From positions 4,512,001-4,576,000 of the forward strand of contig CBDASK010000003.1 of NCBI GenBank assembly GCA_965199495.1: 64,000 nt of DNA, in the 5' to 3' direction. Of this stretch, positions 1 through 64,000 are shown piece after piece. Every line of letters begins with the position of its first letter. Position 1 is the stretch's first letter. The notes beneath the pieces were generated by a model. The model was given only the letters and a program-made list of their open reading frames with translations. It was not told the DNA's origin and made no database searches. The position numbers and the translations under genes were made by a program. The DNA is from Abditibacterium sp. GTDB taxonomy: Bacteria; Armatimonadota; Abditibacteriia; Abditibacteriales; Abditibacteriaceae.

Positions 1-317
1 ATTTTCAGACCGCGCGCTTTGGCTTTTTCGATAATTTCGAGGGCGCCATCGAAAACAGGAATCGGCTCGGCTTTGACCATTTGGAGATAATGTTTTTCCC
101 AGCCGTCGCGAATCGCGTCGCCGTCTTTTTCGTCGGCGCTTGCGCCCAGAATCGCGCCGACGAGCAGGTCGCCGCCTTTGCCGATTTCAATCGCGATGCG
201 GTCGGTCGCGACTTTGTAACCGTTGTCTTCAAATGCGAGGGCGAAAGCGCGCGCGTGGATTAAATTGGTGTCAATCAGAGTTCCGTCGAGGTCGAATAAA
301 AGTGCGTCAAGGGCCAT
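1..317 (-). CDS. HAD-superfamily hydrolase (5' part; runs off the window edge)
   Basis: Manual translation from ATG at 317: MALDALLFDLDGTLIDTNLIHARAF..., HAD motif I DxDGTL. Not in the ORF track because there is no stop inside the window. Confidence 0.85.
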   Translation of the reverse strand, partial: MALDALLFDLDGTLIDTNLIHARAFALAFEDNGYKVATDRIAIEIGKGGDLLVGAILGASADEKDGDAIRDGWEKHYLQMVKAEPIPVFDGALEIIEKAKARGLK

Positions 318-407
318 GAGAAAAAGGATGAGGGATGGAGGCTAAAGAATAAATTTTAGCGGGCGTCGCGAACCGTTTTTGCGGGTCGCGCGTCGAATGA
401 TGCAACA

Positions 408-2288
408 ATGCAAAAGAGAAACCGATTTCGCCCGTTCATCTATGTTTTGGGCGCGGGCGCCGCGCTTCTGACCGGCGCGGGCGCGCTTCAATTTGGCCTG
501 GCGCAGGGCGAAACGCCCGCCGTGGCTGCGGCGCGCGCACCGCAAAACGGGCGTCCACAATACGATTTGCGCGCCGACATAGACGCCGATTTGCTGACGT
601 TTAACGCGACAGCCAACGTGACAGTGCCCGCGCAAGGCGCGCCTCTGAACCAAGCGGTTTTCTTTCTTTATGCCAACGCCGATGGCGTGGGCGGCGCCGG
701 AGCGAACCGCAAAAATCTCAAAGTCGAGAGCGTAAATGTGGACGGCGCGCCTGCGCAGTGGAACTTAAACGGCGCGGTTTTGCGCGTCCATTTGCCCGCG
801 CCGCGCTCGGATGCGTTTGTGGTGAACGTCAATTATAAAGGCGTCGTGCCGCGCTCGGATGGCAAAGACGACGATTTGATGGGCGGCATGATGGGAACCG
901 ATATTTCGGGTTTGCTGGGCGGAATGTTGGGCGGCCAAACCGGCGCCAATCAACCGGCGCCCGCGCCCAAAGCCGATAACACCGATTACGGATTATATAC
1001 CGCCAGTCGCAGCATCGTCAGTCTGGGCGCGTTCTGGTATCCGCAGTTGGCGGTTTTCCAAAACGGCAAATGGGCCGACGATGCGCCCGCCGGATTGGGC
1101 GATGTCGCGTTCGCCGTCAAAAGCGATTATCGCGTTTCCCTCGGCGTGCCCGCCAATTATACCGTCGCCGCGCCCGGTTCTGTTACGCGCGGCGCCGATG
1201 GGCGCGCCCAAATCGTCGCCAACGATGTGCGCGAATGCGCAGTTTTGATGAGTTCGGATTACGTTTCCAAATCGAAAGTCTTCGATGTGGCGGGCAAACC
1301 TGTCAAAGTCGAGGCGTTGGCGCGCCGCGAAAGTGCCGCCAAAATTGACCAAACGCTCGACGTGGCTGGTCACGCCTTGCAGATTTACGCCAAACGATTC
1401 GGGCCGTATCAATTCGACCATTTCAAAGTCGTCGAGGCGCCGATGAAGAGCGGAGCGGGCGGCATGGAATATTCGGGGATGACCGGCATTGCGTCGAGTT
1501 TGTATGGCGATATGGGCGCGCAGTTGGGCGGCATGATGAGTTCGCTCTCGATTCCCGGCGCCGACGAACTGCTCAAAAGTCTGGGCGACGATACATTAGG
1601 CGGCGGCGCGGCGCCCAACGAAAACGCGGGCGAAAATAATCCGGCCAATGGCACGCTCGATATGGTCGGCGGCATTTTGGGCCAGCAAAAAGAGATGCTC
1701 GATTCGCTGCTGGAAACCACGGTCGCCCACGAAGTCGCGCATCAATGGTGGGCGATTGGCGTGGGCAGCGACTCGCAAAAGCATCCGTTCGTGGACGAAA
1801 GCCTGACCAACTGGAGCGCGATGCTTTATTACGAAGATCGCTACGGCAAAGCCAAAGCGCAGCAGATGAGCGATTTGAATTTGAACACCTCGTTTTCGAT
1901 GGGCGCCATGCTGGGCGGCGGCGACAAACCGGCGAATTTGCCGACGGCGGCCTACACCAACAATCTGCAATACGGCGCCGTGATTTACGGCAAAGGCGCG
2001 ATTTATTTCGACAAATTGCGCGCTCTGGTCGGCGACGCGGCGTTCTTTGGCGCGCTGCGCGAATATTACGCCAGGTTCGACGATAAGTTGGCCGGGCCGC
2101 AAGATTTAAAAGCGATTGTCATCGAAAAAGCGCCCGCCAAACGCGTGCAAATCGAGGCGCTTTACACACGTTGGATTGACGAAGCGCACGGCAAAGAAGA
2201 CATCGGCGGCGGCATGATGGGCGGCATGGATTTGGGCGATTTACTCGGCGGCGCGTTGGGCGGTTTGGCGGGCGGCGGCGAAGAGTAG
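408..2288 (+). CDS. Secreted M1-family (gluzincin) metallo-aminopeptidase
   Basis: GGMEY exopeptidase motif, HEVAHQWW followed by downstream E (FVDES), YGKGA motif, N-terminal signal/TM segment. Confidence 0.85.
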   Translation: MQKRNRFRPFIYVLGAGAALLTGAGALQFGLAQGETPAVAAARAPQNGRPQYDLRADIDADLLTFNATANVTVPAQGAPLNQAVFFLYANADGVGGAGANRKNLKVESVNVDGAPAQWNLNGAVLRVHLPAPRSDAFVVNVNYKGVVPRSDGKDDDLMGGMMGTDISGLLGGMLGGQTGANQPAPAPKADNTDYGLYTASRSIVSLGAFWYPQLAVFQNGKWADDAPAGLGDVAFAVKSDYRVSLGVPANYTVAAPGSVTRGADGRAQIVANDVRECAVLMSSDYVSKSKVFDVAGKPVKVEALARRESAAKIDQTLDVAGHALQIYAKRFGPYQFDHFKVVEAPMKSGAGGMEYSGMTGIASSLYGDMGAQLGGMMSSLSIPGADELLKSLGDDTLGGGAAPNENAGENNPANGTLDMVGGILGQQKEMLDSLLETTVAHEVAHQWWAIGVGSDSQKHPFVDESLTNWSAMLYYEDRYGKAKAQQMSDLNLNTSFSMGAMLGGGDKPANLPTAAYTNNLQYGAVIYGKGAIYFDKLRALVGDAAFFGALREYYARFDDKLAGPQDLKAIVIEKAPAKRVQIEALYTRWIDEAHGKEDIGGGMMGGMDLGDLLGGALGGLAGGGEE

Positions 2289-2319
2289 CGACAGCAGCCA
2301 CGGCGAGCAGATATTCCGC

Positions 2320-3111
2320 TCACTTTTCGAGTTGGCGCCAGCGCATAATGGACATCGGCTGATTGAACCACGCATTGCGCGTTGGCGTTTTGACTTGGAT
2401 GACGCGATCCCCATAAAGTGCATTGGGGTCGGCTTCGATCCAAGTTTGATTTCCGATGTAGGCCACGACGTGAACGCCACTCGATGTAACAGCGATGTCG
2501 CCGGGCCGAATCGCTGAATAATCCAGATGATTGAGATCGGGCACCGCGAACAAAAACCGTGTTCTACCCTGATACTCTTCCTTGAGAGCTTTGGCGGAGC
2601 TATCGTTCCACCACAGCGAAAAACCTGCGCGAATCGCCGCCGGATTGAACGTGGTCAAACCCTGCTTCACATTGGCGTCAATGAGCGCGCACCGCATCAA
2701 GCCGGAACAGTCAATGCCACGCTTGCTTTCGCCGCCCCAAACGTAAGGCGTGCCGTCGTAATCTTGGAGCGCACGAACGTATTCCTGTCGAAGAATTTGC
2801 GGATTGACGGAGCGCGCGGGCAATAGCAGAAAACCCGCAAAAAGGCCGGAAGCGGCTAAAATGACTCGCTTGGCGATTTTATGTTTCCACAACAGACACA
2901 AAGCGCCCAACCACAAAAATGAGACGCCGACGACGAGAAAAAGACGCAAAGTGCCGAATCGAATTGGATACCAATGAACTGCCACAACCAGCAGCAAAAG
3001 GAGTAGCCACAGGATAAATCCCAGCTTTCTCCAACCTAAATTTCGCCGCGATTGGTTCGTGTTCACAGAATAAAAGTGTATCGAATTTCCAGCGTAACTT
3101 CGCTTCTGCAT
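2320..3111 (-). CDS. Membrane-anchored NlpC/P60 family protein
   Basis: GTPYVWGG...GIDCSG, PGD, HVVAY motifs; three N-terminal hydrophobic helices. Confidence 0.8.
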   Translation of the reverse strand: MQKRSYAGNSIHFYSVNTNQSRRNLGWRKLGFILWLLLLLLVVAVHWYPIRFGTLRLFLVVGVSFLWLGALCLLWKHKIAKRVILAASGLFAGFLLLPARSVNPQILRQEYVRALQDYDGTPYVWGGESKRGIDCSGLMRCALIDANVKQGLTTFNPAAIRAGFSLWWNDSSAKALKEEYQGRTRFLFAVPDLNHLDYSAIRPGDIAVTSSGVHVVAYIGNQTWIEADPNALYGDRVIQVKTPTRNAWFNQPMSIMRWRQLEK

Positions 3112-3116
3112 TTCTT

Positions 3117-3584
3117 CTATCTCACTTTCGTATTTTTAGACATTTGGAATGCCGCTCTTCGCGTGGGTTTGATTTCTATATTTCGGCTTTTTACTTGGGC
3201 ATCGAAAAACTCAATCCCCTGTTTTTCATCTTTTGTCGCCCATAACATTGTTCCCGGAATCGCCAATCTTTTGTTAGCGCCATGTAAAACCATAGCGCGT
3301 CCTTGGTGCCTCGGCTTCTGGAAAATTTCAAGTGTTTCTACTTCATCCCAATTCATTCGCCATTTGCCTAAAATCGCTGTGACACGGATAAATTCTGTAT
3401 TCATTTCTACCGGGCCAAGAAACAAAATCGGATAAAGACCTACTGCCGCGAAGAGAAAAAACAAAAGTGATAATCCGTGCGAGCCATTTCGCCAATTTCC
3501 AAGGGCGGAAAAGCCAAAAAAGACGATGATAATCCAACCCTGATATTTGGGGTAACTTTCCAGATGGACTTTTAGTGGAATCAT
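3117..3584 (-). CDS. Hypothetical membrane protein (two TM helices plus soluble domain)
   Basis: 155-aa ORF, low GC, co-oriented with neighbours. Confidence 0.55.
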   Translation of the reverse strand: MIPLKVHLESYPKYQGWIIIVFFGFSALGNWRNGSHGLSLLFFLFAAVGLYPILFLGPVEMNTEFIRVTAILGKWRMNWDEVETLEIFQKPRHQGRAMVLHGANKRLAIPGTMLWATKDEKQGIEFFDAQVKSRNIEIKPTRRAAFQMSKNTKVR

Positions 3585-3631
3585 TTAAGATGTAATTTTA
3601 ACCGATAGATTAATGTTATCCGTCCAAATGT

Positions 3632-4204
3632 TCAACGAGAATCACACTTGCTCCAACACCATTGCAGGAATCGCGTTACTCCCCTATTTCCACTGCGATG
3701 AGCATAGACTGCCATTCGCAGACCAATCCAAGCCCAGGCAGACATTGCCAGAATACTCACGGATAAAGTTAATAGACTTGTTGCTAAATAACCGGGAGGA
3801 AGAGATTTTCCCATGTGTGTGTCGCGCCACAATACACCCAAGAAAACTGCGCCAACGGGGAAAAGCGCAACCATAAACTTATTGAATATTACTTTGCAAG
3901 CCTGGTATAAATCGGCAAATACAGTCAAATTTTTATTATTGGGAAGACAATTATACATCGCTGCGCTGAGACAAGCGCACAGAGGCAACACAACCCAAAG
4001 CAAATAGACAGTGGCCAATAAAAGTATTCTTCGGTCGTTATCGGCAATAAAACCCAATACATCAAGAATAAGTATAAAAAGAAAAAAGGAAATGCCCAAC
4101 CACGCGCCTATAGCTCTTGTGCTGAAACGAAATACAATTTCCGCTGTTCCCGCAGGAGTGGCGTTGTTTTTATCGTATACAATTCGTCGGGTAATTTTAT
4201 TCAT
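3632..4204 (-). CDS. Hypothetical multi-pass membrane protein
   Basis: 190-aa ORF with about four hydrophobic segments, low GC. Confidence 0.55.
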   Translation of the reverse strand: MNKITRRIVYDKNNATPAGTAEIVFRFSTRAIGAWLGISFFLFILILDVLGFIADNDRRILLLATVYLLWVVLPLCACLSAAMYNCLPNNKNLTVFADLYQACKVIFNKFMVALFPVGAVFLGVLWRDTHMGKSLPPGYLATSLLTLSVSILAMSAWAWIGLRMAVYAHRSGNRGVTRFLQWCWSKCDSR

Positions 4205-4222
4205 GAGAATGCTTCAAATTTA

Positions 4223-4630
4223 TTATCTACCCAAAAACAGCGTCTTCCAGAACTTTTTTGGGTCTTTTTCATAATCCTGACGGATTTGCGCCCAGAGCCA
4301 CTTTGGACGCATGAGAGCACCAAGCAATAGCCAGAAAATATAAAGCACGAAACCGGATGTAGGCACCAAAATCATGAGGGACGCTATGAGGGCGATATCA
4401 TCCAAATGGAACTGAAAACAGAGCATCGGGATAACGATCAGCGACTCTAAACCGATGAGCGCCCAAAAGCTGCGTTTATCCTCTCGCCGACTTACGCCGG
4501 TATGACGATACATCGCTTTTCCAGTAACAATTTGAATTACAATCCAGACAGCGAGAATATCTCCGATGTAGAGATAGGAATTAGAGATCATAACTTTTTT
4601 GAGAAAACGAACTCTTGCGCGATGTTTCAA
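4223..4630 (-). CDS. Hypothetical membrane protein (alternative ATG at 4591)
   Basis: Hydrophobic ORF in the same low-GC co-oriented run. Confidence 0.5.
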   Translation of the reverse strand: MKHRARVRFLKKVMISNSYLYIGDILAVWIVIQIVTGKAMYRHTGVSRREDKRSFWALIGLESLIVIPMLCFQFHLDDIALIASLMILVPTSGFVLYIFWLLLGALMRPKWLWAQIRQDYEKDPKKFWKTLFLGR

Positions 4631-4636
4631 TCGCGC

Positions 4637-6364
4637 CTACTTCGGTACTGCCGTCGCTGGCGCCGCAACCGCGACAGCAGCCACGGCGGGCGCGGCGCCG
4701 ATATAAAATGGGAAATGCGCGGTTTCGCTCCACTTTCCCGCGCCATCGCGGGCGCGCACATGTAGCCACCACAATCCGCTTTTTCCGGCGAGTGGGATTT
4801 CTAACTCGGCGCCACTTCGCGTGGTTTCGTCGGGCATCGTGTCGGGTTTTTGATCCAAAACATACGAGACGCCCGTCAGTCCGCTCAAATCTCGATTGTC
4901 AACTTTGGCTTTGAGCGTGCCTTCGACGCGCGGCGCTGGGCGCCAATCGTCGATCCACAGTTGAACGCCGCGCGCGTTGCCCGTCCATCCAGCGTCGGAA
5001 AATTGGATGTTCGATAGTTTGAAATCGGTCGCATCGGGTTGGGCTTTTTGCAAGCTCGCCAGCAGATCAACCGTCGCGAGGTGCCACTGCGAATCGGCTT
5101 TGACATCGGCGATGGTCGCGACGCGGACGTTGGGATTATCGCGGTCGAGGAAGCGAATCGAATAGGGTTTGCCGCCCCAGTTGAAAGTCAAATCGGCTCG
5201 CACGCGGTCGTCGGTGCGGTAGGCGAAAGTCAAAACCGGAAATTGGGCCGCGTCTAAAATCGTTTTGCTCAGGCCCGCGCGAAACGGCGAGGCGGTGATT
5301 TTGTTGGTCAGTCGCAAACTGCGCGCACCCGTGGCTGCTGTGCTATCGTCGCTTTCGATATACGCGCTGTTATCATCCGATTGCCACGGCGCGGGCGAGC
5401 CAAACTCCATGTCGTTCCATGCAGCCACGGTGGCGCCATTGATTTTCAGCGTCGGCAACGGCGGCGCGGCTAATTCGGCATAGTTCAGCGTGACTGCGCC
5501 ATTGGCGACGGGTGCATCGGCGCGCGTCAGTCTCCAACCCACGCTTTGCCCGTCTTTGAGCGCGACGTCGTTATTTGCGCCGACATCGGCGATTAAACCG
5601 ACATCGGGCACCAGAAATTGCTGTGCGTTTTCAATCTTCGTGACACCTTCAATTTCTAATTTGAGATTATCAAAATTGAAATTCGATAAATCTCCCATTG
5701 GCAAGATGAATTTTTGGCCTTCCCAACGCGCCGGGCCGAACTGCGGGGTTTCATCGCGGTGTTCCAATTGCAAATCGTCCATTTGCCAATTGGCGCCCGG
5801 CCCGTTGCCGCCGATGCCCGCCATCAGATAACCGGTATTGTCCCAGTTGCCGATCAAAATCTCATCAATCGTCACGGTTTTGGCGTCGGGCAAAACGCTG
5901 CGCAACCAACCTCGCAGCGGGATATGCGCGCGCTTCCATCCGTCTTTGCCCGCGCCAATTTGAACGTCGCCCAGCAAAATCGCGCCGGGCCGCACGCCAG
6001 TTGGGCCGAGAAAATGAACGCCGTAGTAGTTGCCGTTGGCGCGAAAAAACCAGTTGATTTTTGTATCGGGCGACGCCTTGAAATCGAAAGTTAAATCGGT
6101 GATTTGGTCAACGTCGAGCGGTGTGATATTCAATTGAACGCCAAACGAACCGGGCGAGCGATTGACGATATTGAGCGCGCCGTTATCGAGCGCGACTTCG
6201 GCGCCCGAAGCCACGCCGCCGGGCGCGGCATAAGAGGAAACAATTTTGAGATCGTCGGGTTTGGAGAAATCAACGACGCGCGGTTGCATTGCGGCGGGCG
6301 GCGTGGCTGGAGTTTGGGCGAAGGCGGGAGCGGAGAATAAAAGGACGAGGAAAACGGGGCGCAC
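4637..6364 (-). CDS. Secreted hypothetical protein with two putative carbohydrate-binding (beta-sandwich) modules
   Basis: Signal peptide from GTG 6364 (VRPVFLVLLFSAPAFAQ); internally repeated W..a.i.L ... W.DD pattern typical of CBM-like jelly rolls. Confidence 0.55.
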   Translation of the reverse strand: MRPVFLVLLFSAPAFAQTPATPPAAMQPRVVDFSKPDDLKIVSSYAAPGGVASGAEVALDNGALNIVNRSPGSFGVQLNITPLDVDQITDLTFDFKASPDTKINWFFRANGNYYGVHFLGPTGVRPGAILLGDVQIGAGKDGWKRAHIPLRGWLRSVLPDAKTVTIDEILIGNWDNTGYLMAGIGGNGPGANWQMDDLQLEHRDETPQFGPARWEGQKFILPMGDLSNFNFDNLKLEIEGVTKIENAQQFLVPDVGLIADVGANNDVALKDGQSVGWRLTRADAPVANGAVTLNYAELAAPPLPTLKINGATVAAWNDMEFGSPAPWQSDDNSAYIESDDSTAATGARSLRLTNKITASPFRAGLSKTILDAAQFPVLTFAYRTDDRVRADLTFNWGGKPYSIRFLDRDNPNVRVATIADVKADSQWHLATVDLLASLQKAQPDATDFKLSNIQFSDAGWTGNARGVQLWIDDWRPAPRVEGTLKAKVDNRDLSGLTGVSYVLDQKPDTMPDETTRSGAELEIPLAGKSGLWWLHVRARDGAGKWSETAHFPFYIGAAPAVAAVAVAAPATAVPK

Positions 6365-6430
6365 GGGAAAGTTAGAAGCGATTGAAGCCGCGCGAGTTCC
6401 GGCGTTGCAGATTTCGTAGCAAATGTTCGT

Positions 6431-6481
6431 GCGAAGTAAGTCGGAGTTGCGCTGCATTTGGACAACTCCGACTTACTTCGC
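6431..6481. repeat. Intergenic inverted repeat (19-bp arms)
   Basis: GCGAAGTAAGTCGGAGTTG ... CAACTCCGACTTACTTCGC. Confidence 0.8.
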
Positions 6482-6510
6482 CCCACATTAATTTACCACC
6501 ACAAAACCAA

Positions 6511-6546
6511 TAAGCGCCCCGCGATTTTCATCGTGAGGCGCTTTTA
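6511..6546 (-). terminator. Probable intrinsic terminator after the metalloprotease gene
   Basis: AAGCGCC-CCGCGAT...ATCGTGA-GGCGCTT hairpin 10 bp past the stop codon. Confidence 0.5.
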
Positions 6547-6556
6547 TTCTCACGAA

Positions 6557-9298
6557 CTAATCCATTTTTTTGGTCAACGCCAGGTCAATGCGGCGAATCG
6601 AATCGGCGAATAGCAAGCGCGACATCGCGTCGGGCGACGATTTGCGTGGCGCAGTCAACTGCTTTTTGAGCGTCTGCAGTTCGCTGAACGCCAGGCGCCG
6701 GGCGTCGCCGGGCATCGCGGTTTTTTCGGTCACAATCGCGACCATGATGTCCACGTAATCCTCGGCTAAATCGCGCTGTAAGGCGGTAAAAGCCGCGCTT
6801 GGTTTGAGGTCGCCCCACACCGATTTGCGCACCGTCGGGAACAGTTCGGAAAGTGGCAAAACCTGACCGGGAAATTTCCATTCGCCGTTGCTAATGCGCG
6901 TGATGCGCGAACCAGTCAGCAGACTGGCCAAGACGCCACCGCGCAAACTGGAAATCTGATCGCGAATCGGGAAGGCGTTGGCCGCGCCCGCGTCGCCGAA
7001 ATTATACGGATCGGGCGCGGTTTTGTTGAGATACGCTTCGGGAATATTAAACGCATCGGGCGCGAAAATCTCGCTTCCGATAATTTTCAAAGCGCGCCGT
7101 TGCTGCGACAACGGCACCGGGCTGAAAGGTTGATCAGTGTTTTTGCCGCCCTTGACCACGCGGCGCACGCGAAAACCGCCGACGTAACGCGCCGCGATGT
7201 TCGCGTCGCGCGCTTTGGCACGAATCAGACTGTTCAATCGCTGCGTGAAACGCACGTAAGTCTCGCCCGCTTTCGGCTGGTTTTTGCCCAAGTCCGCCAA
7301 CAGTTTGCGCGTCACGCCCAGCGAAGCCTCGGCGTAAGTCAACGGGTCGCTCGACAAATCGTAGCGCGCGATGGTCGGGTCGTAGTTGTCGGCCAGACTG
7401 TCCTCGTTGTAGGCGTGGCCGGGCAGATACGACTCGGCGGCGATTTTTTTCAAAGCCGGAATTTGCTCGGCGGGCGTCTGCGCTTTGATCGGCGTGTAAC
7501 CGTATTTAATCGCCCAGTAATCGTAGGTGCCGGGGCCGGTCGCGAACAGTTTGGCGCCGGTTTTGAGGCCAAACACGTTGAAGCCGACATAATCCATTAC
7601 CGAAGACGAAATGCCCTGCGCGGCGACCAGCTTCGGGTCGGCCAACTGCGCGGGCGTGTGATACATCGAAGCGATAAAATTGTGACGCAAACCCAAGATA
7701 TGCCCAAATTCGTGCGTAACGACGCCGCGCAGCAAATCATTCACATATTTTTCGTCCTGAAAACGCGGGTCGGACATCTGCTCGGTCAAATCGCAGATTT
7801 CGTTGGTGCCGGTTGGCGCGGCGATTTTGGTTTGGCCCAATGGGTTGACGACATCAATTTTCTCGCGATAGCCCACGCGCGCCCAGTTGGAATCCACGGT
7901 AATCGAGGCGTTGATAATTTCGCCGGTGAGCGGATTTTCGCGCAGCAACGCGACCGCCGAAGCGCCTCCGTCGCTGGGCGGCACGGCAGTCCAGCGAATC
8001 GTGTTGAAGCGCATATCGGCGTGATCGTAGCCAGCCACGCCCTCGGCATCGCGCACCACGATGGCGCCGACATAACCCAACCGGTCGAACGGCTTGTTCC
8101 ACGCCAGAATCGCCTCGCGCACGATTTTGCGATATTTCTGCGGCACGCTGGTGTCAATATAAAACACAATCGGCTGCGTCGGCGGCGAAACGCGCGCAGT
8201 CGGATCGGCGCGGCGCAGGTTCCATCGGTTGATATAAGTCACGCGCGGATCGGCGGCGGCTTCGTTATCGAACGACTCGAAACCGGTGCGGCCAGCCGAC
8301 AATTGGCCGTTGATGAAATAACCAACGCGCGGATCGGCGGGCCGTGGCTGGTAGGTGCCCTTGTCCGAAATTCCGTAAAGATTGAAGACGACTTTGAGCG
8401 GCAACGAGCGTCCATCGGCGAGCGTGTTTTTATCGTTTTTGTCGCTGGTGCCCGCGCGCTTATAGGAAAAATTGGTCTCGACCACCATGTTGAGCGGAAA
8501 GTTTTTAACCGAATCGTTGAAGGTCAAAGTTGGATCGAGCAGATAAGAGTTTTGGGTTTCTTTGTCGGCGCCCTCGGCGATAAACGCCGTGTTGAGGCCA
8601 GTAATCGAGCCGTCGAAGAAACTGGAAAAATCAATGAGGACGGTTTTCTTTTCGTCGTCTTTGGCGAGAATCGGGAAATCTTCGAGATAGGCTTCGGGAA
8701 AATCGCGCGCGACGGCCTGTTTGAGATTCGGGTCGGTCGAGCGATACCAGACGTTGGGCGCAGCCACGAGCAAGCGGTCGTCGGGCGTGCGCTCCCATTT
8801 CCAGATCAGATCGCGCGCCGGACGCCCCGCCGCGACGATGCCCGCCGCGCCCGTCGCGAAAGTGGACTGCAACATATAAAGCGGCCCAATTTGCGATTCG
8901 CGCACTTCGGCGTAAACTTTCTGTTTGTTGCTGACGACTTTGCGATAAAGCGTGAACAGGCCGTCGTCTTTTTCGTAGCCCTTGGTCAGTTCGGCGATGG
9001 TTTTGGGTTTGGGTTCGGGCTTTTCGGTCGGTTCGGGCGTTGGCGTCACGGGCACTTTGGCGTCTTTGCCATCGCCCGCAGGCAAACCGTCCTGTATCTT
9101 GGGCGCGGGCGTATCGCCGCCGCCCGGCTCTTTGGGTGTCGGAGTCGGAATCGGAATCGGATCGCCGGGTTTGGGCGTCGGAACGGGAACTGGCGGAACC
9201 GGGCCGGGCGGCACGGGAGCCGGTGGCTGCTGCGCCAAGGCTGGCGAAATCGCGCAAACCAGCAACGCTCCGGCAAGGAGAGAATGGAATTTCATCAT
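6557..9298 (-). CDS. Secreted zinc-dependent metalloprotease (DUF5117/DUF5118/Met-zincin architecture)
   Basis: HEFGHILGLRHNF zinc motif, SVMDY Met-turn, DPRVGYF motif, signal peptide and Pro-rich linker. Confidence 0.85.
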   Translation of the reverse strand: MMKFHSLLAGALLVCAISPALAQQPPAPVPPGPVPPVPVPTPKPGDPIPIPTPTPKEPGGGDTPAPKIQDGLPAGDGKDAKVPVTPTPEPTEKPEPKPKTIAELTKGYEKDDGLFTLYRKVVSNKQKVYAEVRESQIGPLYMLQSTFATGAAGIVAAGRPARDLIWKWERTPDDRLLVAAPNVWYRSTDPNLKQAVARDFPEAYLEDFPILAKDDEKKTVLIDFSSFFDGSITGLNTAFIAEGADKETQNSYLLDPTLTFNDSVKNFPLNMVVETNFSYKRAGTSDKNDKNTLADGRSLPLKVVFNLYGISDKGTYQPRPADPRVGYFINGQLSAGRTGFESFDNEAAADPRVTYINRWNLRRADPTARVSPPTQPIVFYIDTSVPQKYRKIVREAILAWNKPFDRLGYVGAIVVRDAEGVAGYDHADMRFNTIRWTAVPPSDGGASAVALLRENPLTGEIINASITVDSNWARVGYREKIDVVNPLGQTKIAAPTGTNEICDLTEQMSDPRFQDEKYVNDLLRGVVTHEFGHILGLRHNFIASMYHTPAQLADPKLVAAQGISSSVMDYVGFNVFGLKTGAKLFATGPGTYDYWAIKYGYTPIKAQTPAEQIPALKKIAAESYLPGHAYNEDSLADNYDPTIARYDLSSDPLTYAEASLGVTRKLLADLGKNQPKAGETYVRFTQRLNSLIRAKARDANIAARYVGGFRVRRVVKGGKNTDQPFSPVPLSQQRRALKIIGSEIFAPDAFNIPEAYLNKTAPDPYNFGDAGAANAFPIRDQISSLRGGVLASLLTGSRITRISNGEWKFPGQVLPLSELFPTVRKSVWGDLKPSAAFTALQRDLAEDYVDIMVAIVTEKTAMPGDARRLAFSELQTLKKQLTAPRKSSPDAMSRLLFADSIRRIDLALTKKMD

Positions 9299-9528
9299 CA
9301 AAAGCAACAAAAAGAAGCGGAGCAACGCGCGTGGGTTGCCCTCTCCGTGTGAGGAATTGGTTTACAGTTTTCATCTCGCGAATTCAACCCACGCAAAAGG
9401 TAAAATCGCGCCAATTATTGAGATGCGCACGCCGATGCTATCATTGGCTTCGACAGTTAAGTTTGACGGCTGAAAGAAGTCTTATAACGATTCAGCAATT
9501 GTAAGTAAACTCTAACGCGCCCCATCCC

Positions 9529-12474
9529 ATGTCCTCCCGATTATCTCCTCTGGCTATTGCTTCATTATGCTGTTTTCTGCTGCCTCCCATAGCAGCCACG
9601 GCGGGGACAGCGAAACCTTTTTTCGATCTCGACAGCGATAACTCCGCCGTGAAATGGCAATTGACGCCGCAAAGTGCGGTCGGCGAAAACGTCGCGGCGC
9701 TTTTCGCCGCCGATTACAATTCCAATAACTGGGTTAAAGCGGTCGTGCCGGGCGCGACTTTTACGTCGTATGTTGATGCCAAATTGGAAAAAGACCCGAA
9801 CTTTGGCGACAACATTTATCAGGTGGATAAAGCCAAATACGACCGCGATTTTTGGTATCGCGCGCAGTTTCGCGTGCCCAATGCCAATGGGCGCACGGTT
9901 TGGCTTAATTTCGAGGGCGTCAATCGCAAGGGCGACGTTTATTTCAACGGCGAGAAGTTGGGCGCGCTCGACGGTTTCATGGAACGCGGACATTACGATA
10001 TTACGCACTTGATGAAGCCGAATGCGAACAACGTTTTGGCGGTTTTGGTTCATTGGCCGGGTTTGCCGATTCCCAATCGCGCCAGCCCGACTTATATTCC
10101 CAGCGCCAGTTGGGATTGGATGCCTTACGTGCCGGGCCTTCTGAGCGGCATCACCGACGACGTTTATCTTTCGACTTCGGGCGCTTTAACGCTCGATGAT
10201 CCGTGGATTCGCACCCTCGTTCCCAACCAACAAACCGGCGAAGTCTCGCTGCAAACCGGCATTACCAATCACGCAAAAACGCGCGTGAGCGGCATTTTGA
10301 GCGGCGTCATTACGCCGGGCAACGTGCGCTTTTCGCAGCCGATTGAGTTAAACGCGGGACAAACGCAGAACCTCGAACTGAGCAAAGCGCAACTCGCGCA
10401 GTTGGTCATTCGCAATCCGAAATTGTGGTGGCCCAACGGCTATGGCGCGCCCAATTTGTATAATTGCCAACTGACTTTGAGCGCGAACGGCGTGGTTTCG
10501 GATTCCAAAAATATCAAGTTCGGCATTAAGCAGTATTCCTACGATACCAAGGGCGACGTTTTTCATCTGTTCATCAACGGCCAGCCGATTTTCATGAAGG
10601 GCGGCAACTGGGGCATGAGCGAATATCTGCTGCGATGTCGCGGCGACGAATACGATTTGAAGGCCAAGTTACACCGCGACATGAATTTCAACATGATTCG
10701 CAATTGGACGGGCGCCACGACCGACGAAGAGTTTTACGACGCCTGCGACAAATACGGTTTGATGGTGTGGGACGACTTCTGGCTCAACTCGAACCCCAAC
10801 CTGCCCGACGACGTGGCTGCATTCAACGCCAACGCCATCGAAAAAATTAAACGGTTGCGCAATCATCCCAGCGTCGCGGTTTGGTGCGGCGATAACGAGG
10901 CCGTGCCGCAACCGCCGCTCAACGAAAATTTGCGCGACGCGGTCGCCAAATTTGATGGCGGCGACCGTTGGTATCAGCCGCGCTCGAACGGCGGCGCGCT
11001 GAGTGGCAGTGGGCCGTGGGTCAATCGCGATCCGGCGTGGTATTTCACGCCCTACCCGACAACGTGGGGCGACATCAAAAGTTGGGGCATGCGCAGCGAA
11101 ATCGGCACGGCGGTTTTCGTCAACTTCGAGAGCTTTAAAAAGTTCATGCCTCAGAAAAACTGGTGGCCGCGCAACGAAATGTGGAACAAACATTTCTTCG
11201 GCGATTCCGCGGGGAACGCCGGAGCGGATCATTATATGGAGACGCTCGACAAATCGTATGGCCCATCGAGTGGCATCGAAGAATTTTGTCGCAAATCGCA
11301 ACTGCTCAATTTGGAAACCAACAAAGCGTTGTTCGAGGGTTGGCAGCACAACATTAACGCCGACGCTTCGGGCGTTTTGACGTGGATGAGCCAGTCGGCC
11401 TATCCTTCGATGGTGTGGCAGACCTACGATTATTATTACGATTTGAACGGTGCCTACTGGGGCGCGAAAAAGGCGTGCGAGCCGATTCACGTTCAATGGA
11501 ATAGCGGCGATAACTCGGTCAAAGTCGTTAATACAACGTCGAACGCGCTGCGCAACGTGCGCGTGCAAGCGACGATTTTCGGCGAGGATGGCGTGCCCGC
11601 CAAAGGCTTCGGCGCCACATCTACTGTTGCCAGCGTGCCCTCTAATGCAGCCACGGCGGCGTTCGACTTGAATTTCGACCCCGATAATTTGGCCTACAAA
11701 GCCGCGACGTTCGCTTCGTCGGACGAGGGCGCGGGCAAAGAAGCGGGCGCCGCCGTTGATGGCGGCATGGGTTCACGTTGGAGCAGCCAATACAGCGACC
11801 CGCAATGGTTGGCTATTGACTTTGGCGCACCCAAAACGTTTTCGCGCGTGAACCTGATCTGGGAAATTGCGGCGGGCAAAGCGTATAGAATTCAGGTTTC
11901 GGACGACAAAACCGATTGGCGCGACGTTTACTCGACCGAAAACGGCGACGGCGGAACCGACGAAATCACGTTCGCGCCCGTCACTGCGCGTTACGTGCGA
12001 ATGCTGGGTTCGCAGCGCACGACGGGATTTGGTTACTCGCTCTACGAATTTCAGGTTTACAATGGCGCCAAACGCGCGAGCGCGCTTTCGACGGTTCATT
12101 TCATCGAACTGAAACTGACCGATGCGACCGGCAAATTGCTGTCGGATAACTTCTACTGGCGCTCCAGCAAAGGCAGCGACTATACCGATTTCAACAAAAT
12201 GCCCGCCGCGCAACTCAAAGTCAGTTCCAAAACCAGCGAGAAAGCGGGCGTAACCAACATCGTCGCGCAAATCGCCAGTCCGAATAACGTGGCGTTGGCG
12301 ATTCGCGTGACGCCGGTGAATGCGCGCACCGGCGAGCCGATTTTGCCGGTTATGATGAACGATAATTATTTTTCGCTGATGAAAGGCGAAAGCAAAACTG
12401 TGAACATCGAGTTCGACAAATCGCTGTTGGGCAAAGATAAAATGCAGTTACGCGTCGAGGCTTATAATCGGTAG
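9529..12474 (+). CDS. Glycoside hydrolase family 2 (beta-mannosidase/exo-beta-glucosaminidase-like) with F5/8 type C (CBM32) domain
   Basis: LWWPNGYG, GGNWG, RNHPSVAVWCGDNE (acid/base Glu), SEIG; discoidin domain AVDG...RWSS...W..IDFG...YSLYEF. Confidence 0.85.
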   Translation: MSSRLSPLAIASLCCFLLPPIAATAGTAKPFFDLDSDNSAVKWQLTPQSAVGENVAALFAADYNSNNWVKAVVPGATFTSYVDAKLEKDPNFGDNIYQVDKAKYDRDFWYRAQFRVPNANGRTVWLNFEGVNRKGDVYFNGEKLGALDGFMERGHYDITHLMKPNANNVLAVLVHWPGLPIPNRASPTYIPSASWDWMPYVPGLLSGITDDVYLSTSGALTLDDPWIRTLVPNQQTGEVSLQTGITNHAKTRVSGILSGVITPGNVRFSQPIELNAGQTQNLELSKAQLAQLVIRNPKLWWPNGYGAPNLYNCQLTLSANGVVSDSKNIKFGIKQYSYDTKGDVFHLFINGQPIFMKGGNWGMSEYLLRCRGDEYDLKAKLHRDMNFNMIRNWTGATTDEEFYDACDKYGLMVWDDFWLNSNPNLPDDVAAFNANAIEKIKRLRNHPSVAVWCGDNEAVPQPPLNENLRDAVAKFDGGDRWYQPRSNGGALSGSGPWVNRDPAWYFTPYPTTWGDIKSWGMRSEIGTAVFVNFESFKKFMPQKNWWPRNEMWNKHFFGDSAGNAGADHYMETLDKSYGPSSGIEEFCRKSQLLNLETNKALFEGWQHNINADASGVLTWMSQSAYPSMVWQTYDYYYDLNGAYWGAKKACEPIHVQWNSGDNSVKVVNTTSNALRNVRVQATIFGEDGVPAKGFGATSTVASVPSNAATAAFDLNFDPDNLAYKAATFASSDEGAGKEAGAAVDGGMGSRWSSQYSDPQWLAIDFGAPKTFSRVNLIWEIAAGKAYRIQVSDDKTDWRDVYSTENGDGGTDEITFAPVTARYVRMLGSQRTTGFGYSLYEFQVYNGAKRASALSTVHFIELKLTDATGKLLSDNFYWRSSKGSDYTDFNKMPAAQLKVSSKTSEKAGVTNIVAQIASPNNVALAIRVTPVNARTGEPILPVMMNDNYFSLMKGESKTVNIEFDKSLLGKDKMQLRVEAYNR

Positions 12475-12480
12475 TTTCTC

Positions 12481-12731
12481 GTAGAGACACCGATTTTGGT
12501 AATGATTTGGAGCGCGGGCTTTAGCATCCGGCAATGTAGGGGCGGGGTTCTCCCGCCCGAAACATATCGCGTCTTTGCACTTAGAAATTTGGTGCATTCA
12601 TCATTGGGCGGGAGAACCCCGCCCCTACATTGCCAGATGCAATAATCGCTCTATCGGCGCAGCGCGGTGATATTCCCGATACCCCGCCCCTACATTGCCG
12701 GATGCAATAACCCGCGCTCCAAACCGTTACC
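12481..12731. repeat. Composite REP/REPIN-like palindromic element (GTAGGGGC family plus a truncated GTAGAGAC unit)
   Basis: GCATCCGGCAATGTAGGGGCGGGGTTCTCCCGCCC pairs with two downstream inverted copies (about 12606-12640 and 12681-12731). Confidence 0.75.
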
Positions 12732-12746
12732 CAATTTTTTAACAGC

Positions 12747-15008
12747 ATGAAATTTCCTTCTTTTCGCGCGCTCGGCGCGTTCGTTTTGGCTACAACACTT
12801 CCGGCGCTCGCCCAACCCAAAACGCCCGATTTGGTGAGTTACGTCAATCCGCTTCAAGGCACCGATTCGAGCGGCAGCTTTTCGCAGGGCAATACTTTGC
12901 CGCTCGTGGCGCGCCCGTTTGCCATGACCGATTGGAGTTTGCAAACCGGCGAGGGCAACTGGGGCTGGTGGTTTTCGCCCAACTCGCGCACGATTCAGGG
13001 CGTGCGCGCCACGCATCAGCCCAGCCCGTGGATGGGCGATTATGGTTATTTCACCGTGATGGCGCAGACCGGCAAATTGTATTTGCAGGGCGGCCAGCGC
13101 ACTTCGAGTTATCGCGCAGACGAAACGACGATTACGCCCAATTATCTCAAAGTGCCGCTCCGCCGTTACGGAACCCTCCTCGAAATGACGCCGACCGAGC
13201 GCTGTTCGCTGTTTCGCTTCTCCTTTCCCAAAGCCGAAACCGGGCGCGTTTTGCTGCAAATGGAAGCCGAATCGCAGGTCAAAGTGGACGCGCAAAACGG
13301 CACAATTTCGGGTTTAACGCGCTCCAAATCGGGCGGCACGCCGGATAATTTCGCGCTCTATTTCGTGGCGAAATTCAATCGTCCGTGGAAGAACGTGCAG
13401 TTGGGATTGGAAAACAAAGTCACCGCGGAAACCGCGCAAGCCGACGGCAAACAGGCGAGCGGCATCGTCGAATTTGGCGACGGCGCTCCCGTCGAAATGC
13501 AAATCGGCACTTCGTTCATCAGCGAAGAACAGGCGGCGCAAAACTTGAAAAACGAAGTCGGCGCCAATCATTTCGATGCCGTGCGAGCGCAAGGCCAAAA
13601 CGTGTGGAACGAGGCGCTGGGCCGCATCACCCTTGCGGGAGCCACGCCGGAGCAGTTGCGCACGTTTTACAGTTGCTTGTATCGCGCGCATCTGTTTCCG
13701 CGTATGTTTCACGAGACCAACGCGCAGGGCCAAACCGTGCATTACAGCGCCTACGATGGCAAAGTCCATCCGGGCGTGAGCTATACCGACAACGGTTTTT
13801 GGGACACCTATCGCACGGTGTGGCCGCTTTTCGCCCTACTTCAGCCCAAGCGTTACGGCGAAATGGTCGAAGGTTTCCTACAGGGCTACCGCGAGGGCGG
13901 TTGGCTGGCGCAGTGGGCGAGTCCGGGTTATCGCGTCAGTATGCCGGGCACGCACGGCGACGCGATTATCGCCGACGCCGTGGTTAAAAATATCGGCGGT
14001 TTCGATGTCAACGAGGCTTATGCGGCGATAACCAAACACGCCAACCAAAAGTCGAATCAGAACGGCGCCGGACGTAATGGCATCGAAGAATATCTCAGGC
14101 TGGGTTATGTGCCCGATTCGGTCAGCGAAACCTTGGATTTCGCTTATGACGATTTTTGTATTTCGCAGGTCGCGGCCCAATTGGGCAAAACCGATGACGC
14201 CCAAAAATATCGCGAGCGCGCCTTGAATTACCGCAAAATTTACGATCCCAATGTCGGTTTTATGCGCGCCAAAGACGCGCAGGGCAACTGGCGTCCCGAT
14301 TTTAACCAATACGCGTGGGGCGGGCCTTATGTCGAGGGCGGGCCGTGGCAATCGTCGTGGGCGGTGCAGCAAGACCCGGTTGGTCTGGCGAATTTGGTCG
14401 GCGGCCAAAAGGCTTTCATCGCCAAATTAGATCAGTTGATGAGCGCGCCGCCGCGTTACGACATCGGCGGTTACGGTTCGGAAATCCACGAAATTACCGA
14501 AATGTCGGTGCTGAACTTCGGCCAATATGGGCACGGCAACCAACCGACGCATCACATTTTGTATTTGTTCGCGGCGGCGGGCCAGCCGTGGAAAACGCAG
14601 TTTTGGACGCGCCGCGTGATGAACGAACTTTACAGACCGCAGGGTTTCGCGGGCGATGAAGACAACGGCGAAATGGGCGCGTGGTATGTTTTGAACGCGC
14701 TGGGCGTTTATCCGCTTTGTCCGGGCCGACCGGAATATGTGCTGGGTTCGCCGTTGTTCCAAAGCGCGCGCGTGCGCGTGCCGGGCCGCAAAGATTTGGT
14801 TATCGAGGCACCCAAAAACTCAGCGAAAAATGTTTACGTTCAAAACGTGAGCGTTAATGGCAAAACGCACGAGCCGTTGTGGATCGATTATCAAACGCTG
14901 ACGGCGGGCGGACAATTGCGCTTTGATATGGGGCCGCAACCCAAAATCAAGGATTACTGGAAAACGCCAGCGCTGTTGCCGCATTCGATGAGCGCTCCGG
15001 GGCAATAA
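12747..15008 (+). CDS. Glycoside hydrolase family 92 alpha-1,2-mannosidase
   Basis: YVNPLQGT, HQPSPWMGDYG, FWDTYRT, YGHGNQP, GDEDNGEMGAWY motifs; signal peptide. Confidence 0.9.
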   Translation: MKFPSFRALGAFVLATTLPALAQPKTPDLVSYVNPLQGTDSSGSFSQGNTLPLVARPFAMTDWSLQTGEGNWGWWFSPNSRTIQGVRATHQPSPWMGDYGYFTVMAQTGKLYLQGGQRTSSYRADETTITPNYLKVPLRRYGTLLEMTPTERCSLFRFSFPKAETGRVLLQMEAESQVKVDAQNGTISGLTRSKSGGTPDNFALYFVAKFNRPWKNVQLGLENKVTAETAQADGKQASGIVEFGDGAPVEMQIGTSFISEEQAAQNLKNEVGANHFDAVRAQGQNVWNEALGRITLAGATPEQLRTFYSCLYRAHLFPRMFHETNAQGQTVHYSAYDGKVHPGVSYTDNGFWDTYRTVWPLFALLQPKRYGEMVEGFLQGYREGGWLAQWASPGYRVSMPGTHGDAIIADAVVKNIGGFDVNEAYAAITKHANQKSNQNGAGRNGIEEYLRLGYVPDSVSETLDFAYDDFCISQVAAQLGKTDDAQKYRERALNYRKIYDPNVGFMRAKDAQGNWRPDFNQYAWGGPYVEGGPWQSSWAVQQDPVGLANLVGGQKAFIAKLDQLMSAPPRYDIGGYGSEIHEITEMSVLNFGQYGHGNQPTHHILYLFAAAGQPWKTQFWTRRVMNELYRPQGFAGDEDNGEMGAWYVLNALGVYPLCPGRPEYVLGSPLFQSARVRVPGRKDLVIEAPKNSAKNVYVQNVSVNGKTHEPLWIDYQTLTAGGQLRFDMGPQPKIKDYWKTPALLPHSMSAPGQ

Positions 15009-15019
15009 CAAAGCGTAAT

Positions 15020-15895
15020 TCAATTTGCCTTCTCAATCGAAACGCCCAACACATTAGCCACGGCGCGCTCGCGCCCGTCGCTGGGCGTATTCAATACGCG
15101 CAATTGCTCGCTTTGTGCGTCGCGCAAAACCATTTCCGAACTGCCGCCGCCATCCAAATTGAGTGCATCGGTGCAACCCAGACTTCGCATCAAATCGGTT
15201 AATTCGTTTAGCGTCATGCCCAACGCTTTTTGCGCATCGCGGCCATCCACGACAACCAAAACCAGCGTTTTGCCGTCGTCACTCAAACCCACGGCGGTGC
15301 GCGGATGGCGATTAAGGGCGAAATTCGTCGCGTTATTCAACGCGATTTTTCCATCGCGCAACAACAAATCGCTGCCCGCGATAACTTGGCGCGCGCCATC
15401 GGGCATATTTTGCGATTCCGTAATTTGCGCGCGCTTGTTTTTGTCTAACATCAAAACCGGTCGCGCTTTAACAGCCACCGCCCATGCGACGCCATCGGTC
15501 GCGGCAGGGCCGCTCACGCTCGCCCATTTGCCGGTGACAAAACCCGACTGCGCGCCCTCGGCATCACGCGTGGCGCGGGCTTTGAAAAAATCGCCGTTAA
15601 TGGTCAAAGCAAAATGTTCGCGCGCCGCGATAACCGAAGGCGTCAAAAGCGTGGTTTGATACGGCCCGTCGCCATCGGGATCGTCGCCGCCGCGCGCCAC
15701 ACGTACGAGAGTGTGCGCGTCTGTTAAATCAACGCGCGCGATAAAAATGTGCTGTCTGGCGATAGCATCGGCGCGCGTCTCGATGTGAATCGCCCCATAT
15801 GGTTGCGTTTCGACAATCGCGGGTTGCGGCGCGCGCGCGGGCAAAGCGCCGCCGCAGAACGTGATTGCGGAGAGAACGAAAGCAAAACGGTTCAT
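15020..15895 (-). CDS. Phosphodiester glycosidase (NAGPA) family protein
   Basis: INGDFF, HPRTAVG, VVDGR, ALNLDGGGSS, ERAVAN motifs. Confidence 0.85.
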   Translation of the reverse strand: MNRFAFVLSAITFCGGALPARAPQPAIVETQPYGAIHIETRADAIARQHIFIARVDLTDAHTLVRVARGGDDPDGDGPYQTTLLTPSVIAAREHFALTINGDFFKARATRDAEGAQSGFVTGKWASVSGPAATDGVAWAVAVKARPVLMLDKNKRAQITESQNMPDGARQVIAGSDLLLRDGKIALNNATNFALNRHPRTAVGLSDDGKTLVLVVVDGRDAQKALGMTLNELTDLMRSLGCTDALNLDGGGSSEMVLRDAQSEQLRVLNTPSDGRERAVANVLGVSIEKAN

Positions 15896-15898
15896 AAT

Positions 15899-16723
15899 TT
15901 ACAACGCCATCTTTTCGCGAACGCGCGCGACCAAAGCGCGCCGCACTTCGTCGGGCCAGCCGGTCAGTCCCGGCACATCGTTCGATTCGAGACAAAGCCA
16001 ATTACCCTCACGCGTCTCGATCCAATCCACGCCCAGCACCTCGGCGCCCAAATGCGTTTGCAAACGTCGCGTCCAATCGCCGATAAAATCCGGTGCGGGA
16101 ATAATCTCAAATTCGCTGATGCCGCGATTGACTTTCCAAGCGCTCGAACGCCGCGACATCGCCCACATCTGCTCGCCGACGACCATCACGCGCACGTCGC
16201 GCCCATAATCCACGAAAGGTTCAACCGTCGCATATTCGGGCGAAGTCGCCGCTAAATCGCGTGCATCTTCCCAATTTTCGCGCGAATCCAAACGCGCCTT
16301 GCCGATGCCGCCGTGCCAGTTGCCCAATTTCAAAACGCATGGCAATTCGGGAGTTAAAGCCTCCACGCTGCCCTCGCCCAACGCGCATTGAAATGGCACA
16401 AAGGGCAACCCAACTTCGCGCAGTTCCGCCAGCATGTCCAAACGGTCGAACCCGCGAAGCAGTGTTTGCGCTGCATTGACGCAGGGCACGTTCGCCAATC
16501 GAATCAATTCGAGCGCCTGACGGTGCGCCGAGCGCGGTCGAATCGCGCCGACGCGCCACAATACGCCGTCAATGCGCAGAGCGCCGCCGCGTTCGAGCCA
16601 AAATAATACGTTATTTTCGTCCAACAACCATTTCGCGTTTTGCAACGGGCGCGCGATAACATTCAATTCGGGAAAATCGCCCGCGAAATCGAAGGCGCCG
16701 CCGATGACGAGCAAATTTTTCAC
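15899..16723 (-). CDS. ATP-grasp protein (RimK/synapsin-like)
   Basis: PCVLKLGNWHGGIGK, EPFVD..RDVRV, WKVN, GVD...LESN. Confidence 0.75.
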   Translation of the reverse strand: MKNLLVIGGAFDFAGDFPELNVIARPLQNAKWLLDENNVLFWLERGGALRIDGVLWRVGAIRPRSAHRQALELIRLANVPCVNAAQTLLRGFDRLDMLAELREVGLPFVPFQCALGEGSVEALTPELPCVLKLGNWHGGIGKARLDSRENWEDARDLAATSPEYATVEPFVDYGRDVRVMVVGEQMWAMSRRSSAWKVNRGISEFEIIPAPDFIGDWTRRLQTHLGAEVLGVDWIETREGNWLCLESNDVPGLTGWPDEVRRALVARVREKMAL

Positions 16724-16732
16724 AGAGTGAAT

Positions 16733-17014
16733 TTAATCACCTTTTTTATCTTCGGCGTCCTCTTCCCACCATTTCGGCCCGCGTTCACCCAACGCTTCTT
16801 TGGCTGTTTGCACGCGGTCGCGCGCGGCGTCTTCGGCCTCTTTATCCTTCGCTTTGGTGGCGGCACCGACAGCGCGACGCGCGCTCATCAGTTCGTTGAC
16901 CCATTTTTGTCGCACCTCTTCGGGCAAATTGGGATTGGTCGCGCGCCATTTGCGCCCGTCAATAATCACGTAATGCCCATCGGGCGTATGCTCGATTTTC
17001 TTGTTCGTCGCCAT
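16733..17014 (-). CDS. Small conserved hypothetical protein
   Basis: TPDGHY..IDGRKWRATNP...LMSARRAV...ALGERGPKWW pattern recalled from a conserved uncharacterised family. Confidence 0.65.
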   Translation of the reverse strand: MATNKKIEHTPDGHYVIIDGRKWRATNPNLPEEVRQKWVNELMSARRAVGAATKAKDKEAEDAARDRVQTAKEALGERGPKWWEEDAEDKKGD

Positions 17015-17026
17015 GCCCCTCGCCAA

Positions 17027-17042
17027 AGCAAAGGCGCGGCCA
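17027..17042 (-). promoter_or_regulatory. Candidate sigma-54 -24/-12 promoter
   Basis: Minus strand TGGCCGCGCCTTTGCT (GG-N10-GC with TTGCT), just upstream of ATG 17014. Confidence 0.45.
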
Positions 17043-17071
17043 CAAACCGCCCATGTCGGCGCCGTGGCTGC

Positions 17072-17449
17072 TTAAATCGAGACAGTGCGTTCGCGCAGGA
17101 ACGCTTCGAGTTGGTCGCGATCCATTTCGCTGGAAGCGATTTGAAGAAAAATTTCGATAATTTCTTCGATACTGGCTTCTATTTCTAAATCGTAGGAATC
17201 CAAGAAAACCAACATTGCCGCCGCCGCGACGCGTTTATTACCATCAACAAACGCGTGCGCTTTCGACAGGTGAAATCCATAAGTTGCCGCGCATCTAATT
17301 TCGTCAACTTCTTCGTGATTTGTGCGATTGATGGGCGCCATCAAAGCTGACTCGAAAGCGCCTTCATCACGCATACCGTAAGAACCGCCGAACTCCTCAA
17401 TGCCGTCGCGGTGAAGTTCGAGAACTTTTTCTTTGGAGAGAAAGTTCAC
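17072..17449 (-). CDS. Fic/Doc family death-on-curing toxin
   Basis: HAFVDGNKR Doc-type motif; GTG start overlaps the upstream antitoxin stop. Confidence 0.85.
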   Translation of the reverse strand: MNFLSKEKVLELHRDGIEEFGGSYGMRDEGAFESALMAPINRTNHEEVDEIRCAATYGFHLSKAHAFVDGNKRVAAAAMLVFLDSYDLEIEASIEEIIEIFLQIASSEMDRDQLEAFLRERTVSI

Positions 17450-17670
17450 TTTGCGCCCTCGGCCAAAGCCTCGAAGACGCGCGCATATTTGGCGAAGACT
17501 TTTTTCTTCGACTTTTGAAACTGCTCGTCAGAGATTTCGCCGTGTTCGGTTGGCGGAACATCCTCGATTAAGAGTTCTTCCACAATCTCTTCAGGTTTAA
17601 CGCCTTTGCGCGCCGCGCGCTCTTCCAACTTGCGCGCGACTTCGGGTTTGAGTTCCAAAACGTAAGTCAT
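17446..17670 (-). CDS. Putative antitoxin (ribbon-helix-helix-like), cognate to Doc
   Basis: 74 aa, acidic, overlaps the toxin start (GTGA); C-terminal KYARVFEALA. Confidence 0.65.
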   Translation of the reverse strand: MTYVLELKPEVARKLEERAARKGVKPEEIVEELLIEDVPPTEHGEISDEQFQKSKKKVFAKYARVFEALAEGAK

Positions 17671-17735
17671 AATTTATCCTTTGTTGAGCGACAGTTTACT
17701 CTTTGGCGCCCGACGCTTTAAGAATTTGGAGCGCT

Positions 17736-17963
17736 TCATTCAATCGCGGTTTCACGCAGTAGATTATTGCCTTCGTCAATTTTCCCCTGACGAGCGCGCG
17801 CTCTTTCTTCCAAACGCGGAATTTCCGCTTCCGACGCCCCGTGTTGCCGCACAACGCACTCGATAGTTTCGACCAAAAACTGTTCGGGCGTCAAACCTTT
17901 CGCGGCGGAGTTAGCCTCAATCGTGCGCGCGATTTCGGGTTTCACAGTGACTTTATAAATCAT
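17736..17963 (-). CDS. Antitoxin-like paralogue 2
   Basis: N-terminus (MIYKVTVKPEIARTIEANSAAKGLTPEQF) similar to both neighbours; SD AGGAG. Confidence 0.55.
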   Translation of the reverse strand: MIYKVTVKPEIARTIEANSAAKGLTPEQFLVETIECVVRQHGASEAEIPRLEERARARQGKIDEGNNLLRETAIE

Positions 17964-17977
17964 GAATTCTCCTGCGA

Positions 17978-18232
17978 CTAATTCGATACGTTCGCTCGCA
18001 TTAAAGCCTCTTCATCTTCTCTTTCGCTTTTCGCCAGAGCCTCGAAAACTTTCGCATATTTGGTAAAAATTTCATCAGCAATACGCCGAACTTCTCCCGG
18101 ATCAGCCGTTTTTTGTTCCGTAAAGCGCTCGATAAAACCCGCAAGAAACTCTTCGGGAGCAACGCCCTGACTCGCGGCTTTCGCTTCGATACTGCGCGCG
18201 ATTTCGGGATTGAGTTCGAGGGTATAAGTCAT
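17978..18232 (-). CDS. Antitoxin-like paralogue 1
   Basis: MTYTLELNPEIARSIEAKAASQGVAPEEF...KYAKVFEALA, similar to 17446..17670; SD AGGAG. Confidence 0.6.
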   Translation of the reverse strand: MTYTLELNPEIARSIEAKAASQGVAPEEFLAGFIERFTEQKTADPGEVRRIADEIFTKYAKVFEALAKSEREDEEALMRANVSN

Positions 18233-18272
18233 GATTTTCTCCTGTGTTAGCGAGCAGTTTACTTCAGCAATT

Positions 18273-18752
18273 CTACGAAGCTGTTGAAGCGGTTGTGTAA
18301 ACCTGGGTCGGCGGTTTGCGCAGAATGACGACTACTGGCTGCTTTATCCACGAATTGGAGGAACCCATTCCCCCGTGAAAAACCCAAATGCTTCCCGCCT
18401 TTTGAAGAATCCTAAATCTCCCGGCACCATCATTGAGCATCAAGCCTCGCATGACGTAGGGAAAGTAACCCTTAGGTGTTTCCATCCCGTTTCCCACAAT
18501 CATCTGTGCTTCCGCCCAACCGATTTTTTTAAATCGCACCGTTTTAAGGTCGTTTATATATGCAGAAATGAAGGCAGATTTGACTCGATAGGAGATTTGA
18601 GGTTTTAGTTCGTTCCAGTCGAAATTTGATTTTGGTCTGAGATACCAAGCATCAGATGCTTTCTTCTGCTGCGCGTTCGCGGGAATAGGAATCATTAACT
18701 GAGCGCTGAGCAAAATTAATAATGATACGAGTGAGTGTTTGATGATATTCAT
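18273..18752 (-). CDS. Hypothetical secreted protein
   Basis: Signal peptide ending in ANA; low GC. Confidence 0.5.
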
Positions 18753-18764
18753 AGCGCGCTTCAG

Positions 18765-18793
18765 TTTACAAACTCCCAAAATCCTGTTATTCT
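18765..18793 (+). promoter_or_regulatory. Sigma-70 promoter of rpsB-tsf
   Basis: TTTACA-17 bp-TATTCT with an extended -10 TGn. Confidence 0.55.
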
Positions 18794-18797
18794 ATAC

Positions 18798-18906
18798 GGA
18801 CGGTGTGACCGCAAAACGTCGCAACCGAAATTTCTCCGCCGTGCCTTTGGGTCGAAAGACACCGAAAAATATCGTAACGCGGCGGGGCAAATGAAACCCA
18901 AAGGAG
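18798..18906 (+). ncRNA. Probable S2 ribosomal protein leader (t44-like autoregulatory RNA)
   Basis: 5' UTR of rpsB; CCGCCGTGCCTTTGGGTC... with complementary GCGGCGGGGCA and CCCAAAGG segments, the latter overlapping the SD. Confidence 0.55.
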
Positions 18907-18920
18907 ACAGAAAACACAAC

Positions 18921-20039
18921 ATGCCAGTCAGTTCAATGAAAGACTTGCTCGAAGCGGGAGTTCACTTCGGGCATCACACGCGCAAGTGGAACCCCAAAAT
19001 GAAGCCGTATATCTACGGCGCGCGCAACGATATTTACATTATCGACCTCCACAAAACCCGCAAGAAACTCGAAGTCGCCTACGATAAAGTGCGCCAGATG
19101 GCCTACGAAGGCAAATCGTTCTTGTTCGTCGGCACCAAAAAGCAGGCGCAAGACGCCATCGCCGAAGCAGCCACGTCGTGCAACAGCTTTTACGTCAACC
19201 ATCGTTGGCTGGGCGGAATGCTCACCAACTGGAATACGGTGCAGTTGCGCATTGACCGCTTGAATCAAATCGACAAGATGAACGAGGACGGCACTTTGGC
19301 CAAGCTGGTCAAGAAAGAGCAGTTCCGCATCATGGAAGAGCGCGAAAAGCTCGACAACGTTTTGGGCGGCATCCGCACCATGACGAGCTTGCCCGACGTG
19401 ATTTTCATCATCGATTGCAAAAAGGAACATATCGCCATCAAAGAGGCGCACCGCCTGGAGATTCCGATTGTCGCCGTCGTTGATACCAACTGCGATCCGG
19501 AAGAAATTGATTACGTAATTCCCGGCAACGACGACGCGATTCGCGCCGTTTCGCTGATGGCCGACCAGATGGCGCAGGCGATTAACGAAGGTCGTTTGAT
19601 GGCGGAGAGCGTGCGCGAAGAGCGCGCCGGACAATTATCCGGTGCGGGCGCGGCGCACTTTGGCGGCGGACAGATCGACTATGTCGGCGCCGAGAACGTG
19701 CAGTTCTCGCCGGTTTCGACCGACGACGATGAATCTTCGTTTGAGGAAGAGATGGCGAAACCGTTAGGCGAAATGCCGCGCGACGCCAAAGGCGATACCG
19801 ACGTTGACGCTTCGGCACGCGCGACTGGCGGCATGAACGTCGGCGCGACTTCGCTGGGCGATGCCGCGATGTTCGAGCCAGCCGCGCAGACCACGACCGA
19901 CGAGAGCTTCGCCACGGGTGGCGCCACGGTTATCGACCAGCCAGTTGAGGGCAAGCCGACGCCGGACGCGGTTCCCGTTATCGAGAACGAAGGTGGCGCG
20001 GTTGACCGCGAAGTCAACAAAGCCGTCGCGAACGCGTAA
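18921..20039 (+). CDS. rpsB: 30S ribosomal protein S2 with long acidic C-terminal extension
   Basis: [48 protein letters not shown] upstream of ATG 18921. Confidence 0.97.
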
Positions 20040-20063
20040 AATTTAGCAACCGCGAGTTGCTGT

Positions 20064-20222
20064 TTTCGCACGCGCTTGTCATTCTGAGCAAAGAGAGGAA
20101 CGAACGCAGTCGAAGAATCCATAACATTGTAATCTCCGCACACGTTTGTGGAATCCGTTACGTCATGGATTCTTCGACTGCGTTCGTTCCTCTCTTCGCT
20201 CAGAATGACAAAGCATGCGAAA
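20064..20222. repeat. Long intergenic inverted repeat (GTCATTCTGAG...CTCAGAATGAC family)
   Basis: About 60-bp near-perfect arms between rpsB and tsf. Confidence 0.85.
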
Positions 20223-20252
20223 TGGAAAAATACATAGGAGCAAAGAAGTAAA

Positions 20253-21107
20253 ATGGCGACAATTTCAGCCGCACAAGTCAAAGAACTGCGCGAGCGCACC
20301 GGCCTCGCTATGATGGATTGTAAGAAAGCGCTCGTTGATACCGATGGTGACATGGAAGCCGCCGTCGAGCATCTGCGCGAAAAGAACAAAAATCTCGTAG
20401 TGAAAAAAGCGGGCCGCGAAGCCAACGAAGGCGCCATCGGCGTGTTCGTCGTCGAAGATGGGCGTTCGGGCGCGATTATCGAGGTCAACTGCGAAACCGA
20501 TTTCGTGGCGAAAAACCCCGATTTCCGCGAACTGGCTTACGATTTGGCTTATCAAGCCGCTTTGTCGGGCGACGCCGATGTCGAGACGTTTCTGAGCAAA
20601 CCGTTCATCAAAGATGAAAAAGTCACGGTTCAGGAAAAAATCACTGAATACATGGGCAAGTTGGGCGAAAACATCGTCGTTGGTCGCTTTGCGACTGTCG
20701 GCGCGCAAAACGGCGTCATCGGTTCGTATGTCCACTCGGACGCCAAAAAAGGCGCGCTCATCGTGGCCGAAGGCGCCGATAGCGACGAAGCCAAAGAAGT
20801 CGCGCGCGACGTGGCGATGCAAGCCGTTGCGTTGCGCGCGCCTTATGTGAACCGCGAAAAAGTGCCGTCCGATGTCATCGAATCGGAAAAGGCATTGTAT
20901 CGCACGCAAGCCGCCGAAGAGGGCAAACCCGAAGCGATGCAAGACAAAATCGCCGAAGGACGCCTGAACAAATATTACGGCGAGAACACGTTGGCCGAAC
21001 AGAAGTTCATCAAAGACGAGAGCGGCAAAATGTCGGTTTCGGACGTGGCGAAACAAGCGGGCGTGACGATTGACGATTTCGTAAGATACGAAGTCGGTCA
21101 AAGCTAA
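20253..21107 (+). CDS. tsf: Translation elongation factor Ts
   Basis: VKELRERTG.MMDCKKAL, EVNCETDFVAKN; follows rpsB. Confidence 0.97.
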   Translation: MATISAAQVKELRERTGLAMMDCKKALVDTDGDMEAAVEHLREKNKNLVVKKAGREANEGAIGVFVVEDGRSGAIIEVNCETDFVAKNPDFRELAYDLAYQAALSGDADVETFLSKPFIKDEKVTVQEKITEYMGKLGENIVVGRFATVGAQNGVIGSYVHSDAKKGALIVAEGADSDEAKEVARDVAMQAVALRAPYVNREKVPSDVIESEKALYRTQAAEEGKPEAMQDKIAEGRLNKYYGENTLAEQKFIKDESGKMSVSDVAKQAGVTIDDFVRYEVGQS

Positions 21108-21122
21108 GGCTAACGACATTCC

Positions 21123-21166
21123 ATTAAAAAGAGCGAAGTTGCGATGCAACTTCGCTCTTTTTAATC
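21123..21166. terminator. Bidirectional intrinsic terminator after tsf
   Basis: TTAAAAAGAGCGAAGTTGC-GAT-GCAACTTCGCTCTTTTTAA perfect hairpin with A/T tracts. Confidence 0.85.
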
Positions 21167-21173
21167 GGGACTT

Positions 21174-21202
21174 ATGCAATCTTCTGCATTTAGATGTATA
21201 AT
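21174..21202 (+). promoter_or_regulatory. Candidate sigma-70 promoter for a small RNA
   Basis: ATGCAA-17 bp-TATAAT immediately upstream of the structured element, downstream of the tsf terminator. Confidence 0.5.
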
Positions 21203-21209
21203 TTCTATT

Positions 21210-21285
21210 GGAAATGGCCCGCTCTCCGAACTGTGACCTTCATGGATCGCGTGACTCGCAAGAGTATAGGAAGCGGGCCGAACTC
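21210..21285 (+). ncRNA. Putative DUF3800-associated structured RNA
   Basis: Closing stem GGCCCGCT(21216-23)/AGCGGGCC(21272-79), internal ACTC-GCAA-GAGT GNRA hairpin, located 3' of a DUF3800-like gene. Confidence 0.55.
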
Positions 21286-21297
21286 ATTTTAATCCCT

Positions 21298-21940
21298 TTA
21301 TTCTGGCCATCGGCGTATCCATATCTGACGGTGTTTGATAATCTGATGAAACTCGGTCGCGTTCTTTTTCGTTTTCATCTCAGCACGCGCGACGGCACCA
21401 CAGACCATATCTGCTAATTGAATCAGATTGTTGCTACTTGAACGTTGTGCAGCAACATCCTTAATAATTTTATGAGGCGAACTTGGGTCATTAAGACGCT
21501 TTTTCAAGTAGCTCGTTAACTCTACGCGAAATTCTCGGCCACCGCAAAGATCCATTTTAACACTCGCATTGTCGAGATGGGGCTTGGCTGCTTCAAAGAT
21601 TAATCCACAAACCCAGCGATAGAACGCTTCAGAACGCTTCTTTGGATTTAAAATCTATTTCGCGCAATTGAGTTTTGTCAATCACAAACGAGAAGTAGAA
21701 AAAGTTAAAAGGCGCGACCGCCTCCAAAAAAGCCCGACGAATCGCGTGGCTGTTCTCCTTGAAGTGAAATTCAAAATCGTCGCCTTTGTGCAGTTCGCGC
21801 CGTAAAAGCGCGATGCGTTTATCAGTCGCCTGAGCTTCATCGTGGTCTTCAAAAACGACCATCGCCACCGTTAGTATAGGACTGGAACCGGCGCCGATTT
21901 TGAAACCATTATCGCCCGATTCATCGAAAAATACCAGCAT
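21298..21940 (-). pseudogene. DUF3800-family (RNase H-like) gene frameshifted by a 10-bp tandem duplication
   Basis: N-terminal FFDESGD and C-terminal LIQLADMVCGAV motifs sit in two ORFs. Removing one copy of AGAACGCTTC (21621-21640) restores a single 210-aa ORF. Confidence 0.8.
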
Positions 21941-21955
21941 CGTACTTTGATCTCG

Positions 21956-22600
21956 TTAATTCACGTCTTCTTTTCGCCCCAGAAGATATTTGGCGGCGTG
22001 TTTGAAAACAGCTTCGATTTGCTCACTCGAAGCATTCTCAGAAAGAGTTAAGTTCAACTGAACCGAGACTTGTCCCTGTCCTGAACCACTTCTTTCATCG
22101 GGCGGCGAAAGCCGTTGAGTGCCCCGATCTAAACGATCGGTTGGGGGACGATTAGCAGCCACGTCCTCAACCGAAACCGGCTCGGCTTCAAAATCTGAGA
22201 GGGAACAGAGCATTTTAAAAACGCTAACCATTGCACCAACCATTCTCATAGCAGCGTCGGTGTGCGCGCCGATATAATTTTGGATTTCTTTGTCTGACCT
22301 ATTGGGAGCGTCCGGGTAAGCGTCGAACAAACCGGAGTAAGCCTCACGAATAATTTGAGCCATAGAAGCTCCGTATTTTTCTTGGTCGCGTAAAGCGCGC
22401 CACTTCTCTGTGGGTATTCCCGCATCGTCAATCAAACCCAAGAATTTTAAAGTAGGGATAATAGTGCGGTCATTAGTGCTTTTGAGACCACGCTCTTCCA
22501 AAGTCTTGACAATGAGCTTATCAGGAGTTTTTATCGTCGGAATGTCTTTGAGAAATTGCTGCATCCGACCAACGGACAACGAGTAGGGAAATTCAGCCAT
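21956..22600 (-). CDS. DUF5343-like protein (winged-helix-type, defence-associated)
   Basis: P.K.....L...G.KS.NDR.IIP.LKFLGLID..G.PT..W pattern recalled for DUF5343. Confidence 0.65.
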   Translation of the reverse strand: MAEFPYSLSVGRMQQFLKDIPTIKTPDKLIVKTLEERGLKSTNDRTIIPTLKFLGLIDDAGIPTEKWRALRDQEKYGASMAQIIREAYSGLFDAYPDAPNRSDKEIQNYIGAHTDAAMRMVGAMVSVFKMLCSLSDFEAEPVSVEDVAANRPPTDRLDRGTQRLSPPDERSGSGQGQVSVQLNLTLSENASSEQIEAVFKHAAKYLLGRKEDVN

Positions 22601-22637
22601 GTTAAATTTGATTGATTACCAATCAACCTCAAAGGAC

Positions 22638-22666
22638 ATTATAAAGCACGACATAATGATTGTCAA
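22638..22666 (-). promoter_or_regulatory. Consensus sigma-70 promoter of the DUF5343-DUF3800 operon
   Basis: Minus strand TTGACA-17 bp-TATAAT, perfect consensus. Confidence 0.75.
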
Positions 22667-22756
22667 TGATTTTAACCATATTTTTCAGAGTTTTTATTTT
22701 AGCTCTAAACTCTGAAATTGCCAGAAAAAGTATATTAACAGGCATTCGCTTTAATT

Positions 22757-23404
22757 ATGATTCAACTCATCGTCGCCCGCTACAACGAAGATTTAGCGTG
22801 GCTCAACAACATTCCGCCGCAAATTACGCCGCGCGTTTACGATAAATCGCCTAACGGCAATTTGCCAAACGTCGGGCGCGAGGCGCACACTTATCTGCAT
22901 CACATCTGCGAAAATTACGATAACCTCGCCGATTTTACCATTTTCGCGCAGGGCAAACCGTTCGATCACGCGTTCGATTTTCATAAAACTCTACGCGCCC
23001 TAACAGCAGCCACGCCGGACAAGTCGGGGTTTCGTTGGCTCGGCCACATTATCGATACCGACGACGAAAATGGCGCGCGTTTGTTTGCGACGTGGAGCAA
23101 AAGTAAGGGCGACGAACGTTTGGACATGAACGGATTTCATCGCGCGCTATTTGGCATTGATGGGCCAGCGACTTACACCTTTGTGTTGGGCGCGCAATTC
23201 ATCGCGTCGCGCGATTTGATTCGGTTGCGTTCGCTCGCGTTTTGGCGAAATGCGCTGCAAATTTCGATTGATTTCCCCGATGCGGCTCATTGTTTCGAGC
23301 GCAATTGGGATCGCGTCTTCGGCGTGGCTGGTATTAATCGAGATTGGCTCGATGGGCGCGAAACGGTTTATCTCAAGCCAATTCGGCGTTTAGAAAACAC
23401 CTAA
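22757..23404 (+). CDS. DUF3431-family protein
   Basis: VARYNEDLAWL, PNVGREAHTYLHHI..NYD.L....F.QG.PFDH, FER.W motifs. Confidence 0.75.
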   Translation: MIQLIVARYNEDLAWLNNIPPQITPRVYDKSPNGNLPNVGREAHTYLHHICENYDNLADFTIFAQGKPFDHAFDFHKTLRALTAATPDKSGFRWLGHIIDTDDENGARLFATWSKSKGDERLDMNGFHRALFGIDGPATYTFVLGAQFIASRDLIRLRSLAFWRNALQISIDFPDAAHCFERNWDRVFGVAGINRDWLDGRETVYLKPIRRLENT

Positions 23405-23435
23405 ATTTAGAAGAGATTAAGACGAAATATCGCTC

Positions 23436-23831
23436 CTATAGCCGCCCCAAAGCGCGTCGCAGACGCCGCCATAATGAAACGCGTGGCGGCGCGGGCGGCG
23501 GAATAAAAACGGCATTTTCACGCATGCGATTCGGCTCCCATTTTTCGCGCAAACCTCGCACGATTTGACGCGCGATGATCGGCCAGTCCTTCTCCTCGAC
23601 GCCGGGATAATAGTGCCAATGATGATTGCGCGCATCAATCCATTGATCCCAAAAGTTGTAGGCGATGCCCAAACGGTGCGCGCCAATTTCGTCTCGTTTT
23701 TCGTCCAGCCTCCAATCGGGAGCATCGTCAAAACCTCCGCCAATTTCGTTGAAACGTCCCGCTTCGTGCGCGGCGATGTCGCGCTCTAAATGGCGCGCAA
23801 AATAATTGGCGGTATAATCGTAATGGGACAC
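23436..23831 (-). CDS. Hypothetical protein
   Basis: 131-aa ORF filling the gap; FWD.WIDARNH.W..YPG motif. Confidence 0.5.
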   Translation of the reverse strand: MSHYDYTANYFARHLERDIAAHEAGRFNEIGGGFDDAPDWRLDEKRDEIGAHRLGIAYNFWDQWIDARNHHWHYYPGVEEKDWPIIARQIVRGLREKWEPNRMRENAVFIPPPAPPRVSLWRRLRRALGRL

Positions 23832-23860
23832 GACTTTATTTTATTAAACTTTAGTTTTAT

Positions 23861-25306
23861 TTGATGCCGTTTCCCCTGCCCGACAATTCGCGCTCGTTGC
23901 CGATTCCCGATGAACTTCGCGAAACCCTGGCGCCCGCCCGCGTCGCGCTATTCGAGTGGACGGATTATTTCTTTCACTGGCACCATGCCGACGCGCTCGA
24001 TGTGGACGGGCGCCGCATCGAACCGATTGCGCCGGGCGTGTTTCGCGTGCGTTGGGAAAACGCCTTGGGGCTGGCGAGTTTGACGCCGCTTCTGCAAAAT
24101 GAGCCGTTGGAAGCGCCGTTGTGGGTCGAAGTTTTGTCGCCCAAATTTCCGACGCCCGCCCAACACGTCGCGTTTTTGCGCGGATTGTTGGAGCGATTGT
24201 TCGCGTTATGGCCACATCTGATCTGGCACGCGACAGCAGCCACGGCGCGCGGGACGCGGGAATCAACGCGCCCAATGTCGGCGCCCGAAACGCTCGATTG
24301 GGCATTACGTGTAGGTGACGAATTAACGCGAACATTAGCGGCGATTGCCCGCCAACCCACACGCGATTGGGTTGAGCATCACGCAGATTTTTCGCCCGCG
24401 CAGGTCAGCGAATTGAACGCGTCGCAACTTTCGGTTTTAGCGAGCGAAGGCGCGCGCTGGCAACGCGTCTCGCGCGGTGCAATCGTCGGCGCAATGGCAC
24501 CGGCGCGCGTGCCGCAAACGCGTAAAAATCAGAGTTTCGATAACGCCGATAATCGCGGCGCCCTCACATTTGTCCAAGCGCTCGAACGCGCTTTAACTGA
24601 AACGAAACAAACGCAATGGTGGCGCGCGCTAAATCCCAATCAGCGCGCGCGCCTTGATGAATTATCGCGCGAATTGAACGGTTTTCGCGCCCATTTTCCG
24701 CAACCCATCGGCGCGATGCGGGCGCCGTGGCTGCTGCGCGCGGCGACTTATCGGGCGCTGTGGCAAATCGAACAAAGTTGGCGCGGCGCGGGCGCGCCAG
24801 TCTGGGAAAACGCCGCGCGATTGGCGCGCGTGCGAGACATCGCGACGTTGTGGGAACTGCACGTTTTCTTCGATTTGGTTACACGCATCGAACGCGTGTT
24901 TGCGCAACAGGCGCGCTTAGAAGCCAATTGGGACGAACAGCGCGGATTGTTAGCGCCCTCGCGCGCGTGTTTTGGCGATTACACGCTGACTTTCAACGGC
25001 CCAGCGCCCTCGTATTCGACGCCTTTGCGGCCCGATTATCTGTGGTCGCGCGGTGACAAAGCCATCGCCGCGTTCGACGCCAAGTTTCGCTTTGACGCCA
25101 TCGGCGGAACCGGGCGCGGCGCCGATTTGCACAAAATGCACGCTTACCGCGACGCGCTAAACGTGAGCGCGGCCATCGCGATACATCCCGGCGCGCAGAC
25201 GACGTTTTTCGACCGCGAACGCGGCCCAATTGTGCGCGTGCCGTTGCGCGCGATTCTCGAAAGTCAGGCGGCGGGCGTGGGATTATGGGGATGGGCTACG
25301 AATTAA
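23861..25306 (+). CDS. McrC-like DUF2357/PD-(D/E)xK nuclease
   Basis: RPDY...FDAKFR...DLHKMHAYRDAL C-terminal nuclease motifs; adjacent to an McrB-like gene. Confidence 0.75.
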   Translation: MMPFPLPDNSRSLPIPDELRETLAPARVALFEWTDYFFHWHHADALDVDGRRIEPIAPGVFRVRWENALGLASLTPLLQNEPLEAPLWVEVLSPKFPTPAQHVAFLRGLLERLFALWPHLIWHATAATARGTRESTRPMSAPETLDWALRVGDELTRTLAAIARQPTRDWVEHHADFSPAQVSELNASQLSVLASEGARWQRVSRGAIVGAMAPARVPQTRKNQSFDNADNRGALTFVQALERALTETKQTQWWRALNPNQRARLDELSRELNGFRAHFPQPIGAMRAPWLLRAATYRALWQIEQSWRGAGAPVWENAARLARVRDIATLWELHVFFDLVTRIERVFAQQARLEANWDEQRGLLAPSRACFGDYTLTFNGPAPSYSTPLRPDYLWSRGDKAIAAFDAKFRFDAIGGTGRGADLHKMHAYRDALNVSAAIAIHPGAQTTFFDRERGPIVRVPLRAILESQAAGVGLWGWATN

Positions 25307-25383
25307 TTCGTGCCTCGAATTGACTCAGACCGACGCAATTCAAAATACACTCAAGAGCGCGCTTCTTTGCGCGTGACTTTCTC

Positions 25384-27228
25384 TTGCCTTCTCCCAAAAC
25401 TCCTTTCGACCGCAACGACGCCGATAGCGCGCGGGCCGTCGCGCGCAAACTGATTCCCGACCCGAAGGCGCGCCGTCGCGCGCTCGAATTTTTGCGCGAT
25501 GGCATCGCGCGCGCGCACGCCATTGACGCGGCCAGTTGGGGCGTGACATTGGCGCCCAGTCGCATTCGTTTCAACGTGGGGCGCGGCAGTCGTCTGACAA
25601 TTGCGCCCGATGCGCTCGAATGGAAAGGTCACGAAAGCGCGAAAATCGAAACCGAAAGCGATGTCAAAATGCCCGACGATTGGCTCAACGCGTTAGAAAT
25701 CGAGGCGAGCGAATTCGAGGGCGCTTGGTTTTCCAATCCGGCGTGGCGCCAGGCGCATTCGCCGGGCGTTTTGAAACTGCTGGAAGAAGAGTTCGGCCAG
25801 CCGATGCCCACGCCCGATTACGCGCCACAAAATGTGGAGTCCGACGAAAACTCAGATTGGAAAGCGACGCTGCAAAACGTGATTGTAAGCGCCGATTTGC
25901 GGCTCGATGCGAATTACTTGGCGACGTTTTTCACCGCGCTCCAACTCAAAGGTTTCGCGGTTTTGAGCGGCCTGAGCGGGACGGGAAAAACGCGCTTGGC
26001 GACGAGTTTCGCGGCGCTATTGCCGCAACCGGGCGCGAGCGAAACGCAGGCGCACTTGGACGAAAATTTCGCCGTCAACGGGCGTTTGCATCTGCCCGCG
26101 CCCGCCGCGCGTTTGCTGAGCGGCGCGCGCGCGACTGTCACCTGCGAAGGCGCGGCGCATCCGGCGAAAATCGAAAAAAATTCTCTCGTTCTGCGCGGCG
26201 CTGGGCGCAAATGCGCCCTGAAATTGTTTGGAGAAGGCGCGCCCATCGGCGTCGAAAGCGAGTGGGACGACGCGGGCTACGCCAATTTCCGCTTGTTGCC
26301 GCTCGCGCCCAATGAAACGCCGAGCAATCATTTGTTCGTGCCGGTGCGGCCCGATTGGAGCGACGGCAAAGCGCTGTTAGGCTACTTCAACCCGCTGTTG
26401 TCGCGCTACGAATGGACGCCATTTCTCCGATTTCTGCTGCGCGCCGACGCCGGTTTTCGCGCCAACGACGGCATCGCTTATTTCGTGATTTTGGACGAGA
26501 TGAACTTGGCGCGCGCCGAACATTATTTCGCCGATTTGCTCTCGATTACAGAAAGCGGGCGCGATCAAATGGGCCGCACGCGCGAGCCGCTACGCTTCGA
26601 GTTCGACGCGCGCGCGAGTGGCGATTTGCCGCCGCGCGAATTGCGGTTGCCGCCCAATTTATATTTCGTCGGCACGCTCAACGCCGACGAAACGACTTAC
26701 GCGCTGTCGCCGAAAGTTTTGGATCGCGCGTGGATGCTGCAAGCGCCGCCCGTTGATTTTTGCGATTACCCGCCCAACATCGCCGCGCCCGCTGATGCAG
26801 CCACGGCGCCCGTGGCTGCATTGGCGCGCGTCGAGTTAAATCGCGTTTTCACACGCGACGGCCAGTTCGCGCGCGAAGATAAATCGTTAGTCGCGCGCGA
26901 ATTGGAAGCGCAACCCAAATGGCGCGACGATTTGCAAATTTTGAACGAACAATTGCAAGCGCACGACGCCGGTTTCGGCTATCGCGTCTTCGACGAAATC
27001 GTCGCGTTTTGCGCGTTATCGCGCCAGAGCGGCGCGTTTGAATCGGTCGAAATCGCCTTCGATTGCGCCGTGTGCGCCAAAATCCTTCCGCGATTAAGCG
27101 GCGCGCGCAATTCAGTTGAAGCGCCGCTGCAAATTATCGCGAGTTGGGCCAGTGAACGCGATTTGCGTCAAACGGTGGAGGCGGCAAATCGGCAAATCGC
27201 GAAGTTGGAGCGCGTGGGTTGGTTATAA
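25384..27228 (+). CDS. McrB-like AAA+ NTPase
   Basis: Walker A GLSGTGKT, VRPDW, Walker B ILDEMNLAR, GTLNADET (NxxD), SPKVLDRA. Confidence 0.8.
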   Translation: MPSPKTPFDRNDADSARAVARKLIPDPKARRRALEFLRDGIARAHAIDAASWGVTLAPSRIRFNVGRGSRLTIAPDALEWKGHESAKIETESDVKMPDDWLNALEIEASEFEGAWFSNPAWRQAHSPGVLKLLEEEFGQPMPTPDYAPQNVESDENSDWKATLQNVIVSADLRLDANYLATFFTALQLKGFAVLSGLSGTGKTRLATSFAALLPQPGASETQAHLDENFAVNGRLHLPAPAARLLSGARATVTCEGAAHPAKIEKNSLVLRGAGRKCALKLFGEGAPIGVESEWDDAGYANFRLLPLAPNETPSNHLFVPVRPDWSDGKALLGYFNPLLSRYEWTPFLRFLLRADAGFRANDGIAYFVILDEMNLARAEHYFADLLSITESGRDQMGRTREPLRFEFDARASGDLPPRELRLPPNLYFVGTLNADETTYALSPKVLDRAWMLQAPPVDFCDYPPNIAAPADAATAPVAALARVELNRVFTRDGQFAREDKSLVARELEAQPKWRDDLQILNEQLQAHDAGFGYRVFDEIVAFCALSRQSGAFESVEIAFDCAVCAKILPRLSGARNSVEAPLQIIASWASERDLRQTVEAANRQIAKLERVGWL

Positions 27229-27249
27229 TTTGGGTTAAATATCAGACCA

Positions 27250-27684
27250 ATGTTCGAGAATTTGATTACCGTTAGCGAAACGCCCGCTTGGTATAACTAC
27301 AAATATCTGGCGCGTCTTATCGCGCGTAACGAGCGCAAGAGTTATTATCTGAGTTGCTGGCGTTTATTATCCGATCAGCGCCGCCAAGACCGCGAACAAT
27401 TGGAAGATCATCAGGCACTCAACTGGAAATGCGAAGTGGAAAAAGCGCAAGCCGAAGAGTGGCTGAATTTGTTGCGTTATCAAAGCATTATTGTTGCGCC
27501 CTCGCCGCCCAGTGAGCAAGAGCGCGACGGCAGTATTTTTAGTTTCGCGTGGGAAGAACGCAATCAGCGATTACAATTGAATTGGCACAACGATACTCCC
27601 GTTGGATGGGAAGTTGCGGGAGTAGTGACTCAATTGATGCTCGAAATCGCCGAAGCGCACGCGCCCGATGAAGCAAAAATCTAA
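27250..27684 (+). CDS. Hypothetical protein
   Basis: 144-aa ORF, co-oriented, lower GC. Confidence 0.5.
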   Translation: MFENLITVSETPAWYNYKYLARLIARNERKSYYLSCWRLLSDQRRQDREQLEDHQALNWKCEVEKAQAEEWLNLLRYQSIIVAPSPPSEQERDGSIFSFAWEERNQRLQLNWHNDTPVGWEVAGVVTQLMLEIAEAHAPDEAKI

Positions 27685-28033
27685 GACTCCGCTAATTATG
27701 CCAAAACCCCAATGGGCGCAATTCGCCTTTGATGAATTGCACGCGGGGCGCGATGTTCAAGTCAGGCCGCGCGGACATTCGATGACTGGGCGGATTAATG
27801 ATAGCGACTTGGTGACAATTGCGCCGTGTCGCGCGCAAAATTTGGAGGCGGGCGATATTGTGCTGGCGCGAGTGCGAGGGCGAAGATTTTCGCATTTGGT
27901 GTTGCATCTAATTCACGAGCGAGAAGAAAATAAGTTTTTGATTGGCAGCAACCACGGCAGGTTGGATGGCTGGATTGGAATTGACGATATTTTCGGTAAT
28001 GTCAGCGCCATTGAAGAACAGAGCGACGAATAA
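27668..28033 (+). CDS. S24/S26 peptidase-like small protein
   Basis: RPRGHSM..RI...DLV, GDIVL, HLI motifs. Confidence 0.6.
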   Translation: MKQKSKTPLIMPKPQWAQFAFDELHAGRDVQVRPRGHSMTGRINDSDLVTIAPCRAQNLEAGDIVLARVRGRRFSHLVLHLIHEREENKFLIGSNHGRLDGWIGIDDIFGNVSAIEEQSDE

Positions 28034-28080
28034 TTTTTCGTCTTGTCACCCGCGCCTCAACTCTTACACTGTTGGGCGCT

Positions 28081-29007
28081 ATGGCAATTACTTCTGAAAT
28101 TGTGTCGTTTGGCGGGTGGGAAAACAATCTCGCGCTTTCCAACGATTATTGTGAGCTTCTTATTACTCTCGATGTTGGGCCGCGCGTGCTGTCGTTCGCG
28201 ATTAACGGCAAGCCCAATGTGTTCAAGGTTTTCAAAAACCAGACCGGCACGACCGGCGAAGATTTATGGATGAGTCGGGGCGGCCACCGTTTGTGGCTGG
28301 CGCCCGAATCGTATCCTTATTCGTATTATCCCGATAACGAGGCGGTGGATTATACGTTGCATCCCAACGGCGGCGTCACACTGATCGCGACCGATGAAAT
28401 GCCGCAGGGTTTTAGCAAGCAGATGGACATCAACCTCGCTCCCGACGCGGCGCGCGTGCGCATCGTGCATCGCCTCATCAACGTTGTGAATGAAGAACAG
28501 GAAGTCGCGGCGTGGGCCTTGTCGGTGATGGCGCCGGGCGGCGTGGCTGTGTTACCGCAGCCACGTCCGCACGCACATCCCGGCGGCGGGCCGGGCGATT
28601 TCGCGCCCAATCGCCAGCTCATCGCGTGGCCATTCACCGATTTATCCGACTCGCGCTTTCATCTGGGTAAAAATTATTGGACGGTCGCGCACGATGCCAA
28701 AAAGGGTGCCACCAAAATCGGCCTCAATTATCCGATGCCGTGGGCCGGTTATCACAACGGCGATACGCTGTTCGTCAAGCGTTTTGAATACGACAAAAAC
28801 GCCAGTTATCCCGACAAAGGCAGCAACGTCGAAATTTTCGCCAACGAAGATATTTTGGAACTCGAAACGCTTGGCCCCATGACCACGCTCAAGCCGGGCG
28901 GAGTGTTGGAATGGATTGAAGAATGGGAATTGTTTGGCAACGTGCCGCAATTTAATCCGACCAACGAAGCAGCCATTGGCGACGCGTTGAAGGGATTGGA
29001 TTTGTAG
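28081..29007 (+). CDS. Galactose mutarotase-like (DUF4380-like) protein
   Basis: DVGPRV, GGHRLWLAPE, YPDN, ELETLGP motifs. Confidence 0.6.
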   Translation: MAITSEIVSFGGWENNLALSNDYCELLITLDVGPRVLSFAINGKPNVFKVFKNQTGTTGEDLWMSRGGHRLWLAPESYPYSYYPDNEAVDYTLHPNGGVTLIATDEMPQGFSKQMDINLAPDAARVRIVHRLINVVNEEQEVAAWALSVMAPGGVAVLPQPRPHAHPGGGPGDFAPNRQLIAWPFTDLSDSRFHLGKNYWTVAHDAKKGATKIGLNYPMPWAGYHNGDTLFVKRFEYDKNASYPDKGSNVEIFANEDILELETLGPMTTLKPGGVLEWIEEWELFGNVPQFNPTNEAAIGDALKGLDL

Positions 29008-29014
29008 AAATTCA

Positions 29015-29076
29015 GTTGATGCGATATAAAATCGCAGCCAACGACTACGTTGGCTGCGATTTTATATCGCATCAAC
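29015..29076. repeat. Perfect 29-bp inverted repeat (TGCGATATAAAATCGCAGCCAA family)
   Basis: GTTGATGCGATATAAAATCGCAGCCAACG-ACTA-reverse complement. Confidence 0.85.
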
Positions 29077-29125
29077 ACGAAGAAGCGCAACCAAACCCCG
29101 CAGTTTTGCGTTGGAAACTCCCGCT

Positions 29126-29488
29126 ATGGCTTTACTTCCCTCCAAAACTATCGAATCGTTCCCCAATCCGCACCCGAACAACGATTACACCATTCAATTT
29201 TCGACGCAAGAATTTACCACGCTGTGCCCGATGACGAGCCAACCCGACTTCGCCACGATTTCTGTGGAATATTCGCCCGGCCCGCGCTGTCTCGAATCGA
29301 AAAGCATTAAACAGTATTTGTGGAGCTTTCGTGACGAAGGCAATTTTCACGAGGACGTGACCAACATTATTCTCAACGCGATGGTTGCCGCGTGCGAGCC
29401 GAAATGGATGACGGTGACCGGACATTTCAACGCGCGTGGCGGCATTGACTTCGTGATTACGGCCAAGTATGTGTCGGATAGTGCGTAA
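29126..29488 (+). CDS. queF: NADPH-dependent 7-cyano-7-deazaguanine (preQ0) reductase, unimodular type
   Basis: EFTTLCP.T.QPDFA, ESKSIK.YL.SFR....HE, FNARGGI. Confidence 0.92.
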   Translation: MALLPSKTIESFPNPHPNNDYTIQFSTQEFTTLCPMTSQPDFATISVEYSPGPRCLESKSIKQYLWSFRDEGNFHEDVTNIILNAMVAACEPKWMTVTGHFNARGGIDFVITAKYVSDSA

Positions 29489-29492
29489 TTAT

Positions 29493-29586
29493 TTTGTGTG
29501 ACGTGCGGGGCTTGCGCCCTCTTCCCATTTTGGTGCGAAGGAATCTCCGATTGGAAGAGGGCGCAAGGCCCGCACGTCACACAAAC
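29493..29586. repeat. Intergenic inverted repeat
   Basis: TTTGTGTGACGTGCGGGGCTTGCGCCCTCTTCC ... GGAAGAGGGCGCAAGGCCCGCACGTCACACAAA. Confidence 0.8.
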
Positions 29587-29617
29587 TCGCTTTATTCAAT
29601 TCTCAAAGTCTGCACTT

Positions 29618-30814
29618 ATGCAAAAAATTCTCAGACCGTCGCTCGATTGGTTGCTACTTTGCGTGCCCATCGCGATTGCGATGAAAATTTTGGGTTCGTC
29701 GCCGACGTGGCTGTTCATCGTGGCGTGTCTGGCGGTCGTGCCGCTCGCCGGTTGGATGGGTCGCGCGACCGAGCATCTGGCCGAAAAAGTTGGCGAGGGC
29801 ATCGGCGGTTTGCTCAACGCGACGTTTGGCAACGCCGCCGAACTGATTATCGCTTTGATAGCCCTGCAAAAAGGTTTGTCTGGCGTCGTCAAAGCCTCGA
29901 TTACCGGCTCGATTATCGGCAATATTCTGTTGGTTTTGGGTTTGTCGTTCGTCGCGGGTGGGGTCAAATTTCCCGAACAGCGATTCAACAGAACGGCGGC
30001 GCGCTCGTCGGTCACGACCTTAATTTTAGCGGCGATTGCGCTGTTGTTGCCGACGGTATTTCATCGCACGGCGGGCCAAAGTTGGACGCCGCAACTCGAA
30101 CAAAATTTATCGCTGGGCATCGCCGTCGTGTTAATCCTCACTTACGCGGCCACGCTGGTATTTTCGCTGGTCACGCACAAAAAGCTGTTCTCTGGCAGCA
30201 GCCACGCCGCGCCCGAACATTCGCCCGATGACGAATTGAAGTCGAAAATCGCCATCGAACCGACAACAACGACGGCGCATGAACTCAGCGAAAGCGAGGG
30301 GCACGGCGAAGGTTGGAGCAAGAGCAAATCCATCGGCGTTTTGGTTGTCGCCACGATTTTCGTCGCACTGATGAGCGAATTTTTGGTCGGCTCCGTCGAA
30401 GCCGCGCGCGAGACTTTGGGTTTAACCGAAGTTTTCGTCGGCGTGATTGTCGTTGCCATTATTGGCAACGCCGCCGAACATTCGACATCGGTTTTGATGG
30501 CGATGCGCAACAAACCCGATTTGAGCATCGCGATTGCGCTGGGTTCGAGCATTCAAATCGCCCTTTTTGTGGCGCCGGTTTTGGTGTTCGCGTCTTATGC
30601 GTTTGGCAAACCCTTGAATTTAGAATTTACGATTCCCGAAGTCGCGGCGGTTTTGGCTTCGGTCGGTATCGTCAGCCAAATCGCGGGCGACGGCGAAAGC
30701 AACTGGCTCGAAGGCGCGCAGTTGCTGGCGGTTTACGCGGTTTTGGGAATTTTGTTTTTCTTCTTGCCCGAAATGGCGCACGGCGCTTCCAATGCACTCG
30801 GTAAAGCGCATTAA
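29618..30814 (+). CDS. cax: Ca2+/H+ antiporter (CaCA/CAX family)
   Basis: [14 protein letters not shown] and IIGNAAEH alpha-repeats, [18 protein letters not shown]. Confidence 0.9.
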
Positions 30815-30959
30815 GGCGAATGAATTCGCAGCCAGAGAAAAGTGTCGGTTTCAAGCCGACACGTTGCAAACTCTACAACGATCAACGGTTCTTCTACGTT
30901 TTGATTTCGTCGTGTCGGCTTGAAACAGACGCTTTTCTCTGGCTGCGAATTCATTCGCC
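30815..30959. repeat. Long inverted repeat (GCGAATGAATTCGCAGCCA family)
   Basis: About 49-bp arms at 30815-30863 and 30911-30959. Confidence 0.8.
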
Positions 30960-30969
30960 AATTTCATTT

Positions 30970-31611
30970 ATGTTCACTCCGCTTCCCCGCGATTTCTTCC
31001 GCCCAACTGCCGACGCTGTCGCGCCCGCGCTCCTCGGACATTTGCTGATGCGCCGCGTTGGAGACGTTTGGCTGGGCGGCGAAATCGTCGAAACCGAAGC
31101 GTATTTGGTGGACGATCCGGCGTGCCACGCGTATGTGCGCGAGACGCCGCGCAACCGCGTGATGTGGGGCGAATACGGTTTCGCGTACGTTTTTAAAATT
31201 TACGGCGGCTATCACTGCGTCAACGCGGTTTGTCGGCCCAAAGGTCGCGCCGAAGCCGTCTTAATTCGCGCCATCGAACCGCGTTTTGGCCTTGAGACAA
31301 TGCGCGAATTGCGGCCCATCAATAAAGACGTGGATTTGACCAACGGCCCCTCGAAATTATGTCTCGCGTTGGGCATCAATTCTGACGACAACGGCGCCGA
31401 TATTTGCCTACGCGAGAGCGATTTAATTTTGGCCGACAATCCTGAACGCGACGCGTTTTTGCAAACGCGCGCGCCGATGATTCAAACGACGCGAATTGGT
31501 CTCAGCAAAGGCGTGGATTGGCCGTTGCGCTGGATTTTGCGCGGCTCGAAAAGCGTGTCGCGGCGCGGCGAAGCGGCGGATTGGCCCGAAGGATTGGTGC
31601 GGGAATTGTGA
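30970..31611 (+). CDS. mpg: DNA-3-methyladenine glycosylase (AAG/MPG family)
   Basis: IVETEAY, DPACHAY, YVF.IYG, AVLIRAIEP, LTNGPSKLC.ALGI, RIGLS. Confidence 0.9.
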   Translation: MFTPLPRDFFRPTADAVAPALLGHLLMRRVGDVWLGGEIVETEAYLVDDPACHAYVRETPRNRVMWGEYGFAYVFKIYGGYHCVNAVCRPKGRAEAVLIRAIEPRFGLETMRELRPINKDVDLTNGPSKLCLALGINSDDNGADICLRESDLILADNPERDAFLQTRAPMIQTTRIGLSKGVDWPLRWILRGSKSVSRRGEAADWPEGLVREL

Positions 31612-31722
31612 GTGCGATATAAAATCGCAGCCAAGGAAGTCGTCGGCCTTCGCCGACACAAGAAAGTTCGGCTTGTCGGCGAAGGCCGACGACTTCCTTG
31701 GCTGCGATTTTATATCGCACTC
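31610..31722. repeat. 49-bp inverted repeat between convergent genes (same family as 29015-29076)
   Basis: GAGTGCGATATAAAATCGCAGCCAAGGAAGTCGTCGGCCTTCGCCGACA ... reverse complement. Confidence 0.85.
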
Positions 31723-31724
31723 CA

Positions 31725-34292
31725 TCAAAAGCTGCCGCCCGATAGCGTGCCGAAGACCAGCAAAATCAAAAACAGAACCGCCATTGTTATCCCAAACATG
31801 ATGCGCCCATTGGCGCGTCCGGTCGCGCTCAAAACTTTGGAGACGCCCCACAGCAAACCACCGACTGCACCGACGATGCCCCACATGACGGGCGCATTAT
31901 CGAGCGCGAGTTTGCCAAATTGCCCCGGCAGCAGACGAGCCAACGGATAAAAGAACCAATCGCCCAGACTCCACAGCGTCCAGTGCAGCAGTTGCGCGCC
32001 GATATAACCGCCGAACGTTCCGCCGACCAAACCGATCATCGGAAGCGTGTGAATCGTGTTATCGTCGCTGCCCTTGAGCATGCCGGGACGCTCGCGCGGC
32101 GGCAATTTTTTCATGCGCTCGCCATAAAGCCACGCGCCGTAAGTGCCCAACGCGGCGCCGACAATCATCGGCCCCAAACCTTTGTTGGCATAAGGCGCCA
32201 GCGCCTGTCCCGACGAAGTGGCTCGGAGCAGCCACTTCGTCGTGTAATCGGGATTGACGCCATAATAGGCCAGCCGCAACGCCGCGCCGCCAATCGCGCC
32301 CCAACAGATCGAAACGGCGATAGTTGTCGCCAAAGTCGCAAACGGCAAAACCACATTGTAGCGCACCGGCACGCGCAAACGCCCGCCGTTGGTATCGAGC
32401 TGAATCAATCCATCGTAACTGCGCGCCGTGACGCTCGGCAGCGACGCGTCAACGGTAATTGGCAACGGCTGGCGGCCCTCGAACCGTTCGGGCGCCAAGA
32501 TTCCGGCCAGCGACGGGCCGATATAAAGCGAGCCGCGCTGAGTGCCGCCGCGCTCGTCGGTCGGCACGATGTTGAGCATCATCTGCGCGCGTTTGCCGAC
32601 TTCGATGTTGCCGAAATCCAAAACTTGCGGCTCAAACGTTAGTTCGAGCGGCACAACGGTATAAGAAACCGGAATGCGCGAGGTGCCGTTATCGGTCTGC
32701 ACGGCGATGTGCGACGAATACGAACCGTTGGGCACGCGCGCCGTATCGAGGTTGACGATGATTTCCTGCTCGTTGCCCTGAAACCATTCGGGAATCGTGA
32801 GGCCCGGCAACGACGAATCGTCGGCGCCCTGCCCGCCCGCCAAAATGTTGCCGACCGCCTTGGCCAATCCCGATTGCGCTTTGCGCGAAACCGGCACGCC
32901 CAAATCGCCCCACAAAAGTCCCGGCCCGCCGTTTTTAATCGTGATCGTCGCCGTCTCGTGCGCGCCCGACGGCAGCGAGCCGAAATTCAGCGTCGCTGGT
33001 TCCCACTCGACGCGCGGCAAAATGTTCGATGTTCCCGTCGGATAAAGCGCGCGCCGAAACAGTTCGAGCGCGACCGGGCCGTTATCGGGATGATTTTTGG
33101 TGATGGTTTCCGCCGACTGCGCGGGCGCGGCAAAACCGTTTTGCAGCAGCCACGACGAAAACATACCGCCATACAAATACTTCGCCGATTCGGTCGGATG
33201 CGCGTCCAACAGGCGCGCCAAATCGGTCGCCGTGCGCGCTTTGCTGCCGTCGGCGAAAGTGAACGGCGGCAGACTTTGGCCGCCATCGTTGGGCCGCCGA
33301 ATCAAGTCTAAATCGGCGATAAAATCGTCCAAGTTTTGATAACGCAACGGCAGTTCGGGCGCGATGGCGACCAAAATTAAACGCTCGGTTTCGGGCGAAA
33401 CTTCGGGATTAAAGTAGCGCGGGTCGCGCTCGCGCATCTCACGCAGTTGCCGCAAATCCTGCGGGTCGCGCCCGCTCAGCAACCGGTAAAGCGTCATGCC
33501 CAGCGCGTGAATATCCGAGCGTTTTTCGGGCATTTCACGTTCGCGCGGGTTTTCGGGCGCGTAGCCCGCCGTGCCAAAACGCGCCGTGCCCGTTAAAGGC
33601 GCCGTGCCGTAGCCACCGGCTTCTTCAACCTTTTTTGTCAGGCCGAAATCTAATAAAACCGCCGCCTCGTCACTCGTGCGAATTTTGATGTTTTCCGGCT
33701 TAATATCGCGATGAATAATGCCGACGCGGTGCAGCGTGCGCACGGCTAAAGCGAGTTGATGAATCCATTCCAGAGCTTGCGCTTCTTCGAGCGGGCGCCC
33801 GGTTTCGGCCATTTTATTTTCGACGATTTCTTCCAACGTCGGCCCATCAACGAAGTCCATCATCAAGTAGAACCGCGTCGAAACCGGCAGCAAAGGCGCG
33901 CCGTGTTCGGGGCAAATGCTGGACTCGTCCCAGTTCAAACCGTCAATGGGACAGATGTGCCAATCGCCGTCTTCCTGATCGAAATAGGCCGCCGGAATGT
34001 TGGGATGGCGCAGCGTCGCCAGGTTGAGCGCCTCGCGTTTGAACAGGTCAACCGCCGCCGCGCGCTCGTCGCCCGGCGTGGCCGGGTTGTCGAGGACGTG
34101 CATCTCTTTGCACGCCAGCACGTTCCCGACGGCGGTATCGGTCACGCGATAGACCGAGCCGAAGTTGCCGCCACCCAAACGCTCGATGATGTCGTAGCGA
34201 TCTTTGATGCGGTCGCCGACGCGATGTTGTAAAAAACCGATTTCAGCGGCGAGCGCGGCGGAATTATCGGGCGACGAAAGAAGGGACACCAC
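31725..34292 (-). CDS. Hanks-type Ser/Thr protein kinase with Ig-like (BACON-like) repeats and C-terminal TM helices
   Basis: LGGGNFGSVY, ACKE, HRDIKPEN, DFG, GTAGYAPE, SDIHALG; two L.FG...G / TNGG repeats; hydrophobic C-terminus. Confidence 0.85.
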   Translation of the reverse strand: MVSLLSSPDNSAALAAEIGFLQHRVGDRIKDRYDIIERLGGGNFGSVYRVTDTAVGNVLACKEMHVLDNPATPGDERAAAVDLFKREALNLATLRHPNIPAAYFDQEDGDWHICPIDGLNWDESSICPEHGAPLLPVSTRFYLMMDFVDGPTLEEIVENKMAETGRPLEEAQALEWIHQLALAVRTLHRVGIIHRDIKPENIKIRTSDEAAVLLDFGLTKKVEEAGGYGTAPLTGTARFGTAGYAPENPREREMPEKRSDIHALGMTLYRLLSGRDPQDLRQLREMRERDPRYFNPEVSPETERLILVAIAPELPLRYQNLDDFIADLDLIRRPNDGGQSLPPFTFADGSKARTATDLARLLDAHPTESAKYLYGGMFSSWLLQNGFAAPAQSAETITKNHPDNGPVALELFRRALYPTGTSNILPRVEWEPATLNFGSLPSGAHETATITIKNGGPGLLWGDLGVPVSRKAQSGLAKAVGNILAGGQGADDSSLPGLTIPEWFQGNEQEIIVNLDTARVPNGSYSSHIAVQTDNGTSRIPVSYTVVPLELTFEPQVLDFGNIEVGKRAQMMLNIVPTDERGGTQRGSLYIGPSLAGILAPERFEGRQPLPITVDASLPSVTARSYDGLIQLDTNGGRLRVPVRYNVVLPFATLATTIAVSICWGAIGGAALRLAYYGVNPDYTTKWLLRATSSGQALAPYANKGLGPMIVGAALGTYGAWLYGERMKKLPPRERPGMLKGSDDNTIHTLPMIGLVGGTFGGYIGAQLLHWTLWSLGDWFFYPLARLLPGQFGKLALDNAPVMWGIVGAVGGLLWGVSKVLSATGRANGRIMFGITMAVLFLILLVFGTLSGGSF

Positions 34293-34384
34293 GAAAGTTT
34301 AGCTTTGTGGCGCGCGCGAGTGAAGACGAAAGGCGGGCGAAACGTGAAGAGTTTTTTGTCAATCGAACCGGTGAATGTCGCGCT

Positions 34385-37300
34385 TTATTCCCCGTAAATT
34401 TCGATCTCGGCCAAATCGAGCGACATCGGTTCTTCGTAAGTTTTGATGTCGCGCCGCGCCTCAATCGCGAATGGATCGGGAATCAGCCCGCGCGTCGCCC
34501 GCCGCACCGTGATGCGCACCGCCGTGGCTGTTATCGCCTGCGGCACCGAAACGATGTTAATCGCGCGGTCATGGCTCCACGAAGTGAGCGGCGTATCCAT
34601 CGCGCCGCCCAATTCCGAGTTGAGCACATCGGCTTTAACGCTGGCGAAAGTTTGCCATTTGCCATTGGTTTCAATTTCGACATCGTAATCCAATAAAGCG
34701 CAATGTTGATTATCGGCCCGAATGCCTTTAAGCAAAATCGTGCGCACTTTTTGCGGCGCATTCCAGCGCGCCGTCACAACCGCCGGTTTAATGTTATCGT
34801 CTCCAACGGGCGCCATAGTGTCGCGGAAAATTTGGCCCGCATTGGTATCGGAAGGCGGCAAATTGTAGCCCGGCTCGAAATAATGAATGGATTGCAGCAA
34901 ACCATCGCTGAGCGCGCCGATGTTGCGCGCGCCCGGCGCCACGAACGTCGCCTCGCGCGCGAGATTGCGCCCCAAATCGAGCGCAACTGGCGTCAGTTTC
35001 ACGCCGCGCGGCAGACGCACGTAAGTTGGCAAACTCTGCAATCCGAGCGTGACGCGATTATTTTCGACGGACATATTGCGTTCGTTGCCCCACGCGTCAA
35101 CGATTTGTAAATTGCGCGCGTTGACGTTAAATTCGCGCGCTAATCCTAATTTCCCAGCGTTCGCGACATCGCCAGCGCGCAGCGAAACCACACTTTGTCC
35201 GTCGTTGCCATCGAAGCGCAGACCGGTAAACAGCGCGTTGCCGGTCGCGCCAAAGTCGAGGGCGCCCGCGAATTTCAAATCGCGCGTCATCGCGTAACGC
35301 GTTCGCGCGACGAGCGACAAAGCCATCGGCCCCTGATAAGTCCACGCGTAAGACGGCACTTTTCCGTACCCGCGCGGGTTGAGATAGAAGAACATATCGC
35401 GCTCGATGGGAATGCCGAATCGCTCGAAAACGTCCCGATCCGAAACCCAGCGCTCGGCCTGAATATCGGGCCAAATCACGCTCGCCCGTTGCGCGGCGAT
35501 GGCGTGTTCGCCCTGCCAGAGCGGAATGTCGCCTTTGCCGAACTGTTTTAATAGCGCGCGCATCGCCGTCAGTTTGGCGCGCAAGTAATTGGGGTCGGTG
35601 CTTTCGTGGCCTTCGTAGGCGTGAAAACTCCATTCGTCAATGGAATCGCCACCGCCCGCCTGCAAAAACTGCTTCATCCAACCCAGCCGAATCTGCACCG
35701 TCGCCGGGCCAAGCACGCGCGCCTGCGGATCGGCGGCGCGCAACGCAGCCACGGCGGGCCGAATCAAATTGACGTATTCGTCCGGCTTCATCTTCAAATC
35801 CGGCTCGTTGATAAATTCGTAATATTTAACGCGTCCCTTGAACTGCGTCGCGACTTTAGTCACCCAAGCGGGAGTTACGTCTTTCGGCTCCACGAACTGC
35901 AACCAAACATTGGCGCCATATTGTTTGGCGAGCGGAATCGCTTTTTCGTCAATCGCCAGCCAATCTTCGCCAGTCGCGTCCAGACGAATCGCGGGCATTC
36001 CGACGAACATCTGGCGCGGCACATCGGCGCGCCTATCTAATCCAGCGACTTGCTCAAATTTCGGCAAATTGGCAAACGGCGGCGTCACGCCGCACAGAGC
36101 CACGGCGCGTTGCAACACGTTCGCGCCGCTCGAAATCGTCGCGGTAATTTGATACCAACCGAATTGCGGCGGCGTCCAATTGAAACTTTGCGCCACGCCG
36201 CGATTGCCGCTCAAATCAACTTTAAATTCGCCCTGACCGACGCTGTTTTTGTTGGCGTCGCGCGCGATCCAATTTACGTTTGCGCTGGCGATTGCGCGTT
36301 TGGCGACCGGCATTTTTAGCGTGAGCGGAAACGGTTTCAAATCGTAAGCGATATTCCCGGCGAGCGACGATTCGAGCGTCGCGCTGTCGCCGGTGGCTGG
36401 TGCGGCTGGCGCATTGGGCGCGTTGGGCGCAAACGCATCGGAAGCCAAACGCGCGAGTATCGGGCGCGAAGCATCGGATTGGTTGCCCTGCGGCATATTG
36501 AAATCGGCGACCCAAACGCGGTTTTGCCCGTCAACGCGCACGGTCTGCACTTGATTAAAAGTCGCGCCCTGCCCAATCGAAGCGGGCCGCGTCGTCAATT
36601 TTCCGTTGGGCGCGCGACGCACAATCGTATTAGCGTCCATGCCAATCAAAGTGCCGTCACTTTGCAGCGCGAGCGCGTCGAACCATTCGCTGCCATCGCC
36701 TTTGCGCGCATTGGTTCCGGCGCCAATGGTTTGCTTGAGTTGTCCTTTTTGATCGAATTGATAAACCTGATTCGTCCACGCGACGATCCAGAAATTGCCT
36801 TTCTCGTCGGTCGCCAAATCGCGAACGCGCGTGAGAGGTTGACTGAGTTTAATTTCGCGCGATTTGTCGCCGTTAATCAGGACGATTTTATCGGCGCCCT
36901 CGCGAATCGAGCCGCTCGTCACCGCCATGCCATTTTGAGTAGCCGACAAACCGAGGGCGAACGGCACGTCCCAAGTTTTGATCCATTTCCCCTGCGAACT
37001 GTAAGCGGCCACGCGACTTTCGTCCCAGAACGTGACGTAAACATTCCCGCTCGCATCGGCAGCCACGCGGAATGGCGAACTTTGGCCTTCGATGGGAAAT
37101 TGGCTCAACGGTTTGCCATCGGCGCTCAAATGTTGCACGCGATTGTTGCCGGGCACAAAATCGTTGCCGCGTTTTTTGCCGGGGCCTTCGAGCGTCCAAA
37201 TCGTGCCATCGGGAGCGAACGAAAAATCGCGCAAATCGGCGAATTGGCCGGGCGCATCGCCTTTGCCGCCAACGCGCAATTCGGGATAAACGGCGTTAGC

Positions 37301-37414
37301 AACAACGACGTTTGGCGCCGGAGTCTGGGCTTGGGCGGGAATTTGGGCGCGCGAGCAACCGGTGAAAATCGGTAAAACGGCGAGCACGGCGTAGCGAGAC
37401 AATCGAAGCGACAT
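34385..37414 (-). CDS. Large lipoprotein: NHL beta-propeller plus GH-A-like (GH39/GH5-like) domain plus C-terminal discoidin-like domain
   Basis: Lipobox FTGC; GQF..NNRVQ NHL repeats; YEFINEPD, SFHAY, WQGE clan GH-A motifs. Confidence 0.6.
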   Translation of the reverse strand: MSLRLSRYAVLAVLPIFTGCSRAQIPAQAQTPAPNVVVANAVYPELRVGGKGDAPGQFADLRDFSFAPDGTIWTLEGPGKKRGNDFVPGNNRVQHLSADGKPLSQFPIEGQSSPFRVAADASGNVYVTFWDESRVAAYSSQGKWIKTWDVPFALGLSATQNGMAVTSGSIREGADKIVLINGDKSREIKLSQPLTRVRDLATDEKGNFWIVAWTNQVYQFDQKGQLKQTIGAGTNARKGDGSEWFDALALQSDGTLIGMDANTIVRRAPNGKLTTRPASIGQGATFNQVQTVRVDGQNRVWVADFNMPQGNQSDASRPILARLASDAFAPNAPNAPAAPATGDSATLESSLAGNIAYDLKPFPLTLKMPVAKRAIASANVNWIARDANKNSVGQGEFKVDLSGNRGVAQSFNWTPPQFGWYQITATISSGANVLQRAVALCGVTPPFANLPKFEQVAGLDRRADVPRQMFVGMPAIRLDATGEDWLAIDEKAIPLAKQYGANVWLQFVEPKDVTPAWVTKVATQFKGRVKYYEFINEPDLKMKPDEYVNLIRPAVAALRAADPQARVLGPATVQIRLGWMKQFLQAGGGDSIDEWSFHAYEGHESTDPNYLRAKLTAMRALLKQFGKGDIPLWQGEHAIAAQRASVIWPDIQAERWVSDRDVFERFGIPIERDMFFYLNPRGYGKVPSYAWTYQGPMALSLVARTRYAMTRDLKFAGALDFGATGNALFTGLRFDGNDGQSVVSLRAGDVANAGKLGLAREFNVNARNLQIVDAWGNERNMSVENNRVTLGLQSLPTYVRLPRGVKLTPVALDLGRNLAREATFVAPGARNIGALSDGLLQSIHYFEPGYNLPPSDTNAGQIFRDTMAPVGDDNIKPAVVTARWNAPQKVRTILLKGIRADNQHCALLDYDVEIETNGKWQTFASVKADVLNSELGGAMDTPLTSWSHDRAINIVSVPQAITATAVRITVRRATRGLIPDPFAIEARRDIKTYEEPMSLDLAEIEIYGE

Positions 37415-37543
37415 AAAGAAGTTGGGACGAGCGTTTGCCGCAATTGTTGCGCGAAGAAACGATAATGCGACACGGCAAAACCGCCGATTTCATCGAGAAA
37501 TCGGCGGTTTGTTTCTGTCAAGCGAATGCGGAAGAGGGAATAA

Positions 37544-39736
37544 TCAGCTTCTAACAACCGATTCCTGAATCGCAATTCCTTCGCCGTGGCTGTGACCATT
37601 GAGCGCGCCCGCGTTGTTTTTGCGCGTTTGGAAGCGTCCGCCGAGCCAATTCAAAACCCACAGCGCGAACGCGCCGACGGCGCCGCCGATGACGATGCCC
37701 GCCAAAGAGCGCCAAATGTCAAAAAAGACCGGCGTGTGAATGTGGCACATCGTGTTGACGATGTCGGATTGGCCGATTGTCGCCAAAACCAGCACGCCCA
37801 GCGCGATGGCTTTGCGGTCGCGCAGCATGAACCACAGCGAAATGATGAACGCCGGATGGCCCATGAAAATTTCTTTGGTGCGCGGGCGCGTCACGAAAAC
37901 GCGCTCCAAAACCGCGCGCATTTTGAGTTCGATGGGCGAAATTTCCATGCCCGATTCGTTGCCAAAACGCGCCATCCAAATGTAGCCAACCGCTAAAATT
38001 ATGATAGACAAAACCGCCGTTTGCACTGTAAAAGGCCGATCAATGGCGCGCCGAAAACGCGTTTTCATTAACGCCAGACCGGGCGCGGCGCCATCTTGAA
38101 TCACGCGATGCGGGAACAGTTCGCCCAGAAACGCGAGCGGAATTAAGATTAAAGGCACGAACTGCGTGGCTTTTTCACCCAGAAATTCGTCGGCCTTGGA
38201 CAGGTAACGCCACTCGTTGAGCAATGATACGATGTGCAGCGACAGCAACAGCGAGAGCAGCGAAGTGCCCAGCAAAATGCCGAAGCCAAACCACGCGGTT
38301 TGCCCGATGCTGTCGTTTTTCGGCTTGCGAAACCCGTCCCAAATCGCGGGCAAGCCGCCCCACAGCATCGCGACAATCGAAGCGCAAATGCCAGCTTCCA
38401 TGCCCATGATCTGCGCGCCTTTGCCCTGCGACAAACTCAATGCGGCGACAATGATTAAACCGGCGATGAGCCAGTTGCGGCGCCCGGCGGCGCTCCAATC
38501 GTGAAAAAGATAGACCAGCAAAAGCGTCATGCCGACGGTGCCGACGCCGCTCAAAAATAGCATCAGATAATTGATGATGCGCGCGCCCTTTTCGCCAAAG
38601 TTTGGTTCCAGATACGAAGTCGGATAATTGCCAAACGCCTGCGCCGCGCCCAGAGTTGGCGCCGGTCGCAAGAAGCCACCGACCAAAGGCGGTCGCACCA
38701 AATCTTCGCTGACGCGCTGCATGAAGTCCAAATTCTGTTGATACGGCGTCATTTTCAATTCGATGGGCGCGCTCAAATCGCCCGGTTTCACCGGAATCGG
38801 TTCGCCCTTTTCCTGGCGCATCAAACGAATATAAAGCACGCGCATATCGCGTTCGCGCGCCGCGCGCACGAAACGCTCGACCAGAACTTCGGGATCGGCG
38901 CGCGCGGCTTCGTCGCCGTTGACGGTATGAAGCCGCGCCAAATCGCCCTGAGTGTCCATCGCGAAATCGCGAGTGCCGCGCTGTTTGGAAAACTCGATCA
39001 GCGTGTAAATCAACTTGCGCGCGCGCATTTCGCGCGCGACCGAACTCATCAACGAATCGTAGCCCAACACTTCGTCGTCGGGGAAAACTACGACTTTAGC
39101 GCCGGTTTTCTCGATGTCGTCGAACGTTTGCTTCAAACGCGCGGGCGTCAGGTTCAGCGAATTGGAAACGCGCGCTGTGGGAATGTAGCCGTTGTCGTGG
39201 ACGAACTTGATTTGCTGCGGGTCGAAGCCCATCGAAGCGTCGTTGAACAATTGCTTGGAGGCCGTTACCGCGATGAGCGAACGTCCATCCGCTTGCAACT
39301 GTAACGGCGGCGTGGCTGCTAACGACTGGTCTTTGATGCGCCCGAAAATTTGAGTCATCAACGCGGCGTCATCCGAATTGATGACGTAGCGATAAGCGGC
39401 GGGCACTTGAGTCCAATTGACGCCCGGATAAATTTTTTCGGCGGATTCGCGCGGCGAAATCGCGATGCGCGCGTTATCGCGCATCGTGCTCAATGTCTGG
39501 TTATAAATCGCCAGCGAAGTCGCGCCGCGCTTTTTGAAATCGGCCAGCAACTGCTTTTGCGAAATGCCATAAGCATCGGCCATCGAAGCGGTGTCTTCGT
39601 AATCGAGCGTGATTTGCGTGGAAAGCTGGCGATTTTCGTAATAAGCACGAAAAATCGTCCAAAACAGGCCATTGAAAACGCCGATGGCGACTAAAATCCA
39701 GGCCAGACGGAAACGGGGATGAGTGAAAGTATTCAA
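37544..39736 (-). CDS. DUF5693-family membrane protein
   Basis: RAARER..R.LY, RPRTKE...GHP, NT.CH.HTP motifs; multiple C-terminal TM helices. Confidence 0.7.
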   Translation of the reverse strand: MNTFTHPRFRLAWILVAIGVFNGLFWTIFRAYYENRQLSTQITLDYEDTASMADAYGISQKQLLADFKKRGATSLAIYNQTLSTMRDNARIAISPRESAEKIYPGVNWTQVPAAYRYVINSDDAALMTQIFGRIKDQSLAATPPLQLQADGRSLIAVTASKQLFNDASMGFDPQQIKFVHDNGYIPTARVSNSLNLTPARLKQTFDDIEKTGAKVVVFPDDEVLGYDSLMSSVAREMRARKLIYTLIEFSKQRGTRDFAMDTQGDLARLHTVNGDEAARADPEVLVERFVRAARERDMRVLYIRLMRQEKGEPIPVKPGDLSAPIELKMTPYQQNLDFMQRVSEDLVRPPLVGGFLRPAPTLGAAQAFGNYPTSYLEPNFGEKGARIINYLMLFLSGVGTVGMTLLLVYLFHDWSAAGRRNWLIAGLIIVAALSLSQGKGAQIMGMEAGICASIVAMLWGGLPAIWDGFRKPKNDSIGQTAWFGFGILLGTSLLSLLLSLHIVSLLNEWRYLSKADEFLGEKATQFVPLILIPLAFLGELFPHRVIQDGAAPGLALMKTRFRRAIDRPFTVQTAVLSIIILAVGYIWMARFGNESGMEISPIELKMRAVLERVFVTRPRTKEIFMGHPAFIISLWFMLRDRKAIALGVLVLATIGQSDIVNTMCHIHTPVFFDIWRSLAGIVIGGAVGAFALWVLNWLGGRFQTRKNNAGALNGHSHGEGIAIQESVVRS

Positions 39737-39793
39737 AACGGGGCGACCTTGCGAATATGCCAGTATAAAGGCGCCTCACAATTTGGCGCAAAA

Positions 39794-39823
39794 ACGGGCG
39801 CGCGTCAATTGACGCGCGCCCGT
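39794..39823. repeat. Perfect 30-bp palindrome
   Basis: ACGGGCGCGCGTCAATTGACGCGCGCCCGT. Confidence 0.75.
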
Positions 39824-39879
39824 CGGCGGTGAAGAACGGTTGAAAGAGGAGGACTTGTTCGGCGAATGTTTTGGTGCTT

Positions 39880-39943
39880 CCGTAGGGGCTTGCCGCGCAA
39901 GCCCACCTCCTCTGTTGTGGACTTGCGCGGCAAGCCCCTACGG
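39880..39943. repeat. REP doublet (GTAGGGGC family)
   Basis: CCGTAGGGGCTTGCCGCGCAAGCCCAC ... GTGGACTTGCGCGGCAAGCCCCTACGG; GTAG plus internal palindrome. Confidence 0.8.
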
Positions 39944-39973
39944 TTGATTACGGGCAATGTAATAAGAATCCAA

Positions 39974-41230
39974 TTAATCTTCGTCCTCATCGCTCCCACT
40001 GAGCAATTTGTCCAAACCGGCGCCCTTGGCTTTGCTACGCAAATGCCGTAGCGCGCGCAATTCCAATTCATTGATGCGGTCGCGCGATAAACCCAACGCC
40101 TTGGCGACATCTTCGCTCGAAAGCGAACCGGCGTTGGCGTAATTGCCCAGACCGAATCGCATCGAAATCACGTCTTGTTCGCGCTCGCTCAAACCTTCGA
40201 GCAACTTGTTGACGCCCGACGCGACTTCGCGTTTGGCGGCGGCATCGGCGACGACTTCGACATCGTCTTCGGTCAACTGCTCGTTTAAATCGGCGCCGTC
40301 TTCGCCGCCGCCCGACGACAAATCGAGCGACAACGGCGACAATGCCGCGCGTTGCGCTTCCTCGATTTGAGCGACCGTTAAACCGCTCGCTTCGGCAATT
40401 TCTTCGCGCGTGGGCGAGCGATCCAACTTCTGTGACAATTCGCGTTGCGCCTTTTGCATCTTCTCGATGGCTTTATACAATTCGCCGCTCAGCTTCATCA
40501 TGCGCGAATGTTCGGTGATGGCGCGGTTCATCGCGCGCCGAATCCACCAGGTCGCATACGAGCCGAAAGTTTTGTTCGAGTCGGGCCGATAACGCTCGAC
40601 CGCATCAATCAAACCGATATTGCCTTCTTGCAGCAAATCGGTAATTGAAAGCGACGTGCGCGCCGCCGCCGCTTTGGCGATGTGAACGACCAAACGTAAA
40701 TTCGATTCGACCAAATCGTTGCGCGCTTTGGTCGCTTCGTCGGGCGCGCCGTGATGCGCAATCGCCGCCAGAGCGCGCTCGGTTTGCGCGTCCAAACGCG
40801 GCACGCGGCCCATGCGGTCGAGATAGATTTTGAGCGCGTCGTCCACCGGTTTCTGTGCGTCGTCAATGTCTTCGCCCGCGTAAAGCTCTTCTTCCTGCGC
40901 GATAAATTCGGCGACCGAACTCAAATCATCGTCTTTGCCGATGTTTTCTAAATCCGACAAAATCGCGTCCAAATCCGAATGCGCATCGTCGGTTTTCGGC
41001 TTATTTTTCTTAGCTTTTTTCGGTTGCGCGGGCGCTTCTTCGACCACGGGAATCGCGCGGCTTTCGAGCGCGCTCAGAATATCTTCGATGTCGGTCTCGT
41101 CGAGTTCGAGGTCAATTAATAAATCGTTGATCTGGGCAAACGAGATTTTTCCGTCGCGCGCGCCGCGTTCGATAAGGGCAGCCACGGCGGGCTGCTGCAA
41201 AAGTTCGTCGGGAGACTGTGTGTATGCCAT
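39974..41230 (-). CDS. RpoD-like sigma-70 factor paralogue (has region 1.1, divergent region 4)
   Basis: NLRLVVHIAK, DLLQEGNIGL, F.SYATWWIR, LSERE..VI.MRFGL. Confidence 0.85.
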   Translation of the reverse strand: MAYTQSPDELLQQPAVAALIERGARDGKISFAQINDLLIDLELDETDIEDILSALESRAIPVVEEAPAQPKKAKKNKPKTDDAHSDLDAILSDLENIGKDDDLSSVAEFIAQEEELYAGEDIDDAQKPVDDALKIYLDRMGRVPRLDAQTERALAAIAHHGAPDEATKARNDLVESNLRLVVHIAKAAAARTSLSITDLLQEGNIGLIDAVERYRPDSNKTFGSYATWWIRRAMNRAITEHSRMMKLSGELYKAIEKMQKAQRELSQKLDRSPTREEIAEASGLTVAQIEEAQRAALSPLSLDLSSGGGEDGADLNEQLTEDDVEVVADAAAKREVASGVNKLLEGLSEREQDVISMRFGLGNYANAGSLSSEDVAKALGLSRDRINELELRALRHLRSKAKGAGLDKLLSGSDEDED

Positions 41231-41281
41231 GTAAAATCGGAGGGTTACAGACGCAACAGTGCCGCAATCGTGCCGCAGTTT

Positions 41282-41429
41282 CAGGGAACAAGTGGCAGGG
41301 AGCAGGGAACACGGTTTTAAGTGAGTTATAACTTTGACGCGGTTTTAAGACGGGCAAAGGTGATTTCTGCCACGTAAACAACGCACTTCCATCAAACCTT
41401 GTCCCTTGCTCCCTTCCACTTGTTCCCTG
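41282..41429. repeat. Inverted arrays of short heptamer-like repeats (AGGGAAC/AGGGAC type)
   Basis: CAGGGAACAAGTGGCAGGGAGCAGGGAAC ... GTCCCTTGCTCCCTTCCACTTGTTCCCTG. Confidence 0.6.
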
Positions 41430-41482
41430 GAGCCGTTACACTCAACGGTTGCTTTCTTTTGGGAAGAACTCTTAAATCACCT

Positions 41483-41866
41483 ATGCCTCTCGATAACTTG
41501 ACCGAACTGCGTCGCCGCGTGCCCGGCGGCAAATATAACTTGGCCCGCGCCGTGGCTGAGCGCGCGCGCCAACTGCAATCGGGCGAAAGCACGCCGCTCG
41601 TCGAAGTGAAATCGCCCAATCCGCTCAGCGTGGCCATCGAAGAAATCGTACAGGGCAAAATTTCGTTCACCGTCACCAAAGAGGGCGAAGTCGGCCACTC
41701 CGATTATGTGGACGAAAACGCCGAACTGCTCGCCGCCGATGCCGTGGACGAAGCGATTTTCGAGACGCCCGCCGAAGCCGAAGACGCCATCGCCGCCGAT
41801 GGCGAAGTCATGGACGACGTGCGCCAAACGCTCGAAGCCAACGCGCAAGCGACCGATAAAGCGTAA
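41483..41866 (+). CDS. rpoZ: RNA polymerase omega subunit with acidic tail
   Basis: GKYNL...VAERARQL, NPLSVAIEEI..GKI. Confidence 0.85.
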   Translation: MPLDNLTELRRRVPGGKYNLARAVAERARQLQSGESTPLVEVKSPNPLSVAIEEIVQGKISFTVTKEGEVGHSDYVDENAELLAADAVDEAIFETPAEAEDAIAADGEVMDDVRQTLEANAQATDKA

Positions 41867-41879
41867 ATTTTCACGCGCG

Positions 41880-41917
41880 AAAAGCCCCGCCAACGATTAA
41901 GTTGGTGGGGCTTTTTT
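41880..41917 (+). terminator. Intrinsic terminator after rpoZ
   Basis: AAAAGCCCCGCCAAC...GTTGGTGGGGCTTTTTT. Confidence 0.8.
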
Positions 41918-41945
41918 GTTTGAAATATTGAATCTAAATTTCTAA

Positions 41946-42647
41946 TTAGGCTCTTAAATTAACTTCAAATCCCGCCGCGATTTTCTCCAAAACCGCAATA
42001 TTATCGCGCGATTCGCCTAAAAATGGCACCTGCGCCCAGATGGGCAAACCCGTCATTTCGCGCAATAATTCGACGTTGGTCGCAGCAGCCACGTCGCCTT
42101 CGTCAATCGGCGCGGCGTCATTAAAAATCAACGATTCAATGCGCGGCGCCGATTTGACCGACAACAGCGTGTGATTGATCGTGCCCAGGGTGCGGCGCGC
42201 GACCAAAATAATCGGGCAATCCAAATCGTTGGCGAAATCGCGCGCTGTCCAGATGCCGTTTTCGTCTTCGCCAATCGGAACTTCCAAACCGCCAACGCCT
42301 TCGACTAAAACGACATCGCAGCGCGATTTCAATTGATCAATGGCGTCGTGCGCGCACCCGCGCCAATCGGCAGTTGAAACGTCCGCGCGGCGCGCGGCGA
42401 CGAGCGGCGCGAGCGGTTCTTCTAAAGAAATCGCGTTAATTTTCCACAACGCTTGAGGCAAATTTAAAATGGATTTGAGATAAAGGGCGTCTTCGCTTTG
42501 CAGTTCACCGTCGCGCCATTGGCAACCCGAAGCGAACGGTTTGATGACGCCGACGTTCAAACCTAATTGTCGAAACTTGAGCGCGAGCAAAGCCGTAACG
42601 ACGGTTTTGCCGACGCCGGTATCGGTGCCGGAAATAAAAAAAGTCAT
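41946..42647 (-). CDS. bioD: Dethiobiotin synthetase
   Basis: SGTDTGVGKT, KP.ASG, P.AP..AA, VEGVGG, LGTINHT. Confidence 0.92.
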   Translation of the reverse strand: MTFFISGTDTGVGKTVVTALLALKFRQLGLNVGVIKPFASGCQWRDGELQSEDALYLKSILNLPQALWKINAISLEEPLAPLVAARRADVSTADWRGCAHDAIDQLKSRCDVVLVEGVGGLEVPIGEDENGIWTARDFANDLDCPIILVARRTLGTINHTLLSVKSAPRIESLIFNDAAPIDEGDVAAATNVELLREMTGLPIWAQVPFLGESRDNIAVLEKIAAGFEVNLRA

Positions 42648-42648
42648 T

Positions 42649-42752
42649 TCGGATGTCAGATTTCGGATGTCAGATTTCGGATAAAGGCCGAAGCCAGTTG
42701 AACGATAGGTAACTTGCTTCAAAGCATCTGAAATCTGGGATCTGACATCCGA
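42649..42752. repeat. Inverted heptamer arrays (TCGGATG/TCAGATT)
   Basis: TCGGATGTCAGATTTCGGATGTCAGATTTCGG ... ATCTGAAATCTGGGATCTGACATCCGA. Confidence 0.65.
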
Positions 42753-42763
42753 TTATCCGAGAC

Positions 42764-43267
42764 CTATTCCCAGTTCCAGCAGGTGACGAGCGGTTGTTCG
42801 CTTGTCCATTTGGAGGCCGGTTTTTTGCGGCCCTGCGAGTCTTTGGTCATCAGTTGAGTCATCGCTTCTTCGATGCGAAACATCGCGACGAGCTGGGGAT
42901 GCGGTTCGGTGGGATGGGTGAATTCCTGCAATTTCTCGTGGAATTTGACGACGTTTGGGCAACCATCGGCGACGGTGTCCCAATCCAAATCGCCGCACAA
43001 AAATTCGGCGTAAAGGTCGCGGCGCTTTTTGGCGGCGGCTTGCGAGCGCTCCAGCCCGCTCCACATGCGGCACAGCTCGATGAGCAAATCTCCATTGATG
43101 CCCAGCCCTAATTTGCCTCCGCGTTTGCGCAGTCCCATCGCGCTTTGCAGCAGCGTGCGGTCGACATCGTCGGTTTCTTTGCCCAACTCTTTCTCGCGCT
43201 GATCCAAAATCCAGCCTTCTTCCTCGTTGATCGCTCTGCCGTAATACAAAAAGTCGTGTGCTTCCAT
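42764..43267 (-). CDS. Hypothetical protein
   Basis: 167-aa ORF with host-like codon use, in the co-oriented run. Confidence 0.6.
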   Translation of the reverse strand: MEAHDFLYYGRAINEEEGWILDQREKELGKETDDVDRTLLQSAMGLRKRGGKLGLGINGDLLIELCRMWSGLERSQAAAKKRRDLYAEFLCGDLDWDTVADGCPNVVKFHEKLQEFTHPTEPHPQLVAMFRIEEAMTQLMTKDSQGRKKPASKWTSEQPLVTCWNWE

Positions 43268-43278
43268 AATTGAGTTAT

Positions 43279-44829
43279 TCAGTTTTCCGCCCGTCCCCAG
43301 CCTCCACCGCCCGGCGTGGCTATGGTCAAACGTTCGCCCGTCGCGAACTCTCGCGTAAATTGCGCGGGCATCGCAGACATGCTTTCTAAGTTTGTCAGAT
43401 TTCGCCCAACTGCGCCCTGTTTTCCCTGATTTGCCCCCGGCGGCGCCGTTTCGCGCCGCGTCGAAAGCATCGTCACCGTCGCGTCGCGCAAAAATTCATA
43501 TTCGCGCACCAACCCATCGCCACCGCTATTTAAACCCTGACCACCCGAACCTTGACGAACACAGTATTGCGTCACTCGGAGCGGAAAAGCACGTTCGAGC
43601 GCCTCAACCGGCGTATTGAGCGTGTTGGTCATATGAGTTTGCACCGCGCTCGCGCCTTTGCGCACCGGTGAAGCGCCCGCGCCGCCGCCCAGCGTTTCGT
43701 AATACGTCCACGGCGCGCCGTTTTCATCGGTTCCGCCCATCGTCACGTTGTTCATCGTGCCCGCGCTGCACGCCGGAATTTGATCGGGCAACGCGTGCTG
43801 CATCGCTTGCGTAATTACGTCAACGATGCGCTGCGAAGTCTCGACGTTGCCACCAGCCACGGCGGCGGGCGATTGCGCATGAACAACGCTTCCACGCGGC
43901 GCCACAACCGAAATCGGCGCGAAAGTGCCTGAATTTAACGGCACATCTTCGCCCAGCAAACACGCGACAACATAATAACACGCGCTGAGTGTTATCGCCT
44001 CGACCGCATTCAAACTGCCCGCGACTTGTGGCGCAGTGCCGCTAAAATCGAAACCAATCGAATCGCCGTCAATCGTCATTGCCAACCGAATTTCGGCGAG
44101 TTCATCGCCGCATTCCAAAACGTCAGCCGCGCAATAAATTCCGTCCGGCCAACTCGCGATTACAGCCCGCGAACGCTTTTGCGCGTAAGTTTGCAGATGG
44201 CGCGCGTAAGCCATTAATTCGCCGTGGCTACTGTTCGCGGCGAGTTCGCGCAAACGTTCGTCGCCGCGAAAGAGCGCCGCGAGTTGCGCTTCCAAATCGC
44301 CGCGCCGTTCGTCGGGCGTGCGCGTGTTGCGCAAGATTATTTGCCAAACCGCGTCATTGCGTTTGCCGTTTTCGACTAAAAGTAGCGGCGGAATGATCAA
44401 ACCTTCCTGATAAATTTCGCGAGACAACGGCAAACTGCCCGGCGACATGCCACCAATATCGGCGTGATGCGCGCGATTGGCGACGAAGAAATCGGGCGTA
44501 TTATTTCCGCAAAAGACCGGCGCGACAACGGTAATATCGGGCAAATGCGTGCCGCCCGCGAATGGATCATTGAGAATAACGACATCGCCTTCGCGCCAAG
44601 CAGCCACGGCACCGCGCGCGGCGGTGACGCTGGCCTTCATCGCGCCCAGATGAACCGGAATATGCGCGGCCTGCGCGACTAATTCGCCCTGAGCGTCGAA
44701 AATCGCGCACGAGAAGTCGAGCCGTTCTTTGATGTTGGGCGAAAACCCGGTGCGTTTCAAAGCCTCGCCCATCTCTTCGGCGATGCCCGCGAAACGATGG
44801 CGGTAAAGTTCGAGTGTGATCGAATCCAT
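43279..44829 (-). CDS. Hydantoinase B/5-oxoprolinase family protein
   Basis: SPNIKERLDFSCA, HIPVHLG, NDPFAGGTHLPD, HHADIGG, GGNVETSQR, TPGGGG. Confidence 0.9.
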   Translation of the reverse strand: MDSITLELYRHRFAGIAEEMGEALKRTGFSPNIKERLDFSCAIFDAQGELVAQAAHIPVHLGAMKASVTAARGAVAAWREGDVVILNDPFAGGTHLPDITVVAPVFCGNNTPDFFVANRAHHADIGGMSPGSLPLSREIYQEGLIIPPLLLVENGKRNDAVWQIILRNTRTPDERRGDLEAQLAALFRGDERLRELAANSSHGELMAYARHLQTYAQKRSRAVIASWPDGIYCAADVLECGDELAEIRLAMTIDGDSIGFDFSGTAPQVAGSLNAVEAITLSACYYVVACLLGEDVPLNSGTFAPISVVAPRGSVVHAQSPAAVAGGNVETSQRIVDVITQAMQHALPDQIPACSAGTMNNVTMGGTDENGAPWTYYETLGGGAGASPVRKGASAVQTHMTNTLNTPVEALERAFPLRVTQYCVRQGSGGQGLNSGGDGLVREYEFLRDATVTMLSTRRETAPPGANQGKQGAVGRNLTNLESMSAMPAQFTREFATGERLTIATPGGGGWGRAEN

Positions 44830-44859
44830 GTTTTGGGTTATTTGGTTTTTGTCGAGATT

Positions 44860-45091
44860 GGTCGTTTTGCGATTATAGGTTTGAGGAGAGCATTGACTGC
44901 TGCCCCTCACCCCAGCCCTCTCCCACAGGAGAGGGAGCCACTTACTTGCGAGCAGTGGCGCGAGGAACTGACTTACAAGCCAGTTCTTGCAGCTCATACT
45001 CTCCAGCGAGTGGCTCCCTCTCCTGTGGGAGAGGGCTGGGGTGAGGGGCAGCAGTCAATGCTCTCCTCAAACTCATAATCGCAAAACGACC
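44860..45091. repeat. Long inverted repeat of the CCCTCACCCCAGCCCTCTCCC family
   Basis: About 83-bp near-perfect arms at 44860-44943 and 45009-45091. Confidence 0.85.
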
Positions 45092-45130
45092 CATTCTTCG
45101 CTTTCCCCTAAAATCCTACTCAGCGAAAAC

Positions 45131-46235
45131 CTATTCTTCGCCCACCGTATGTTCCAGATACGCATAAATAAACGGGTCAAAATCGCCGTCCATCACACCG
45201 GGAATATCGGCGGTTTCGTGGCTCGTCCTCAAATCTTTCACCAATTGATACGGCTGAAAAACGTAGTTGCGAATTTGACTGCCCCACTCGTTCGACAAAA
45301 CTTCGCCGCGCAAACTGGCGATATGTTCGCGCCGCTTGCGCCATTCCAACTCGAACAATTTCGATCTTAAAACGCGCATCGCGACTTCCTTGTTTTGCAA
45401 CTGCGAACGCTCGTTCTGACACTGGGTGACAACGCCGGTCGGAATGTGCGTGATGCGAATCGCCGTCTCGTTTTTCTGCACGTTCTGGCCGCCCGCGCTC
45501 GACGCGCGAAAAGTATCAATGCGCAAATCTTTGTCGTCAATTTCGACTTCGACGGTATCGGCGATTTCGGGCACGACATCAACTGAGGCAAAGCTCGTCA
45601 TGCGTTTGCCCTGCGAGTTGAACGGCGAAATCCGCACCAACCGATGCACGCCCGCCTCGGCCTTGCAATGGCCGTAAGCGTTTTCACCCTTGATAATCGC
45701 CGAAAAACCTTTGAGTCCAGCTTCGTCGCCGGGATTTTCTTCGATGACTTCGACGCTAAATTTTTTGCGGTCGGCCCAGCGCAAATAAGCCCGAACCATC
45801 ATCTGTGCCCAGTCCTGCGCTTCGGTTCCGCCCGCTCCGGCGTTGACCGAAAATATCGCGTTATTGGCGTCGTATTCGCCCGAAAATAATAATGTGCGCT
45901 CGAAAGCGCGGTATTCTTTGTCGAGTTGGGAAAATTCGCCGTCAATTTCTTTCGCCATGCTTTCGTCGCTTTCGGCTTGCGCCATTTCGACCAATTCGAG
46001 CAAATCGGCGGCGCGTTTATCGAGTGTGTCGAACGGCAAAACAAAGGCGCGGCCCGCCGAAAGTTGGCGCATAATATCCTGCGCGTTTTCGGTATCGTTC
46101 CACAAATCGGGGTCTTCGGCCTGCGTTTCTAATTCGGTTAATTGTGATTTTCGTTGAGGCAGGTCAAAGACCATCACCCTTGGCGCGCAACCCTTGGCGG
46201 ATCGCTTCGAGCGCATCTTTCGTGTGTTCTAACAT
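45131..46235 (-). CDS. prfB: Peptide chain release factor 2 (programmed +1 frameshift at 46169-46163)
   Basis: SPF and GGQ motifs; ATG 46235 reads 23 codons to CTT-TGA-C, preceded by an internal SD-like GGTGAT. Confidence 0.95.
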
Positions 46236-46275
46236 TGCGATTTAAGTTAAGCAGGATTTGGCCATGAAAGAAGAT

Positions 46276-47133
46276 TTACAAAGTTTTATACCAATCGGAA
46301 TCTACACTAACCTCTTCGACAACTTGGGTTGTAATACCAAGTCCTAACTCTCTCAACTTTTCCGCGAGTTGTTCACCATCCACCAAATCGATTGGCGGGG
46401 CGCCATCACGGATAGCTTCTTTAATGGCGTCTCTGGTGAAAGTGCCAGTTGTGACGAATAGTCCTTTATCGGCGCGCCCAACCATTGCACCGCGAAAATC
46501 ACGGATTGCGCTCGACGAAACCGAACCTTGATATTTCTTACATTGAAATATAACGTGAAAACTGAGCAATCCATTGATACGAGCGATACCTTTTCCATCT
46601 ATGCCACCGTCGCCGCTTCTTCCAGTAACTTCGACTTGCACAAATCCTGATTCGCGTAAAAGGCGTTTCACCAAACGCTCAAAAGCGTTGGCATCCATTT
46701 CTTGGGTCAGAATGTGGTGCAGTTGCTCTTTCCAAGTTAAGTTCTCTGTGGATGCAATTTCGTTATCCGCATCATTAGCAGCAACCGAAATGTTTTTCCC
46801 GACCTTATCCATTTCGCGCACAAAGCGCACAACTTCTTTATGATTAACTTTTTCGATGTGGCGTTTATCAGGCACAATTGCCCATACACCGCGACTGGAA
46901 TTTTCTAATATCCCATACTTTTTTAAGTAAGTGCGCGCCCATGCAAGACGATATCCGATTTCTGTTTGGTTGCTCTTTTCAGCGTTATGCGGCACATTCA
47001 AAATATCTTCGGGCAGATTCGTAATTTCGGTGACTTTCTCGTAAATTTCTTCAATCGATCCAGAGCCTCCGAGTTGTTTGAGCGCCTGCAAAAGCGGATT
47101 CATCAAGAGTTCGTAAGGCGGGATTTGTTTCAT
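46276..47133 (-). CDS. mrr: Mrr-family type IV restriction endonuclease
   Basis: Mrr_N wHTH (YRLAWARTYLKKYG..ENSSRGVW) plus catalytic GDGGIDG...QCK.Y, RDFRGAM, LVDGEQL; low GC. Confidence 0.85.
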   Translation of the reverse strand: MKQIPPYELLMNPLLQALKQLGGSGSIEEIYEKVTEITNLPEDILNVPHNAEKSNQTEIGYRLAWARTYLKKYGILENSSRGVWAIVPDKRHIEKVNHKEVVRFVREMDKVGKNISVAANDADNEIASTENLTWKEQLHHILTQEMDANAFERLVKRLLRESGFVQVEVTGRSGDGGIDGKGIARINGLLSFHVIFQCKKYQGSVSSSAIRDFRGAMVGRADKGLFVTTGTFTRDAIKEAIRDGAPPIDLVDGEQLAEKLRELGLGITTQVVEEVSVDSDWYKTL

Positions 47134-47167
47134 AATGTTTCGTTTTTCAGATTCTACGCACCCTATT

Positions 47168-47265
47168 TTACTCCAACGCCTCGTCCAACAGATACGCCAA
47201 AACCAGATTCGTCGTCGCCACAAATCCATCCAAATGCACGCGCCAGATTTCCATAACGCGTCGCT
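47168..47265 (-). pseudogene. Relic duplicate of the 3' end of the M42 peptidase gene
   Basis: Encodes RVHLDGFVATTNLVLAYLLDEALE* versus intact RTHLDGLVATTNLVVAYLLDEALE*, plus a DALWKSGA fragment. Confidence 0.75.
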
Positions 47266-47330
47266 ACTTCTGCAAATAGCCCGTTAATCCAGTGTTATTA
47301 CCTTGACTTATTTTATTTTTTCATGATAGA

Positions 47331-47359
47331 TTGACAACAAATTGGAGTTATCATAAAAT
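47331..47359 (+). promoter_or_regulatory. Sigma-70 promoter of the Dyp peroxidase gene
   Basis: TTGACA-17 bp-TAAAAT. Confidence 0.6.
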
Positions 47360-47442
47360 CATCGTGGCTTCGCTATTCATATAACTTTAAGAGTAAAAAT
47401 TGTGCAGCCGCCGTTGGAAAACCATTGAAAAAGGAGAATTTC

Positions 47443-48903
47443 ATGTCAATCAATCTCGACCTCAAGCGAATCGATGCGAACGCCGCACAATTTGCCCCCA
47501 TGCTCAGCCACTTGCAGGGCAACATTCTGAAGGGGCACGGACGCGACCACACCGTCCATTTCTTTTTGCGATTCAACGTCACGGGAACGCACGCGCGTTC
47601 GCATGTGAAGCAGTTGGCGAACCGCTATGTCACTTCGGCATTGAAGCAACGGGACGACAGCAACGACTTCAAAACTTTTGGTATTCCGGGCACGCTCTTT
47701 GGCAACCTACTGTTATCCAGCGATGGCTACCGCGCCCTTGGTTTTACCGATGCCGAAATTGATGAGGCCTTCGATCAGGAACCGGTGCGTAGCGCGGGCG
47801 ATGCCGTAAAGTCGTCCTTCAAAACGGGCATGAAAGAATTCGCTCAAGACGATTTCAATGACCCGCCCGTTATAGATTGGGAAGAGGGTTTTCAGGGTCG
47901 CATTGACGCGATGCTGCTGTTGGCCGACGATGATCCGCAACTGTTGTTGCGCGAGGCGCACGCGGCGCTGGGACGTTTGCGGGAGTTTTGCGACATCGTT
48001 CATGTCGAACACGGCCACGCGCTACGCACGCCCGAAGGCGAAGGCATCGAACACTTCGGTTATGTGGATGGGCGCAGTCAGCCACTTTACTTTAGTCAAG
48101 ACTTCAATCAGGACGAAGGGCCAACCGATGTGTGGGATCCCGCTGAACCGTTGAAACGTGTTCTCGTGGCGGATCCGATGCTTTCGGTCGTTGGAGCCAA
48201 TGCAGCCGATGCCTTTGGCTCTTACTTCGTTTTTCGCAAACTCGAACAGAACGTGTTGGGTTTCAAGACGCGCGAGCGCGAGCTGGCCGAAGCCTTGAAT
48301 TTGGCGGATGTCGAGCGCGAGCGGGCGGGCGCGATGGCGGTTGGACGTTTCGAGGACGGCACGCCGGTGGCTCTATCGCGGAGCGACGGATTTGTGCCCG
48401 TCAAAGACAATAACTTCACCTACGACGTTGATGCCGACGGACTCAAATGTCCCTTTCAAGCTCACATTCGCAAAGCGAATCCGCGCGGTGACATCGAGCG
48501 CAAACTCGTTCCCGGTGGCGACCTCGAACAGTTGGAGCGCAGCCGCCGCGTCACGCGACGCGGCATTCCTTTTGGACAGCGCGACACCCATCCGCAATCG
48601 TTCCAGTCACTCGATGAATTGCCCAGTCACGGCGTAGGGTTGCTGTTCATGTGCTTTGGATCCAGCATCGCCAATCAGTTCGGTTTCATGCAAAAGTCGT
48701 GGATTAACAACGCGGACTTTGTGCTTCCCGGCACTGGAGTTGATCCGGTCGTCGCAGAAAATGACAGTGCGCCTGTGCCGCAAGAATGGCCCACGGAATG
48801 GGGCAAAAACGGAAAAACGCCGTTCTCCTTTGAGGGGTTCGTCCATTTCAAAGGCGGCGAGTTCTTTTTTGCTCCCAGCATTCCCTTCTTTAAAAAGTTG
48901 TAG
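47443..48903 (+). CDS. Dyp-type (dye-decolorizing) heme peroxidase
   Basis: QGNILKGHGR, EHFGYVDGRSQP (GxxDG), AHIRKANPR proximal His, RRGIPFG, GLLFMC; SD AAGGAG. Confidence 0.9.
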   Translation: MSINLDLKRIDANAAQFAPMLSHLQGNILKGHGRDHTVHFFLRFNVTGTHARSHVKQLANRYVTSALKQRDDSNDFKTFGIPGTLFGNLLLSSDGYRALGFTDAEIDEAFDQEPVRSAGDAVKSSFKTGMKEFAQDDFNDPPVIDWEEGFQGRIDAMLLLADDDPQLLLREAHAALGRLREFCDIVHVEHGHALRTPEGEGIEHFGYVDGRSQPLYFSQDFNQDEGPTDVWDPAEPLKRVLVADPMLSVVGANAADAFGSYFVFRKLEQNVLGFKTRERELAEALNLADVERERAGAMAVGRFEDGTPVALSRSDGFVPVKDNNFTYDVDADGLKCPFQAHIRKANPRGDIERKLVPGGDLEQLERSRRVTRRGIPFGQRDTHPQSFQSLDELPSHGVGLLFMCFGSSIANQFGFMQKSWINNADFVLPGTGVDPVVAENDSAPVPQEWPTEWGKNGKTPFSFEGFVHFKGGEFFFAPSIPFFKKL

Positions 48904-48924
48904 AAGATTGGATTAATCCCATTG

Positions 48925-48961
48925 AAAATCCTGCCTATATGGAAGTCGGCAGGATTTTTTT
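48925..48961. terminator. Intrinsic terminator between convergent dyp and M42 genes
   Basis: AAAATCCTGCC...GGCAGGATTTTTT. Confidence 0.75.
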
Positions 48962-48976
48962 GGTCGTCGTTTTAAA

Positions 48977-50032
48977 TTACTCCAACGCCTCGTCCAACAA
49001 ATAAGCCACGACCAAATTCGTCGTCGCCACCAACCCGTCCAAATGCGTGCGCTCGACGCCGTGCGTCGCGTCAACACCCGGCCCGATGAGAGCCACGCGC
49101 GCGTCGGCGCCCGATTTCCATAAGGCGTCGCCGTCGCTGCAATAGTGCGGAAAGGTGTCAACGACCAAATCAATATCAAACTCGCGCGCCAACCGTTTCA
49201 GACGGCGGCGCATTTTTAGGTCATACGGGCCGTCGTCGTCGCGCGCGCAGACGGTGCAACGATGTTCGTCGCTGTGCTGGCCTTGGCCGGTTGGCGCGAT
49301 GTCGAGCGCGAGCATTTCGTGAACTGCGGACGAGACATTAGTCGCGCCGCCATGACCGACTTCCTCGTAATTGGGAATGTGAATCGTTGTGTTTTGCGCC
49401 GGTTTGAGTCCGGCATCGTGCAAGGCTTTGACGGCAGTGAGCAGACAAGCCACGAGCGCTTTGTCGTCGAGAAAACGCGCGCGAATATAATCGTGATTCC
49501 ATTCGGGCGACGAATCGAACGCAACACAATCGCCCACGCAAACGCCCAATTTTTCCAGTTCGTCGCCCGTGCGCGCGGGCGTGTCCAAGCGCACTTCCAT
49601 GTGCGCGTCGTCGCGCGGCGTTTCGCCGTTGCCGCTGGCATGAATGTGATGCGAAGCGTTGGTCACCAAAACAACGCCGCGAAATTCGGTGCCGTCGTCG
49701 GTCGTGACCGTGACGGTTAAGTTTTCGATGCTATTCCACGAGTAATTGCCCAACTTGGCGAGCGTAATTCGTCCGTTGGGTTTAATCGCTTTGACGACGG
49801 CGCCCAGCGTATCAACATGCGCGGTCACGGCGCGCGGCGCGCTGTCGGATTTGCCGGTCATTTGTCCGGTCACGACGCCTTTGCGCCCGACTTCGACGCG
49901 GAAATCGAACTGGCACAAAAGTTCGACGCACAAATCGGAACCACGCTGAGTGAAACCAACGGGCGAAGGTGTATTGAGCAGACGGGTCAGCGTGGAACGC
50001 AGGTAAGAAATATCGAGAGACGGCAGAGACAC
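48977..50032 (-). CDS. M42-family metallopeptidase
   Basis: PSPVGFT, AHVDTLG, LDDKA, YEEVGHG, GPGVDATHG.ER. Confidence 0.85.
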   Translation of the reverse strand: MSLPSLDISYLRSTLTRLLNTPSPVGFTQRGSDLCVELLCQFDFRVEVGRKGVVTGQMTGKSDSAPRAVTAHVDTLGAVVKAIKPNGRITLAKLGNYSWNSIENLTVTVTTDDGTEFRGVVLVTNASHHIHASGNGETPRDDAHMEVRLDTPARTGDELEKLGVCVGDCVAFDSSPEWNHDYIRARFLDDKALVACLLTAVKALHDAGLKPAQNTTIHIPNYEEVGHGGATNVSSAVHEMLALDIAPTGQGQHSDEHRCTVCARDDDGPYDLKMRRRLKRLAREFDIDLVVDTFPHYCSDGDALWKSGADARVALIGPGVDATHGVERTHLDGLVATTNLVVAYLLDEALE

Positions 50033-50047
50033 GAAGGCGCGCTGTTT

Positions 50048-50063
50048 TGCACGCGGCGTGCCA
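50048..50063 (-). promoter_or_regulatory. Candidate sigma-54 -24/-12 promoter
   Basis: Minus strand TGGCACGCCGCGTGCA, one mismatch from TGGCACG-N4-TTGCA, just upstream of the GTG start. Confidence 0.6.
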
Positions 50064-50254
50064 TAAGTTTTGATTCGCCACAAAGTTAACAGAAGAGAAC
50101 GAAGAAATTAAACGTAAAAACACGAACATAAATTGTGGTTCTTCTACATTTTAATTTCTTCGTATTCTCTGTGCCCCTCTGTGCGTTCTCTGTGAACTCT
50201 GTGGCTAAAAACATTCGCAATTTCGCTAAATATCGCCATACTGGGGCGACGACT

Positions 50255-51346
50255 ATGACAATCGGAATTTTAGGCGGCGGCCAGCTCGCGCGCATGTTGG
50301 CGTTGGCGGGTTATCCGCTCGGTTTGCAATTCAAGATATTCGACGCCGCGCCCGACGCGCCCGCCGGACAACTCGCGCCCCTCCTCGCCGAAGACCCCAA
50401 CGACACGCCCGCGCTGCTGTGGTTTTCGCGCGGCCTCGATGCCATCACCTACGAATGGGAAAACGTGCCCGTCGCTTCGACGCGTTATTTAGAGCAGCGC
50501 GTCCCGGTTTTCCCGCCGCCGCGCGCTTTGGAAATCGCGCAAGACCGCGTCATCGAAAAAACCTTTTTCCGCGATTTGGGCGTGCCCGTCCCGCCATTTG
50601 TCGCCGTCGAAACGCGCGCCGAACTGGACGCCGCCGTCAGCGAATTGGGCTTGCCGTGCATCTTGAAAACGCGACGTTTTGGTTACGACGGCAAAGGCCA
50701 ATTTCGTCTCGAAACGCCGCGCGATATTGATAAAGCGTGGCAAGAACTGGGCGGCGTGCCTTTGATTACGGAAGGTTTCGTGCCGTTTACGCGCGAATTA
50801 TCAATCATCGTGGCGCGCGCGCAAGATGGCGAAAAGCAGTTTTATCCGCTCGTCGAAAATCATCACGCGCAGGGTATTTTGCGATTGTCCATCGCGCCCG
50901 CGCCCGATACTGCCGACTTACAAGCCACGGCGCAGGACTACATCGCGCGCATCGCCGACGAGTTGAATTACGTCGGCGTTTTGGCGCTCGAACTGTTTCA
51001 AGTCGGCGACGAATTATTGGCCAACGAAATCGCGCCGCGCGTGCATAATTCGGGACATTGGACAATCGAAGGCAGCCAAACCAGCCAATTCGAGAATCAC
51101 CTGCGCGCCGTGGCTGGCTTGCCGTTGGGCGCGACAAACATGAAAGCGCCGTTTGCCGCGATGATTAATCTCATCGGCGTTTTGCCGCCTTTATGCGATG
51201 TTTTGCAAATTCCCGGCGCCAGCGCGCACTATTACGGCAAAGAAATTAAGCCGAATCGCAAAGTCGGACATATTACGGTTGTTGCGCAAACGATGGACGA
51301 ATTGCGCGAGCGGATTGCGGCGGCGCAAAAATTGGCGAAAATTTAA
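50255..51346 (+). CDS. purK: N5-carboxyaminoimidazole ribonucleotide synthase
   Basis: GILGGGQLARM, TYEWENV, GYDGKGQ, NEIAPRVHNSGHWT, SQFENHLRA, RKVGH. Confidence 0.95.
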   Translation: MTIGILGGGQLARMLALAGYPLGLQFKIFDAAPDAPAGQLAPLLAEDPNDTPALLWFSRGLDAITYEWENVPVASTRYLEQRVPVFPPPRALEIAQDRVIEKTFFRDLGVPVPPFVAVETRAELDAAVSELGLPCILKTRRFGYDGKGQFRLETPRDIDKAWQELGGVPLITEGFVPFTRELSIIVARAQDGEKQFYPLVENHHAQGILRLSIAPAPDTADLQATAQDYIARIADELNYVGVLALELFQVGDELLANEIAPRVHNSGHWTIEGSQTSQFENHLRAVAGLPLGATNMKAPFAAMINLIGVLPPLCDVLQIPGASAHYYGKEIKPNRKVGHITVVAQTMDELRERIAAAQKLAKI

Positions 51347-52089
51347 AATCCTATCGAGGTGCCGGGGACAAACTCTGGATCGGCATTGGGCTTCAAGGCG
51401 CGCGCGGCAAATTCAGCGATTTTGGGGTCGTCGGATTTGAGCAATGGTTCGATGGCCGCAGCCACGTCATCGTTCTGGAAGTCGCCTACACCATGACGCT
51501 GAGCCATATGCGACAAATTTCTAATACCCGTAATCACGTCTGATGTATTTTTGCTTTCGAGCAATGCGGTAGTTTGCTGCCAAACGATTTGCTTTATATC
51601 GCCAGAAACAGGCGCATCATCGGGCGCGAGCAAAGCGCCCTGAGAATCAGAAGAGCGAAAAGGTAAGCCATAAAGTTCAAGAGCAGACCATTCGAGAGGA
51701 AACCATTCGTCTGCATCGCGAGCGGCCCACAACAGATAAGAGCGTCCGGGAAGAAATTCATAAATTGTGACGCCGCCGTTCGCAACAATCAACGGATAAT
51801 TTTGGGCCGACGATTTACAATGAAAGTCGAATTCGTCTTTCGCTTTCAAATCGCCTTTTAAAACTGAGACAACGCGAAAGTGAGTCACGGCATCAACTGG
51901 CCCGCTAAACCGACCGACGAAGAGGTTTTTCGGCTCGGCTTTTTCCGTTGAAAGCGCGGTTACTTTCACAATAATTTGAGCTTTCTCGTTGAGTTTTTCG
52001 ATTGGGAGCGGCGGATAAACGGGGCTGGCGTGCGCCGGGATGCTTATCGCGGATAAAGCAAACAGAGCGAGAATTAAGAGCTTGCGCAT
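51343..52089 (-). CDS. Hypothetical secreted protein with a C-terminal HEAT-like segment
   Basis: Signal peptide (AHA), lower GC. Confidence 0.55.
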   Translation of the reverse strand: MRKLLILALFALSAISIPAHASPVYPPLPIEKLNEKAQIIVKVTALSTEKAEPKNLFVGRFSGPVDAVTHFRVVSVLKGDLKAKDEFDFHCKSSAQNYPLIVANGGVTIYEFLPGRSYLLWAARDADEWFPLEWSALELYGLPFRSSDSQGALLAPDDAPVSGDIKQIVWQQTTALLESKNTSDVITGIRNLSHMAQRHGVGDFQNDDVAAAIEPLLKSDDPKIAEFAARALKPNADPEFVPGTSIGF

Positions 52090-52140
52090 GAGGGTAATTT
52101 AAATGGACAAGCGTTTGGATCGCCAAGTTACGAATTCGGA

Positions 52141-52250
52141 GCGATTTGTAGAGACACCGACTTGTCGTGTCTAAAACGTAAATGGACTCGCGAGATTTTG
52201 CAAGAGCTTTTACGTTTTAGACACGACAAGTCGGTGTCTCTACAAATCGC
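52141..52250. repeat. REPIN-like element, GTAGAGAC family (perfect 42-bp arms)
   Basis: GCGATTTGTAGAGACACCGACTTGTCGTGTCTAAAACGTAAA and its reverse complement. Confidence 0.85.
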
Positions 52251-52252
52251 GA

Positions 52253-52891
52253 CTAAATTTTCGGCACCTCGATTTCAAACTCTTCCGACATCACCGAATA
52301 CGACGAATCGCGGCTTTCGATAATTAAGATATGTTTGCCGACCGGCATGCGCACGCGCGGGAACTGCGGCGCCCAATTTTCCATGACGGCATCTATATAC
52401 GGTTCGTCGCCGATGAACTTCTTTTCGTGCAGCCAATACGCCGTGGCTCCGTGCGCCTCGTCGAAGGCAATCGTGGTAAAAACTTGTTTGACCGGCTTGA
52501 AATGCGTGACGACGACGCTCGACACGTCAATTGGCGAAACACGGGCCTCGGCAATCAAACGCGGGTCGGGAAAGCCCAAATTGAGTAAGGCTTCGGCTTG
52601 TGCGTCCGCGTCATCGGCGTGGGTTTGGACGATATGGGCGAACAATTCTTGCAGCGATTTTTGCGCATTGGAAAAAGGCGTGCCAATGTTTCCGCCGTCT
52701 TCGATGGCTTTATAAAGCGATTCGCGAGCAGTAAAAAGGGGGCGTGCCAAAGTTTCGGCATTTTCTGGCACACTATTGGAATAAGGCGGACGGTGCAAAA
52801 CACCGATGACCTGCGACAACCTCACCAAGGCCGCGCCCGGATTGGGCGGCGTGATGGTGGACTCGTCGCTCTTGAACGGATCGATTTTCAT
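52253..52891 (-). CDS. Hypothetical protein
   Basis: 212-aa ORF from ATG 52891; the longer track start runs through a repeat. Confidence 0.6.
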   Translation of the reverse strand: MKIDPFKSDESTITPPNPGAALVRLSQVIGVLHRPPYSNSVPENAETLARPLFTARESLYKAIEDGGNIGTPFSNAQKSLQELFAHIVQTHADDADAQAEALLNLGFPDPRLIAEARVSPIDVSSVVVTHFKPVKQVFTTIAFDEAHGATAYWLHEKKFIGDEPYIDAVMENWAPQFPRVRMPVGKHILIIESRDSSYSVMSEEFEIEVPKI

Positions 52892-52910
52892 CGCCGCAAA
52901 GTCTAATCTA

Positions 52911-53021
52911 AGGGACAGGGAACAAGGAGCAAGGGACAAGGGAAATGCAGAAAATTTGAAGCCAGAACGCTTGGCCTGCTCGATTATTTCCTTGTTCACT
53001 GTCCCTTTCTACTTGTCCCTT
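52911..53021. repeat. Inverted heptamer-like arrays (AGGGACA type)
   Basis: AGGGACAGGGAACAAGGAGCAAGGGACAAGGG ... CCTTGTTCACTGTCCCTTTCTACTTGTCCCTT. Confidence 0.55.
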
Positions 53022-53044
53022 CAACCGTAGGTTTAATTCAAATT

Positions 53045-54511
53045 ATGGCCCAAAACATGGGAATGTCGCAGGGGCAAGAGCAAACGCTCAACCCCAAAAT
53101 GATCGCGTTTTATGAGCTGCTTCAACAGCCAAACGTCAACCTCGACCAGGCGATCAATTCTGAACTCGAAGAAAACCCGGCATTAGATATTTCCGCCGAG
53201 CGCACCTGTCCGGCGTGCGGCGCGCTGATGCCCGCCGCCGTCTGTCGCGAGTGCGGCTACAAACTCACGCGCGAAGACGAAAAAGAGGCCGAACAAGAAC
53301 AAGAGCGCGACCAAATCGTGGACGTTTCTATTGAAGCCTCGCCGATGGAAAAGCCGACCTACACTGGCGACGATGACGGATTTGATGTCATGGCACGGCT
53401 ATCAGCCACCGAGACGCTGACGGCGCATTTGCAGTGGTTATGGCGTTTGTCCTGCACCGACGAAACGCGCGCGCTGGGCGAACATATCATCGGCTGCATC
53501 AACGACGACGGCTATCTCGATACCGATCTGGAAACGTTATCCGAAGGTCTCGATATTCCCCTCGCCGAAGTCGAAGCGGTTTTGACCGACATCCAAAATC
53601 TCGAACCGGCGGGCGTCGGCGCGCGCACCCTGCGCGAGTGTTTAAGATTGCAACTGGTACATCGCGAAAAGGGCGCCAAATCCGAAATCGCGCAGTTGGC
53701 TTTGAAGCTGATTGACGATCACTGGCAACCGATGGCGCGCCATTCCTATGAAGACATCGCGCGCAAACTCAAAACGACCGTCGAGCGCGTGCAGGAAGGC
53801 GCCGATTTTATTCGCACCGAACTCACGCCCTATCCGGGACGGCAGTTTCGGCCTTCGTGGGAATCGGGCGCCAACGGCGGCGCCGGGCGCGTGCGGCCCG
53901 ATGTCGAAATTAAACCGATTTCGGGCAAACCCGGCGAATATACGGTGGAGGTCATCGAATCGCGCAGTTTGGGTCTGCGCGTCAACGCGGTTTACCGGCA
54001 ACTTTGGGACGCGATGCGCAAAGACCCGGCGGGCTATTCGAGCAACGACCGCGAACACGTTCAGGTTTATCTGACGCGCGCCCGCGAATTCATTGACAAT
54101 TTGAATCAGCGCCGCAAAACCTTGAAATTGATTATCGAGGCCGTCGCGCGCGAACAGGGCGCGTATTTGGAAGACGGCTTGCATTCGCTCAAACCGTTGA
54201 CGCGCCTGAGCGTGGCTCATCATCTGGGCTTGCACGAATCCACCGTCGGGCGTGCGGTTTCGGGCAAATACGCGCAGTTGCCCAACGGCGAAGTCGTCGG
54301 CTGCGAAGTGTTTTTCGATGCCTCGCTGAGCGTCAAAGAAGTCATCAAAGATTTGCTGGCGACCGAAAATCCGCGCAAACCGTTTTCGGACGAACAAATC
54401 TCGGCAGAACTCGCTAAAAAAGGCATAGAAATCGCGAGACGCACCGTCACTAAATATCGCGAAGCCCTCAAAATTCCGCCCGCCGCGCAACGGCGGCGCT
54501 ACGATAATTAA
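53045..54511 (+). CDS. rpoN: RNA polymerase sigma-54 factor
   Basis: LEENPAL, EPAGVGARTLRECL, HESTVGRA, RpoN box ARRTVTKYRE. Confidence 0.95.
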   Translation: MAQNMGMSQGQEQTLNPKMIAFYELLQQPNVNLDQAINSELEENPALDISAERTCPACGALMPAAVCRECGYKLTREDEKEAEQEQERDQIVDVSIEASPMEKPTYTGDDDGFDVMARLSATETLTAHLQWLWRLSCTDETRALGEHIIGCINDDGYLDTDLETLSEGLDIPLAEVEAVLTDIQNLEPAGVGARTLRECLRLQLVHREKGAKSEIAQLALKLIDDHWQPMARHSYEDIARKLKTTVERVQEGADFIRTELTPYPGRQFRPSWESGANGGAGRVRPDVEIKPISGKPGEYTVEVIESRSLGLRVNAVYRQLWDAMRKDPAGYSSNDREHVQVYLTRAREFIDNLNQRRKTLKLIIEAVAREQGAYLEDGLHSLKPLTRLSVAHHLGLHESTVGRAVSGKYAQLPNGEVVGCEVFFDASLSVKEVIKDLLATENPRKPFSDEQISAELAKKGIEIARRTVTKYREALKIPPAAQRRRYDN

Positions 54512-54664
54512 GGAGACGAGGGAAACGGGAGACAAGGGAGACAGAAATTGGCGGGCGGATTGTTGACGATAGCGCCAAACCTCATTGCTGACACTACGCT
54601 AAAACGCCGCCGCTTTAACTTCTGTCTCCCTTGTCTCCCTTGTCTCCCGTCTCCCTCGTCTCCT
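54511..54664. repeat. Inverted arrays of GGGAGACAA-type short repeats
   Basis: AGGAGACGAGGGAAACGGGAGACAAGGGAGACAGAA ... TTCTGTCTCCCTTGTCTCCCTTGTCTCCCGTCTCCCTCGTCTCCT. Confidence 0.7.
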
Positions 54665-54674
54665 GCAAAAACCT

Positions 54675-55403
54675 ATGCAGCCCTCATCACACTCCGAAAA
54701 CTATGAAATTGACGTTCAGGCGCTGATGCGTGGCTTGGTTCACGAACTGCGCAATCCGCTGTCGGCGGTTTTGACGGCCTCAAGCCTGATTCAGGGCGGC
54801 ACCGATGTGGACGAAGAAACCGCGATGCTGCTGGATGTCATCGAGAAAGAAGCGCGCCGCATGAACCGCATTTTGACCGAGTTCTCGCATTTCGTTAAAC
54901 CGCCGAAACCCAATGTCGAACCTTTCGACTTGGGCGCACTGGTTTGTGGCGTGGCTACATCGCTCGAAACCGAAGGCGCCTTCGAGGGCGTCGAAATCAG
55001 TCATCTCATGGAACGGCCCGTGATGGTGATTGGCGACCCAGCCCAAACCGAGCAAGCGTTGCAGCACATTTTGGAAAACGCGGCGCAGGCGTTGCAACAC
55101 GGCGGCTCGATGCAACTGTGGGCCGAAACCGACGGCGATCAGGGTTGCGTCCTCATCGAAGATTCGGGCGGCAAAGTGAGCGATAACGTCATCGAACACG
55201 CGTTTCAACCGTTCTTCTCGACCAAACCCGCAGCCACTGGCCTGGGGCTTTCCATTGCGCGCATCACAATTCTGGCGATGAACGGCGATATTACGCTCGA
55301 ATCGGGCGAACACGGCGCGCGCTTGCGTTTGTGCTTGCCTTTGTCCGCGTCAAACGAAACGCCAAACGACTTTTTTCAGGCCGCTCCGGTTTCAACTTTA
55401 TAA
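54675..55403 (+). CDS. Cytoplasmic histidine kinase (HisKA plus HATPase only, no sensor domain)
   Basis: HELRNPL H-box, ENA N-box, DSG, FQPFFSTK..TGLGL. Confidence 0.85.
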   Translation: MQPSSHSENYEIDVQALMRGLVHELRNPLSAVLTASSLIQGGTDVDEETAMLLDVIEKEARRMNRILTEFSHFVKPPKPNVEPFDLGALVCGVATSLETEGAFEGVEISHLMERPVMVIGDPAQTEQALQHILENAAQALQHGGSMQLWAETDGDQGCVLIEDSGGKVSDNVIEHAFQPFFSTKPAATGLGLSIARITILAMNGDITLESGEHGARLRLCLPLSASNETPNDFFQAAPVSTL

Positions 55404-55415
55404 CAATTTCCGACC

Positions 55416-56573
55416 ATGAAACACAACTTTAGCAAAGCCTTAACGCTCGCCCTCTGTTGCGCCGTGGCTGGTAGCGCGACAATCGCGAACGCCCAATATA
55501 AGTTGAGCGCGCCGCCCGGCTGGACGCAAAACCAGAGCGGCGGAAATTTAGTTTGGACGCGTGGCGCATCCAAAATCAAGTTGTCGGCGGCCACGCAAAC
55601 TCAAAACGTCGAGGCGTTTTTCCGCTCGCAAATCGCTAAAGACGCGAGTTATCGCGGCGCTGTGCGCAGCAAAGGCGAAATTCGCCCCACCGACAACGGC
55701 GCCTTTTCGACGGTTTACACGTTCGCGAATTCGGTCGTGGCTTATGTCGCCTTTAAACGGAGCGACGGCACGCGTTTTATCGCGCTCTCCTCGCCCGATC
55801 TTCAAACTTTGCAGCGCGATTTGCCCGCGCTCAAAAATATCGCGACCCAACTTCAACACAGCGGCTCGACGCAGCCACGTCCGGCCAGCGCCGCGACAAA
55901 AAGCAGCGTAGCGCCCGCGAAAACGATGTATCAAGCCGTGCCGGGCAAGCAGTATTTGTCGCCGTCGCAAATCGTCGGCGTCTACCTTAACGAAAGTTAT
56001 ACGTCGGGCGTCGGCGGCATGGTCGTTTTGCAATACGATCCGGTTTTGCTGCTGCGCGACGGCACGGCCTACGAAGATTTCGACGTGCCGCCGACCGAGC
56101 TGAACGTCGCCAGCTTCAAAAAGGCGCATCCGAAAAGTTGGGGGCGCTGGACGAAAACCGCCGCAGGTTTCAGCGTGCGCTTCAACGGCGACAAGTCGTC
56201 GTCCGACATCAAGGCGAGTTTCAAAGTCAAGCCCGCGTCCGCCGGACAGAAGTTGGCGGGCGAATACACCAGCATTGGCGGCGGCGGCAACACGGCGTTG
56301 GGCGGAAGCGTGATGGTCGCTTATTCCGATACTTATGTTTTCGACCGCAACGGTCGCTTTTCGGGCGAACGCGCGGGCGGCGGCAACGCGCCGGGTGTCG
56401 CGGTCGCGTCCAGCTCGAAAAACGCCGGAACTTACACGCTTTCGGGTTACACATTGCGCCTGAAATATAATGATGGGCGCGTTGTGCGGCGTCTCTTCTA
56501 TTTCTATCCCGACAAAGACCGCGCCGACAAATCGGTCGTCGGCATCGGCGGTTCTTCCTATATCGCGCAGTGA
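55416..56573 (+). CDS. Secreted hypothetical protein
   Basis: Signal peptide (ANA); C-terminal GTY.L.GYTL.L.Y.DG pattern. Confidence 0.65.
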   Translation: MKHNFSKALTLALCCAVAGSATIANAQYKLSAPPGWTQNQSGGNLVWTRGASKIKLSAATQTQNVEAFFRSQIAKDASYRGAVRSKGEIRPTDNGAFSTVYTFANSVVAYVAFKRSDGTRFIALSSPDLQTLQRDLPALKNIATQLQHSGSTQPRPASAATKSSVAPAKTMYQAVPGKQYLSPSQIVGVYLNESYTSGVGGMVVLQYDPVLLLRDGTAYEDFDVPPTELNVASFKKAHPKSWGRWTKTAAGFSVRFNGDKSSSDIKASFKVKPASAGQKLAGEYTSIGGGGNTALGGSVMVAYSDTYVFDRNGRFSGERAGGGNAPGVAVASSSKNAGTYTLSGYTLRLKYNDGRVVRRLFYFYPDKDRADKSVVGIGGSSYIAQ

Positions 56574-56747
56574 GGCGACGCGTGCGCGCCGGTGTTGTGA
56601 ATTAAGGCAAAACCCTACTGAACAGAACTCGTCCGATTTGTTAAGCTAAATAACAAAGCAGCCACGCTTTTCGCACCCACATTCAACGCGGAAAGCGTGT
56701 TTTTTTGCGCGTTGGAGCCGCAGCGACGCGCCGATTCGATTTCCCCA

Positions 56748-57950
56748 ATGGCTCACATTTTACTTGTAGACGATCAATCCTCAATGCGCCTGACGCTGAC
56801 GGCGCTACTTAAAGGCGCCGGGCACACTTTGGCGCAGGCGGGCACCGGCGATGCGGCCATCGAAAAAATTCAGAAGAACGATTTCGATGTGGTTATCACC
56901 GATTTGAAGCTCGACAAAATTTCGGGCATGGAAGTTTTGGGCGCCGCCAAAAGCGCCAATCCGCAAACCGAAGTCATCATGCTGACCGGCTACGGCTCCA
57001 TCGAAACCGCCGTGGCTGCGATGAAAGCGGGCGCCATTGATTATCTGACCAAACCGATTGACACCGAAGAATTGATGTTGGCTTTGGAACGCGCGCAAGA
57101 ACGCCAGCAACTCAAATCGGAAGTCGCGCGTTTGCGGTCTGTCGTCGCCAAAGAAACCAATTTCGATCCGGGCAACATCGTCGCTTCGTCGCAGGCGATG
57201 CACGAAGTCTTGGAAATGGTCGCGCGCGTCGCGCCAACCGATGCGACCGTGCTGGTGCAGGGCGAAAGCGGCACCGGCAAAGAGTTAATCGCGCGCGCCT
57301 TGCACCAAAACTCCAAGCGCAAAGACGGCCCGTTCATCCCGATTAACTGCGGCGCCTTACCGGAAAACTTGCTCGAATCCGAACTGTTCGGCCATGTCAA
57401 AGGCGCCTTCACCGGCGCGCACCAGAACAAGAAGGGTCTGTTCGAGGAAGCCGACGGTGGCACCCTGTTTTTGGACGAAATCGGTGAAATGATGCTTTCG
57501 ACGCAGGTCAAACTTTTGCGCGTTTTGCAGGACAGCGAAGTGCGCCGCGTCGGCGGCAATACCAGCGTCAAGGTGGATGTGCGCGTCGTGGCCGCCACCA
57601 ACCAGAAGTTGCAACAGCGCGTCAAAGAAGGCGAATTCCGCGAAGATTTATATTATCGCCTGCAGGTCATCCCGATTTTCTTGCCGCCACTGCGCGAGCG
57701 TCAGGAAGAGATTTTGCCGCTCGTCAATCACTATCTGGGAATTATCGCCGAGAAGATGGGCAAGCCGATCAAAGGTCTGGCGCCCACAGCCGAGAAATCC
57801 TTGAAAGCCTATTCGTGGCCCGGCAACATCCGCGAGTTAATCAACGCCGTCGAACGCGCGGTCATTCTGGCGCGCGATGAAACCGTGAAAACCGAAGATT
57901 TCGCCTTAACGCTGGGCGGCACGGCGCTGGCCGACCGGCACAACGATTGA
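56748..57950 (+). CDS. Sigma-54-dependent response regulator (REC plus AAA+, no C-terminal HTH)
   Basis: LVDD...TD...DYLTKP receiver; GESGTGKE, ESELFGH, GAFTGA, LFLDEIG, WPGNIREL. Confidence 0.92.
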   Translation: MAHILLVDDQSSMRLTLTALLKGAGHTLAQAGTGDAAIEKIQKNDFDVVITDLKLDKISGMEVLGAAKSANPQTEVIMLTGYGSIETAVAAMKAGAIDYLTKPIDTEELMLALERAQERQQLKSEVARLRSVVAKETNFDPGNIVASSQAMHEVLEMVARVAPTDATVLVQGESGTGKELIARALHQNSKRKDGPFIPINCGALPENLLESELFGHVKGAFTGAHQNKKGLFEEADGGTLFLDEIGEMMLSTQVKLLRVLQDSEVRRVGGNTSVKVDVRVVAATNQKLQQRVKEGEFREDLYYRLQVIPIFLPPLRERQEEILPLVNHYLGIIAEKMGKPIKGLAPTAEKSLKAYSWPGNIRELINAVERAVILARDETVKTEDFALTLGGTALADRHND

Positions 57951-57962
57951 TAAACATTTGCG

Positions 57963-58065
57963 TCCATAGAGACGCCGATTTATCGCGCCTAAGACCTCAA
58001 GGTTTCCCACCAAACTGCGCGCTAATTTTTACGTTTTAGACGCGATAAATCGGCGTCTCTATGGA
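57963..58065. repeat. REPIN-like element, (G/A)TAGAGAC family
   Basis: TCCATAGAGACGCCGATTTATCGCGCCTAA ... TTAGACGCGATAAATCGGCGTCTCTATGGA. Confidence 0.8.
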
Positions 58066-58086
58066 AGCAAATAAAAGGTTTCGACG

Positions 58087-59118
58087 ATGAAAGCGCAAAA
58101 GTTCATCCTCGCCGTTTTAATTCTGGTTTTTGCGCTCTGGCTCTTTTCCCATCGCGCCAACGCCGAAGAATTGTATGCGACGCTACGACGCGGACGGTTG
58201 GGCTGGCTCGCCGTGGCTGCTGCGCTGCAAGGGCTGACTTTGTGGAATCAACCGGCGCTTTACTATTCGCTTTATCGCGCGCTGGGCCTGAAAATTCGCT
58301 TTGGCGAATTGCTGCCCGTCGTGTGGGCCGGACGCTTTCTCGACATCGTGACGCCCGCCGCCGGATTGGGCGGAACGGCGTTATTATTGGAAGACGCGCG
58401 TCGCCGCCAGCTCGACGCCGGACGCGTGGTTTTGGCGAACACGCTCTATTTTCTGCTCAATTTTGCGTGGTTCGCGATTTTACTTTCGTGTTCGTTGGCT
58501 GTGCTTTTCGCTTGGCACGATCTCAAAACCTACGAATTTGTGCCCGCCGGAATCTTATTTATCGGCTTAATTTTGGGAATTATTGCGCTTCTTCTCATCA
58601 CTTATCGTCCGGCGATTTTCGAGCGAATTTTAGGTTGGCTGTGCGAGCGCATCAATTCCGGCACGCGATTAATTCTAAAACGCGATTTAGTTTCGCGCGC
58701 GCAAATCGGCGAATTTGTGTCGCATTTTGTCGAGGCGTCGCAGGTTCTGCGGGCGTCGAAGCGCGCGATGGCGCGGCCCGTTTTTCATGCGATTTTGGTG
58801 GACGCGTTAGAAATCGCGGTTTTGGGCGCGTGCTTTGGGGCGTTTCCCGGCGCATCGGGCGCGCCGGTTTCGCCCGAACTGCTGCTCGTTGGTTACAGCA
58901 TCGGCACGCTGTTTCTGGTGGTTTCGATAACGCCGCAGGGCTTGGGTGTCGTCGAGGGCGTGATGACGGCGATATTCGTGAGTCTGGGCGTGCCGCTCGA
59001 ACGCGCGGCGGTCGTGGTTCTGGTCTATCGCGGGCTGTCGCTGTGGTTGCCGCTCGTGGCCGGATTTCTGGTTTTGCGTTGGACGCCGACGTTGCGCGCG
59101 CCAAGGCGCGAGAGTTGA
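58087..59118 (+). CDS. Lysylphosphatidylglycerol synthase TM-region (flippase-like) protein
   Basis: TP..GLGG, ITPQGLGVVEG, LVYR.LS.WLP motifs; multi-pass. Confidence 0.8.
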   Translation: MKAQKFILAVLILVFALWLFSHRANAEELYATLRRGRLGWLAVAAALQGLTLWNQPALYYSLYRALGLKIRFGELLPVVWAGRFLDIVTPAAGLGGTALLLEDARRRQLDAGRVVLANTLYFLLNFAWFAILLSCSLAVLFAWHDLKTYEFVPAGILFIGLILGIIALLLITYRPAIFERILGWLCERINSGTRLILKRDLVSRAQIGEFVSHFVEASQVLRASKRAMARPVFHAILVDALEIAVLGACFGAFPGASGAPVSPELLLVGYSIGTLFLVVSITPQGLGVVEGVMTAIFVSLGVPLERAAVVVLVYRGLSLWLPLVAGFLVLRWTPTLRAPRRES

Positions 59119-59215
59119 GAGTTTGCTCAGAAGACGCGCATTTTCCTTTCGAGAAACCGCGCTGGCAATGGAAACTTACGGTCTATTTCAGCCAGCGATT
59201 ATTCAGTCACGAATT

Positions 59216-60976
59216 ATGGAAAGCCAACTCCGCCCGTCGAAGCCCGCGCCCTTAGATTTAACCACTGTTGAGGATGCGCAGGCGCCGTCTCACCCGAATC
59301 GTTTCGCGGCGCGGCGCGAATTATGGGCGGTGCGCGTGCCCGCCGTTTTGACGGCTTTGATGGGTCTACTTAATTTGTGGTCAACCGTCACACCTTCACT
59401 GCCCGACCGCGTGCGATTGATGTGGAATGTTTTACCCTTCGACGTGCGACGCGGCAGCCACCTCGCGGCGGCGCTGGCGGGGTTCGCGCTAATTTTACTG
59501 TCGCTCAACTTGTGGCGCCGCAAGCAAACCGCGTGGGCCTTGACTATCGGCGCGCTGTTTGTCTCGATTTTCGCGCACGGCCTCAAAGGTCTGGACTGGG
59601 AAGAAGCAATTTGCGCGCTCGTCTTAATTGTCTGGCTGTGGCGGGCGCGCCGCCAGTTTCACGCGCGCTCCGATGCGCCGTCGGTGCGCCAAGGATTGCG
59701 CGTTTTAGCTATCGCGTTTGTTTTCACCTTGCTTTACGGAACGGTCGGTTTTTATCTGCTCGACCACGAATTTCGCGTTAATTTCGGCCTGACCGACGCG
59801 ATTTCGCAGACCGTCGCGATGTTTTCCAGCTTTTCCGATCCGGGCCTGGAACCAATTACGCGCTTCGGACAATTTTTCGCCGATTCGATTTATTTCATCG
59901 CGATTTGCACTTTCGGCTACGCGCTGCTGATGTTGGCGCGTCCCCTCGTTTTGCGCCACAACGCCGACGCTGATTTGGAACGCGCGCGCTTAATCGTCGA
60001 AGAACATGGGCGCACGGCGCTGGCGTTTTGCGCCTTGTTGGGCGACAAAAAATTCTGGTTTTCGCCGGGCGGTTCGCTCGTGCAATACGCCCTCGTCGGG
60101 CGCGTGGCTGTGGCGTTGGGCGACCCGATTGGCCCAGCCGACGATGCAAATGCGGCGGTACACGGTTTCGTGGATTGGTGCGAGCGCAACGATTGGCGCC
60201 CGGCATGGTATGAAATTTATGACGAATTATTAGATCAACATCGCGCGGCGGGCATGACGATTTTGCGCATCGCGCACGAAGCGATTATTGACGTGCAGAA
60301 CTTTAATATCGCGGGCGGCAGCAACAAAAATATGCGTAACGCCATCAGCGCGCTCAAGAAAAAGGGTTATATTTGCCAAGTTCACGAGGCGCCGCAGAGC
60401 GACGAATTAATGGCGCAACTGCGCGCAGTCAGCGACGGCTGGCTGGCGATGATGAACGGCGCCGAGAAATCGTTTTCGCTGGGCTGGTTCGACGACGAAA
60501 CTATTCGCGCTTGCCCGATTATGGCGCTGCACGATCCCGACGGCGAACTGCTGGCGTTCGCCAACATCGTGCCGGAATATCAGCTCAACGAAAGCACAAT
60601 TGATCTGATGCGGCGGCGCGAAGAAATCCCGCGCGGCACGATGGAAATGCTCTTCGTCTCGCTTTTCGAGTGGTCGAAAGAACAAGGTTTCGACACCTTC
60701 AATCTGGGGCCAAGTCCGTTCGCGGGCGTCGGCGAACAGAGTGAAGACCCGGCGACCGAAAAGGCGTTGCACTTCATTTTTGAGCACATGAACGGCTTTT
60801 ATAACTTCAAAGGTTTGCACGCTTTTAAAGAAAAATTTAACCCGTCGTGGCGTCCGCTCTATCTGGCTTATGGCGGCAAGGGCGGCTTGCCCGTTGTCGC
60901 GATGGCCGTCGTGCGCGCTGATTCGGGCCAAGACGGCTGGTTCGATTTTCTGAAACAGTTGCGCGGAGCGAGATAA
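59216..60976 (+). CDS. Aminoacyl-phosphatidylglycerol synthase (MprF C-terminal/DUF2156 domain with TM region)
   Basis: ALGDPIG, EKSFSLG, IDLMRR, GTME.LF, FYNFKGL.AFKEKF.P.W.P.Y. Confidence 0.85.
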   Translation: MESQLRPSKPAPLDLTTVEDAQAPSHPNRFAARRELWAVRVPAVLTALMGLLNLWSTVTPSLPDRVRLMWNVLPFDVRRGSHLAAALAGFALILLSLNLWRRKQTAWALTIGALFVSIFAHGLKGLDWEEAICALVLIVWLWRARRQFHARSDAPSVRQGLRVLAIAFVFTLLYGTVGFYLLDHEFRVNFGLTDAISQTVAMFSSFSDPGLEPITRFGQFFADSIYFIAICTFGYALLMLARPLVLRHNADADLERARLIVEEHGRTALAFCALLGDKKFWFSPGGSLVQYALVGRVAVALGDPIGPADDANAAVHGFVDWCERNDWRPAWYEIYDELLDQHRAAGMTILRIAHEAIIDVQNFNIAGGSNKNMRNAISALKKKGYICQVHEAPQSDELMAQLRAVSDGWLAMMNGAEKSFSLGWFDDETIRACPIMALHDPDGELLAFANIVPEYQLNESTIDLMRRREEIPRGTMEMLFVSLFEWSKEQGFDTFNLGPSPFAGVGEQSEDPATEKALHFIFEHMNGFYNFKGLHAFKEKFNPSWRPLYLAYGGKGGLPVVAMAVVRADSGQDGWFDFLKQLRGAR

Positions 60977-60994
60977 GTCGCGGAGATTTATTCC

Positions 60995-61105
60995 GCCAAT
61001 TCGTAGAGACAGCGATTTATCGCGTCTAACACGTTAAAGTATCCACAAACTTCGCGAGTTCACTCACGTTTTAGACGCGATAAATCGCTGTCTCTACGAG
61101 TTGGC
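60995..61105. repeat. REPIN-like element, GTAGAGAC family
   Basis: CGTAGAGACAGCGATTTATCGCGTCTAA ... TTAGACGCGATAAATCGCTGTCTCTACG. Confidence 0.8.
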
Positions 61106-61114
61106 ACAAAAACG

Positions 61115-61295
61115 TAGGAGTTACGCAGTTGGGTGCGCTTGTCATGGGTGCGCAGTGAGGCACGAGCGAAGTCGAAGAATCCATGACCTAATGGCAGTGA
61201 CGAAAGCGAAATCAACGTGCAACCGTTGGATTCTTCGACTTCGTTCGTGCCTCACTGCGCACCCATGACAAGCGCACCCAACTGCGTAACTCCTA
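61115..61295. repeat. Long inverted repeat / MITE-like element (about 69-bp arms)
   Basis: TAGGAGTTACGCAGTTGGGTGCGCTTGTCAT...GTCGAAGAATCCA and reverse complement; inner part shared with 20064-20222. Confidence 0.8.
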
Positions 61296-61304
61296 AAACG
61301 AACA

Positions 61305-62228
61305 ATGAAAAAATTATTCAAGATTCTACTGCCGCTCGTTGCGCTCTTGCTTATTGGTTATATTTGGGTTTGGCCGCGTTACATTACATGGTTTCACAAT
61401 CGTCAGGAAAACTCGGTTTTAGACGAGAAAATTCCCGGCAAAGTCGTCAAAGTTTCGATGCCGCTCAGCCCGCGCTTGCACCGCAAGATCACGGCGTGGC
61501 TGTATCTGCCGCCGGGCTACGACAAGTCGGACAAACGTTATCCGGTCGTCTACATTTTGCACGGCGCGCCCGGCGAAGTGCGCGACCCGTTCGTCAAAGG
61601 CCGCGTCCACGAAGCCGCCGAAAAATTGATTATGGCGCACCGCGTCAAACCGTTTATCGTGGTTTGCTTCGACGGTCACGGCCCGGCCAGTCCCGCCGAC
61701 GTGACCAACTTTCTCAATCGCGCCGACGGAACGTGGCAAATGGAAGATTTCATGGTTCACGAGTTGGTGCCGTGGGTAGACAAGAAATATCGCACCCTTC
61801 CCCGCGCGAGCGCACGCGCCTTGATCGGCGTTTCGGCGGGCGGCTACGGCGCGTTCAATCTGGCAATGAAATATCCCGACGTTTGGAGCGTGGCCGGTTC
61901 GCAGTGCGGCTTTTTCGATCCCGCCGACGACGCCAAAAACACGACCGAGATTTTAGGCTCGCCGGGGCCGTTGTGGAAAGCCAATAATCCGATGCTCGAA
62001 GCCCCAAAATTGCCGCCGGGCGCGCCGCTCCACTTTTATATGGACATTGGCCAAAACGACGAATTATTGGGCGAATTCAAGCGGATGAACGCCGAATTGA
62101 AGGCGCGCCGCATTGATCACGTCGCGCATATTTTTCCCGGCGGCCACAGTTGGGCGTATTGGAGCGCGCATTTTCCCGATTCGCTGTTGTTCGCGGGACA
62201 ACGATTTGAGGAAATGGCGAAAAGCTGA
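61305..62228 (+). CDS. Alpha/beta-hydrolase esterase family protein, membrane-anchored
   Basis: YLPPGY, YPVVYILHG, GVSAGG nucleophile elbow, GGHSW.YW. Confidence 0.85.
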   Translation: MKKLFKILLPLVALLLIGYIWVWPRYITWFHNRQENSVLDEKIPGKVVKVSMPLSPRLHRKITAWLYLPPGYDKSDKRYPVVYILHGAPGEVRDPFVKGRVHEAAEKLIMAHRVKPFIVVCFDGHGPASPADVTNFLNRADGTWQMEDFMVHELVPWVDKKYRTLPRASARALIGVSAGGYGAFNLAMKYPDVWSVAGSQCGFFDPADDAKNTTEILGSPGPLWKANNPMLEAPKLPPGAPLHFYMDIGQNDELLGEFKRMNAELKARRIDHVAHIFPGGHSWAYWSAHFPDSLLFAGQRFEEMAKS

Positions 62229-62282
62229 AGTAACTTTGACGTTTTCCCTCACCCGCCTTCGCAACACCAAAACTCGAAATCA

Positions 62283-63926
62283 ATGAACCCCGACCCCATC
62301 GCCCGTCGCCAATTTCTGCGCATTTGCGCGCAGACCGCGCCCGCTCTGCTCGCGCCCGCGCTGTTGTCGGCGTGCGCGCGCAACACCGAAATCGCGTCCG
62401 CGACCAACGGCGCGACGCCAACAGCCACGCCGCCTTCGCCGTTGTTGAGTCCGAGCGCCAAATTCGCGGGCCAAAACCTTAAATGTGATATTTTGGTGAT
62501 GGGCGGCACGCCTGCGGGCATTGCGGCGGCGATTGCGGCGGCGCGTCTGGGCGCGCACGTTATTCTGGTCGAGGAGCGCCCGCTTCTGGGCGGCGACATC
62601 GTTTACGCGATGCTCAATATGTTCGACGTGCCGATGCAACGCGACGGCTCGACGCGGCTGGCGCACGGGATTTTTGGCGAGTTTTATAAAAAATTGGGCA
62701 GCGCCTTCGATGTCGGGCGCGCACAAAAACTGCTGGAAGAAAAAGTCGCCGCCGAACGCAATATCACGACGATGACCAACACGCATTTGGTGCGCGCGGT
62801 TGGCGATCACGGGCTGGCGAAGGGCGCGCTTGTCATTTCCAAACACGACGGCAAATTAAAGCGCATTCGCGCGAGCGTGATGATTGACGGAACGGGCGAC
62901 GCCAGCTTCGCCGATGCGGCGGGCGCGCAATCGTTCATTGGGCGCGAAAGCAGTGGGCACGACAAAAAAATGCAAGCGGCGGGATTGTTGTTCGCCGTTC
63001 ATGGTGCCGTCTGGATTGATATGATCAATTATGTCACCGCCGTCAAAATGATTCCCTCTCCGACGCCGCTTCCAGAAACTATCGGCGGCCCGATTCCCGA
63101 CGCATCGGATGGGGCGCGCATTGCGCCCAAACGCATTAAACATCGGCTGGGCGGCGCCAACGACCGCTATTTATGGGAGCGCGGCGATGTCGTCGCCGCC
63201 TACCAGCCACGGGGCGCGGATGTGTTGGCGATGTCGATTAATTTCGGCTTGCAACGCGATGGCAGCGTGGTTTTGAATACGCTCAATTCGATCAACGTCA
63301 ACGGTTTGGACGTGAAATCACGCCGGCGCGCGCACGCCGAAATCGTGCGCGAACTCGATACTTTTATTCCTTATTTGCACGGCGCGATGCCGGGCCTGGA
63401 AAACATTCGCGTGTCGAGAATCGCGCCCGAACTTTATATTCGCGAAACGCGCCATCTCAAAGGAGTTAAGACGCTGCAAGTGGACGATATTCGCAGCGGC
63501 AAAAAATTCTGGGATCGGATTGGTCTGGCGTCGTATCCGATTGATTTGCATCCCTACGAAAAGGCCGATTTCAACTTGTTCGAGCCGGAGCGCTATTTTT
63601 ACACGATTCCTCTGGGCACTTTGGTGCCGCGCGATGCGGACGGCGTCTTTGTGGCGTCGCGCAGTCTGTCGGCGAGTTACGAGGCGGCGGGTTCGTGCCG
63701 CGTGATTCCCGCGACGATGGCGATGGGCGAGGCGGCGGGCGTGGCTGCCGTTTTCTGTCTGCATAAGAAAATGACACCTCATACGATGATGAAAACGCCG
63801 CCGATGGTTTCGGGCGTTCAAAAGCAGTTACGCAAGCAGGGCGCCGATATCGGCGACGAAATTCCGGTCGAGCAAACGATTTTAGGCGCCGACGGTTTGC
63901 GGGCTTTGCCGCGCGGAGTGAATTAA
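62283..63926 (+). CDS. FAD-dependent oxidoreductase with twin-arginine lipoprotein-like signal
   Basis: RRQFL Tat motif, LSAC lipobox, GGTPAGIAAA, IDGTGD, YIRETR, YPIDLH, MAMGEAAG. Confidence 0.8.
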   Translation: MNPDPIARRQFLRICAQTAPALLAPALLSACARNTEIASATNGATPTATPPSPLLSPSAKFAGQNLKCDILVMGGTPAGIAAAIAAARLGAHVILVEERPLLGGDIVYAMLNMFDVPMQRDGSTRLAHGIFGEFYKKLGSAFDVGRAQKLLEEKVAAERNITTMTNTHLVRAVGDHGLAKGALVISKHDGKLKRIRASVMIDGTGDASFADAAGAQSFIGRESSGHDKKMQAAGLLFAVHGAVWIDMINYVTAVKMIPSPTPLPETIGGPIPDASDGARIAPKRIKHRLGGANDRYLWERGDVVAAYQPRGADVLAMSINFGLQRDGSVVLNTLNSINVNGLDVKSRRRAHAEIVRELDTFIPYLHGAMPGLENIRVSRIAPELYIRETRHLKGVKTLQVDDIRSGKKFWDRIGLASYPIDLHPYEKADFNLFEPERYFYTIPLGTLVPRDADGVFVASRSLSASYEAAGSCRVIPATMAMGEAAGVAAVFCLHKKMTPHTMMKTPPMVSGVQKQLRKQGADIGDEIPVEQTILGADGLRALPRGVN

Positions 63927-64000
63927 ATTTCTCTCGTCCAACGCGTTGAGATTTCTCTCAACCTTTGCACGCTGGCGCACGTTTCGCTGTTCTAACACTT

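Follow-up and report, generated by a model that had tools for sequence, protein, structure and literature searches.

Hyper-abundant 'self' words are known in Neisseriaceae, Pasteurellaceae and cyanobacteria, and their cause is argued over, with drive, mate choice and repair all proposed. The uptake sequences DUS (GCCGTCTGAA, Neisseriaceae) and USS (AAGTGCGGT, Pasteurellaceae) are non-palindromic, occur near once per 1–1.5 kb in equal numbers on both strands and show no replichore bias. Their spacing is more even than chance would give, acquired DNA contains few of them, inverted pairs occur, and they enrich their own peptides and occupy tolerant codons. The pilus receptor for DUS is ComP. All of these sequence properties are shared by CAGCCACG, a word from a little-studied phylum that an earlier note had picked out in a 64-kb stretch of an Abditibacterium chromosome (the window, meaning the whole stretch analysed).

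The earlier note had counted about 50 exact copies in the window, and all 50, 26 on the + strand and 24 on the − strand, lie where it placed them; dinucleotide shuffles give 1.88 ± 1.55 copies (largest 6) and an order-3 Markov model gives 3.0. The enrichment extends over the 4.72-Mb chromosome C3 of this genome (G000), which carries 3,083 copies (1,558+ and 1,525−), one per 1.6 kb or about one per 1.5 kb, and a genome-wide test showed the non-palindromic word to be strongly over-represented, equally on both strands. The 2,844 coding copies compare with 259 ± 14 after synonymous-codon shuffling and 197 ± 14 after codon-order shuffling, and each of eight control octamers stayed at 0.15–2.1 times its own synonymous-shuffle value. 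The 11-mer form occurs 1,946 times against 51 in codon shuffles. None of the refuting outcomes set out in the earlier note occurred, and these counts confirm the observation as real. The working motif is (WGC)AGCCAC[G/C](BCG), with a strict core and graded flanks, and AGCCACC acts as a working variant of the word. The informative part of the extension proposed around the core is mainly 3' (AGCCACG-B-CG); the longer form AGCCACG-N-CG has 41 copies in the window, and the 18-mer was found at each of its three reported sites (Table 1). The word is not palindromic, unlike iterated words of the HIP1 type.

The word had been described in both genes and intergenic DNA. Both occur, but all except 4 of the 50 copies in the window fall entirely within genes as called by our own gene finder, and genome-wide the density is 72 per 100 kb in genes against 29 per 100 kb between them. 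As had been argued, it is not a protein motif: it survives the codon shuffles, and peptides are bent to fit it. The motif is used in 437 of 556 AAT[AP] peptides and in 882 of 1,350 [ADG]VA[AVG] peptides, though GCA and GCT make up 6% and 10% of Ala codons; motif-encoded tetrapeptides number 230 against 128 in orthologs of motif-free relatives. In G000, the word arises by substitution inside aligned, tolerant codons. Together with the shuffles, these peptide and ortholog comparisons rule out a codon or peptide artefact as its cause. The word is scarce in foreign-looking DNA: two small contigs hold one copy (25-kb C1) and two copies (65-kb C2), many of the 16 chromosome gaps longer than 10 kb are of atypical GC, and the least typical fifth of genes has 0.53 copies per kb against 0.64–0.76. 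Repair and competence genes are not enriched (0–5 copies in the 16 genes examined), and some intergenic inverted (hairpin) pairs of the word exist in G000.

Table 1 Coordinates of the word, its close pairs and associated genes.
Feature	Position	Strand	Remarks
Dispersed copies of CAGCCACG	521..63747	both (26+, 24−)	part of the genome-wide set of 3,083
18-mer with full flanks	2288..2305	+	end of peptidase M1 gene; core not wholly within called gene; repeated at 4671 and 24230
Word inside rpsB (ribosomal protein S2)	19168..19175	+	word written into core genes
Close inverted pair, + at 26798, − at 26811	26798..26818	both	inside AAA-ATPase gene 25384–27228; serves both strands at once
Close inverted pair in opposite order, − at 28542, + at 28558	28542..28565	both	inside gene 28081–29007
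Word in primary sigma-70 gene (39974–41230, − strand)	41179..41186	+	antisense to mRNA
Longest window gap between exact 8-mers, 6.5 kb	44609..51108		release-factor gene and Mrr-family restriction gene of atypical composition
Dna2/Cas4-like gene	G000:C3:4111368-4115630	−	1,421 aa

The two DNA strands are tiled independently, with a reach of about 1–1.5 kb. Same-strand pairs at 30–500 bp number 109 against 423 expected in G000 (ratio 0.26), and the ratio is 0.65 at 0.5–1 kb, 0.88 at 1–1.5 kb and 1.05 beyond, whereas opposite-strand pairs at 30–500 bp occur as expected (425 against 422, ratio 1.01). Among short genes with exactly two sites, 176 of 198 have one per strand, where 98 are expected. 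The exclusion holds across oppositely oriented genes (4 same-strand against 24 opposite-strand pairs) and in intergenic DNA (20 against 56); it therefore tracks the DNA strand and not the gene, which rules out a signal at the mRNA level. It is absent for variants with one base changed at core position 2, 4 or 5 (ratios 1.15, 1.00 and 0.93) and for six unrelated words. A toy birth-death model reproduced the pattern only under same-strand redundancy rules, and an orientation-blind rule depleted same- and opposite-strand pairs alike. Close pairs gave no sign of a stronger 5' or 3' member (p 0.14–0.91), which favours, over end-directed scanning, a rule that any single copy on the strand satisfies. 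Of 162 G000 sites, 38 are kept in G004 against 40.5 in control windows, indicating that exact position does not matter.

Among relatives, the word marks one Abditibacterium clade of three genomes (G000, G004 and G011); these are 3 of the 27 family genomes, and 10 of the 13 genus genomes are without it. G011 has 864+ and 912− copies, and in aligned genes it has 41 sites against 63 in G000, a difference that decay may or may not explain. The G004 word forms the arm of a GTAG-started REP-like repeat with more than 1,000 copies (GCCAYGTCCT, 606+ and 666−), which resembles a GTAG repeat found at low copy number elsewhere in the genus. In sister genera, palindromes with an AGTACT core recur at even spacing, roughly one per 0.9–1.2 kb. 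Four further genomes (G784, G699, G431 and G610) served as background only, and no conclusion depends on them. No dialect of the word appeared in the 26–100 kb sampled from each of the other 10 genus genomes, whose top words are CRISPR, tandem or low-copy REP-like repeats. GTDB inverted-pair loci were word-dense in only 7 of 64 cases, all titled Abditibacterium or Abditibacteriales, and none of 32 metagenome loci was dense in the word. A viral scan for the inverted pair was empty, and a single-word viral scan showed no host-like tiling among the 80 of 120 stretches listed. One viral stretch (L366) has 10 of its 12 word copies on one strand in 5 kb. An Rfam search matched only DUF3800-IX. The earlier note did not recognise the word as described, and we likewise found no report of it, nor of strand-specific word spacing, in the main text of openly readable papers; among the matches listed, the Abditibacterium genome literature held nothing on motifs, and papers containing the string 'CAGCCACG' were unrelated, judged by title and the opening of the abstract.

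The strand spacing suggests that a putative protein reads the word as a tag on single-stranded DNA, in gene exchange or repair. We hold it about evenly balanced that the word is such a tag, recognised on a single strand while transformation or recombination passes through a single-stranded stage, and spread by drive. It would be read one DNA strand at a time during homologous gene exchange, presumably transformation, and most likely after one donor strand enters through ComEC. Compared with a copy-free strand, a donor strand with at least one copy would more often be protected, or loaded for recombination, so that a new copy would spread by molecular drive, rather than be kept by selection, only where the same strand lacks a copy within the recombining tract of about 1–1.5 kb. 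Opposite-strand copies would not count, either strand could enter, and the direction of replication would be irrelevant. ComEC is full-length in G000, and candidate genes for dprA, comEA, comM, comF, pilB/T and recA were located via sequence patterns. All 13 genus genomes have ComEC, including the 10 without the word, which counts against this reading. No step with sequence specificity for incoming single-stranded DNA is known to us, and openly readable papers yielded none. The normal density of the word in the 16S region (4 copies in 5.6 kb) counts against this reading as well, since USS and DUS are reported to be scarce in rRNA genes (PMC7811141). The same-strand exclusion would also be expected from selection for per-strand coverage in repair.

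The replichores of G000 are plain, with the KOPS-like GGGCAGGG polarised 197:28. The word is unpolarised, with 1,471 leading and 1,442 lagging copies, and this 50.5% leading share rules out roles tied to the replichore (Chi, KOPS, priming). Around the sites, a weak flip of G over C did not persist once sense sites were separated from antisense ones. Unlike the word, known Chi sites are polarised along the replichores; an unpolarised Chi-like site for a Dna2/Cas4-like nuclease-helicase replacing AddAB seems to us unlikely. Here, the enzyme would resect or trim one strand and be attenuated at the word, and two-ended breaks or linear donor DNA would need sites on both strands. Within the genus, the gene is present in exactly the 3 motif genomes of 13, and an AddA ortholog occurs in each of the remaining 10 and was not found in G000, G004 or G011 with the G009 protein as query; however, one gain on one long branch is a single event, and many genes will share that pattern. 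PF12705 matches in G000 only an island gene and the Dna2-like gene. The protein has PD-(D/E)XK and SF1B helicase domains, its best sequence match is Dna2, and four Cys (35, 279, 282 and 288) are placed as an Fe-S staple. A predicted model of residues 1–960 (pLDDT 88) matches EXO5, Cas4, AdnA and AddB nucleases over about 300 columns, and about 20 relatives lie at 62–89% identity, beyond which identity falls to about 40%. The toy model also yielded the observed pattern under a directional same-strand rule, but directional shadowing is absent for the word. The G011 copy of the gene is a pseudogene (5' half missing, frameshifted), yet G011 keeps its 864+ and 912− copies. Of eight more distant genomes with a homolog, seven are without the dispersed word in samples of 36–149 kb, and a REP-like hairpin is present in the eighth, G017; we rejected the G017 word as support for the gene because it is a 24-bp hairpin repeat and gene-free genomes have palindromes too. 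The remaining 14 family genomes are also without an AddA ortholog. It is doubtful, if a little less so, that the word represents a separate class of genome-wide signal, distinct from DUS/USS, Chi and HIP1: a 'strand-tiling' tag required on each strand about once per 1–3 kb irrespective of replication direction. Such a tag would be read on single strands by a sequence-specific Fe-S nuclease-helicase (Dna2/Cas4-like) displacing AddAB, and sister genera would answer the same need with palindromes or inverted pairs of a different word.

A repair strand mark, that is, a one-strand methyl group or nick site marking the old strand for repair enzymes and needed about every kb per strand, would be a non-palindromic version of the HIP1 model, and we consider it quite unlikely. 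MutS and MutL are present, and with the AGTACT-cored palindromes of the sister genera one site would serve both strands. The four-fold divergence of G000 from G011 and G004 is, however, not lower near sites, and the ratchet form predicts, by our own reasoning and the toy model, opposite-strand exclusion, the reverse of the data. No methylase was both clade-shared and clade-limited among six candidates searched in relatives. Rejected as clade-specific readers were a CcrM-like methylase (in 10 of 13 genus genomes), an MmeI-like one (in 0 of 5 others), two type ISP enzymes and one Eco57I-like enzyme (in G004 distant or broken, or found in motif-free genomes as well) and a family-wide beta-class methylase (not found in G004). 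A graded motif of 11–13 bases is also long for a methylase site. The 1–1.5 kb scale does match the reach of methyl-directed mismatch repair in the HIP model (PMC4390886, section 3.4).

We regard it as improbable that the word works as a classical uptake sequence, recognised at the cell surface on double-stranded DNA in the manner of DUS and USS. It has many of the marks: it is non-palindromic, strand-equal and unpolarised at about one per 1.5 kb, has a strict core with graded flanks, is scarce in foreign-looking DNA and forms hairpin pairs in a genome with pilus and competence genes, and its peptide enrichment resembles that described in PMC2817400. An orientation-blind receptor should nevertheless make opposite-strand copies redundant, and these occur as often as expected. 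In a small DUS control, same-strand pairs numbered 71 against 90 expected (0.79); its strand comparison, a 50-site sample from one genome (G792), gave 9/13 for same-strand and 8/11 for opposite-strand pairs and no strand-specific effect, and one of the three genomes, G457, had a same-strand ratio of 0.43. DUS and USS are enriched in terminator pairs. They are also under-represented in coding DNA (PMC2817400), whereas the word is over-represented there. The earlier note had proposed a lineage-specific uptake, recombination or nucleoid signal, and the clade limit, the lack of polarity and the scarcity in foreign-looking DNA bear this out; the analogy to DUS and USS is weakened because redundancy is strictly same-strand, while USS uptake is reported to be independent of orientation (PMC1939737, Table 4), and the nucleoid role found no support. 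Finally, it is very improbable that the word arises as a by-product of REP/RAYT activity or serves as the target of a nucleoid-binding or chromosome-handling protein: RAYT-type nucleases act on single strands and the G004 word sits in a REP-like repeat, but G000 and G011 show no enrichment of that repeat (21 and 20 copies), G000 copies have unrelated flanks with no REP-style sharing or 5' tetranucleotide and arise by substitution, no Y1 transposase locus is flanked by the repeat (16 loci and 5 G000 regions), leaving the RAYT link without support in G000, and 10–11 bp helical phasing is absent and sites are kept no better than controls.

A single-strand tag in gene exchange, if true, would point to an undescribed sequence-specific step on single-stranded DNA. 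Being non-palindromic, the word reveals what HIP1 cannot, namely independent strand tiling with a measurable reach, and the strand-resolved spacing test is applicable to any such word. The family is a natural comparison, its close relatives ranging from motif-free to non-palindromic, palindromic and REP-borne versions. In G004, a GTAG-family REP element contains the word, while copies in G000 and G011 are codon-dispersed. KOPS (GGGNAGGG) is likewise a non-palindromic 8-mer and is read directionally; the word is unpolarised, and the KOPS-like word is a separate one. HIP1 (GCGATCGC) and the alternate HIPs of cyanobacteria are likewise hyper-abundant, mainly coding, lineage-specific and present about once per 1–1.5 kb, with proposed links to mismatch repair and transformation (PMC4390886, PMC13756078 and PMC5861425). 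True HIP-like palindromes (AGTACT core) are carried by the sister genera of the motif clade; the word differs in not being a palindrome, no matching methylase was found among the six candidates, and a HIP ratchet would give opposite-strand exclusion. Chi of RecBCD and AddAB is likewise short, non-palindromic and over-represented. It is read orientation-dependently on one strand, with which the strand-specific spacing of the word fits, and the − strand reading of the word is TGG/CTG-rich like E. coli Chi (GCTGGTGG), for which PMC1939737 gives an enrichment of 5.7, compared with 11- to 40-fold for the word. In contrast to Chi, the word has neither leading-strand bias nor directional shadowing, and its genome is without the genus AddAB. 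New DUS and USS copies often differ from orthologs at several bases, according to PMC2817400, PMC2397512 and PMC7811141, as do those of the word. Compared with DUS and USS, the word is unrelated in sequence and phylum, is denser in genes than between them, is not depleted in the 16S region, turns over between species and has a redundancy that is strand-specific.

The 8-mer CAGCCACG occurs 26 times on the + strand and 24 times on the − strand of the window (1.88 ± 1.55 copies in shuffled sequences), so the hand count in the earlier note was exact in number and position. The gene content of the window is ordinary, with rpsB, tsf, the primary sigma factor and rpoN among the 39 called genes scanned. 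The enrichment extends over the source genome, G000 (4.81 Mb in three contigs): its 4.72-Mb chromosome carries 1,558 copies on + and 1,525 on −, with every 100-kb bin occupied, and the whole-genome total is 3,091 versus 237 under an order-3 Markov model. At k = 7–11, the word heads the over-representation lists of this genome. The word has graded flanks, A(0.49) G(0.58) CAGCCACG [G 0.42, C 0.36, T 0.18] C(0.82) G(0.75); the perfect CAGCCACGGCG has 1,051 copies, and each single change within AGCCAC has only 0–31.

The view that this is not a protein motif, which the earlier note based on its differing reading frames, was also borne out, as all six frames are occupied (1,232, 843, 314, 304, 85 and 66 copies). 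Synonymous shuffling reduced the 8-mer in genes from 2,844 to 259 ± 14 and the 11-mer CAGCCACG[GCT]CG from 1,946 to 51 ± 5, coding counts being approximate because the 3,757 genes of G000 were called with our own Markov gene finder. In contrast to the word, eight control octamers all reached only 0.15–2.1 fold. The motif encodes 437 of the 556 AAT[AP] peptides and 882 of the 1,350 [ADG]VA[AVG] peptides, in both cases requiring rare Ala codons. Tetrapeptides encoded by it number 230 in G000 versus 128 at the matching aligned positions of motif-free relatives.

The copies are spaced separately on each strand. In G000, same-strand pairs 30–500 bp apart number 109 versus 423 expected, and the ratio rises to 0.65 at 0.5–1 kb, 0.88 at 1–1.5 kb and 1.05 beyond; opposite-strand pairs at 30–500 bp are at expectation (425 versus 422). 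Among the 50 copies in the window, 17 opposite-strand pairs and no same-strand pair lie within 700 bp, and genes shorter than 1.2 kb with exactly two sites carry one per strand in 176 of 198 cases (98 expected). The exclusion is present inside genes (65 same-strand versus 298 opposite-strand pairs), across oppositely oriented genes (4 versus 24) and where intergenic sites are involved (20 versus 56); therefore, it concerns the DNA strand. A second motif-bearing genome, G011, repeats the pattern (4 versus 13 in the first 100 listed of 2,667 sites).

Near strong sites, AGCCACC is excluded (0.32) but AGCCACA and core variants changed at position 2, 4 or 5 are not, indicating that the working core is AGCCAC[G/C]. 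An excess of opposite-strand pairs is confined to distances below 50 bp, where such pairs are favored by the self-complementary CG-N-CG tail and by hairpins. The sites in G000 show no helical phasing, and the 5′ and 3′ members of close pairs do not differ in flank strength. The word has no strand bias relative to the replichores (50.3–50.5% on the leading strand), which are plain in this genome: the TA skew changes sign near 1.95 and 4.4 Mb, and GGGCAGGG is distributed 197:28. The chromosome nearly lacks GC skew and has just 50–52% of its genes on the leading strand; its replichores are otherwise normal, being marked by TA skew and a KOPS-like word.

Foreign-looking DNA is poor in the motif. 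The form AGCCACG-N-CG occurs once on the plasmid-like contig C1 and twice on the other small contig, C2, compared with one copy per 1.6 kb on the chromosome. The chromosome has 16 motif gaps longer than 10 kb, many with odd GC content, and a gap cluster at 1.12–1.26 Mb contains restriction and helicase genes. An Mrr-family restriction gene sits in the longest motif gap of the window; a DUF2357 gene and the adjoining AAA-ATPase gene, probably an McrBC-like pair, bear the motif like core genes. The chromosomal CRISPR array (131 repeats) has no strong copy in its 130 spacers, and the 5.6-kb rRNA region has four strong sites. A conserved stretch of the 16S rRNA gene reads AGCCACGGC, then CAGCAGCCGCGG, each close to the motif, probably by coincidence.

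Among 27 family genomes, CAGCCACGBCG is enriched in three, G000 (1,067/1,046 copies), G011 (864/912) and G004 (379/341), while the remaining 24 have 12–94 copies. These three form one clade in a ComEC tree (support 100/100; single gene, 13 rows). A GTDB inverted-pair scan gave 7 word-dense loci of 64, all titled Abditibacterium or Abditibacteriales, which were pooled with the G004 and G011 data. Ortholog alignments show that G011 retains 36 of 63 G000 sites (24.6 expected) but G004 only 38 of 162 (40.5 expected). Sites differing at 4–6 of 8 bases are in excess in the G004 comparison (45 versus 18), and amino-acid divergence is raised at site codons (0.26 versus 0.14–0.18). Sites are thus gained and lost by substitution at tolerant codons, with the spacing preserved. 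Multi-base gains of a similar type are described for DUS (PMC2397512). Four-fold divergence around the sites showed no fall near them.

Since the per-strand need ignores the direction of replication and transcription, reaches about 1–1.5 kb and involves no fixed positions, it is most simply read as a tag whose presence matters while a strand is on its own. Transforming DNA reaches the cytoplasm as a single strand (PMC7811141), and conversion tracts of 1.1–1.7 kb are given for Neisseria (PMC2397512). If some step favored motif-bearing strands among those entering from donor DNA, new copies would spread only into same-strand gaps. We give about an even chance to the word being a tag that would be read on a single strand in transformation and might spread by drive. 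All 13 genus genomes carry ComEC, and sequence patterns located further genes of competence and repair in G000 only.

A Chi-like role, in which the word would be recognized by a Dna2-like enzyme, appears doubtful. The candidate, a 1,421-aa PD-(D/E)XK and SF1B protein resembling Dna2, EXO5 and Cas4, is confined within the genus to the three motif genomes and coincides there with the loss of AddA: with the protein of the motif-free G009 as query, an ortholog is found in all 10 motif-free members of the genus and in 0 of 3 motif genomes. However, G011 has only a broken copy, a pseudogene with a short, presumably nucleotidyltransferase-like fragment in the place of its 5′ half; 7 of 8 distant carriers sampled among the 21 of 401 phylum genomes with homologs have no dispersed word; and AddA is also absent from 14 other family genomes.

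A repair mark seems somewhat less probable still. Six methylases were sought in the relatives and none tracks the clade. An orphan β-class methylase gene is present in 22 of 27 family genomes, and GTAC is strongly avoided (0.03–0.27 of expected) in most genus members. The avoidance is absent in G002, G010 and G012, all lacking that gene, although G004 and G009 avoid GTAC without it. An MjaI-family restriction-modification pair lies immediately behind mutS, and CTAG is avoided in G000 (0.06 of expected).

A classical uptake sequence, read regardless of orientation, is unlikely. In a toy birth-death simulation, illustrative and unfitted, orientation-blind redundancy depleted both pair classes (0.47 and 0.40), unlike the data, opposite-strand redundancy gave a pattern contrary to the observed one, and a match was obtained only with same-strand rules. 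For a DUS control we found four DUS-rich genomes among 401 in the order of G401, assigned to Neisseriaceae from the word alone. Within the first 100 + strand sites of three genomes (of 932, 1,237 and 1,900), observed/expected same-strand pairs at 30–500 bp were 12/28, 34/27 and 25/35, pooling to 71/90 = 0.79, with one genome at 0.43. The 50 listed sites of G792 gave 9/13 same-strand and 8/11 opposite-strand pairs, the listing of both strands being perhaps incomplete. This small control agrees with the orientation-independent USS uptake reported in PMC1939737.

An origin in REP elements or nucleoid binding is the least probable. In G004, which has a looser 3′ flank, the word also forms an arm of a REP-like repeat that starts with GTAG and is arranged as inverted doublets ~33 bp apart (>1,200 copies; L015–L019, L160–L175), possibly a REP that acquired the word and then spread. 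This repeat resembles a low-copy GTAG hairpin in G000, G003 and G007, and the G000 chromosome has two GTAG REP families, one with 155 copies and one with 84. Half-sites of another hairpin repeat, in G017, number 1,260 on + and 1,307 on − genome-wide and are absent from 120 other phylum genomes; it looks like a REP with a GTAC start. The AGTACT palindromes of G020, G022, G014 and G018 (45, 43 and 30 in 40 kb; 21 in 17 kb) lie mainly inside ORFs and are evenly spaced (CV 0.51, 0.59, 0.63 and 0.79 versus ~0.94 at random).

Coordinates of candidate genes, repeats and side features
Feature	Location	Remark
Dna2/Cas4-like Fe-S nuclease fused to SF1B helicase	G000:C3:4111365-4115630 = L156:6368-10630	replaces AddAB in clade
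HIP-like palindrome, AGTACT core	G020 (L249-L250) TCGAGTACTCGA; G022 (L255-L256) GAGTACTC; G014 (L251-L252) GCAAGTACTTGC; G018 (L263) AAAGTACTTT	sister genera
24-bp hairpin repeat AGTACGGTCGA-WW-TCGACCGTACT, AT-rich flanks	G017:C14:600001-800000 (L185-L194)	
Rfam DUF3800-IX RNA match, 47.9 bits	window 21216-21283	just downstream of tsf
Orphan β-class methylase	G000:C3:1807692-1808459 (L274)	
MjaI-family restriction-modification pair	G000:C3:2187698-2192266	
Mrr-family restriction gene	window 46276-47133	
DUF2357 and AAA-ATPase genes	window 23864-27228	
Motif-like stretch of 16S rRNA gene	L001:1987-2012 (G000)	

The word is real and, as far as searched, undescribed, as the earlier note had supposed: the literature searched contains no report of it and nothing on such words in Abditibacteriaceae or on strand-specific spacing. 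It is of the genome-wide tag kind. Whereas HIP1 is a palindrome, the word is non-palindromic. In strand dependence it is most like Chi, but it has neither the replichore polarity of Chi nor the accompanying AddAB/RecBCD. In evolution it is most like DUS/USS, but it departs from their defining orientation-blindness, and its strand-separate tiling may set it apart from other genome-wide tags.
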